A stretch of 63,073 nucleotides of DNA, counting the filler, from Kipferlia bialata (taxonomy: Eukaryota), in NCBI GenBank assembly GCA_003568945.1. It is 7 parts of 6 records of this genome, joined end to end, with 100 filler letters (N's around TTAATTAATTAA, not from the genome) between each part and the next. Parts side by side here need not be neighbours in the genome. Positions count along the whole stretch, not along the records: positions 1 to 6,045 come from BDIP01000792.1; positions 6,146 to 12,279 come from BDIP01000792.1; positions 12,380 to 27,034 come from BDIP01000793.1; positions 27,135 to 41,776 come from BDIP01000794.1; positions 41,877 to 56,516 come from BDIP01000795.1; positions 56,617 to 61,761 come from BDIP01000796.1; positions 61,862 to 63,073 come from BDIP01000913.1. One strand, given 5' to 3'. Numbering within the stretch: position 1 is the first letter of the stretch; each line of letters starts with the position of its first letter. The notes under the pieces are model-generated. The model was given only the letters and a program-made list of their open reading frames with translations, was not told the DNA's origin and did no database searches. The translations under genes were made by a program, and so were the position numbers. Below, one piece after another: positions 1 to 63,073 of this stretch.

Positions 1-213
1 GAGACGGCACCCAAGGGGGGGGGGGGGGGGGGGGGGGGGGGGGTCTTTATTGTATCAGGACTACTATATATATTTATGGGGGAATCTATATGTGCAATAA
101 TATACCTGCCCCAGATCCAACCTTGAGTGCAGGGCCAGACTGGAAATACAGACATACAAATATAATATGATAGAACACATCCAGAGTATATATATAAACT
201 ATATATAAATTAA

Positions 214-3200
214 CCTGCCCTAGATCCACCCTTGAGTGCAGGGCCAGACTGGATATGGCCCTCCTCAGCAGAGCATGGGCCTGCACAAGGGAGGTCTGGG
301 GGTGAGTCACATATGTGCATATTATGTATATTGTATATGAATCATTGCATGTGTGAACAACACATAGGGTATGGTCCTGGACAAGAGAGGTCTGGGGGTG
401 AGTCACAAATGTACACATTATATTATGCATATTGTATATGAATCTTTGCATGTGTGAACAACACATAGGGTATGGTACTGGACAATAGAGGTCTGGCGGT
501 GAGTGTGGTAACAATGAGGTTGTTTCAGGAGTAGTAATGGTACCCGTACCCTCCTCTGCTGCGGTGTCCCCGTAGTCTCCATGGGCACACACACATTGCA
601 GGTGCCATGGGGCCTGGGGTTGGTGACATGCTACACAATATACAAAATAAATATATATATACAGTCTATGTTATACACTACAACGAGCATATACCATCTA
701 CGCTACCTATACCTGATCCCCTCCTCCCACCCATGTGCATCATGTACCTGTGTATACTATACATATACATAATGGACTATCCAACATGTGTATACATCTA
801 TACCTAATCCCCTCCTCCAACCCATGTGCATCATGCCCCTGTATATACTACACATACAGTATATAGATATCAGTGTATATACTTTACTCACCTGATCCCC
901 TCCTCCATCCCATGTGCATCATGCCCCTGTGTGTAGTGTGTGGTGTCATCATTGCAGGACAGCCGCCTCATGTGGGTGTCAACACTGGTGGAGAGGTCAA
1001 CAAGAGTGGAGAGGGAACCCTGAGATAAGAGAAATACATTGAAAGAGAAAACGAAATGAGAGGGAGAGAGAGTAGTACCTGAGACAGGGCTGTGACAGAG
1101 AGTGGTCTGCCCAGATATGTACACAGGACCCTCAATACATGCAGACACAGCCATGCTGCAAGGTCAGTCTCAACCCCTGAGTGGGCACCTGGAGGGTGAG
1201 GACAGAACTCAATGCATCAGGAGTGACAATGGGTATACACGTATATATACACAAGGACTATACTACTGACACACCTTGACTGAACCAGTCCCCTGCCTCT
1301 GCCCCCTCCTTAGGCAGTGCCATTGCTAAGGGTGTAGCCAGGCCAGGCATCCATATGCCAGCTGTGCCCATGCCTGACACACCCCCTGTGACAGGGTGGG
1401 AGGGTGCTAAGGGGGACATACCCCGCTCCCTCTCCCCCTCTCTACCCCCTGGTGTAGATACAGCGGCAGAGGGCACTGGGGCCAGGGGTGATATCTGGAT
1501 CACACTCAGTAGGGGCAGGACGGCATCGACTAGGTGGGAGGCATAGCGACGCCTGGGGTGAATACCGCGAGAAGATCATATATCATCCAAAGATACCCAA
1601 AGGGACACTAATGCACAACCATACCTGTAGTGCATGACCCTGGGGTATAGCACCTCCAGCTTGTGACACAGACCCCTAGTGCTGGACGGGGCACCTAGGC
1701 GGTATGAGGCTACGTACTGGGGGTAAGATGCCACCAAAGAAACGATTTCTTATACAGGCCTGAATTCTACAAATATTGTATTGTTGCATACACTCACCTG
1801 ATACTCGTCTAGCTGCATCAATCACAACACGAAATGAATTCAACAAATACAGCTCTTGGTACAATACACCCACCTGATACTCGTCTAGCTGACTCTGGGC
1901 AACCAGTAGTCTCTCTCGCCTGGCAGTGAGTGAGAGTGCAGGGAGTGTATACTATATACACTGGACTACGTGGAATATCCCCCACCTCTCTGCGTTCTGG
2001 GTCTTGATCTCCTCTGTATCCTTGGTCAGTGTCTCAAGCCTCCTCTTCAGGTGTGCTATCCTCTGCCTCTGGGCCTCCTTCTTGGCCTCTCTCTGTCTTT
2101 CTCTCTCCCTCTCTGCCTCTGCCTCTGTCTCTGCATCAGTCAGGCCCTGGTTACCATGCGAGGCATACCTGGGGGTGGGATGTATGTATATGAATAATTT
2201 ATCGGAATACATATACGCGCCACTAATTGATCCCAACAGATGATACATTACCTTGCTGCTATCTGCTGGTTCAGCTTGAACAGAAGGGCGTCATTGCGAC
2301 GGTTGGTGTGTCTGGTGGTAAATGTATATAGTTGGGCACTGCAGTACTCAAACCAATGAGAGACCTCATTGCATGACAACTCCACATCCAATATATACAG
2401 TATATGTGTATACCATGAAATACATACCTCAGCACCCTTGCCAGTTCGGTCTGTCTCTCCCATCTCTGGTGGCCCATCCTAATGTGAGAAGGGGAGCTAC
2501 CCAATAAAAGCACCATTCCATCAACTACTTCGGCAACTGATATATACAAATATGTTAACTCTCTCACCTCCCCTCCTGCAGCACCACCCTGGGAGTCTCT
2601 GCCCTGCCAGACACAGACACCCTGTGACTAACAGAGGCTGAGGGGGCACACTCGACAGGAAGGTATCCACCACCGGAGGGGGGGTACACAGTGCAGCTGG
2701 GGTCAGGAAAGAATTATTGGGAGATAGTATATCTTTACAGAAAGAGAATCGAACATGGCCTACCTGATGTCCGCTAGCACCTTATAAACTATATAATGAG
2801 AGTCTAACAGCTTCGGATACCTGATGTCTGCCAGCACCTCAGTGATGCTGCCAATCATAGAAGGGTCATCTAGATGGGGCCCAGACACAGCTATGGCGGC
2901 ATGCCCTAGGACATAGGGCAGGGAGGCAGCCACGGACCTGGCCCCAGTGTGCATGTCATACTCGTAGCATGATAGCCTACCCACCAGTGCTAGCAGTGCC
3001 ACAGCAGCATCGGAGGGGGAGACAGAGAGTAGACTGGTGACTAGGTGTCTGGAGTAGGGGATGCCAGAGGCAGTGGCCCTGGCAGGGTGGGTGTGCACAG
3101 AGACAGTGTCCCTGAATATGGCCTCGGGGTCAGTAGGTGGTATGGTAGTAGACACCCTCAACAGACTATATAGAGCAAAGCAGAAGAATATGTCTCTACC

Positions 3201-5988
3201 TTAGTCACATGGTCCCTTGCCATTGGCTCTGACAGGGTGGACAGGGCATGGGATATATATATATATATATAGTATTTACTATATATATATATACATATGA
3301 TATATGCTATCCTCTACCTTTGTGACATGGTCCCTTGCCATTGGGTCTGACAGGGTGGACAGGGCATGGGATATATATATATATAGTATATTGTATATAT
3401 ATATCTATATATACATATGATATGTGCTGTCCCCTACCTTTGTGACATGGTCCTGTGTCATTGGGTCTGACAGGGTGGACAGGGCATGGGATATGGCACC
3501 CCTCAGCATCAGACTGTACCTATCCACAAGGGCAGAGCGGCGGTACCTGGGGGTAGGGAAACAGAGGGGGGGGGGGTATATATTCACATCAACAGATATA
3601 CATATACTAATATGTACCGATACACACTGGCAGACTGGCGGTACCTGGGGATTAAGGGGATGGAGACTGAGAATAGGCTAAAGATCACAAAGACCTATAA
3701 TTAAATGATATGTGTGAGTAGTATATACCTAAACTCCTGCTGTGTCTCAAGGCAGTATGCGTGCATGGCGCCTATGACATCTGCCGGTGACACCCCGCTC
3801 TCCACCCTGCACTCTATACACAGTGCACCCTCAGCATCCACCTTGCACCCTGCATCCAGGGTAGTATTGGAGTGGAGGTAGGGGGAGAGGGGGGAGAGGG
3901 GGGAGGAGAGGAGAGAGGCCACGACGACACACAGGGCAAAGCGGTAGGAGTGGAGGGTGGCCTCATAGGATGAGGGGGCAGAGGCAGAGGCAGAGGCAGA
4001 AGGGGTCGAGGCACCCTCTGTGACACTGGGGGTGGTGTCAGTCTCAATGTCAGACTGAGGACGGACATCACCCCCTGCGCCTGCCTCACCCTCTCCTTCA
4101 CTGGAAGGGCTGGGAACGGTGGTAGAGCTGCTACTTGTCACACTATCCTCAGTCACCCTGTCACCATCTGTCACTGATGGTGTATGTTCCCTCGTCTCCA
4201 CACTGGTCTCAAGGGTTAGAGTATACCAACTGGAGGTGAGAATGGGATATATATCAGACCATAGAGCGAATCCAGTGTAATAACCATCTCATACCTATTG
4301 TTGTCACTGCACACACACAGAGTAGGCTTCGACCGAGAGTGTTCCTTCTCTCCCAGCCTCTGTCCCTCTCTCCCACCCTCTGCATTCCCTGCCCTTCCCT
4401 CAGTGGCATGTGTTGAGTTGAGGGTGTGTAGCAAGGAGGCAAACTGAGTGAGTCCCCCTTCCTCAATCACAGCAGGGGCAGACACATACAGCCTCTTGGG
4501 GCACCCCCCCTCCCCCCTGCCCACCAGCTGTTGCAGCACCCTCTGTAGTCTGTGCATCAAGTCAGCACCTGACTGGGGCAGAGTTAATGGGTCTCTATAT
4601 AGAGTGGGGGCAGGGGATGGGTTGGGGGAGAGCAGCTGGGACACAGCGGATAGATACACCCTCTGCTGCCCCACACTCCACTCACTCTCTGTGCCAGGGG
4701 GTGTGGTGCCCATGCCATGGTTAGACAGGGTGGAGAGGCGATGGGACTCTCGCTCTGCTGCTGCCAACACAGTGGACTGGGAGAAGACAGATCCCGCCAG
4801 CACACCTGGGGTGAGTATAAATAAACATAAATGTAAATGGAGCAAGGTAATACGCATCCCACTAAACATACCATTCCAGTAGACGTTAAATGGCACAATG
4901 AAACAGTCACAGATCATGAAAGGATATGATATACATACACCCACCTGTGAACAGTGACACAGCCTCAGCACATGACTCCAGGGGGGTGGTGAAGGTGATG
5001 CTGGGGTAAGAAGGCAACAACACAAGGGATACCTTTCAAATATATACTGTATTACCTCACCACTGGTCCCCCTATCCCAGCATGTGCACTGGGTGGTGGG
5101 GCCTGACACACGGCATCAGTGCCACCACCCTTGCCACCCTCTCCCCCTGCCTCTTTCTCTCCCTCTGCCTCCTTACTGCACACACTAGTGCTAGAGGGTG
5201 CAGGGAATGACACACTGCTATGGTACCCAGTGGCATATGTGGAGTACAGGGAGGAGGCACTGCGGACGATGCCCTCCGAGGTGCGTCTGAAGACACGGCG
5301 CATCCTGGGGGTGGGGGAGGGTTAATCGAGTGAAACGTATTGTACTCTCACTCTCCCCTTCTATTTCTCTTTGTCTTTGGAAATGTATACTACTATCTGA
5401 TACCTGTTCTGCCTTGTGACGTGGCTGACCTCTGTGTGCATGAGAGCACTCAACAGCAGAGGCACAAGCATCATGTCGGAGGGGGTCAGGCTGGGGTTAC
5501 TGGAATCGTCACCAATATACACTACTACAACACTCATACACTGCACCCTATGTACATTGACAGCGCAAAGGGTGAACTGTATATACACTACTTGCATATA
5601 CTATAGTATGATATATGACACATACTCACCCACTGCACCCCATGTACATTGACACTGCCACCGTGTCCAGTGATGGATCCACACTGAAGGACACGGGGAT
5701 GGGACTGTCGGTGTGGGGGGTGCCCACTGGATATATGTCCTCCTGACCAAAGGCATTCTGCAGCACCTGGGGGACCTTGGGGTTAGACAGTAATCCAAAT
5801 GAGTATGCATATGTATATACAATATCAATGTGTAAGAGGTACTCTGCAGCACCTGGGGGACCTGGGGTTACATACAGACCAATGGGTGTATTGGACAAAT
5901 GCTGAAGACTGCCTCAAAGAGAGTCACAGAATGAGTGTGGGATAGAGACTCTTATAACCACTCAGGTATTGCTGACAGACTGAGATAC

Positions 5989-6026
<38 letters not shown>

Positions 6027-6433
6027 GAGGGGGGGGACACAAAAANNNNNNNNNNNNNNNNNNNNNNNNNNNNNNNNNNNNNNNNNNNNTTAATTAATTA
6101 ANNNNNNNNNNNNNNNNNNNNNNNNNNNNNNNNNNNNNNNNNNNNAGAGAGGGGGGGTGGGGGGGGGGGGGGGGGGGGGGGGGGGGAAGGATACTATACT
6201 AACCTGACTTTGGCTGCAGCCACTGGTACTCATAGCCCCCTGTTGCATGGGTAGGGCAGATGTAGGTGTCAGGTTCCAGTCCAAAGCTGAGTGTCAGAGA
6301 TATATCACGCGACTAGTCAGGGAGGCAGTGCCTCCCGGAGGCACTCGAGAGAGAGACCCACATACATCTGTGCACACACAGAACCTGGAAATACAAATCC
6401 TGGTAACATAATATCATGCTGTCAGAAAACCAT
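214..6433 (-). CDS. Large multi-exon hypothetical protein with a C-terminal coiled coil; weak UVRAG/Atg14-like resemblance; spans the 6046-6145 gap; 3' end probably beyond the window start
   Basis: ATG|GT at 6433-6430, then exons splice in frame (MVLCVHRSLDWNLTPTSALPMQQ...). Later exons with CTCACCCCCAG-type acceptors encode RYRRSALVDRYSLMLRGAISHAL, RQRIAHLKRRLETLTKDTEEIK, RERLLVAQSQLDEYQ, DLAAWLCLHVLRVLCTYLGRPL and AHALLRRAISSLAL. Not every junction was checked. Confidence 0.6.
6046..6145. other. Assembly gap with artificial TTAATTAATTAA linker (same at 12280-12379, 27035-27134, 41777-41876, 56517-56616, 61762-61861)
   Basis: N run + ttaattaattaa + N run, 100 nt each; flanks are mostly poly-G/poly-C or microsatellite. 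Confidence 0.97.
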
Positions 6434-7639
6434 GATGTCGCGTTGTAGTGTCGAAATGGATTTAGAGTGTACTAATGTAGGGCCAAACCAGCTACCTTAC
6501 ATCAGCGTTGGGGCACGAGAAGGTCGATGCACTAGCAGCGAACAAGCCTAATAGCACCAGGTATATGCATACCCAGTGACGCATCTGAGACAGAGAGGCT
6601 ACTGTGCACAAGAGACTCGAGTCAGTTGAGCATATGCGTAATTTTTGGGTTGCCCCCCTTTTAGTTTTCTTTACTACTCAGAACAAGACAGTCGCTCGTT
6701 CCACCGTCTATGGTACTTAACCAGGGAGGGCGGCTAGTCACAGCCGTTTATATCATTCATATATCAAGTTGCTTTGCGTAGGAATCCGTATTTGGACCCT
6801 TCTTTCCAGCAGAGACTGTCGCGCAGTGAGAAGCAAAGGTTTGACCCGTGAAGTCATATCCTCGGAGGCAGCGCAACTAGGCAGGATATGTGGAGTGCGT
6901 GGTTTCTAGCCACTGAGCAATGAAAGGTCTAGCTCCACGCTACAATATGTGAGAGTCCGATTTCGGCTAGTAGAGATAGCCTAGCACTGTCACTGTCAAG
7001 GAGCTTTCCGATTGAGGAGATGAGGTCTCTTCATCATGAAGTGGAGTAACACATACATCGTCCATGATAAGGAAGCCGAGCCAATAGGCCATTTTGCCTA
7101 CAAGCAACACCCCATTCACACCTCAATATATGAATACATCTCAAGTATTATTCTTGGCTTGATAGCCGCCCATGACATCGATTCTCAGTCTCGTGTACGG
7201 TCGCCGGTGAGTGACTGGCGACCTGCTGTCCCATCATGTAAGAACATGATTCATGCTCTATGCAAGAGACTCTACGACGCCAACAGCTCTTCGATAAGAT
7301 TGTAATATACAACAAAAATGCATATATATACCATTTGAACACATGGACTGCCAGTTCCCTGAGCTATCGGTGGTATATCGAGTATAAGTCAGTCTACTAT
7401 TACAGGCAACGTCTACTAACACCTTGTGACTGAACGAAAAACAGAAATGCAAAATGAAGAGGTCTCTTATAGAGACCCTGTCCTACTGACGTAACGTGAA
7501 CAGTATTTCGGCTCTATTCCTATCAGAGATATACTGCAATGAGTATGATCAGATAGACTACTCTATTAGTTCCCATTGGTCAGCCAATACCATGCAAATT
7601 CAAGTGCTCCACAGAATGTAACACTATGTCAGTGGGGTC

Positions 7640-8536
7640 TCACTCCTTCTGCCCCAAGATGGCGTTAGGTGGAATGATGCCCCATCTCATGTCTGGGTGT
7701 GGGTACACCAGGCCAGGGTCTAGATAGTGCAGCTGATAGTGCTCACCTGGCCTGCCCGACCAGACTGCTAAGGAGGGGAAGAAGACACCGTCCTCACACT
7801 CGAAAGTTGTACTGTCATACTGTGTGATCTCGCCAGATATGGTGTCTAATCCGTACCAGTCCCATTTGCCAGAGAAAGTAGTCGATAGAGTGACTATCAG
7901 GAGGAAGTGGCCAACGGCCATAGTCTGGCATCTGTATACATGCCTTGGTAGTCTAGCCTCCTCAACCCACCCAGTTCTCTCGGAAAACGAGACTATCCTA
8001 CTGTCTCGAGTGAAAACATATGCACGGGAACCCAGACAACATGAAGGCGTACTAATATCGCTATCCACTGGGATCCTAAGTAACTTCCACTCCTCGTACC
8101 GTCTGTCCGGATCAAAGGTCCACATCTGCACACTATTCCCTGATGCACCTCTGAACCAAACTCGCATGAAACAGCGGTCCTCAAGTGCAAACACGTCCCG
8201 ACGTATCAACTGATCCAAATCAAAGGGATGTAGCGTGTGTACTCGAGAGACTTCCATAGAGTCCAGCTCTAGCTTCAGAAGGACACGGTTACAATCGCAC
8301 GCGTACAACACGCCCCCTACTGTAAATGTAGAACGTGGTGCCTTGCAGAATAGGGCTGTGTGGTGCTCTATGACGTCAGATGCCCTCAGAGTCAGGGTGT
8401 GCATGTCTCCCGATACCACATCTAGGTAGGCCAGCGAGTTGGCACCAACCGTTGTGCCTTCGACTCGAGTAATTTCACACTCTGGTACAACTTGAGAGGT
8501 TGTGACATGTGCGCAGAACAGAGGGTTGTGTGGCAT
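7640..8536 (-). CDS. Intronless Kelch-like/beta-propeller-like protein (298 aa)
   Basis: Uninterrupted ORF with blade-like motifs TFTVGGVLY, MWTFDPD...W, CCLGSRAYVF, AVGHFLLIV, WYGLDTISGE. An extra 5' exon cannot be excluded. Confidence 0.65.
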   Translation of the reverse strand: MPHNPLFCAHVTTSQVVPECEITRVEGTTVGANSLAYLDVVSGDMHTLTLRASDVIEHHTALFCKAPRSTFTVGGVLYACDCNRVLLKLELDSMEVSRVHTLHPFDLDQLIRRDVFALEDRCFMRVWFRGASGNSVQMWTFDPDRRYEEWKLLRIPVDSDISTPSCCLGSRAYVFTRDSRIVSFSERTGWVEEARLPRHVYRCQTMAVGHFLLIVTLSTTFSGKWDWYGLDTISGEITQYDSTTFECEDGVFFPSLAVWSGRPGEHYQLHYLDPGLVYPHPDMRWGIIPPNAILGQKE

Positions 8537-9151
8537 GTAACGTCCAATATAGCGACTTAACTTGTTTCTGAGAAGGAACAGTGGTGTGTCTTGTATCTAC
8601 TGCCACACACAATACGATATCACTCACGTGACGCCATCTTTCACCGAGTACGGTGACCCTCAGTCGTTTCAAAGCTTGGATCCACTGCTGTAAAGTACAA
8701 TTGGGATAGGTTGGCATGGCTCTAGAGTGCTACACTGTAGATTCATCTGAATGTGACATAGGACTGAGTATACTGTTTTTATATTTGTTATGTCTCGCTG
8801 ACTGTCAAACAACTCTGGCAACTGATAGTGTACAACAACAGACAGGCCAGCAAGAGAATTCCCAACTCCTCGACTAACGCGGAACGACATACAGCAACAC
8901 TGTCGCCCCACCAACACAAAAGACACCACAACATAGCAACCGCCCTCTTCCCGACCCAAGTCCATAAGGGGAGGGGCTAATAAGTAGATACCGCCCTCTG
9001 ACGGTAACGGGTCCGCCAACTATCGTTGAAGGACACCCCAAAAGCACACAAAGCTTGGTAATAATGATACAAAATCGTCACAACGCAGTGCAGAAACGAG
9101 GGGTAGATACACCCCATCGCTATGCGCCACGGGACTCTGTGTGAATATAGT

Positions 9152-12115
9152 CTACAGCCACCTGTCCTGCTGTGACAGGACAGAGCAGCACCGGGGAGGG
9201 GGGGTGCCGCCTGGGGTGAGGGGATTGAGTATGAGAGAGAGTACATATATACTAGTATGTGTGTGAATACCTAGGCCTGTCCCCCCCACGAGGTCCTCTG
9301 TGAACTGGGACTCATCGAACACAGTGTCGCCATGACCAGAGTACACCTGGAAGGTCTGGGGTCAGAGGGGGTACTAATATACACATATTCATATGCAGTG
9401 TAAGACCCAGGTGTATTCACACACATAAACATAAGCATACATTGTACAGTAGCGTGTGTACCTCCTCGGGTGCCTTGGCCCCTGTGTCCCCCAGGAAGTC
9501 AGAGGGGTGGGGGTGGTCGGCTGAGGGTCAGAACAGAGAGTAGAGAACTTGTTTGGACATATCAAGTGTGGCACATAACTCTAAAAATGTAAATATGTAT
9601 AGTGACTATCGTGTACCTGTCTCGAGGTCCTGTAGGGCAGCTAGGCCATCCTCCACTGGATGTAAGAAAGGTGATAGTGAGGGGGGACAGTGATATAAGA
9701 CACAGAGTGAGAGTCACTCAGAGAGAGACATGGCTTCACTCACCCACGTCACCGTCAGGGAAGATGTCGGCGGCTCTCTGGCCAAGGGCAAGTCTAGGAG
9801 TAAGCAATAGGGTAGGGGGGGGGGGAGGGGGATAGAAACAGAGCATCCCAGTAGAGTGGTGACATAGTACATAATGACGCGTCTGTCGTTGCCCACCTTG
9901 AGTCTGGTCTGTCGACGAGTATACTGGACACTGCCCTGACATCGAGGCCGTCCAGCCCCACCCCTCTCCCCCTCCCTGCCCCCTTTCTCTCTCTCTGCCC
10001 CATGGTCAGCATAGATACCCCGGCTATGGACAGACCGCAGATGGAGGCACGGCGGGCCCTGTCTCGGTTGGGGCCAGTGCCGATGGTGTTCTGGGGTCAG
10101 GCATAGGTAGATGGATATACAAATACAGGTGTACATATAGAGGTGAGACACATACAAGTGAATGCTGTGCTACACACATAAAACAGGTGTAGTTCTAATA
10201 GTCACTCAGATATACCACGCACCCTTCTGTTTAGTGCCGGTGTGGGGTGTGCCGTGACTGTCCTGGACACGGCAGGGCACTTGCCAACCTGCGTCACACT
10301 GCCTAGGGGGTCAGACGGAGAGGGAGAGAGAGAGGTGTGTGAGAGAGAGAGAGTAGTAGGATTCACACTCCCAGAAGAATGAGGAGACGGAGAGGACTGT
10401 TCAGTTACGAGTATGCTTGTATGTACATTTGTCTATGTGTCTTCCCTACCTGGGACAATGCCGTACATGGCCTTGGACTGGTTGGACATGGATGAGGATG
10501 GTCTGCGGGAGGGATCAGCATCAACGGCAGAGTGGTCTATCAGACGGCGGCTGGGGTGAGGGGGATGGCAGCATGAGAGAGAGAGAGAGGCAGGCCACGT
10601 ACCGGCGAGTGTTGAGTGAGCGTGTGAGCCTGACACCCGTGTCGTGTCTATCTCCATGTCTGTGTCCATGTCTGGACCCTACCCTGCTGGAGGGCCGGTC
10701 GTGGCTGCTCTCCTGGGGGTAAGGGATAGTCGTATGTATATAAATCAATATATACTGACACTGATACTATATGAAGTTGATCGTGGCTGCTGTCCTAGGT
10801 ATTAAGTACACATACGTGTATATATATACACTATATATATAGTGTACCTTAGTGATGTTGGCGCAGCACCGCAGCTCCCTCTCCACCTCCAGGTCCAGCT
10901 CTCGGTCCTTGTCCTGCTTGTCTCTCTCTCTCTCTCTCTCCCTGTCTCTCTCCCTCTCCTCCTCATCTACCACAATGCTGTCTCCAAACCCTGACCCGAT
11001 ACTGCCAACCAGGCTGTCGCCGTCTCTCTCTCTCTCTCTCTCTGTCTCCATGACACTATCATCTGCATCGCCTAGGACTGACCCTAGCAGCACAGACTGG
11101 AACCCACTCGAGTTCAGGGGGGCAACACCGCTAAAGGAGAACTGACTGGGGGTAGAGAGGGGAGAAGAGTATAATACGCAGTGTAGGGAATAAGGATGCC
11201 TACCTGCAGTTGATGCTCTCTGTGATGCTCCCGTCCATGTCGCTCTCCCTGCCTCTCTCTCTCTCTCTCTGCTTGCCTCTTTCAAGGGAGGTCAGACGCT
11301 GGAGTGAGGGTGTGTGGGAAGTATATGAGAACACATACTATACACACACATACATCTACTAGCATACCTGGCATATAGTGGACGCCGGCCTGACCACGTG
11401 TGTCCTCTCCCTGTTGAATGACCCACTGTCAGCCATGCCGACTGCAGTGGAGGGAGAGTAGAAGGGTGAGGGAGGGGGCAGGGGGGACCCAGTACCGGGG
11501 GGGAGGGGGGACGCAGGGGCGGCATCTGGGGGTGAGGTTGTGACACGTACTCATACCATATACATACATATATATATATACATATGTCACCATGCCCCTC
11601 ACCCTCCAGCCCGTCCAGGCTCTGATGGCTGTGTGTGTTGGACCTGACTAGGAAGGGACTGGCCACAACAGTGCCCTCGCCCAGGCTCAGCTAGGATGAG
11701 AAACATGCACTATACACTACTCTGAAGAGTATAGCCACTTACTTGTAGTACACTAAAAGAGTGTAACACACAGTACCTGGCTTGTCCTCCCCCCCTCAAT
11801 ACCAGAGGCATAGAGACCAGACTGGGCCTGGGGGTCTGCCTCATTGTCCCCCTCCCCTGCCCTCTCTCTCTTCCTGCCCAGTGCCATGGCCATCGAGATG
11901 TCACCCACACTCTGGGGGTCAGAGAGGGAGGGGAATACATACACACCCACCCATATATATACTCATTGACAGACACACAGAGAGAGAGAGTGTGTGAGAG
12001 TGTGAGGGTGTGGTACCTGTGAGCGTGGCAGTGACTGAGACATAGACCTCTGTGTGTCTGTCCCTCTGTGGTATGAGGAGGTGGAGCCCATGGCAGAGGC
12101 AGCGGCCTTGCCTGA
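9152..12115 (-). CDS. Multi-exon hypothetical protein, low complexity with RE repeats; 5' end lost in gap
   Basis: The last exons splice in frame: TRLALGQRAADIFPDGD-VEDGLAALQDLET-ADHPHPSDFLGDTGAKAPEE-TFQVYSGHGDTVFDESQF...QQDRWL*. Confidence 0.55.
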
Positions 12116-12227
12116 CAGTTAGTCTCTTTCTCTCTCTCTCTCTCTATCTATGTATACATATATACACACACACACACATATATATATATACCCCACCTGA
12201 TATGGCTGTGTTCCACATCCTACTCTG

Positions 12228-12279
<52 letters not shown>

Positions 12280-12452
12280 NNNNNNNNNNNNNNNNNNNNN
12301 NNNNNNNNNNNNNNNNNNNNNNNTTAATTAATTAANNNNNNNNNNNNNNNNNNNNNNNNNNNNNNNNNNNNNNNNNNNNCCCCCCCCTCCCCCTCCCCCC
12401 CCCCCCCCCCCCCCCCTTCACCCTCCACTTCTCTCTCCCTTCTTGACCCCAG

Positions 12453-24691: not shown

Positions 24692-26416
24692 ATGGTTGGC
24701 CTTGTATACAGAAACATCACCTTGCAGAACCAGTTACAGGGACAGGATGGCTCTTTGATACATCTGGGTGACAACCAAGCAATGTGGATAGGTGTGAGTC
24801 AATCCCAATCATTGTATGTATATACAGTGAACATGTACATCAAGGTGTCCCCCCCCCCCCACCTGCGTGCACTTACCACTAGGAAACCGACCCACCTCAT
24901 GTATTCTGTACACCTACGAACCCGCTCTTAGTGGGCTCACTGAGGTAATCACATTTCTCCACGGTCCCTTGGGCTCTCTCTCTCTCTCCCATGCTTTCCG
25001 TCCCCCCATTATTCAATGGCACCTCTTCTCATCACTCTAGCCCATTTATATCTCTGCCCTTCTAACTCCAGGTTCTAGTTCCATGCCCCGATGCAGTAAG
25101 TCGGGCCTCTGCCTCCCATAGTGCCTTCCATGCAGTAGGGGGAGAGGTATGGGGACCCACTGTCACGCCTTGTAAGTCTGGGTATGCGTGGTTATGACTT
25201 CTGTTCTGACCCTATGGCTATTTGCCCCCTTGCTGTCGCTGTCTATTCAGTTGTAATTATATGAATGTGGCTAGACACCTACCTACATATGAGTCACACA
25301 TGACAGCTGTTTGGGACCATGTTTCAACTCCCATCCACCCCTTTCATGTCGCCATTGTGCTCACTTCTAGCTCGTATCTTTCTGGGCTGTTAAGAGAGGG
25401 TCGCAATCAGAGAACCGAGTGTACATCCTCTCTCTCGACACTTTGGAATGGAGGGAAGGAAACAGAGAGAGAGGGGATGGCAGGAGGGCTGCTATATATG
25501 GCCAAGAGAACCTTTGCTGTGCACCCATAAGTGACACGAGGCTAAGGGTGTTCAACCCCAGGTATACCATACACCATACACCCTACCCGAGACCTGGTCT
25601 CCTATCACGTCCATTCTATTCAGCACCATTTACACCACAGCGACAGGAGATTCATGGGGCTCTTTCCCAGATACATATTCTTGCCGATAATTCGTTAATG
25701 GATGCACTTGGTATTGACCCAAACTGAGTCAGTAACTGACAACAAGATCAGGCACCGAACTGTCCTGGGTGTATGACACTGAGACACACACCCTAGACAT
25801 GGAGAGGGGACCAAGGATGCCGGTGGGAACGCGGAGGGGTCAAATAGCCACGTCCGAAGGTAGCCCTAAAAGGGCTAAATGTCACCGTAATTAACCGCTT
25901 GCCGCAGCCCATTCGTGCACCTCATTTTCTTTTTCTCACTTCTCAGGAGAGTACTATCTCCTGGCTAACCACATGCTCTTCAGAGAGGGATGGGACGGTG
26001 GACCCCTGACCTGCATAAGTGCGTTGCCAGATTGTGACATAAGGCCCATCGCATCTATGGTTATAGGTCACAATGCAGTCTGTCTTGGCCATTGTCTAGG
26101 GTCGCTACACACTCTGTGCTACTCCCTTGTCACAAGGTATATTTGAGCAGTTATAGCACCAACATACTCTAATGAAAGCGCTCTGAGCCTTCGCTCGCAA
26201 TTAGCACTCCATTTTCAGTGCATCCGAACCTATGTACACATACACCCATGCACCCATGGCAGCGAGTGTGTCACCCTTGGTCGTAGCAAGGCCCCGACTG
26301 ATGTGCGTGTGTGCATGCTATGTGCCACCAGTGCCTTGTGGATGGAGTATGAGGCAGACGAGGGGTACTGGACAGCGGCGGTGGTTGAGATGAATCTGCC
26401 AGATATAGAAGTTTAG
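24692..26416 (+). CDS. Intron-containing member of the beta-propeller-like family
   Basis: LIHLGDNQAMWIG, AFHAVGGE, VYILSLDTLEWR and C-terminal SECVTLG...VVEMNLPDIEV* parallel motifs in 46278-47225 and 47891-48862; internal junctions only partly resolved. Confidence 0.55.
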
Positions 26417-26746
26417 AGCTTAGATAGATGAAGAATGAAGACTCTCTGACCGTCCAAAGAGAGAGTGGGTGGGACCCCTAAATTCCAACACTGAGTTCAT
26501 GGGCAAGGTGAATCATTCCACCCTCTACTGCCCATCCTTCCTCTTTACCTGGGCGGCTCAGGTAAATACCATGATATTACGTGCAATGTGCTGCTGGATT
26601 GTCTCTGGTAGGCTCTATAGTATAGTGGAAGAGTCAGTGACGGTTGTGGTGGCTGTTTTCCTCAATTGTCACAATGGTGAACTGAGACCAATACCTTCTA
26701 TTACATATTCTCCCGCACATACTATGTGGTGTCCCAGCATATGGCT

Positions 26747-26930
26747 ATGACTAACACCAGAGCATATATGCCACCCGCTCCGAGAAAGAGGCCTGCCAAG
26801 AGGCGCCAGGCACCACCAGGTCATGAGGAGACACTGATTCCCTCCCACTGCTGGGGAGAGGACTACCCCACGCTGGAGGCACTCCTGACAGCGGTGCAGG
26901 AGGGAAGCGGCAGACAGTGGAAGCACTCAG
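26747..26930 (+). CDS. First exon of an unknown protein with a basic NLS-like motif, truncated by gap
   Basis: MTNTRAYMPPAPRKRPAKRRQAPPGHEE...RQWKHS followed by donor G|GTAGGG. Confidence 0.4.
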
Positions 26931-26987
26931 GTAGGGGGGTAGATATGTGTAAGAGTGTGTTGGTTTCATGTTGGTAGCGATATATAG

Positions 26988-27034
<47 letters not shown>

Positions 27035-27267
27035 NNNNNNNNNNNNNNNNNNNNNNNNNNNNNNNNNNNNNNNNNNNNTTAATTAATTAANNNNNNNNNN
27101 NNNNNNNNNNNNNNNNNNNNNNNNNNNNNNNNNNGGGGGTGGGGGGGGGGGGGTGGGGGGGGGGGGGGGGGGGGGGGGGGTACTGGGCTACATGGGGCAA
27201 CAAAGCACTTTGACAACAAAGCAAGAGAGAGAGAGAGACAGGCGATTATACAGTCAACACTCTCTAT

Positions 27268-30200
27268 ACCTACTGCCTGGCTACTGAGTGCCCCACACAG
27301 GAGCTCGTCCCGGTGTGAGTCCACTGACGCCGCGTCTCTCACCTGGTAGGCCTCCCCTGCTGGGTGCTGGGGGTCAGACAGGAGACATGGCGTAGAATGA
27401 GGATACTGGGGATATCCTGTAGGAAATGGTTGCCAGAGTATACCAACACAATACTACATAACAACAAACACTCCATATAAGTATCTGCCCACATCCATGC
27501 ACCCACCTCCCACTGACTGATGTCCAGCCTGCCCGACACACTCCTGGGGTGCAGACTCTGTATGAAGGGCAGCACCCCCGAGCAACCCCGGAGGACAAGG
27601 TCCTTGACCCGCAGACGCTGGGCAACCTAGGGGTGAGTGCCGCAGATACACAACCAGAATTACACATTCCGAATGTATATCAATATATGGACAAACTACT
27701 TCATACCTGAGCAGGCAGGGGACCCAGCCGTGACCCAGCCAGGTCAAGGGTGGTCAGGGATAGGACACTCTGGGTCTGGAGAGGGACAGAGAGAGAGGAG
27801 GGCCTGGAGGACTGGGGGTGAGATGGGGCAGGGAGAGTATAGAGTAGAGAATACACAGGGTAATACAAGGATATGGAGAGACTATGGCTGTTCTGGTCTG
27901 CTGTCACCCCACCTCCCCTCCCATGATGCCCCTGAAGACTACTGTGTTCATACTGTCTGGGAGCAGAGACAGAAGCCTAGAGTGAAGGGGGAGCATACGT
28001 ACACAACGTGGAGGGATAAACGAATATATACGGTAACTCTCGCACCTGCATGCATCGCCCATTGTCATTGAGCACCTGTCTATACGCAGGTGTGTCATGG
28101 AGGGAGGGGGTGAGATGAGGGTGCCGAAGTGCAAGGGACAGTCCACCATGGACAGGGACTCCACATTGGACAGACCAGTCCAGAAGTCGACATCAAGCTC
28201 TGATGGGTGAGAGGTAGTTACATCAGACAAAGGTACTTGTGTACATCCATTCCATATGTACCACCCACCTATATTCTCGTTGATGTACTCCCTTGATATC
28301 ACCATCATGCCACCCGATGTCCCCCCCTGCTCCCTGGCCCTCCCTATCCTAGGGTCGTATAGCTCCATGTCCCTCTCCCTGGCAGTGTTCTGGGGGTCAC
28401 AGGCCAGCCTGGCGAGGAGGTCTACAGGGACCCCAGCAGCGTAAGAGGCCTCCACGGCTCTGAGCTGCTGCCCACTCAGGGTATAGTCGACGGGGGGCTT
28501 GCCTGAGCTGGGGGAGCTGGTGCGCTTGTTGCTAGGCTGCATGTCTCCCATGTCTCCCTCCTCACCTCTCACATCAGGGTCTACACAGGCCTGTCTCTTT
28601 CTGGCCATCTGGGTCCGTCTCATATATATCAGGTTCTCAGAGATGTCCCGCCTCTCCCTAGGGTGAGACACTTGGTCAAGACAGATAGAGTACTACGAAG
28701 TATGGTATATGAACCAAAAGCGTGAATGAGAGACAGTACATAAATAGAGTGTTTCAGAACAGGCACTCACTCTTCGATCATGTAGGGGTTGTCCCAGGTA
28801 TCGTCTGACCTCTCCCCTGCGGCTCGTCTCTCAGCCATCTCTCTCTCTTCCAGGGTCTCCTGCAGCTTCCTGTCCTCCTCACTGATGAAGGTATCGAACC
28901 CAGGGGCACCATCATCAAGGCCACTGGCAGCGTCCATGGTGTTGGTGTCACTCTCCTCGTCCTCCTCTGTCTCCCCAGTGGCATCCGCCATCTGATACTC
29001 AGCCTCCTCTCTCTCTCTCTGCAGCCTGCTCTTCTCATCACCCCCAGCCCCTGTACCCCTACCCCTCTTGGCTGGGTTGGCACGCGTACCCCCTCGGCAC
29101 CCACGGACAGGCCTGGTCCTCTCTCTCTCCCTCCCTCCCCCTCCCTCCCTGCTGCTACTGGGCATGTCTGGAGTGATACCCCCTCCCTCCCAGTCCTCCT
29201 CGGGGTCAGACACCACACCACCGACACCCCCAGACTCCTCATCATCCTCATCACTATCATCTAGTACTCTCTCACTCCTCCTCTTGAGTCTACGTCTAGG
29301 CTGTGTAGGCTGGAAGGTGACGTCCTCGCTCTCGCTCTCCTCTGCCTCTGTCTCCTCACTCTCACTCTCAGGGGACTGTATCACCTTGGTCCTCCTAGAC
29401 TGGGTCTTCCACTGCTGTGGGCTCCTGGGTCTGCCCCCTCTACCGGACTCGGCAGCGCTGGGTGTGGGTATGTGGTGATGCATCAGTATACTGAGAGGAT
29501 ATCATCAGTGCCCTTGAACTGCGTCACTGCAAAACACAGTACAAGGAGCAGACAAGTACGATACACACAACCATCTATCTATCTATCAATATACATACCC
29601 GGATGGCTCCTGGCCCTTCTGAATGGCCTTCATGGTGGTGATGGTGCCAAAGCGAAGGGTGCGCATATCACTGAGATGAGACGTGCATCGCAAGGGCATA
29701 TGCCCCAAGGGCATGAGAGAGAGAGAGAGAGCCACAAGAGAGTATATGGAACCACCACGTACTTTTGCGAGAACCGGCCCTTGACATGAGGCATGAACAA
29801 CTCAGGGGGGACCATGCGGAGGGTGAGAGACTGCCTGAGAGAGGGGGGGACATCGAGATCGATGAAGGTCTTGAGCCTATGGGTGAGGGACTGACTATCA
29901 GAAGACACTGAGGCATGTTAGTGAAATACCATCAGTGTAACCACTCTACCCTATCCACCAACTTGGATCGCAATGGCTTGTATGCTGGTATAGATACCTT
30001 CTAATGGTGGCCGAGATGGGTGCTGTGTCAGTTGCCTCGAGCTCCGCAGCCTTGAGGTCGTTGGTCAGTACCCTGTTGTGAGGGGGGGGGGGGTAAGTAT
30101 ATACAGTGTGTCTGCCCATCATCTGTCACAGACGAGTACCAATAGGGTAGTGGACCGAGTACACAAGAGTCCCATGCAGCCTCCCTGTACCTCAGTGTGT

Positions 30201-33200
30201 GGTACCACCAGTTGGTGTCGGTATCATCCTCTTTCACATCCTCACCATCATCATGTCTAGGGGGTCAGCGGGAAGGGGGGGGGGAGGTGTTGGCTAAGAG
30301 TATACCATTATATACGACCACATTATCCTGTGGGGACAGAGACAATAGCACACACACCTGTACTGGAAGAATGCGTCAGCCCTAGGGTATGCTGTGACGA
30401 CTCTCTCAAGGACTCCGCAGACCTTGTTGGCAAGACTGGTGGGTAAGATGGGATAGATGTGTATACTAACAACTCTTGAGTGTCACATTACGCAAATCAC
30501 ATTCACTCACACTTGTATGACTGAATATACAGAGCAAATAGATCACTTACGTTGCGGCCACGGCTGGTGATGTCTCCACACAGTCAAGGGCATGGCAGGA
30601 CTGAGAGGGTGAGACAGGATATACAGGAGTGAATGGAACACATGCACATCTCTGATGGCAAAGAACTGTCAAATGCCATCGACACTAAGTAGTGTGTGAG
30701 TGGACGGTGCCCCTTGTACCTTGTAGAACGACGTGGTGCGGTTCTCGGCATCCCTCCCAGCAATGCCAGAAACACTGTGAGAGTAGAGGGGCTCCTTGGT
30801 ACCAAAGGATCTGTGGAGGTAGAGAGCACGGGTGTAGTGCTGAGGTGAGAGGGGCACATTGTGGAATGAAACATATAAATAGAAGTGTGACACACACATA
30901 TATACACACATACACAACATCGAGAGGCTATATAGGTACCTGTACCGCAAGCATAACGTTGCTGATAGAGACTGATCTGTGCTCCTCGGGCAGTCCCTCA
31001 AAGACACCGAGGGCATACACGGCCATGCGCTCTGGCAGTGAGGCAACATGGTCTATACGGGACAAGTATTAGTAATCACCATACAATATATATTCATAGA
31101 CCACGGTACTAAGGAATAACAACACACATTAGCCACGAATAAGCTTCCCCCTCCCCGGCATATATCTCATCGTGCCGCACCTGCCTCCTTGAGCATCTCC
31201 CTAGGGGTGGGGGCGGGTCTCTTGCTGTGGACCAGCTTAGACAGAGAGGATGCACCCGATACACGTAGATGGGGAGCGTCCTGGGAGACACACCGTAGGG
31301 CAATGTACATCTCTGCCTGGGTATAAGGATAGGTGGAATATCTATATCGTATACATGTATATATATATATATATATACACCAAGCCCCACTCACCATCCA
31401 GAGGTACATGTCGATCAGCAGAGTGCCCAGTGTGAGTGTCGTGTGCTCAGGGTCGCCTCCATCCCCACCCCCAAGGCCCCCAGCTCTCTCCAGGAGACGC
31501 TGGCATGAGTCTACACAGGTTACAAACATATATACGAATACGTATGATGCTATTGTACCTGAAATACAGTGGCGTGATGATTATGCGTCCATACCGACGT
31601 AGCTCGTGCGCATACATACTCACACCGGTCAACAGTGTGATGTGGGTACCTTATACACATACCATATACACACACATACCTTATACAGGTCATGGGCGGC
31701 AGGGACAACGTCACAGAGGGTGGTCAGAACCTAGGGGTAAGGGTCCTAGCGCTAGGGGGAATACAATGATAATTGGTGGATAGACACATACAAGTCCAAG
31801 TACCTTGAGAGCCTGAGGAATTCCAGCACCGAATGGCTCCTCGAGCTGATCCAGTCTGTCGAAGCACCGGATGCACTCTCCTATGCTGGGGGTGAGGGAT
31901 ATATTGAAGTGGTCACACGGCCAACACGGTAGGGTATGGGGTTGACTGACACTACCTGAGTGTATCGTTATCTCTGCCCCTCAGAACATTCCTAGCGGCT
32001 AGAGAGACATGCTGAGGTGAGTCGAAATCACACCACTTACACACCAATCAGAGGACATGTACTAGTGGGTATAATAGAGCAGTAGTATTGCGTGCATTGG
32101 CATGTACCTGGTCTGCGGCATCTAGGCCATCGACCACAGAGAGATACGTGGATTGCTCTTCTGCTGACGGGTGAGGGATATATGATATGATACACGATAT
32201 ATGAAGAGTAGGTGAAGTACTCAGTTCTAGGCGGTATCCTATTAACGGTCTACCGATACCGTACCTCCCGACCAGGACTGTGCACAACTCTGCTTGAAGT
32301 AGCCTCGGGCCTCATCATACCTGTGTTAGTCAGGTATCAAAGGTGACACTGCTGTGGCAATACACATTATCCTGTGACATACAATATCTCTCTTCTGCCC
32401 ACTTGACCCGTATATATATATATATAGTACCTCCCCGCCCTAATCATGCACTCTGCGGCATCATAGATGGCCCGGCCCTTGATCTCTCTCCCATGCACAC
32501 AGTTAACGAGGTCCTGGGGTGAGGGTACATACAATAGACTAACAGTAAGGCCCTAGTACTACAAGATAGGGACTATACATATGACATAACGTCTCACCTT
32601 GAGTCCTGCTAGCTTCATATAGGCTGCGGCTGCCTCCCCAAACATCCCCCTGTCGATGTAGGACTTGGTGAGGATGCTGGTCAGGGTCTCCAGTCTATCT
32701 AGGGTCAGAGGGATGGAACAGTTACACGGGGATGCGGTAATATAGTACGTAGCTCCCAACATGGACTATTCCGTTACCTGTCAATACGTTGACGGTGTGG
32801 GTGTTGTCCTTCCTGTATTCACTCGTATGGCACCGGGTGCACAGGATGTTGCGGTCGGAAATCAATTCGGCGCGGATGGTGGCTGGGGTAAGTACAGAGA
32901 CAACTCTGAAACCGTGGCCAATTCGGGATGAAGACATGATTCACTCTAAACAATGAACTGGTTGATGTCTCTTCCCACCTAACCACTTCCAGGCCTTGCC
33001 GGTGTCCTCAACCAGGAGCAGAAGACGCACCTACAGTGAGAGCAGTGATATTGGTTATGGCATCAGTACTATACCACTTGGACATGCGCATAGAGAAGCA
33101 TATACTCACCAGTGACATCTCTAGATCGAACAGAGGGCGGTCTGCGTCTGGCTGGGTGTACCTGAGAGACATACACACCCTGGGAGGTCAGACGTAGAAT

Positions 33201-34166
33201 ACTAATAGACAAGAGACTATTTTTGACACCACACTTTGGACTATATATCCCTCCCTCACCTCTCCCAGCAGTCCCGCAGGACAGAGTATCCAGCTAGGGG
33301 CATGGTGCCTCCATAGCACCTGGGGTAAGGGGAGACAGTCTCTCTCTCTCTCTGTATACACATATATATACATTTACATATATACATGTATATGCATACC
33401 TGTCCAGCTGAATGGACCACTCAATTGTACCCCTGGTGTGGTACTCCCGGATATACTGGGGGTGAGCGGACAAATGACACTCAAAGATTAGTAATTAATA
33501 ATACTAATATGGGTACTGTATAAATATACACACACAGTATAACCACGTGTGTATGAAGACACGTGTAAGATCACCAAAATGAACATGGCACAAATACAAT
33601 ACACATAAATGAGTATCAATGGGACTGTCCTACCAATGCCAGTAGTCAGCGTATACCTCTAACACAATAGCAACCCTAAAAAGGTATCACACACACTCAC
33701 CATGGGAACGCCGTTTTGTCTTCGGTCATCTGCATATGTCTTCATCCTCTTGAACGTATCCTACCATTAGAAGAAGCCTAGTATTCACGGGTTGAGGGAT
33801 CACCATACCGAGCTAGACTAATAGAATGCATATACAGGTAGTAAATCCACCCTGAACAGGGCCATATCCATACTTGTATATATATATATCCATATTCATA
33901 TTAGCGTATATATATATATATATACATCCCCACCCTGAACAGGGCCATGTTTGTATATATATATGTACTACAATGTATACATATATGCATATCCTACAGC
34001 TCCCCCCACCCTGAACAGGGCCACATATATATGGAAATACACACATATATACATATATATATATATATTTATATATATCCACCCACCCTGAACAGGGCCA
34101 TGCTCAGCTCTCCGTTGTTGCACCTGGATGCAGCGATGGCACAGTTAATGAGGGCCTCGAGAATGC
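27268..34166 (-). CDS. Large multi-exon protein: helical TPR-like N-terminal half, acidic disordered linker, C-terminal leucine-rich repeats; both ends lost in gaps
   Basis: In-frame splicing traced from ~30258 (WWYHTLRY) through LKTFIDLDV, the acidic exon ending at 28771, and LRR-like exons (LSNVESLSMVDC, MTHLRIDRC, LTTLDLAGSRL, VKDLVLRGC, RLDISQWE). Upstream exons such as GMFGEAAAAYMKL and YDEARGYF are TPR-like. Confidence 0.55.
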
Positions 34167-34215
34167 CTGGAGTAAGGGGGGGGGGGGGGGGGGGGGGGAA
34201 AAGAAAAAAAAATTA

Positions 34216-35133
34216 NNNNNNNNNNNNNNNNNNNNNNNNNNNNNNNNNNNNNNNNNNNNNNNNNNNNNNNNNNNNNNNNNNNNNNNNNNNNNNNNNNNNN
34301 NNNNNNNNNNNNNNNNNNNNNNNNNNNNNNNNNNNNNNNNNNNNNNNNNNNNNNNNNNNNNNNNNNNNNNNNNNNNNNNNNNNNNNNNNNNNNNNNNNNN
34401 NNNNNNNNNNNNNNNNNNNNNNNNNNNNNNNNNNNNNNNNNNNNNNNNNNNNNNNNNNNNNNNNNNNNNNNNNNNNNNNNNNNNNNNNNNNNNNNNNNNN
34501 NNNNNNNNNNNNNNNNNNNNNNNNNNNNNNNNNNNNNNNNNNNNNNNNNNNNNNNNNNNNNNNNNNNNNNNNNNNNNNNNNNNNNNNNNNNNNNNNNNNN
34601 NNNNNNNNNNNNNNNNNNNNNNNNNNNNNNNNNNNNNNNNNNNNNNNNNNNNNNNNNNNNNNNNNNNNNNNNNNNNNNNNNNNNNNNNNNNNNNNNNNNN
34701 NNNNNNNNNNNNNNNNNNNNNNNNNNNNNNNNNNNNNNNNNNNNNNNNNNNNNNNNNNNNNNNNNNNNNNNNNNNNNNNNNNNNNNNNNNNNNNNNNNNN
34801 NNNNNNNNNNNNNNNNNNNNNNNNNNNNNNNNNNNNNNNNNNNNNNNNNNNNNNNNNNNNNNNNNNNNNNNNNNNNNNNNNNNNNNNNNNNNNNNNNNNN
34901 NNNNNNNNNNNNNNNNNNNNNNNNNNNNNNNNNNNNNNNNNNNNNNNNNNNNNNNNNNNNNNNNNNNNNNNNNNNNNNNNNNNNNNNNNNNNNNNNNNNN
35001 NNNNNNNNNNNNNNNNNNNNNNNNNNNNNNNNNNNNNNNNNNNNNNNNNNNNNNNNNNNNNNNNNNNNNNNNNNNNNNNNNNNNNNNNNNNNNNNNNNNN
35101 NNNNNNNNNNNNNNNNNNNNNNNNNNNNNNNNN
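34216..35133. other. Assembly gap (~918 N)
   Basis: Continuous N run. Confidence 0.99.
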
Positions 35134-35455
35134 TCCCTAAGGAAGAGAATACTCTCTTTCTCTCCCTCCCTCCCCACTCCCCCTCGTCATCTGGTACAAA
35201 GAAGATCCAGTCTTCGTGAGTGTCTTAGTTGCTCTACGATTTTGAGTCATATCACTGGCCAAATCTGTGTCTCCATCTCCCTCCCTGTCTCACCCCCCCA
35301 TTCCGGTGTCTGGATGTATTCACACTACATAGACTCCACTACCACACTTTCATCTCTCTCACTTCTGCCTCCCATTAGCCCACCTCTTTCACTCTATGAT
35401 ATCAATATTTCTTATCTATTCTTATATACTTGCCATCTTTCTGCTACATCCATCA

Positions 35456-35489
<34 letters not shown>

Positions 35490-38176
35490 CTACTCCTCCC
35501 CCACCACACTCTCTGCCCCCTGTCCTATCTGTCTGGCAAGGGCTATGCACTCCTGGGCCTTCACCCTGGGGTTAAATATTATACCATATTATTGTTATAT
35601 AGTATGTAGTGTGGTATAGTATACTACGGAGGGCTCTGCACTCCTGGGCCTTGGGATAGGTGTGTAGAAATGTATGAAAGTGTATCACGATACAGTCCCT
35701 GACCAGCCTTGGGATCATGCAGTATAGTACAGTATATATACCATACTATTGTGCAATACTGCTGTACATGTATTAAACATACAATACTCCCTACCTCTCC
35801 GCCAGCTGTGGCATCTTGTACATGGTGGCCACTGCCCTGGTCATGGCCAGCTGCAGTCTGGGGTTAGGGTTTATATAGTATAAATATATATAGTGTATAT
35901 ATATAGTGTGTGTGTGAGAGAGGGACAGAGATAGGTCAATGCCAAGATCATGGCCAGCTGCAGTCTGGAGTGAGTGCACAGAATATATGTATATCTATGT
36001 ATATGCTTGCACATCTATGTACCTGATCTTGGCTGCCCTGACCAGACCCTCAAGTCTCTATACATATGTACATACATCCATTTATACACATTATCATATA
36101 TATACAAGTACTTGATACCTGATCTTGGCTGCCCTGACCAGTCCCTCGATGCTATATATACTGAATATATATAAATACACATATACACAAGATCCTATAT
36201 ATCCATTACTACACACTCATGTACCTGATCTTGGCTGCCCTGACCAGTCCCTCGATGCTCTGGCCCCTGGGGGTTAGATATACTTCAGATATATACACAT
36301 AAATCATATCTCCTATACGCACTGCACTGTACATATTACTGCTTCTAGATACCTTGCCATGTCCATAAGTGAGTGCATCTGACCACAATATTGTATTCCA
36401 TATATATATATATGCATATACAACATATATATCTATCTATCTATCTATACATATACACTGTACCTAGCCATGTCCATGAGTGAGTGCATCTGGTCAGACC
36501 ATACAAGCCCCCAAATACATTACATATTTATGTATATATATCTATATACATCTATATATATCTATATCTATATATGTATACATACTGTACCTAGCCATGT
36601 CCATGAGTGAGTGCATCTGGTCAGACCGGGCAGCACACTCTGGGGGTGAGATGCAACTATATATATGTGTACTATATATGTGTGTGTAGACATTTACACA
36701 CACATAAAGTGAATAGGAACATACCATTGAGCATGTCTGTGTCGATACTACTGTCTGATCCCAGCTGCTCTGCTGCCAGTACCTCCATGCTATAAATATA
36801 TGTATCTATATACATATACATATATATATATATATAACATACCATTCAGCATGTCGGTATCGATACTTGTGTCACTGCCCAGCTGCTCTGCCAGTCCCTC
36901 CAGGGTATATATATATATATATATATATACTGTATGCACGTACCATTGAGCATATCAGTGTCGATACTAGTGTCTGATCCAAGCTGCTCTGCCAGTCCCT
37001 CCAGAGTGTACTCAGGTCCATCAAGGGGGACGGTAGGGAGACAGTGAGCGGGGACTAGGGTGAGTATACAATATCAACATATATCAGACTCAGCAAATGT
37101 ATTAGATGCCCGTACCCCTGTCAGTGCCCTTGGCCACTGTTGCCAGCATGCCTCTCTCCCTCTCTCTGCCTCTCTCTCCCCCATCCTGTGATCCACTCTC
37201 TCTCTCTGCCTGGCTGGGGGTCTCCACACAGTCGGCCTCTCTCTCCCTCTCTGTCTCCTGGCATCAGCACATATGAGTTCTGAATACATTGGCCAGTAAT
37301 TACTGTAATATGTATAAAGAGAATAGATATAGTATTTGCGTATCTCAGTCATACCTGTGTCTGTGGCATGGTGGGTGGTATAGAATGGAATATCCACCAC
37401 AATGGACATATAGAGTACCAATATATGGGTATATACATATGTATACTATATACACATATGTCTATGCATACCTGTGTCTGTGGCACTGTGGGTGGTATGT
37501 AACTGTGCCCCTCAGGTACACGGGGGGTGGAACTGAGGGTGAGACAGGTATAGGTACAATTGCAACATATATACGGTGTATGGAGCTAGGGTAGAGCCCA
37601 GTAGTGCCACTATGGACACATATGGTTCTATACATGCGTCATACATACCTGATCTGTGGCTGCCTTCTGATGTTCCTGGCTGTGCTGGGGGTGGACACCC
37701 TGGAGGGGACAGGGCGCTGGTGTAAGAGACATATTATAAGCGTATAAGATTAGATAGAGAGAGAGAGAGAGAGGTTGACACCCTGGAGGGGACAGGGCGC
37801 TGGAATATTAGTATATATATAATACATATTGTATACTCGCTCTATATGTTACAGAGAGAGAGAGGGAGAGAGAGAGAGAGGTGGACACCCTGGAGGGGAC
37901 ATGGCGCTGGGTATGAGAGATAAGACATATGTATCAATAGAGCTATATATATATACAATATCTATACAAGAAATACTTAATATTGACATTGTACTACCTT
38001 AGGTATGACCACTGGGGCACGGCGTGCAACACCCTGGGGGTCAGATGGCATATGGCACTCAGCACATTTACAAACATATACATATATACTGTAATAAAAT
38101 ATTATACCTGCTGCCTGATGGCCCCCATTGATGCCACCCTCACGGGATGTATATACATATACAATCCCCCCCCCCC

Positions 38177-38207
<31 letters not shown>

Positions 38208-38975
38208 CCATATTCAATATAGTATCTATACCTTCTGCCTGATGGCCCCCATCGATGCCACCCTCATCGGCTGTCTGGTGCTGACAGGGGTCTGGCGCAC
38301 AGGCATCTAAGGTGAGTATACATATGGGTTACATATAGATAGAGACCCACCCTGACAGGTGTCTCACACACAAATATGAGAATCAGTGAATCAATGTATA
38401 TATACATATATACATTTATATATATGTATAGAGAGAGAGAGAGAGAGAGAGAGACATGCCTACCTTGACAGGGGTACGGACAGGTGCAGGGGCATATAGA
38501 TGTATTACATATATACTATACAATGTATAGTATATACATATATTGAGAGAGACCCACCTTGACTGGTGTACGGACAGGTGCAGGTGCATATAGAGGTCGT
38601 ACATATATTATATACCAAGTATATGTATGTATATAGAGATAAATAGTATGTATAACCCACCTTGACTGGTGTACGGACAGGTGCAGGGGCACGTCTTACA
38701 ACCTGGGGGTGAGATATACAAACAACAATAGGTGCACACATAAACACGTAACAATGCATATGTTAATCTGGGGCATACAATATGACTAGTATTCATATGT
38801 ACTATATATGAATAGAGGTAACTGACCTTAGGCACTGGTCTAGGGGCTGTGTATACACTGTATATAATGTATAAACATCTACACATAGGTACAACATATA
38901 TTGGTTTCATAATATATAATACATTCATGAACTACATAACTGACCTTAGGCACTGGCCTTGGGGCTGTGATCATA

Positions 38976-39015
<40 letters not shown>

Positions 39016-41718
39016 AATACAATATTACTACATATATATATATATATATAACTGACCTTGGGTACTGGCCTTGGGGCTGTGACCTTGGGTGGGGCCTGGG
39101 GGTGAGACGCTGGCGCAAACACAATGACAGAGACTACAACACACACACATATAAATATAACACTATTACTTTGGGTGGTTTTGGGGCCTGGGGGTGAGAC
39201 ACTATATGCACATAAGTACAACACTATCAGTATCAAAAGGGAGTGTGGTATTATACATACTCCTACCTTCACAGTTGGTGCCTTGTGGACCACCTGGGCA
39301 CAGGGTACATTCATACAAATATATGTATAACTACTTACTACTAACTATGTATAATTACATTCATATATATATGCATTCATATATATATATACTAATTCAT
39401 ATATGAATATTTACCTTCACAGCCGGTGCCTTGTGGACCACCTTCCTGGGCACAGGGGGAGTGACAACAGGCCTCCTCATCTGATGGGTGGGAGAGGGAA
39501 TACTATACTATATAGAGATGATAGATAAGCTTCTCATCCAGTGGGTAAGAGAGTATATGCATCCACTGACACAGTCAAAGATGATGCATGAATCAAGAAA
39601 GAGATTAAGATAGAGAGAGAGAGAGGGAACCAGAGAGAGAGAGAGAGAGAGAGAGAGACATGTACGTACTGGGACTATCAGGACAGGGCGGGGCATGGCA
39701 GGGACCTGATGGTGAGGGGAGCTCATGCATACAGTTATTATCAATGTATACACACACATATATGTATATAGGAGAGATCATGCATAGTGAAAGAGTACTC
39801 ACCGCCGAAGGTGTCCTGGCAGGGGTGGGCAGGGTGAGGGTGGGTCTGGTGGGGGTCCTGGGGTAAGCTGATATGCATAAACACCTATACATATATATAG
39901 TGAGAGAGAGGGAGAGAGAGAGTGAGGGTGGGTCTGGTGGGGGTCCTGGGGTTAGCTGATACGTATACACATCCATAAATATAATATTGAGAGAGAGAGA
40001 GAGAGAGAGCGAGAGTGGGTCTGGTGGGGGTCCTGGAGGTTAGCTGTAATACATAGAGATATACAGAGAGAGAGAGGAAGAAGTGGGAGAGAACAGTGTG
40101 GAGTGAGGGTAGGTCTGGGGGGAATATCAATACATATAGAGATGGAATGAATATATGTAGAGACAAAGGGAGAGAGAGATCACCTCACTGCAGGTATGTC
40201 TGGCTTTGCTCTCTTTTTGGCCTATATAATGGTACATGTACTATAATTACACATTACATATAGATTGTACTATTATTGTATTATTTATATATATATATAG
40301 ATTGTACTATTATTATACATTATAAATATATATGATACCTCACTGCTGGCCTCACTGGCACTGCCCTCTTGGGTATGACAGGGGCACGGCGGACAGGGAC
40401 AGGGACCTTGGGGTTAGTGCATGTAGATGTATATATATATATAGAGAGAGAGAGAGATAGAGGTGTACATTAATAGTTTGGTATAAATATATATCTCCAT
40501 AGTTGTCCATACCGGCCTTGGTCTGTGCGGGGTGGGTGCAGGGGATGCCATCCTGGCAATCTCACTCTCTCTCGCCTGGGTGTGAGTATATATATACAAA
40601 GAAGTATAATCAATACAAGTAGCACAAGATTATATATTACAATATGGCTTGCAACCCACATATACATGTACATAATACTCTTTCTCATAGGTGTGAGTAC
40701 TACATACATATACACACTCACAGTGCTATGTACTCTATATATAGGCAGTATCATGTATATACCTTTGCCTTCTCCTGGTGTGCCTCAGGAGTAAGGTCTC
40801 TCTCTACCTCCACCTGGGGGTCAGCGGGAATGTATGTATAATACTACATACCAATATAGATTGAAGCGCTTTGTGTCATATATAACTATAGTATCATATG
40901 TACATAAAGTACAGTATGTATATAGTAGTATACATATAAACACACCTTCTCCGGAGTGTCTGCCTCTGCCACTGTGCCTGAGGACTCACTGCTGGCCTGG
41001 GGGTTAGAGACAAGGAAATTAGTAAATATATATATATATTCTCTCAGTAAATGTATATAGAGGGAGGCTAGTAGACTGACTGCTGGCCTAGGGGTTAGGC
41101 ATCAATATACATATATATATATATATATACAGATATTAGGGGTATAGGGTATGAGGTAGAGAACACTCACCTCAGCCACTGTCCTGTTGGTATCGTGCTG
41201 GTCACTCTCAGTCTCTCCCTCTCCCTCTGCCTCTGCCTCTGGCTCAGCATCAGCCTGGAATGTGAGAACACACTGATATATATACATACACTCACATATA
41301 TATGTATATATGTACAGGGCACTATGTATATATGCTTACGCCACCTGAGATATGACCCCCCTCTGTGTCTGGGACAGTGACACAACAATGTGCAATACAT
41401 GTATATAGGTATATATATATAATTACTATATACATCCTAATACCTGAGATATAACACCCCTCTGGGTCTGGGACAGTGATCTGACAATATCTGTGCAATA
41501 TCTATACACACATATATCATCAGTATACATATATGTACCTGGGATATAACACCCCTCTGTGTCTGGGACAGTGACCTGACAACGGGCTGGGAGATGAGAG
41601 GGAGAGCAGAAGAGAGATAAAGATACTATAATGCCAGTATATAAACATATATATATAGAGAGAGAGAGAGAGAAGAGGAGGTGTGGGGGGGTTCTATGCA
41701 TACATACTTCCGATGAAT
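35490..41718 (-). CDS. Microexon-rich hypothetical protein: Pro/Arg/Lys-rich disordered region plus helical C-terminus; 5' end in gap
   Basis: About 20 short exons, many 30-70 nt (APAPVRTPVK, TAPRPVPK, VVHKAPAVK). The last exons splice in frame to ...DMLNECAARSDQMHSLMDMARGQSIEGLVRAAKIRLQLAMTRAVATMYKMPQLAERVKAQECIALARQIGQGAESVVGEE*. Confidence 0.65.
36722..37007 (-). repeat. Type example of intronic exon-end echo repeats: true exon end 36944-37007, echoes 36843-36906 and ~36724-36790
   Basis: Three copies of a (T)LEGLAEQLGSDTSIDTDMLN-like coding segment plus G|GT, separated by (TA)n. Confidence 0.95.
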
Positions 41719-42291
41719 CTGTGTGAGGGTGTGGGGTATAGTGCATACATACACACAACATATACTATGATATACTNNNNNNNNNNNNNNNNNNNNNNNN
41801 NNNNNNNNNNNNNNNNNNNNTTAATTAATTAANNNNNNNNNNNNNNNNNNNNNNNNNNNNNNNNNNNNNNNNNNNNTTCTCTTTTTTTTATTACCCCCCC
41901 CCCCCCCCCCCCCCCCCCCACCTCTTCAATCTCCGTTCAACACACTATCTATCACATTGTCTCTCTCCTTCAACAACTGGACATGCTTATCAACTGTCAT
42001 CTACCTCTTTCCTCCACTCCCACCCGTTCTGACTCCATATGTAGGATAAGACAGTATCCCCCCCCCCCTTCCTCTCTCTCTCCACAGCCGAGTAGATCGA
42101 CTATTCTCCTGTGTGCACCCCACTCAATGTGCCTCTCTCTCTCTCTCTTCCTATATATATTTATATATATGTATTCTCCATATGTCTCTGACTCCAGCTC
42201 TGCCCTCTTTCCTACTATCCTATGTGCACCCCACACTCTGTACAACTCTCTCCCTCTCTCTATATATATACATGATGTATCTGACATCCAG

Positions 42292-45200
42292 ATATGCCCC
42301 ACGTCACCTTCTCCTATGTTCACCCCACCCCCTGTACCTCTGTGTGTATAGGGGGTATGTTCAACCAGTGGGAGCCTGAGAAGATGACACCGACAGAGGC
42401 AGGGTGGACACTCAGTGTGGAGTTGGAAGAAGGTAATGCACTATAACTAATACTCATTACACATTTTAAACATACAGAGAGAGAGAGAGAGTGGACACTG
42501 AGTATGCAGTTGCCAGAAGGTATGGAAGTACCCTGAGTGGCTATAGGTAAGTATATGTGTAGGTCTCTCTCTTATAGCCAGGCCTCCACCCCTACAAGTA
42601 CCATGTGGATGGGGAGTGGGTGCATGACCCGACAATGCCATCATACACAGACACAGAGGTATAGTACACGTATTGGCGTCTTCTAGGTGTCTGTAACTCT
42701 AACACAACAATGTCAGTATTTCAGTCTAATACTCATTCAGGGTCCTATCAACAACTACGTGAGAGTGCTGCCCGACTCCCCCCCTCTTGACCTCACCCCT
42801 GTCCCCCTCCCACCCCTGGATGACACCCTTCCATATGGGTATGAAGAGGATGGGGTATTGACCCACAGGGTAAAGAGACACGGGTATGTATATGTCTATA
42901 TATATATATATATATATGCATACCTCTGGATGACACCCTTCCATATGTGTATGAAGATGGGGTATTAGTACACAGGGTAAAGGGACACGGGTACGTATAT
43001 GTCAATATATATATATATATTTATATTTATATTTATACATGCATACCCCTGGATGACACCCTTCCATATATGTATGGGGGGGACGGGGTGCTAGTGCACA
43101 GAGAGAGAGGACATGGGTATGAATATGCAAATATTGCTGTACAATTGTAATGACACACTTGCCTATGTATGGGGTGTTGGTGCAAAGGGTGAAGGGACAT
43201 GGGTACGTATATATGTATATACATTCACTGGCAGTGTTTAATAGGAGTATCTTGAATACATATGTGTATGGGGAGGATGGGGTATAGTGCACTGAGACAA
43301 TAGTATGGATGCTCAATGAATATATATGTGTCTATTCGGTTGAGCATGCTCCATTCATGTCTCTTCTTACACCAGCTTCCAGTTCAGTGGTGACCGTGAC
43401 TACCAGACACACATATACATATATATATGTATGCGTGTGTGTTAACACATATATAGCATCACTCTTTATACATTGAATGACATGTGTCCTTACATTTTAG
43501 CTTCCAGTTCAGTGGTGACCGTGATTACCAGACACTCAACGAGGGATACGTCATGCCTTACATACAGAGGAGGTGAGTATACTATACCTATATGTAAGAA
43601 TATGTATGGTTTATACACATCATACATAGGTGGGTCGTGAATTCAGTAAGTGTATTAATTACATATTGTATATTATACATGAATATATATTTATATTGTA
43701 TTCTCATAGTGGGTGACTATTTGGTACTGTGAACTTGAATTCTCACCCCAGGATGGCTGAGATGTACCAAGTGGTGCCTCTTTGTTTCCCAGGTGAGACA
43801 GTGTAATGATACACGCTTGCTAGAGAGCGTGCTCATACTGATTCCTCTTGCCTATCACCACAACCAGGTTTTCTCTCTACTTGAATAGGAAACTATTGTT
43901 GTGTTACTATACTATGTATTCTCCAATCCCCTGTATGCTCCCAAGATCATATCAACTGATAGAGTAGATGGCAGAGCGCCTCTCTCTATGTAGAATATCC
44001 TCGCATATTAATAGATATTGAGTATCATCACATTCATTCAATACGTGTATAAGGATACTAACCCATCAGGTGATACGATGTCCACCCTCCGCCCTGCCTA
44101 TGTGAGTGAGGGTCTGATGGGACACAGGGGGAGGGTGCTGGTGCTGATACCGGGGTCAGGTATGAGACTATATCATTCATTGTATATATATATACATACA
44201 TGTATATCGGTAAATGTAGATGTATATGTGAGTGAAAGTGTCATTGGGCACAGGGACAGGGTGCTGGTACTGATACCTGGGTCAAGTAAGAGGTTATGAT
44301 TAATATATATTGATAGATACATGAGAAAATAGACAATTAGTAAATATATGGATTCAGGGGGGGGGGTGCTGGTGCTGATTCCTGGCTCAGCTGGGGTAAC
44401 TATAGTATATACTATATACCAACATGTAATTTATCATATTTGTGTGAATTCAACATTTATAGTCGATGTGTCTGTATATACTCACTCACTCAGGCCTTGT
44501 TGAGGACCTTGGTCAGTTGGGAAACTACTATATATAGAATTGTACATATATACAAATACTTAAGAGACACTATGTTACATATGTCTCACTCACTCCCAGG
44601 CCTTGTCGAGGCTGGTATCTGGGGCAGGGCACTCTGCTGCAACGACAGCCTCCAGACAGGTATATGTAAACGATAACTAGTATGTATACACATATACGTG
44701 TTTGTTTTGGCCGCGACAGCTCCAGACAGGTATATGTAAACATATGTATGTATATCAACTACTTTCCTTTTTAGATATACATGTACAGGGTGCCCATCGT
44801 GAATACTACACATGTAAACACACATATGTATTTGTGTGTCTCTCTATATATATCCCTATCTCTATTGATGGGTATCCTGACGCTAGGCTCCATGCTGCCC
44901 TATCTGGCCCAGGCTGAGAGGGAGGGCTACAAGGTGGTGGTCATGAACCCAAACAGGAGGTATGGGTGTATATATTCTATACACACCTGACTAGGAATGC
45001 TTGTCCATAGAGATAGAGTATCAGAGACATTATTAGTGTTCCAAACAGTATCTGGTATTCATACCCAGTTACCGTTATGACCTTGACCACCCTGGGTGTG
45101 TATACATATCAAATAGTATACATGTATTATATTCACACATATGTATGTATTCACACCCAGGCACCGGTATGACCTTGACCATACTCTGGCTGTGTGGAGA

Positions 45201-45919
45201 CACCTGGTACTGGGGAGTGCGGCATCAGAGGTGTGTATATGTATCATTAATATATATACATATATATACATACATAGTACTAGCACCTGGTACTAGGGAG
45301 TGCGGCATCGGAGGTATGTACATATATATTGATACTACAGTTTATACAGAATGTTATCCCTATGCATCAATATACGTGTACATTAGTACTACCCTTACCT
45401 ATCCCTCTTATCCCAGATCTACGTGGTTGCATCATTATGGACATATATATATATACTAGTTATCCCTCTTACCCCTCAGATCTACGTTGTTGCCCATAGC
45501 TATGGAGGCATTGCAGTGGCACACATACTCAGTGAGACAGTTAAGGAGAGGGAAGGAGACGCCCCTGCAGAGAGCGGCATGTGTGTGAACCCCCGCCTCA
45601 CTGCCGTTGCTCTGACAGACTCGGTACACGGTGGGTCCAGGTACCTACACGGTGCTGCTCTAGAGTGGCTGGGGGAGGTTGCCGTGCAGTACAGAACATC
45701 ACCGAACCCTGTGGATACCCTCGAGTGTGCACTGGGGGATAGCATGGAAGGGTGTGAGGTAGGCTTTCAAAAATATAAGAATAGAATATAGAATAATTAT
45801 TCTAGAATTTCTATTTTACCTGACACTGTCAGGTCAGGAGTGCTGGGGTTATGGACCATGCATCTACCAATGAGGCGGCAAGGGAGGCCATATTCAACAG
45901 GTTCAGGCAGAAGTGGTGA
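42292..45919 (+). CDS. Fusion of an AMPK-beta-type glycogen-binding CBM48 domain to an Arb2/FAM172 alpha/beta-hydrolase-fold domain
   Basis: CBM48: MPHVTFSY...CIGGMFNQW...WTLSVELEEGLHPYKYHVDGEWVHDPTMP...GPINNYVRV. Arb2/FAM172: VLVLIPGSGLVEAGIWGRALCCNDSLQTGSMLPYL...GYKVVVMNPN, YVVAHSYGG, AVALTDSVH, VRSAGVMDH. Confidence 0.85.
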
Positions 45920-46277
45920 AGGTTAACAAGGATGAACATATTGACGTACTAGCTTACTCAAAGTCAATGCTTGAGACGATATTCAACAGGTTTAGGCAGA
46001 AATGGGGAGTGTTAAGATTCAAGAATGAGAAGATTGGACTTTTGTAGAAGGAGGAAGTATTGGAGAGTATAAATGATGGCTCTCAATCACTAAATGGATG
46101 TACATGGGAAAGGGAGCAAACCTGGATGTGTCTGGTATTTCGTACCGTCCAAACTGTATAGACTCTACAGTGGATGTCATCCACTGGATGATGTCTCCTA
46201 ATGAAAGTCTCCCCAGTTCATATACCCTCACCACATTCCCCTATCCAAGCCAGTGATGTCTCTGTTTCTAACTGCCA

Positions 46278-47225
46278 ATGGAGCCTGCCCTAGTGCCTGA
46301 TGTGCGTGTGACTGCCGTTCCTGTCGACCCCTTTACATCAAGGGATGGATACACGTCAACGTACCTCGGAAACAACCAGACCCTGTTGGTGGTGCGTTAC
46401 AATTACACGTCAAACGCAGCGAGAATCCTTACCAAACATGAGGATGGAACAGTATCGACCACAGCCATTGAGGGACCCTCTCTACCTCATGAACTTGGGA
46501 TGAATGTGTATATGCCACTGCTAGCGGTGATTCTGCGCTCCTTTTATCTCCTCGGAAAAATTGGCAGCGAGGTATATGGTCTCCAAGTCAGATCGGAACC
46601 AAGCCCTGGTGGTGGTGACGATAGTCTTGCTGAGTGTTTCTGGATACTCTCTCTTGAGACTATGGTGTGGAGACAAGAGCCGTTTCCAGCAGAGATCCGG
46701 CAGCGCCATTCCGTACACTCTATCTATGCTGCCGGTGTGATATCGGAGTCTGTCTGGATGTGTGTATGTGAACACAGTGGATGCTCTGCCCCTCTCGTTT
46801 ACACGCCTGAAACTCAAGAAGTTGGCAGAGTTTCAGTGCTAGAAGAGTTCCTATCGAGAGGAGGTAGTATTGAGGTAATTTGCTCTGATAGCACCACTTG
46901 GTACTTTTGGGGGGAGGCTCGATCCAGTATGTATTCATATTCCCTCGGTAGAGATGAAGTGAACAGGGTGTCAGTGAGCAAGCCTCTAAGTGGCATCCCA
47001 CAACCACTGGGATCATACTTGTTGAATCATTCATGGGGTCTCGTGTTGTACTCTTCCCTGTCCGGATGTCACAGAAACATAACCACTGATGATATGGGTG
47101 ACACGTTATGGCGTGTGGCAGAGTGTCATGAGATAGGCAACAACCCTGTTATCGTAAAGGTGTCACAAATAGGAGGAGGGGACTCTCTAGTGTACGTGCT
47201 AGAAATTGTTGATGTTGAGTGTTAG
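46278..47225 (+). CDS. Intronless beta-propeller-like protein (315 aa)
   Basis: Clean ORF; STYLGNNQTL, GKIGSEVY, FWILSLETMVWR, LVYTPET; paralog of 47891-48862. Confidence 0.75.
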   Translation: MEPALVPDVRVTAVPVDPFTSRDGYTSTYLGNNQTLLVVRYNYTSNAARILTKHEDGTVSTTAIEGPSLPHELGMNVYMPLLAVILRSFYLLGKIGSEVYGLQVRSEPSPGGGDDSLAECFWILSLETMVWRQEPFPAEIRQRHSVHSIYAAGVISESVWMCVCEHSGCSAPLVYTPETQEVGRVSVLEEFLSRGGSIEVICSDSTTWYFWGEARSSMYSYSLGRDEVNRVSVSKPLSGIPQPLGSYLLNHSWGLVLYSSLSGCHRNITTDDMGDTLWRVAECHEIGNNPVIVKVSQIGGGDSLVYVLEIVDVEC

Positions 47226-47890
47226 AGCAGTGGTTGGTGCCGCCAACTTGGACACTTCAACTAAAATGGGTGAATTTCAAGCACACTGTGTATTTCACAC
47301 TACGAATACACTATTCTAGGTACTATTGTGTCTCTTCTGATTGGTGAGAGTAAACATAGAGTCGGTTATGACCATTACAAAGGAGGAGTGTGTGAAAATC
47401 ACACTGTGGATGTAACAGAATGTGATATTCAACAGCTTCAGACAGAAGTGGCAATACGACGATACATTAGAGGTGTATCAAACACACACAATTTGGTCGA
47501 ACTCGTTGTCCTTGTACATGAGTATTATAGAGCATCATCGGTTTTCGAGAATAGCCATGAGTGTCGCGACAGTGTTACGAACTCATAGAGACATAGTCTC
47601 CACATAGTAATCCTTTCCAGCGCCTTCTGCTCAGTGACTGAATCAGTCAGGTCGCATAGAGCTAAATCCACTCTATTGATGTATACTTGTACTGTCGCTA
47701 CCATACAGTGTTTCTATGGCCCTTCAGATTAGTATCCCCTTCACTGTAGACTCTACAGTGTGACTCACAATCAGGTGCAAAGGTGTATACACTGTATACT
47801 GTATACAGTAAGACATTGTTACAGTACCCTTGGCTAGAATCATATCCTTTAACTATGTCACCCTCTCCTATCCCAACTATAGGCCCTCAA

Positions 47891-48862
47891 ATGGAAAAGT
47901 GCCTTAGTACCCGACGTCAATGTGACAGAGCTGTCCTCTGATCTGATGGCCAACATGGAGACATCAACATACATTGGCAATAACCAAACACTCTGGATTG
48001 GCCATGTGTACAATGAAGAGAGGACTACAGCTGGCATACTGACCATCCACGATGATGGTGCTGTGTCCAATGAGGATATTCCGGCGCCAACCATATTCCC
48101 GGCATATCAGGGTTCCGGTTCTTCTTCCAGCTGGCAGGGAGAATAGGAAGTGATGTGTATGCACTTCAGTTCGAGCCGCAACAAAGAGAGGATGGAACAA
48201 TGGTGCTGTCGCTCCAGTCTTGGTGGGTGTTCTCGCTTGATTCCCACATATGGCGAGATAGGAGGGTAGAGGCCGAACTTAAGGAGAGCACAGGGTTCTC
48301 CGAGTACATGTTCAGAATTGGCGTCATTTCAGAGACTGTTTGGGTGTCTTCCGGGCTCTTCAGAGACGCCACGCCACCAGTTCTGTATGAGCCGGAGACA
48401 GGTAAAGTCAGAGAGGAACCAGTTCTAAAGGACTACAAAGGAAATGGTGGTGCTCTGAGGCTATTCTGCTCCAGTGAGACGACGTGGTATTGGATTGGGA
48501 TCGACAGTGTCGATTCCGACACGAACGTGTACTCATACACATTCAATGCAGCCAGAGTGAGTATGCCGTCGATGGGTCAAGACTGGTCAATGGGTCAAGA
48601 CCGGTCACTGGGTCAATCCTGGACACCCCTCAGCATTTCTCCCCTAGGGTCGTGGGTCATCTTCAACCAACGACGAGCCCTTATTCTGATGTCATACGTG
48701 TCAGGGAGTATTGGACGTCTGGTGGGTCTAATAGGAGCCTCCAGGCACATAAGCAAGTGCGTACGTGTGGGAGAGAACAGTGTTATGGTCTGTGCTGAGG
48801 ACCGTTCCGCTAATCGGGAGAACAGGGTATACCTGGTTGACATATTGGACATCGATTACTGA
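47891..48862 (+). pseudogene. Frameshifted tandem paralog of 46278-47225
   Basis: ATG GAA A(A)GT GCC TTA GTA CCC GAC GTC has one extra A relative to MEPALVPDV. A second shift near 48105-48115 precedes FQLAGRIGSDVYALQ. The rest is open to 48862. Confidence 0.7.
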
Positions 48863-48969
48863 CGTCCAAGCAAGGTGTATATTTGCGTCATAGAGTGAGA
48901 TCGAATAAATCAAGTTGTTGTACTGGTGTAAGCAATTAAGTCGGCCTCTAACTAACACTCCACAAGTTG

Positions 48970-49200
48970 TGGGCCCCACAACCATTGGGCTCTTATGTGT
49001 TGGATCACATATGGGACAACCTCGTGTTGTACTTTCTCCTACCCGGATGTCACAGAGACATATCCACTGAAATAGGTGTCAGGTTCTCGCGTGATACAGA
49101 GTGTCATGTCACGACAGGTAACAACACTATGATCGTAAATGTTGTGCATACGTGGGGGGAGACTCAATTGTACTTGATACATTCTTGACGTTGAGCATAG
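48970..49200 (+). pseudogene. 3' fragment of a third paralog of 46278-47225
   Basis: PQPLGSYVLDHIW..LVLY..LPGCHRDIST..ECH..GNN aligns with PQPLGSYLLNHSW.LVLY..LSGCHRNITT..ECH.GNN. Confidence 0.8.
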
Positions 49201-50448
49201 AACAGCAGTTCGGGGCCGGATGGATGAATAGTGTTTAGCATTCAGGTTACACTGAACAATACTATGTCTTCACTAACTGTTCTTGATGTAAACCAGAGCT
49301 ATTTATTCCCATCGGAAGGGATTAGTGTATGTATGAGACAGAGACATCATGATCCACAGACTATCAATTTGACAGCCTGATACGCGTCCCGTCCGTTCTT
49401 CGACCGAAACGCAAAAGACTAACTATACTTGTGCTATCCCCTCATCTTTCACTATATAACTTACAATAATCTCTATATTGTATAATAACAAGCAATACTA
49501 ATCACTAGTCGCTAAACCTAAACAGAGATGACCTGGAGCCACCCAACTGTTCCTAGTGGTGTTGGTATTGCATCTGAATTGGTAGATCTACCGGTGTCCT
49601 ATGGATACTGTCCATATGACCTCCTATGATGTCAGATATTTTCACCAGTTGTACCGAGAGCGAGAGAGATGCCATCTCCTGGAATGGAAAAGACAGAATT
49701 TCCGAGACTTTCATACGTGCGTAAACTCAATTGACGATATCAGAGAATAGGTCTCTCCTTCTCTCTCAGCCTGAAACGACGGACCCAGTTTGACGACGTA
49801 GGATCAGTACGAGGCATATACCCTCTCGGTAGTGAAGTTTGCCTCTATGTGACGTGTATTGTGTATTGGCCCACGTATGCATGTGTAAATGATGTATCCA
49901 ATGTGGCGATGTACCCCCCTCCTCCGCACCTAATGGCTCTTTGATATCTCCACTATATACATCTCTTTCTACTTTCTCTGTGACTCTCTACCTCTTGAGT
50001 GTAGGTCAGCCTCCAATTCCTCCGGGCACATGTTTTGATACTAGTACACCGCCTATCATTTATCGCCCCTCTGTCATTGTATCATGCCAGAGCACTCGCC
50101 CATCTCGTATCTTCCTGTATCTGCCAGTATTAGTCATAGGTGTGTCAATCAAACATGGACATCACCCCCATCCTACTCAGACCAGCCAATGCCCTCTCAC
50201 TACCTGATACTGATGCCTTGATGAGTGTATGCGCTCGTCTCTCTCCCATCATTCTCTACACATATGGACCTATAATTGTACAACTTGCCCCACAACTCAT
50301 TATATGGACCCCCTTTCCAAATAGGTAGTTCCTCTTGAAATACTATCGTAACACTAGCAGATATATCAGTAGGCGCCATGTCTCTCCCTCTGCATATCTT
50401 GCGGCAAGATAATCTTGCCACTAGAGCTACCTCTTTCCCTCATACTAG

Positions 50449-51023
50449 TAGGGCTGGGATTTTGTATAAAAATGCGTTATTATATATATAAAAATGAAAT
50501 GATTATATATATTATATAATAATTTTTGTCTACACCCTTTAGTTGGGATATATACGCGGCTATAAGTCGGTATCAGGATTGTCAGGAGAGCTATAGTGCC
50601 AGATATAGGTGAGATACAGGTGAATAGGGACTAAGAGGAGTGATTTGACAATTTCTAAAGTTGTTCAATTTTGGTCTCTGAACTCACCCTCAGTTTCTGA
50701 AAATCTCTCTTCCCTTCAGTTCACATATATGATGTCTTTCTATGTATAGTATGTGTAACATTGAATGTACTATCACTCTTGCGGGGCGATATATACGCTC
50801 TGATGCGTCAGAAACCCTCAATATTTTCAGGTTTATATACGAATTCAGAATACAGACACCAATGTTGGTTTAAAGTACGAATTTGGAGGTCTTACACCAC
50901 CCTGGTGCACTAATGGACATCTGCAGGGTGTATAGACACCTCCAAAGTATACTTATAATTATATAATTATTATATAATTTCAAATTTTATATATATAAAA
51001 AATATATAGCTGGCCCAGCCCTA
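50449..51023. mobile_element. Non-autonomous hAT-type DNA transposon (MITE), 575 bp
   Basis: 10-bp TIR TAGGGCTGGG...CCCAGCCCTA, imperfect AT-rich subterminal inverted repeats, perfect 8-bp TSD CATACTAG (50441-50448 and 51024-51031), no long ORF. Confidence 0.9.
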
Positions 51024-51036
51024 CATACTAGACAGT

Positions 51037-53365
51037 ATGATTCGGATCCCTCTCAGGCCGGTGTCTCTTACAAATGTGCCTGACGGTGACGGCAGAATGG
51101 TGCGTGTAGGGCTGAACCAGGTGTGTGTGGAAAATACCTTCATGCGGCATACATACACATCGATGAAGATATGTACACACTAACTGTGTGCTGTAGTTGT
51201 GTGTCAGTCTTGTGATGGGGTAGCAATGACATGTGTATACGCCATGGTGAGTATCTGTCGTTCGAATTCTCATCATGCCTCCCCAAGCTAACCATGGATT
51301 GATTCACTCTGACTTCCCTTCTCTCTCTCTCTTTCTCCACTTATGTTGCATCTCTTGGGGTTTCATATGCGTCTACATCCTAGTTTCCTCTTACCTCTTC
51401 ATCTTCACTCCTCTCTCTCATGTCAGTGATAGATCTCTCCCTGTGTCTCCCTCCTCTCTCAAGCCTGTTATATCTTGCTGTCTGTCTCCCTCCTCTCTCA
51501 TAGCAGGCCATGTGGGTGGGTCACTAATATCCCTCTCAGTATCACTATACCTTTGGTATTTCTGTCTTCTCTCTCTATCTCTTTCATCTCTCTCTCCGTA
51601 CTTGGTGATGATCTGTCTCTCTTCTGGTGCTTCTCTCCCTCAACACTAGGCCATGTGAGAGGTGCACGCCTCTCGTCTTTATTATCTCTCTCTTCTCTCT
51701 CCATATCGCTGTTCTCTCTCTCAACATTAAGTATTCTGGGTAGGGCACATTCAGGTCATGCCTCGTATTTCTCCATTCTCTCTCATGTGACATGAGAGTC
51801 TCATGTCTAATAGACAGTCTCAAATTGAGACTCAATAATATTAATTAATTTATATATCTCCTCTGAGAGGAGATATTGAAAGACAGGACTCCTCTCTCTC
51901 AATACTAAGTGATGGTCTCTATTATATGTCTAATCTCTCTCATCATTAGGTCCTGTGGGTGGGGCACATTCAGGACAAGGGCCTGGGTGGCCGTTACGCA
52001 AGCTACAACAATCGCAGTGTGTACTCTCTTATCCTCACAAGGTATATGCTCCACCCCATTGTATGCCGGTGACTCTGTCTCTCTTAGGGTCCCTCGTATA
52101 ATCTAGAATGTGACCAACATGGTTCTCTCTCTCTCTCTCTCTCTGATTTCAACACTATTAACTTACTCCCTATATCTTCACTATTAGAAATGCTGACGGA
52201 ACCTACGATGAGGAGATCAGTCTTGCGCCCTGTGGTGCCAGGTACGTATGTATATGGAAATATGTGTAATATACTATATACTGGTATACACTAGTATATC
52301 TAAGAGAATCGCTCATTCAGAAAGTCAAATATTTATGATATATACAGATCATAACATATATGATATAACAGATCATATGTATACAATATGCTAGATATAT
52401 GACATTGTGTATCATATATATATGTGGGTATTGGACACCGAACACTGATGCCAGCGTTCACCTACATTGTGTGGGTGGTTATGTCTACGCATTTTGGAGC
52501 AGTTTCGGCGGTCACCAACCCAGTGACTATCTGGACGTGTTCGACTTGGCCACAAGAGTGTGGCTGCCCTCCTCACGCAACTCTCTCAAGTGGACGTCCA
52601 TGATGATTCATGGTCTGTTTCCGCTTGGAGACAGGTCAGTGACTTCTGAGTAGAGTCTTCTCTCTCTCTGGTTGTCCAGGACTCATGGGAGGTTCTGCCT
52701 AGCTCTCTCAGACTTTTCCACTTTGATCATCTTTTGGCACACCGTTCCTTCTACTGAAAGTTTTGGCTCACACTAGGCTGGTTCTGCATGGAAACAGCTT
52801 CAGGTGCCCTCGCACTGTTGCATATTCACCAGACACGGGCATACCATCTCACATCTCGTTGCCTATACCCAGAGGTCAGTCCGAGTATCATGTGGCAGCT
52901 GACAACGGCTCTGCCTATCTGATTGACATAGACGGACACATTGCTTACGTGTCGGAAAGGTCCGGATACATCCCCCTAGCTTCTCCCAGCGGACACAAAG
53001 TATCCACCGCATGTTTTCACGAGGGAGTCATTTGGACAGTGGGCCCAACTAAGGAGAATGCTCTGCAACAAAGATGGAGAGAGAGGGAGAGGGAGGGAGA
53101 GGTCTGTCTGCTACTCGACCAGTACTCATGTGTCTCTGGTGAGTGGGGTCCCGCCTATCGCCTAGTCTTCCCTGATAGTGTGACTAAGCCAGTCGGTGCG
53201 TTCAGAGCACAGAGCCTGTGTGTACAAGACGATGGCTCAGCTCTACTTGCAGTCACGTCAGGAGACTTCTGCAGGGCAGTTGTGTATACCTTTGACATTC
53301 CCTGTGGCGATGCCCCGGGCGAGGGAGAGTGCACTTACAAACGTTCTGATCCATCACACTTCTAG
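51037..53365 (+). CDS. Intron-containing beta-propeller-like family member, 5 exons
   Basis: MIRIPLRPVSLTNVPDGDGRMVRVGLNQ|VLWVGHIQ...LILTR|NADGTYDEE...|VHLHCVGGYVY...VFDLATRVW...|LVLHG...VAYSPDTG... splices in frame. Confidence 0.75.
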
Positions 53366-53589
53366 ATGGACCACGGTTCTTACTGGGACTGCGATGATCT
53401 CTCCGTTCTTGAAGTAGTTGAATATATACATACAAGATACATGAGTTATGGAATATGAAGACTTTCTTCGAATGCGCTGACCCTTTCTGAAAGCCTCCAT
53501 GTCTTGTCTTTTGGTGTCTATTGAGGCATCTTCCACGTAGCCGTGAAGTGAATATGTATATACGTGCACGGCATATGTCAGTCAAATCT

Positions 53590-55882
53590 CTACACGATTG
53601 CAGCCACGCTCTTCTTCCGCGTAGCGATGTGGTGCATGAGTAGGTAGAGCCAGGGCATAGCGCAGTTCCACTCTAGGAGTGCATTAGAGACAAGGGTCAT
53701 GAGCCATGGGGACTCAGAGACTAGGCCATCTGTGGTGGTGGTGGTGGGCCTCAGACCAGTGAAGGCAAGGCAGACCTGAAGATGAGCACGTTACTTCTTA
53801 AGAATTAGATTCACAACATAGTTGAATGACCCAGCCTGTATACTCATCACAGATAATGACACTGATACTGATACTGAGTCAGTGTGCCACCCTCCACCTA
53901 CCTCAAACACAGACTCAACTCCGGTACCAATGGCAAAGACGGACAGGACCTGGTGTCAAAAGTTCAGTGAGACAAAAGTGGGAGTATATGGAACAGTCAG
54001 GGTATCTGAACAATGATGGATAAGTATATATACATGTCGATATAGAGAGAGAGAGTTCAACGGACAGAGACAGATACCTCTGTGGGTGTTGTGTGTCTGC
54101 TGCCGAGTAGCACTAGGTAACCAACTGCAGCACTCAGAAACATGGCCCATCTGGGGGTAAGAGAATGGCACAGGATGAAAGTGCTATTGATATACGGCGG
54201 TAGAAATACAGAGAATGACATGCATTGCGAGACTGTCGAAATATACACTGACCATACCTCGAGTCCGACATCACTCTGCTGATGGTTGTAACATGGTCAG
54301 TCATGGGGTAGGCCTAGGGTAAGAAGGCCAAGACATAGGTGAAGAGGGTTCTGTGACAGAACTTCTGGCATTCAGTGTGAGTATTGTATACATGTGACAT
54401 ATATAGTGTATGTCTCACCTTGTCGAGCAGGCCAGGCACAGTCTGCACCGTGATGAAGAGCACACAGTAGAAGGCTCTACCCAGGTCCCTGTTACGCTTG
54501 TCACACTTCTCACACACATTGCTAGTCAGAGTGACACCCTCTACCTCAGCCTCAGCCTGGGGCTCAGGTCTCACTGCCAGTAGGTCAGGTACCTCAACAC
54601 AGGGTGTCTCTGGTTCTAGTACCACACCAACATGGGGGGCACATGTCGGGTCTGGGACAGGTGCAACAGGTACTATGCTTGAAGGTCTAGATGGGCTAGA
54701 GAGTGTAGAGTTGGTGAGGGAGGGGAATGTCTTGCGGAGCATGAGCATGACAAAGGAGGGGTGCACAACCCCTGAGAGTGAGACAGTGGCTGTCACTGAC
54801 AGAATGTAGTTGTGATTGGGCATGTACTATACTCTGTTATGGCCCAAAACTAATGGTTATGTATTTACACCGGTATTATGAGTGCGTGTGCTAATATATA
54901 CCTGTGAGAGATGAGAGCCAGAGTAGCAGCCACTTGGCACTGATCTCAGAGTCCACGGTCCTGATAAGTCAGAGGATCGTGATTACACATCAAAGAGATA
55001 GTGTGTGGTGTATTGAAGTGATGTTGTAACATGATCATTCACCTTGTTCCCTTCCAGCAGTACCAGATACCGTAGTCCACTGCGTAGTAGATCACAAGGC
55101 CCACTGCACCCAGGGCAAGGGCATGGTACTCACGCTAAGGGTGGGAATAGACACATATATATATAAATACACTGATGTATGTATTATGTTTGAGATGTGT
55201 AGACAGAGTGGAAAGCCCAACTGCACCCAGCGCAAGGGCATGGTACTCACGCTGGAGGTCAGTGCATAGTCTATACTATAGACAGTCATTCCACATGTAT
55301 ATATGGTTAGTATCTATATGGAGATAGTTCTACTGCACCCAGGACAAGGGCATGGTACTCACGCTTAGTATTGGGATAGACACTCACGTATAGCTAGATA
55401 TATATAGAGAGAGTATGTTTAGATAGTGGTATTACCCACTGCACCCAGGGCAAGTGCGTGGTACTCACGCTGGGGGGAAGTAGAACAAAGTATTCACTCA
55501 TATTACATGAGAGAATATATTATATGAGTGTACGATGGTATCGGACAGCTAGCAACCAGTGGTATCAGTACCTTGTAGGCCAGGAGTGCCACCCACACAC
55601 AGAGAGCAGAGATGTCAGCTGAAGGTTAGAATAACAAAGTGTATGTTAGAGAGTTACAAGTTATCACACTTGTAACTCTCTAACATACACTTGTCAAGTG
55701 TGTATACCAGAAATTCTGGTCCAGAATGTATACCTATACATGTATACCAATACACAGGGCAGTGATGTCAGCTGGGATCAGAGGAACTAAACATATCATG
55801 AGAGACTTACCAATGTGTATGGTTGATGTATACCTATGATGTAGGTCCCTGTGAACTGTCTGCACACCACATCAGCAGACAT
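53590..55882 (-). CDS. Polytopic membrane protein resembling an uncharacterised prokaryotic family, ~9 exons
   Basis: In-frame splice: MSADVVCRQFTGTYII...LLAYK|REYHALALGAVGLVIYYAVDYGIWYCWKGTR|TVDSEISAKWLLLWLSSLTG|VVHPSF...|AYPMTDHVTTISRVMSDSR|WAMFLSAAVGYLVLL|VLSVFAIGTGVESVFE|VCLAFTGLRP...TLVSNALLEWNCAMPWLYLL...*. Confidence 0.75.
55637..55692. repeat. Perfect 25-bp inverted repeat with 6-nt loop inside an intron
   Basis: AAGTGTATGTTAGAGAGTTACAAGT-tatcac-ACTTGTAACTCTCTAACATACACTT. Confidence 0.95.
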
Positions 55883-56664
55883 GTCAGTCTAGTACACACC
55901 AGTGGCTTAGAGGAGAGGTGTCATGTCAAGAGTCCTTATCAGTTACTGTAGAGAGACAGTCACTGAGAGTCTGTCAACAGTGATCTTGAGAGTGTCAACA
56001 GTTGTCACAGTTGATGGTGACAAGTTGTCACTGTTGACTCAACAGTGTGGAGTCAACTGTGAGTTCAGCCATCAGTCTCTTGAAGAGACTCTCTTCCTAT
56101 TAGTGAGAAAGAGACTACGTCTGTGATTTTAGCCTAACCGTCTTCACCCTCATTAGACCCCGATGCTCAACCACGGAGTCCATGGTCCATGGACCCTGCC
56201 AACACTCTCATACCTGTCTCTCTGATTCGCCTCTCGATTCTACAGTCGAATCGACACCGCAGCGATTCTTCTGTCGGTTGTAGAGGCCGAGTCAGACAGG
56301 CAGTGGAGGCTGGTAGGTGGGTATGGAATTTAGAGGTGGTAGTAATGTACTGGAGAAGAGGTCAAGGTATAGTGAGCATCTCTTTGTACAGTCTGCTGGA
56401 TTCAAAGTGAATACGATCATGTACCGGTGGTACCTTACCCAGGCATGGTAAAATTGGGAATACTTCCCAACCTTCCCAATCCACTTAGATTGGGACGTTG
56501 CCGAGAACGAAAATGGNNNNNNNNNNNNNNNNNNNNNNNNNNNNNNNNNNNNNNNNNNNNTTAATTAATTAANNNNNNNNNNNNNNNNNNNNNNNNNNNN
56601 NNNNNNNNNNNNNNNNTTCTCCTTCCTTTTTCCCCCCCCCCCCCCCCCCCCGCTCTCCCCCCAG

Positions 56665-58968
56665 TGTGTCACCTATTGGGAGGTGTTCCAGAGTACAGAC
56701 TGGACTCTGGCAGCCAGGTATGGTAAGGGGGGGGGGGGAGACAGGACCATCGTATATGCACACCGACACATTATTAGATATACTGTTTTTTGCTTAGTGG
56801 GAGGCCAGGGAAACCATGGCCTGTATGGACAATACACTCCTCTCTCCCCTCACCCCAGGCTCGACTGTTCTGTACGGAAGGCCAGAAAGCTCAAGTCGGC
56901 ACTGAGTGAGTTGTTCCTCAGGTATGGCTTCTCTCTTATGTACTTGTATTACCACTCGAGACCCTTGGTATTCTACTCGGTGTCTCCTGCCATACATGTC
57001 CACCTCCACGTCTGCCAATGTGAGTGCAAGACATTATAGAATACTCATACAGATCGAACCCCCACTTTCGCGTCCTTCCCCCCGAGTTTCTGCCAGAGAG
57101 ACTGCACCCCAGGTATATGGAAACCACCTCTACCCACCCTGTACTGTCTTGAGCAGTATCGATATACTGCGAATACACGGCCATAATTATTACCCTCATG
57201 CTTATCCTGGTTATGTATGTGAATCTTACTACTTATCTCTCACCCCATGCTTGCCCTGGATGGGGGTGCCATTGACCAGGGTCTGCTAGGTGGCAGGGGC
57301 CTCAAGATGGGGAGGTGCGGCGCTATCATATTATTATACACATCCCCCATTAGTCGTTCCGACTAGTATATTGTGTTGTGAGTGCCATCTCACCCCCAGG
57401 ATCTATGAGCTGAGTGGTGAGGCCGCAGCCTGCAAGACACAGGTAAGGCACATAGAGATCTACACTGTTCTATCAACTCCCCGACACATATACCCTATCT
57501 CTAATGTCTCTCTCCCACCCCAGATTGTGTGCAGTCTCTTAGTCCGTGCCCAGTTGCCTGTCAGCAGAGGTGGGCTGGGGGGGTCGGCACTCATAGTCTA
57601 CACAGAGGTGGGGGGCTCTCTTCATACCACTGTCCCCTCATCTTACATATTTACCATATACATACTATATATAGATTCATAGTGCACACTGAGGCATGTA
57701 GATAGCGTCGCAATCCGTGTGTGTCTCCCCTCACCGCCAGGGCTCCTTCCCCGCTGAGAGGACCATGCAGGTGGCCAGGGGGCTAGGGACAGGGATGGAC
57801 CCCATGGCCAATCTGCTAGGTATATATGGCATGTATACATATTCATATTACTCTATCCACCACTATATTCATGACCCCCACCCCCTCACCCAGTGAAGCC
57901 TGCCATCACGGCTGAAGACCTCCATGCCACGATGGTCACAGGTCTAGGCCAGGTGCTGTCCAGCTCATTCAACAACCCGGCCCAGCTGCCAGTCAGGTAC
58001 GGAGATACTCACATATACATAGGGACACTCAAGTGTATTCACCCGCCCTGCCCTCTGACCCAGGCTGGTGATCATCGACAGCCTGGCTGCCCCCCTCCGG
58101 ACCAGATACGACAGAGACGAGATGGGGGAGAGGCAGACCATCATCGAGGTAGGCATAGCATAGGGTATTCCATCTGTGAGTGTGTCTATAGGACATGATG
58201 ATGCGGTATTGGAATTGTTTTGATTGTACCTCCCCTCCCATCCCCAGGATATCTTCTCTGCCATCCGTCTCCAGATGAGGAGCCATGCCTTTGTGTGCTT
58301 GATCACCAACCAGGTGACTGATCTCTTTGACCCAGAGCCAGAGTATGCAGCCAGGTATGGTGTACAAAGTGTTGTGTCAGTGTGTGAACAATAATGTTTG
58401 CTCAGGTCATCCTCTCCCACCCGTAGGCTGTTAGAGATGGCAGCTGACAATGTGTTCCCAGGGGTAGATCCTCACAATGCACCAGGGGACCCAAGAGATA
58501 AGGTTCATAGTACTCAAGTATATACACTAGAACACTGGGCAGTGTAAGTACCCTCAGTATCCTCTGTATACCCCGTTACCCCCTCACTGCAGGTGCTGAG
58601 CAGTGGCCGGTACATGACCCCTGCCCTCGGTGCCACTCTATCCAAGCACTACGACACAAGACTCATGGCGGCAAAGGGAAGGTGGGTAGAATGGACACAT
58701 ATGAGATAGTAATATCTCCTACCATGCGTCCCTTTCATCTCCCTCTGACCCCCAGGCCTGTCATGAACACGGGTGCCCTTACTACCCGGTCTCTACACCT
58801 GCTGTGGGACAGGGAGAGAGACCTCACACCCGGAAAGGTGAGTGGTATAACTTCGATAATGTATGAATCGATTCACATCTATGTACCCTTGATAGTTGTT
58901 TTGCTGTGGCCTCACTCCAGGTGTCCTTTGTGGTCACTGAGAGTGGGGTGGTGGGGGTGGAGGAGTAA
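56665..58968 (+). CDS. XRCC3: Rad51 paralog, XRCC3-like; 5' end in gap
   Basis: RLALDGGAIDQGLLGGRGL, IYELSGEAAACKTQ (Walker A region), RAQLPVSRGGLGGSALIVYTEGSFPAER, RLVIIDSLAA (Walker B), CLITNQVTD, PALG; ends VSFVVTESGVVGVEE*. Confidence 0.85.
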
Positions 58969-59582
58969 GGAGGGCCCCGTTACAACAGTAGGTGTCGACA
59001 GTGGAGGCAGGAGGCAACTCACCCTCAAGCAGTCATATGCTGCGACCTCACATGGTATCTGCTGATGGTGTATGGAAGAAGAAGTGACCCGGCTAGACCC
59101 TGATGAACATCCCATGCGGGGTGTGCTACCATGAATCCAGTCAGATGGGTGTCTGTATCAATGCCACGTGGCCAGACCGGCACCATGGCTATCCCATTTG
59201 GCCATGGTATGGGGTCGGCATGTCTTTATACGTATATATACCATACGTAGAAGCAGCGACCCAGCCAGAGTGGAGGCTTATAGTGGACTGATGCCTGGAG
59301 AGTGTGTTCAGTGGTGTGGATAGGCAGGTTCAGGGGGGGATACCAGCCGCCTGTATTCACTCCTCTCCTCCTTCCAATACTCTTGTGGAGTCACTCTTGA
59401 GACATGTATCATATTATGATCGCTTACAGCTGGCTAATAGAGTGATCTCTCCCATTCTTCTCACTTACTGTGCTACTATTTGAACTAGGTTGTTCTATTA
59501 AATAGGGTTGGCAGTATCATACACGTTCCTCGACCGTTCGTGCCTTTAGCCCATGTCTAAATGTTTGCAATACTAGCGTATC

Positions 59583-62020
59583 TCACTCACTGTGGGTGTG
59601 GTGCGGGGACTGTCTAGAGTGAGTCAAGCGGATATGGAAGTATTCAGTCCGGTATAATCACTGCAACCCCACCTGTCCCTGCATCTGTCCGTGCTGTCCC
59701 CCCTGGGTATGGGTATGGGCATGTGCCTCAGCAGAGGGGTGGGGTCTGAAAGAGGGGGCTCCCTCGGGGACATGCTGGGGTCAGAAGGCATGATGATGGG
59801 TATTTGGTATCTACATAATACACATATACACATATACACACGGTCATCCACACACACATGACTACATACGTAAAGAGACAACCCCACCTGTTCCACGGGA
59901 GCTGAGGAGTACTGGCTAGTGGGAAGCTGGGGTGGGAGGGAGAAAGGAGAGGAAATATGGATGTGTTAACAATATGGGAGACACAGTATTTGTTGGGTAT
60001 ACATATTGTGTACCTGCTGTTCGGGTCCTCTCTCTCTCTGCCCCCTCTCTCTCTGTGTGTTGATCTGGCCTGGGTGCTGGAAGTCTATCCCCAGACTGGC
60101 CATGGCCATGCACAGCTGGGGTGAGGAGGGGAGAGTGTGTATATATATAGAGAGAGAGAGGGCAACAGGGGGTCAGAAGGAGAATGGGGTAGCAATGAAT
60201 AGAGTCCACCCACCTTTCTGAACCTGTCAAAGAGGGCAGGTGGGAGGTCTGTCCTGGCCAAGATGTGGTTGAGGCCACTGACTACACCTGGCAGGGCATT
60301 CACCACAGCCACCAGACACCGGCCCTCCCTGAGGGTGAGACAGAGGAAGGGGGAGACATGGTAATAATAGTAAGTGCCACCTCACTGGCAGCATGGCCTC
60401 TGCTCATATGTATGCTCTATCTCTCTCTCTCGCTATATATACACATATACTCTCTCTATATCCTATCAGCCCATACCTGACAGGCAGCATGGCCTCTACC
60501 AGTGCCAGTCCAACAGACAGTCTCACAGCAGAGGTCTGCATGTCGGCAGAGTTGTCGGTGAGGGCCCTGGGTGGGTGAGAAGGGATGAGATGTCGGATAG
60601 ATAATGTGTCCTCTGATGAGAGTTAGAGTGGACACACACTCTCACTCACTTCAGGGCCAAGGTTGATATGAGCTCATTGGCTCCCAGCATAGGTCTGTTA
60701 TCGGACCTGGGGGTGAGGGTACAAGTAATAAGGGGAGATAAGGGGAAGCACAACATCCAGAGGCAAATACATATATCTGTGTGCAAGTGGTATGCCCCTA
60801 CCTCAGTGCAGGGCATGTCTTGATGAGTCTGGAGGAGAGGGGGTCGACCTGGGGGTACACAGCCTCGGACAGGGTCATGAAGGGGTAGTCCCTGGGGTCA
60901 GAAAGGGGGGTGGATAGGTGACCAACCAACTATGACACAATATGTATGATATATGCCCACCTTATGAGCAGAGCCAGTGTTGCCTCCACCCTTGGGGACA
61001 GGGGGTGGCCAGAGGCAATGAGTCTGGCGAGAGTGCCTGGAGGGTTAGGGAGACAGGGAGGATGCATAGCACAAGACAGGTAAACGCACTAGGCCTATAC
61101 AGACATCAATACAAATAATATATATACACATCAATACAAATTGTATATACACATCTATATACATTCTATATACATTCTACATACCCACTAGCGTTGTGAC
61201 ACAGAACATGGCGGGTGCTGTCTGGTGGAGTCTATCCCCCAGGGCACACACTATCCTGAGGGAGATGTCCAGGAGAGAGGTGGCAACGGGGGAGTGGGCA
61301 CGCAGCCTAGGGGGTGAGAGACTCGTCTCGGTGGGTGCCATATGCTACACAAGATACAACAGTATATATACATATATATGAATGTATATATATATATATA
61401 TGTACAAACCTGGACGCCCTCTCCATGTCGTACAGCCTTGTGAGCTGTGTCACCCTCAGGAACTGCACCCAGTCCTGGAACCTGCCAATGCCGGTGGGGG
61501 CCTGGGGGTCAGGGGTGGAGAGGGTCGCATCGTGCGAGATATGATCCAGATACAGGTAACAAAGAGCACACATAGACGAGAATCTATGAGAACTATTGTA
61601 CAATATCCTATACTGTGGTACCATGTACTGTCTGCCCCCCACCTGTATCCATATCTCTGTGTCCATGTTGGACTGCAGGGCACCCAGCATGTGGGCCAGA
61701 CACACACAGAGTAGCCTGGGTGAGAAGGGGGGGGGGGGGGGGGGTTGAGGAAAACAGGGGANNNNNNNNNNNNNNNNNNNNNNNNNNNNNNNNNNNNNNN
61801 NNNNNTTAATTAATTAANNNNNNNNNNNNNNNNNNNNNNNNNNNNNNNNNNNNNNNNNNNNGGGGGGGTGGCCGCTCCCGGCCCCGCCCTCCTTGCCTGA
61901 CCCCCTGTCCGACACCGACACGGGCATGCCCACCCAGGACAGAGACTCCTCCGCTCCGTCCTCCGAGGTGTCCTCCTCAGCATCCTCCACCTCGGTCACG
62001 CGGGTGGCCTCGGCCGCTCT

Positions 62021-62063
<43 letters not shown>

Positions 62064-63026
62064 CCTATGGATGCAAATGCCTTGATGGGCAGGAGCTGGG
62101 CCACCACGGCCGGGTTGGGTGTGGTGGCAGAGCTGGACGAGGACGACACGTCGTAGGAGTCCTGCCTACTAGTGCCAACGTCGATGTGTGCTGGACGCCC
62201 GGCAGAGGCAGAGGCAGAGGCAGAGGCTGCGGCCCCCATGTGGAGGGCAAAGCTGTGTCTGCTGGGGTGTGAGAACACACCAGTAAACAATGTGGAGGAT
62301 GGGGTGTCAATATCGGAATCAAAATATCTCAGAGGGTATATGAGTGACACGAAGAATGTGCAGCAGTCACTGATTAGGCCACTCACCCGTCGACTGGAAT
62401 AGTGTCCACAGCCCCATCCTTCTCTCTTTCTCCAGACTCGACTGAGTAGTGACTGGACCTCGCCGAAGACGGGACACTCCTGTGGTTAGGGCTATGTACA
62501 TGCATGCTGAGGGTGTATATATATATAGGGTGTACACAGACACGAAGAGCACTCACTCTCTAGATGCTGTCTGGAATGATTCCCGGTCGTCACTGCAGCT
62601 GGTGGGCGCAGAGGGCGACACTGGTGAGTCCGTCCGGGTGCCCATAGACCACACGTCTGAAGTTAGAGATGAGAGGACAGACACGAGATGAAATGCCAAC
62701 ACTGAGACCATATGCTGTGTGCATCTCACCCGAGGTTGAGTTCTGCTTGAACACGATCGGATTGAACTCGGGGATCATCCCCTCGATCCTGCTGGACTGG
62801 GGGAGGGGGTGGGAGCGGGTCCCACTGGGGTTAGGGGGAGGCAAGGTGAGACCAAAGCATATATACACACATATATACACACTATGGTGGAGACAGTCCC
62901 AATACCAAAGATGCTACAATGCATATCCTCATAGTGTCACCTGCACCCCCCAGTCACAGTGGCTGCGTCCTGTCTCACCGACCAGCACTTGGGGCACACA
63001 CACGTGCACGTGGAGGCACCGGTCTG
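59583..63026 (-). CDS. Multi-exon hypothetical protein(s), helical C-terminal part; crosses the 61762-61861 gap
   Basis: Exons with canonical fused acceptors: RFQDWVQFLRVTQLTRLYDMERASR, DYPFMTLSEAVYPQVDPLSSRL; ends QSPHHTHSE*. Continuity across the gap is unproven. Confidence 0.5.
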
Positions 63027-63073
63027 GGAGGTGAGGGGGGGGGGGGGGGGGGGGGGGAGTTAAATGATGTTTG

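Follow-up and report, generated by a model that had tools for sequence, protein, structure and literature searches.

Intronic copies of exon ends in the protist Kipferlia bialata differ from their exons with a silent bias and may have been rewritten by diverged alleles

Tandem duplications across exon-intron boundaries are known from amphioxus as 'mirages', described in the main texts of PMC3087553 and PMC3902484 for Adh3, the globin genes BflGb6 and BflGb9, troponin C and PGBD5, with units of 10-72, 60, 108 and 150-160 bp and with splicing reportedly undisturbed. The copies of exon ends found here in the fornicate protist Kipferlia bialata also span either boundary, in many cases carry AG or GT, and form units of similar size (57-219 nt, median 100 nt), so the layout is not the undescribed pattern it had been taken for. 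They differ from the amphioxus cases, as those main texts present them, in their host, in their density (an anchored copy of its own exon end in 32 of 159 introns, and in 12 of 20 in the densest gene), in the intron part of the unit, which outperforms 95% of random introns in alignment for just 16 of the 58 copies whilst the BflGb6 mirage is 81-100% identical over its whole unit, and in a strong silent bias; the word 'silent' occurs in neither main text. Our literature search turned up neither a protist with this layout nor any account of the silent bias. Short internal tandem duplications with splice signals also underlie one known mode of intron gain (the Rogers model; Gao and Lynch, 2009, cited through PMC3087553 and PMC3488318). 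Here, unlike in that model, no new intron or exon appears to arise, and existing introns lengthen (median 251 nt with copies vs 87 nt without), each copy adding roughly the length of an intron. The silent cassettes of antigenic variation are untranslated coding copies that stay coding-like and exchange with an expressed copy, diversifying the protein of a single expressed surface locus, whereas the present copies are 12-72 nt long, lie in introns of their own genes, belong to nine unrelated gene models and show mainly silent differences rather than protein diversification. They are also unlike tandem exon duplications or mutually exclusive exons, in that each covers 0.05-0.92 of its exon, a complete exon never being copied (n=58). 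The duplicated splice-site constructs made by Reed and Maniatis in 1986 are similar in geometry, although these were laboratory constructs in mammalian extracts; the outer site was reportedly used when the exon beside the inner site was truncated, which would account for partial exon copies being the only ones to persist.

All counts refer to the window, the whole stretch of 63,073 nt that was analysed, with 159 introns counted. Sixty-one candidate copies were curated to 58, those at 38350 and 35656 being rejected for weak anchoring and that at 39187 for its length of 6 nt, and 13 copy-containing or doubtful gene-finder exons were taken out manually before introns were tallied. The 58 copies form 40 arrays, in which an exon end is repeated head-to-tail within the adjoining intron, and occur in nine gene models, in agreement with the original prediction of such echoes in at least nine genes; all six examples quoted there proved correct in position and codon pair. 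When exon ends were exchanged among introns in 12 rounds, 0-3 introns held an anchored copy. Both boundaries are duplicated (36 donor-type and 22 acceptor-type copies), and arrays contain one copy in 25 cases, two in 12 and three in three. The copies are tandem duplications of local sequence, some 100 bases long, crossing the exon-intron junction and staying within the intron. Their exon-like parts are 73-100% identical to the exon, and even among copies at least 92% identical in that part the spacers align above 95% of random introns in only 5 of 23. Copy-bearing introns are richer in TA; the microsatellite breakpoints that had been proposed are not borne out by the distal junctions, which lie at dinucleotide runs in 14 of 58 copies against a background of 25%. 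A Pfam search with 13 proteins or exons gave names for two only, and a protein search with exon 37116-37257 gave no matches.

Arrays are given below as span, exon and copies, an exon copied at both ends counting as two. On the minus strand, span 106-492 lies in the gene of public protein model P0001 (exon 215-295; donor-type 106-147; acceptor-type 366-391, 467-492). Further minus-strand spans are 713-1019 (exon 892-1019; donor-type 804-847, 713-756), 1798-1919 (exon 1874-1919; an identical donor-type copy, 1798-1815), 2764-3122 (exon 2821-3122; donor-type 2764-2782, two silent changes), 3200-3644 (exon 3438-3546; donor-type 3318-3374, 3200-3256; acceptor-type 3613-3644), 5538-5861 (exon 5630-5775; donor-type 5538-5562; acceptor-type 5837-5861, of uncertain status since the public protein reads through it in another frame) and 10603-10794 (exon 10603-10712; a short acceptor-type copy, 10781-10794). 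Two arrays follow on the plus strand, 15780-15948 (exon 15865-15948; acceptor-type 15780-15803) and 16046-16219 (exon 16115-16219; acceptor-type 16046-16064), and on the minus strand array 33851-34167 joins exon 34087-34167 to three short identical donor-type copies (34010-34023, 33934-33949, 33851-33865).

A low-complexity gene on the minus strand holds 14 arrays, beginning with 35795-35964 (exon 35795-35857; acceptor-type 35934-35964). The others are 36023-36266 (exon 36225-36266; two donor-type copies, identity 35/35 and 33/37), 36353-36639 (exon 36591-36639; donor-type 36464-36500, 36353-36381), 36725-37054 (exon 36944-37054; donor-type 36843-36909, in which all 10 changed codons are silent, including a Ser TCA/AGT switch between copy and exon, and 36725-36787, with a 3-nt in-frame insertion), 37355-37532 (exon 37472-37532; donor-type 37355-37381), 37649-37906 (exon 37649-37716; acceptor-type 37773-37799, 37880-37906), 38108-38306 (exon 38232-38306; donor-type 38108-38150), 38464-38702 (exon 38661-38702; donor-type 38558-38588, 38464-38494, only silent changes), 38827-39095 (exon 39057-39095; donor-type 38945-38970, 38827-38851, only silent changes), 39267-39480 (exon 39415-39480; donor-type 39267-39305, with a 4-nt deletion and an internal AG that would give a potential 27-nt in-frame microexon, scoring below real acceptors), 39803-40032 (exon 39803-39857; acceptor-type 39919-39945, 40006-40032), 40184-40406 (exon 40339-40406; a decayed donor-type copy, 40184-40215), 40946-41087 (exon 40946-40996; acceptor-type 41074-41087) and 41345-41586 (exon 41539-41586; donor-type 41444-41487, 41345-41388).

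The plus-strand gene model 42357-45916 has nine arrays, the first within 42357-42519 (exon 42357-42432; a decayed donor-type copy, 42474-42519). The remainder lie within 42741-43202 (exon 42741-42883; donor-type 42922-42990, with a 3-nt in-frame deletion, 43045-43116 and 43169-43202), 43376-43572 (exon 43501-43572; acceptor-type 43376-43413), 44070-44390 (exon 44070-44159; donor-type 44225-44285, 44358-44390), 44494-44729 (exon 44600-44659; acceptor-type 44494-44505; donor-type 44714-44729), 45069-45313 (exon 45161-45230; acceptor-type 45069-45101; donor-type 45284-45313) and 45417-45758 (exon 45480-45758; acceptor-type 45417-45430). Array 51731-52041 is also on the plus strand (exon 51950-52041; acceptor-type 51731-51758); two further decayed copies near 51650 and 51507 stand outside the count. 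On the minus strand are 55043-55469, in the gene of P0002 (exon 55043-55134; acceptor-type 55213-55251, 55332-55363, 55435-55469), 55572-55771 (exon 55572-55618; acceptor-type 55752-55771) and 60381-60566 (exon 60477-60566; donor-type 60381-60401, two silent changes). Haplotypes stacked tandemly during assembly would give the same look from allelic sequence, and the assembly is fragmented, yet such an artefact is extremely improbable: a 5497-nt de Bruijn contig from run X1 (depth 457) spans 54400-55900 with zero differences, a check that covers 2 of 40 arrays, one four-copy array (55043-55469) whole, in a run that may be the source DNA. The longest exact repeat in that interval, 22 nt, is too short to mislead 31-letter words, and copies start inside the exon after intron-like sequence, as in no allele.

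The copies are changed at 24% of four-fold sites vs 7% of non-degenerate sites, a ratio of 0.29 (CI 0.18-0.43; P(>=0.5)=0.003), where 0.5 is the lowest non-degenerate/four-fold ratio expected for a dead copy next to a constrained exon; site-level p-values assume independent sites, so confidence intervals from resampling arrays were relied on instead. Nearest copies alone gave 0.30 (0.17-0.51, P=0.03), the interval touching 0.5, and copy against copy gave 0.23 (0.13-0.35). Among 121 unique single-base codon changes, 78 (64%) are synonymous, where 25-27% would be expected under neutral decay and 40-43% with constraint on the exon only, so that the predicted silent enrichment beyond selection on the exon is upheld. 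The accompanying expectation about codon positions fared less well: third positions make up 56% of changes, a share that does not clearly exceed 50% (p=0.06, sites taken as independent), and the amino acid is altered in 69 of 149 changed codons. Wrong-frame reading reduced synonymous changes to 14/124 and 16/130 and produced 7 and 9 new stops vs none in frame, no stop being gained in any of the 58 copies. Amino-acid changes are mildly conservative (p=0.02) and scarcer within 12 nt of the junction (16/212 vs 59/389 codons, p=0.007). Changes private to the nearest copy are silent in 8 of 9 cases (p=2e-4) and those private to the exon in 9 of 11. Data subsets taken alone showed no significant silent bias. 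Strong codon patterning and AT-rich introns might suggest a mutational or compositional bias striking third positions in neutrally decaying copies, an idea that is scarcely credible and largely refuted by a context-matched odds ratio of 6.2 (38 trinucleotide strata). Silent changes are undirected (24 GC>AT vs 20 AT>GC; codon commonness 39 vs 41) whilst non-degenerate changes run AT-ward (36 vs 14, p=0.013 against composition; contrast with the silent class p=0.09), and such a bias would leave the kept splice sites unexplained.

The splice dinucleotide is retained in 55 of 58 copies (GT in 34/36 donor-type, AG in 21/22 acceptor-type), whereas random decay with equal difference counts would keep GT in 16 and AG in 8.6; site scores in the copies are 4.8 and 11.5 bits vs -2.1 and -3.3 under random decay. 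This validity of the sites, together with the coding-like divergence, would also be expected if the copies were translated through alternative or non-canonical splicing in some transcripts and selected directly at the protein level. Some in-frame GT scoring higher than the bottom 5% of real donors is present in 12 of 22 acceptor-type copies, and the P0001 model does read through one copy, in another frame. Translation of the copies is nevertheless distinctly unlikely: none of the 36 donor-type copies has an in-frame acceptor of real-site quality, as had been foreseen, so ordinary splicing cannot use them and canonical splicing is structurally excluded, though their silent share is the stronger (58/83 vs 20/38 in acceptor-type copies). 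Unit lengths modulo 3 are flat (18, 23, 17; n=58) with no excess of multiples of 3, in-frame read-through occurs in 7 of 58 copies only, exon coverage reaches at most 0.92, and P0001 and P0002, which are predictions and not proof, between them skip 15 of the 16 copies that these genes contain. RNA runs X2, X3 and X5 gave zero cover of 54400-55900 and are uninformative on splicing; runs X3-X5 carry small shares (0.07-0.18) of another stretch, which is not evidence on splicing. Recursive splicing was rejected by argument, since codons would stay unconstrained, and the branch motif is missing from most exon ends.

We favour, with a probability of roughly 0.5, the reading that diverged working alleles rewrote the exon-like part and splice site of the copies at intervals, through gene conversion or unequal crossing-over. 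A junction-spanning duplication would be harmless while the outer splice site stays in use, leaving only partial exon copies to persist. If a copy then misaligned and exchanged with the true exon end of the homologue, its junction-side part would become functional allele sequence, that allele's donor or acceptor would be imported with its intron, and units might be added or removed. The differences from the exon would be mainly allelic and filtered by selection, under a thinner layer of neutral decay, and the copies themselves would be functionless. A pairwise ratio below 0.5 is given as a sign of purifying selection on both lineages in PMC1251493, and both 0.29 and the copy-to-copy 0.23 fall below it. 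We also count for exchange with alleles the balanced silent and AT-ward non-degenerate changes, which point to two layers of change; the scarcity of amino-acid changes near the junction and their mildly conservative nature, the Ser TCA/AGT switch, the lack of stops and the kept splice sites, which differ yet are valid, as alleles would carry them; and the private changes of nearest copy and exon, alike in number and kind. Were this reading true, one genome's introns would record other alleles, the copies would allow diversity, recombination and cryptic sex to be read in a free-living Giardia relative, and a route would be shown for stepwise intron growth at about 100 bases per step. Untranslated intron sequence that evolves like coding sequence breaks the rule of thumb that a ratio below 0.5 denotes a functional duplicate, and the arrays offer a natural experiment on splice-site choice by a reduced spliceosome faced with strong duplicated sites.

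Against exchange with alleles stand 3 of 5 copy indels that are frame-breaking, the nearest-copy interval touching 0.5 and the non-significant subsets; decoy splice sites as strong as these ought to carry a cost, and the mostly unalignable spacers would need introns diverging much faster than silent sites. In run X1 no second haplotype of 54400-55900 was found at 80% likeness, the interval being one contig with no other letters, of a kind that drops bubbles, and a metagenome scan with a ribosomal protein gene returned 73 loci with a best identity of 53% and no relative. The original prediction had named a divergent allele or paralog captured at microsatellites; only the allelic part is retained as the best reading. 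Diverged paralogs or a second subgenome as the source would likewise produce valid splice sites and a silent bias of this kind, and copy 36843-36909 differs from its exon at 7 of 11 four-fold sites, which is high for alleles. Such a source is very improbable, as for two genes a protein search with a single exon matched only the gene itself, X1 held no similar contig at 80%, and a hidden donor would be required for each of nine unrelated genes.

Copy and exon might instead convert or collapse within one lineage on the same chromosome, damaged copies being weeded out since a copy at times takes over as the exon end. Kept splice sites and fewer amino-acid changes near the junction would suit this, as would the finding that, of 14 informative pairs, 11 have the nearer copy more similar to the exon, and unalignable spacers would fit old arrays homogenised in the exon-like part alone. 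We consider it unlikely; collapse, by argument, deletes good and bad copies equally from the surviving pool, and although a hand estimate puts the floor near 0.43 for three copies, 25 of 40 arrays are single-copy. It is also quite improbable that the copies serve as a standing stock of functional exon ends, kept competent for coding and splicing by selection acting on them because they enter the product through frequent DNA-level swapping or non-canonical RNA joining between direct repeats, in an organism whose spliceosome is reduced and which lacks both Ku and Rad51A. In a toy simulation, exchange with other chromosomes at an assumed diversity of 0.12-0.2 gave pS 0.19-0.24 and ratios of 0.20-0.29 (observed, 0.24 and 0.29), and would thus fit if silent diversity had about that assumed value; counting against the allelic reading, ratios of 0.44 and 0.53 came out of two of the six settings that included recombination or exchange with other chromosomes. 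Simulated same-chromosome conversion gave 0.54-0.79 in all four settings, approaching 0.5 only at pS 0.01, so that the proposed exchange of silent cassettes with their own exon yields ratios too high by itself.

Kipferlia bialata is a free-living fornicate, and the occurrence of copies of exon ends within its introns was confirmed here, with all six examples quoted in the original prediction proving right when checked in the sequence. Self-comparison of the window gave many short direct repeats with a spacing of 57-430 bases, nearly all anchored at splice junctions: in donor-type copies the exon end and its GT recur downstream of the true site, and in acceptor-type copies the branch point, AG and exon start recur upstream. 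The window comprises several assembly pieces with N spacers between them, and all counts were taken within it; since the public predicted protein P0001 extends across the spacer at 6046-6145, some spacers are gaps within one assembly piece rather than joins of unrelated pieces. Gene models were obtained using a small gene finder with four clear genes as a training set, the choice of frame being independent of the copies' mismatches, and their frames match P0001 and a second public protein, P0002, in those two genes. The genes are intron-rich, with a branch motif near the acceptor (consensus CTCAC, CTGAC, CTTAC), and protein searches with one exon from each of two genes returned a single match apiece, both hypothetical proteins of K. 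bialata. After three of 61 candidates were dropped, 58 copies remained, forming 40 arrays (the copies of one exon end) in nine gene models. Copy-bearing introns numbered 32 of 159 (11 gene models), compared with 0-3 in 12 swapped controls, and were clustered, accounting for 12/20, 7/18 and 6/10 introns in three genes and 0-2 per gene in the remaining eight, with each copy lengthening its intron by approximately one normal intron length. Two more decayed copies of an acceptor and exon start (51487-51680, +), upstream of the copy at 51731, lie outside the 58, and an inverted repeat whose 25-base arms match perfectly around a 6-base loop is found at 55637-55692 in a copy-holding intron.

In sequencing run X1 the region 54400-55900, which contains two arrays (four copies in all), lies within a single 5497-base de Bruijn contig at a depth of 457, with no differing letter and no second haplotype over this region, whose longest exact repeat is 22 bases. 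As X1 is possibly the source DNA, this agreement tests the assembly and not the biology elsewhere. None of the RNA contigs extended over the region.

Differences between copy and exon had been described as enriched for silent changes, and the window tally bears this out: of 121 unique codon changes that involve a single base, 78 (64%) are synonymous, compared with 25-27% expected under neutral decay and 40-43% with constraint on the exon alone. Wrong reading frames gave a synonymous share of 11-12% and 7-9 new stops, against zero stops in the right frame. Changes affect 82/343 four-fold and 79/1152 non-degenerate sites, giving a non-degenerate to four-fold ratio of 0.29 (interval 0.18-0.43, arrays resampled); this was 0.30 (0.17-0.51) using nearest copies only and 0.23 (0.13-0.35) when neighbouring copies were compared with each other, and it stayed stable after removal of distal codons or extreme copies. 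Taken singly, the donor-type copies, the acceptor-type copies, one gene and the two public-protein genes each gave an interval that includes 0.5, the ratio expected when an exon under full constraint is compared with a dead copy (PMC1251493). With trinucleotide context matched the odds ratio for silent bias was still 6.2, and eight of the nine changes seen in the nearest copy alone are silent, which, together with a ratio below 0.5, points to coding constraint on the copies' own lineages during much of their divergence. Replacement changes are present too, the residue being altered in 69 of 149 changed codons, and the five indels comprise two that keep the frame and three that break it.

The splice sites are also retained, with GT present in 34/36 donor-type and AG in 21/22 acceptor-type copies, where random decay with an equal number of differences would retain 16 and 8.6 respectively, with far lower site scores. 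Identity to the true intron drops to ~45% from the fourth base on, and the 40 intron bases beside the site aligned better than random introns in 16 of 58 copies, so that the copies' splice sites are different yet valid. An in-frame acceptor of real-site quality was found for 0/36 donor-type copies and a possible in-frame donor for 12/22 acceptor-type copies, whilst unit length modulo 3 has a flat distribution and no copy covers a whole exon. The public protein models, which are predictions, omit 15 of the 16 copies in their genes, and P0001 reads through the other (5837-5861) in a different frame; since published K. bialata models derive from AUGUSTUS with transcript hints (PMC5874029), such skipping would argue only weakly against use in transcripts. 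The anomaly, presumably untranslated sequence that keeps its splice sites and has a ratio of about 0.3, is solid in the pooled data and borderline in the most conservative subset. Two copies at 39170-39187 and 39267-39293 (-) could serve as in-frame microexons (18 and 27 bases) that would duplicate a peptide motif of a repetitive protein, making them candidates for copies that become exons.

Repair at fragile microsatellites had been put forward as a trigger, and copy-bearing introns are indeed richer in TA; breakpoints, however, showed no enrichment at dinucleotide runs, leaving this trigger unsupported. The mechanism we favour is that copies are rewritten from diverged working alleles. In a toy model with two copies, two alleles, 150 haploids and strong selection on the exon alone, same-chromosome conversion gave ratios of 0.79, 0.60, 0.70 and 0.54, and once recombination or between-chromosome exchange was added the ratios were 0.26, 0.44, 0.29, 0.20, 0.53 and 0.21. 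A silent-site difference near 0.2 together with a ratio of 0.2-0.3 arose only at a diversity of 0.12-0.2, which is the ground for preferring rewriting from alleles. Replacement changes in the copies are rarer next to the junction and AT-directed, and silent changes are directionally balanced; rewriting from working alleles would account for this scarcity, for the two layers of change and for splice sites that are valid but different. Three points weaken it: no diverged allele turned up, the silent diversity and sexual exchange of the species are assumptions, and the spacers have diverged further than silent sites. Very high silent diversity has been reported in Paramecium (PMC11334263), and fornicates are described as having two Dmc1 copies and lacking Ku and Rad51A (PMC8516963), which, we conjecture, may promote homologue-based repair.

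The layout itself is already known, since amphioxus 'mirages' are tandem duplications of either exon-intron boundary, often with AG/GT, which differ among haplotypes in how many units they contain and which leave splicing undisturbed (PMC3087553, PMC3902484). The original prediction that the pattern was undescribed therefore fails for the layout and may hold for the silent bias, with no report of such bias in mirages, nor of mirages in metamonads, in the literature searched. The K. bialata case behaves like a mirage in that exon-intron boundaries are duplicated in tandem, mostly with AG/GT, but, unlike in amphioxus, its units are not alike over their whole length, and coding-like divergence is an added feature. 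The string 'duplicat' is absent from the text of the K. bialata genome paper, and the sections seen of a report of its reduced spliceosome (PMC6679479) make no mention of such intron repeats.

Repeats also occur next to a stop codon, the last codons before the stop being twice repeated in the downstream flank (45884-45920, 45973-46010 and 47424-47451, +) with no splice site involved and with silent changes (TTC/TTT, AAG/AAA) in the nearer copy, which suggests a process active at coding borders generally. Copies were found in 0/7 introns of an SPFH/Band 7 gene (PF01145), which lies with a clathrin adaptor small chain (PF01217) and an intronless ribosomal protein uL1 gene at 20461-24401 (+), and in 0/10 introns of a model at 57247-58965 (+) that we take to resemble a Rad51-family recombinase paralog, for which a Pfam search with two short exons gave no match. 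At 46278-49200 (+) two or three similar, intron-poor open frames stand in tandem, the first with no match in Pfam; a short peptide repeat lies within an exon of one of them, near 48575-48610. A pair of AT-rich inverted arms, each 47 bases long, with 74% complementarity and ~430 bases between them in an intergenic stretch (50477-51001), may represent a small non-autonomous element.

Follow-up and report, generated by a model that had tools for sequence, protein, structure and literature searches.

Mutually exclusive exons that arose by exon duplication are tandem coding copies which differ mostly by silent changes and each possess their own acceptor and donor. In human GC-rich minisatellites, repeat units are transferred between alleles and the arrays grow at one end from the homologue; these units are wholly non-coding. 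Minisatellites that span a splice site are described for a few human loci, i.e. F7 intron 7 (37-bp unit), CBS intron 13, LMNB2 (100-bp unit), PDGF intron 4 (81-bp unit) and 6-16 (accessible text of PMC1557585). Their first unit lies over the exon-intron boundary and the donor is reiterated within the intron, with 5-25 repeats per array; the F7 unit contains 4 exon bases and identical donor sites, of which the most upstream alone is used (PMC1557585, same text). In the intron gain described in the accessible part of PMC2891723 (Rogers type), a short tandem duplication leaves exon-like sequence in an intron, a new intron arises at the duplicated AG/GY and coding function is kept by the copy downstream. 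Daphnia-type new introns, mentioned there as products of the repair of staggered breaks, have an AT-rich insert between direct repeats of exon sequence.

Here we describe copies of exon ends, termed echoes, in the introns of a 63,073-nt stretch of the genome of Kipferlia bialata (the window). In anatomy they are splice-site-spanning tandem repeats: like the F7 type, the units lie over the exon boundary and reiterate the splice site (57 anchored echoes) and are arranged head to tail. Unlike the F7 type, which has at least five closely similar repeats, there are 1-3 anchored echoes per side; they occur in a quarter of the modelled introns, at donors and acceptors, with diverged spacers and a bias towards silent changes. 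In contrast to the Rogers type, an existing splice site was duplicated, no intron was gained and the copy remains within the old intron; a downstream copy that sits at a usable acceptor and becomes coding was not found. The repeat includes a pre-existing splice site, whereas Daphnia-type events create introns. Inserted pieces of the kind expected for introners or other mobile inserts do not recur elsewhere in the window: its self-comparison gave one distant repeat pair, in which the spacers are not involved. Each echo has one splice site and not both: a credible acceptor in frame was found for none of the 35 donor echoes, whereas every copy of a mutually exclusive exon would carry both sites in matching phase. 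False duplication of allelic contigs would leave no more than two versions at a site, both of them intact alleles, which is not what is seen. Compared with GC-rich minisatellites, what moves between alleles would be the end of a coding exon, and selection would therefore leave a readable trace.

A literature search, in a library with few subscription papers, gave no description of the echo pattern in Kipferlia or of a silent bias among intronic copies of exon ends; the stem "duplicat" is absent from the accessible text of PMC5874029, and that of PMC6679479 is likewise without the pattern.

Results

An exon end and its two echoes in gene B

The features of the locus are as follows.

35490..41586, minus strand: host gene B, modelled with 22 exons and 447 codons as far as the stop, 5' end outside the contig; Pro/Arg-rich
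36944..37054, minus strand: coding exon with echoed 3' end, 111 nt, phase 1-1; stop-free AG/GT model
36910..36943, minus strand: first donor and spacer, GT followed by a 24-nt TA run
36843..36909, minus strand: echo 1, 22 codons and one further nt; 10 codons changed, 10/10 silent; GT next
36792..36842, minus strand: second donor and TA-rich spacer
36725..36791, minus strand: echo 2, in-frame 3-nt insertion, four amino-acid changes plus silent changes; GT next
36640..36724, minus strand: third donor and 85-nt core intron, which carries the intron's only consensus acceptor
36591..36639, minus strand: next coding exon, 49 nt, with two donor echoes of its own (36500-36464 and 36381-36353)

The frame of gene B was set by a hand-built, stop-free model of 22 exons with AG/GT at all internal junctions. 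Echoes are present in 13 of its 21 introns; echo 1 and echo 2 sit in intron 18. A protein search with a gene B exon returned 322 candidates, none at E 0.01, two exons gave no match to Pfam, and no family was assigned to the gene.

The first-pass annotation had described echo 1 as a copy of the last 21 codons of the exon that differs by silent changes only. Indeed, exon end (37007-36944) and echo (36906-36843), both of 64 nt and on the minus strand, encode an identical peptide of 21 residues with 11 bases different in 9 codons; a TCA/AGT serine switch is among the silent changes, and the match even runs one codon further 5' (Tyr, silent). For a neutral echo and a fully constrained exon, the probability that 9/9 changed codons are silent is ~ 1.6e-4, or ~ 0.009 if the 56 echoes counted below are allowed for. 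The two donors are 101 nt apart as annotated, so that read-through to the echo donor would shift the frame, and it also meets a stop. Tandem Repeats Finder gave periods of 101 and 118 at the locus, i.e. tandem units head to tail. For echo 2 (36791-36725), the annotated in-frame indel was found as a 3-nt insertion, but four residues differ as well (T>S, L>M, G>V and T>S), which had gone unmentioned. A mutually exclusive use of echo 1 through an upstream CATACAG, also raised before as maybe due to chance, is not supported: the motif is in phase, but it would leave an intron of 14 nt, the shortest of 128 modelled introns being 52 nt, and as an acceptor it scores -2.3 compared to 4.3 at the 5th percentile of real acceptors. 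The earlier conclusion that the echo had been under protein-level selection at some time is supported by a three-way comparison, in which exon and echo 2 are equal at 7 of the 11 differing bases, so that these changes are echo 1's own (7/7 silent), and by a silent bias across 15 multi-echo families. Taken as a whole, the earlier interpretation, which offered no mechanism, is partly supported, and the gene B echoes point to past coding on another haplotype and not to present coding at the locus.

Extent and layout of the echoes

The window consists of separate contigs joined by six spacers of 100 nt (an all-frame stop word of 12 nt between two runs of 44 N; e.g. 6046-6145), and neighbours are not necessarily adjacent in the genome. 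From its sequence, 13 gene pieces with a total of 142 exons and 129 introns were modelled by hand. The modelling began with genes in which repeats are visible; it omitted three doubtful exons of one gene and gave one intron a dummy end. Each exon was aligned to its flanking introns. This revealed 57 echoes in 33 of the 129 introns, a share that applies to the modelled part only, since several genes of the window lie outside the models. Altogether there were 67 exon-versus-intron matches, of which the 57 are anchored at the splice site; among the 10 unanchored ones, nine have scores of 24-28, close to what chance gives (1.45% of 5792 unrelated pairs), and the tenth is a piece from inside a donor echo. 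Without exception, donor-side echoes (exon 3' end plus donor, 35/35) lie downstream of their exon and acceptor-side echoes (acceptor plus exon start, 22/22) upstream; reversed polarity was seen in 0/67. One acceptor match that overlaps a donor echo was removed from later counts, leaving 56 echoes in 37 families.

The units are 57-155 nt long (median 97) with 14-71 exon bases, and the longest exact word common to exon end and echo is 8-44 nt (median 19). GT is retained in 33/35 donor echoes and AG in 19/21 acceptor echoes. Introns with echoes have a median length of 237 nt versus 85 nt without, and 22 of the 24 introns of at least 200 nt hold echoes; after subtraction of the units, the remaining core has a median of 85.5 nt, equal to the echo-free introns (85 nt). 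Polarity, units of ~ 100 nt and the constant core thus give the layout of a tandem duplication across the splice site. Twelve of 19 neighbouring echoes have a common breakpoint within 2 nt. Gaps in echoes are multiples of 3 in 2/11 cases overall; of three gaps inspected where gene B and the CBM48 gene have long echoes, two are 3 nt. Echo-bearing introns are twice as TATA-rich. A TA-like word stands at the start of 7/35 echoes versus 3% background, a weak signal of a motif picked after looking. Echoes were absent from four gene pieces with 37 introns (phosphatase, band 7-like and two others, named from reading their translations) and from the 4 introns of a fifth. Further arrays and genes are:

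42884..43500, plus strand: largest array, in a 617-nt intron of the CBM48-Arb2 gene; 3 anchored donor echoes, 1 further internal fragment and 1 acceptor echo
55135..55571, minus strand: acceptor-side array, in which the real exon is preceded by acceptor plus exon start in three copies, with 5 silent changes and 1 amino-acid change
215..5775, minus strand: gene A, echoes in 7/18 introns (10 echoes); weaker silent bias, 0.47

A protein search with an exon of the gene on the plus strand at 42292-45758 gave a single identical protein, P0002, a hypothetical protein of K. bialata for which the source lists CBM48 and Arb2 domains; in the gene, an AMPK-type glycogen-binding domain (PF16561) is joined to an Arb2 domain (PF22749), and no further relative was found within the length range searched. 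Three echoes of this gene (42922-43202, plus strand) have Val and two have Gly versus Thr and Arg in the resident exon, so ancestral residues may be recorded there. Upstream of its first modelled exon, beyond the counted introns, lie two more diverged acceptor-side echoes (42088-42250, plus strand) which are stop-free in the exon's frame over ~ 16 codons. Elsewhere, three donor echoes of 14-16 nt (33851-34023, minus strand) are identical to the exon end, with a different intron start behind each. An inverted repeat of ~ 28 nt per arm was seen by eye within an intron at 55640-55700, and the only distant repeat of the window (46997-47219 and 48975-49195, plus strand; 72% over 229 nt) lies beside intron-poor open frames.

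Selection on the exon part of the echoes

Differences were counted at 0-fold and 4-fold sites. For a neutral copy compared with a constrained exon, the 0-fold/4-fold ratio is expected to be at least 0.5, and for two neutral copies ~ 1.0. With all echoes pooled, in rows that are not independent of each other, the ratio was 0.31 (84/1152 versus 80/341). Single echoes gave 0.51 (37/387 versus 19/101), the value for a neutral copy of a constrained exon, and therefore serve as an internal control. Families with at least two echoes gave 0.17 (15/382 versus 27/119; family bootstrap 0.08-0.33). The difference between single and multi-echo families is significant (P=0.004), the division having been made after the data were seen. 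Echoes compared with each other gave 0.20 (18/349 versus 28/109; 0.11-0.32), or 0.195 with the gene B locus excluded, and by family the direction was 13 for, 1 against and 1 tie. In 750 runs of a neutral simulation with the same aligner, ratios of 0.54-0.57 (minimum 0.19) were obtained for exon and echo and 1.03-1.08 (minimum 0.44) for echo and echo; the observed 0.17 and 0.20 both lie under every one of them. The selection signal in the multi-echo arrays is statistically solid, and ratios so far below neutral show that the array copies were mostly under protein-level selection during their separate history.

In the 15 multi-echo families, changes private to an echo fall on 21/779 0-fold and 31/241 4-fold sites. 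Those private to the nearest echo amount to 4/349 versus 11/109, where 2 of the 4 are the silent serine switch, those private to the exon to 9/349 versus 9/109 and those private to farther echoes to 14/349 versus 15/109; the 4-fold branch of the exon is similar to that of the nearest echo, as for two alleles. The nearest echo is less decayed in 8 families and more in 1, with 6 ties (P=0.039). Farther echoes (rank 2 and up) are silent-biased too (0.27). The bias persists if the junction is trimmed by 8 nt (0.28). An artefact of the mutation spectrum was ruled out, 0-fold being below 4-fold differences for each of the four reference bases. Acceptor-side echoes alone (0.47) and gene A alone do not beat the floor of 0.5. 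Along the echoes, the ratio is 0.19 near the splice site and 0.47 near the junction, a gradient that fits the capture of alleles discussed below but may be an edge effect of the alignment and is given no weight.

Splice sites of the echoes

Among the donor echoes, which alone were scored for this, 0/35 has an in-frame acceptor that reaches the 5th percentile of real ones. Extension of the exon to the echo site would keep the frame in 9/35 donor and 5/21 acceptor echoes. Real sites score higher than echo sites by 20:9 (donor) and 14:6 (acceptor). The annotated P0002, a gene prediction, matches by eye the model that uses first donors and last acceptors; gene models of the species used transcriptome hints (accessible text of PMC5874029). 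Judged by these sites, present use of echoes as exons is unlikely. A decayed donor echo at 40184-40221 (minus strand) has an AG 38 nt upstream that is in phase and stop-free, with an acceptor score of only -8.7. A piece of 18 nt (39170-39187, minus strand) with consensus acceptor and GT was modelled as a microexon; it resembles an acceptor echo of the next exon with a gained donor, which may be a route of exon birth.

Discussion

The echo pattern is real and general in the window; its mechanism is what we infer from the sequence. We take the echoes for non-coding tandem copies, each of an exon end and its splice site, and we somewhat favour the view that in multi-echo introns the additional copies stem from alleles that once worked, acquired by unequal recombination between diverged homologous chromosomes. 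A local duplication of ~ 100 nt over the splice site would first produce one echo, tolerated if the first donor or last acceptor remains in use, and neutral decay would follow. The echo on one chromosome could then pair with the real exon end on the homologue, and a crossover or conversion in the mispaired region would add a unit whose exon part had been coding up to then, with allelic, mostly silent differences from the resident exon. The new unit would be placed beside the exon and the older echoes shifted farther off; the reciprocal product would be a collapsed or purged array. Repeated rounds would let the intron grow in steps of ~ 100 nt, and echo 1 of the gene B locus would have been captured recently, from a haplotype that had diverged deeply. 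Growth by mispairing of existing units predicts breakpoints common to sibling echoes, as seen in 12/19, and capture predicts that the silent pattern is purest in the echo nearest to the exon, as seen, and that exon (9/109) and nearest echo (11/109) have silent branches of similar length.

Such capture requires haplotypes ~ 20-23% apart at 4-fold sites (27/119). In yeast and mammals, recombination is inefficient where homology is confined to 30-70 nt with mismatches. K. bialata is reported as diploid from k-mer peaks (PMC5874029, accessible text), and very high silent diversity is reported, in the text available of PMC11334263, for another protist, Paramecium. Look-ups of P0002 and of a ribosomal protein gave one member and one contig each, with no second haplotype of either on record; a metagenome scan gave 0 matches to a motif common to exon and echo 1, and 42 pattern matches to P0002 with 0 confirmed. 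Spacers mismatch on average at 11-12 of 20 positions, versus ~ 14 for unrelated introns, which exceeds the 4-fold divergence; the latter is independent of spacer divergence (0.26, 0.22, 0.24), and in one example 16/20 mismatches follow an echo with 0/11 codons changed. Plain crossovers are therefore insufficient without fast slippage or conversion. An intron-spacer clock was discarded as uninformative, since slippage saturates the spacers. Farther echoes are more silent-biased than the simplest version of capture predicts; conversion from working alleles would help there and with the spacers.

The donors could instead have been diverged gene copies and not ordinary alleles, i.e. paralogues, or homoeologues after hybridisation, that were later lost, or whole exons could have been duplicated, been mutually exclusive for long and then truncated. 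Silent-biased differences are expected here too, and 4-fold divergence of up to 7/11 at the gene B locus is more between-species-like than within-species-like. Nevertheless, this origin appears unlikely: the CBM48-Arb2 exon has no paralogue among 485 candidates, and truncated whole exons would yield both polarities and unrelated breakpoints, in contrast to the single polarity and shared breakpoints seen. Hybrid origin and deep allelic divergence are indistinguishable from the present data.

Duplications on the same chromosome that decay neutrally, with the gene B locus as a lucky extreme and the silent bias reflecting constraint on the real exon only, would fit the single echoes, the pooled acceptor echoes and gene A. 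With or without conversion on the same chromosome, they predict ~ 1.0 between echoes and at least 0.5 between exon and echo; the observed 0.20 and 0.17 contradict this for the multi-echo arrays of the window, and as a general account we find it quite improbable. Gene conversion on the same chromosome and second-order selection via pop-out were each rejected by argument.

It is more doubtful still that the echoes are frame-preserving spare exon ends, present in a quarter of the introns, which are still translated via an unrecognised swap, be it by non-canonical splicing, template switching at the RNA level or frequent pop-out of DNA between repeats, so that both copies are under protein-level selection. 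The silent bias among copies, the retained GT and AG and the two 3-nt gaps of the three inspected would agree with this. Against it stand the lack of adequate in-frame acceptors in donor echoes, the lower scores of echo sites, the small share of frame-keeping extensions and of gaps that are multiples of 3, and the neutral appearance of single echoes; moreover, pop-out frequent enough for selection would be expected to wipe out a silent divergence of 20% as well.

That allelic contig ends were joined in tandem through TA repeats is likewise unlikely, with a very slight chance on the sequence: alleles of a diploid would show silent differences, the assembly is fragmented (13 N runs in the window) and the echo introns are TATA-rich, but there are 3 versions at the gene B locus and 4 or more in the largest arrays, more than two alleles can supply, some echoes have lost splice sites or frameshifts and are therefore not parts of present working alleles, the join would need a TA run in mid-exon of the other allele where just a few TA-like bases match, the exact words shared by exon end and echo are short, and no N lies inside the arrays.

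If extra copies were indeed captured from diverged alleles, one genome would be a dated archive of the population's old alleles, age-ordered along each intron. For Kipferlia, a free-living relative of Giardia, recombination between deeply diverged homologues is an open question. The arrays would then be sequence evidence for it, be it through sex, hybridisation or long-asexual diploids, and countable genome-wide from existing data. The process would account for 22 of the 24 long introns modelled. The spliceosome of the organism is reduced (87/174 proteins searched; accessible text of PMC6679479), and the echoes would provide thousands of natural tests of how such a spliceosome settles on the first donor and the last acceptor where several are present.
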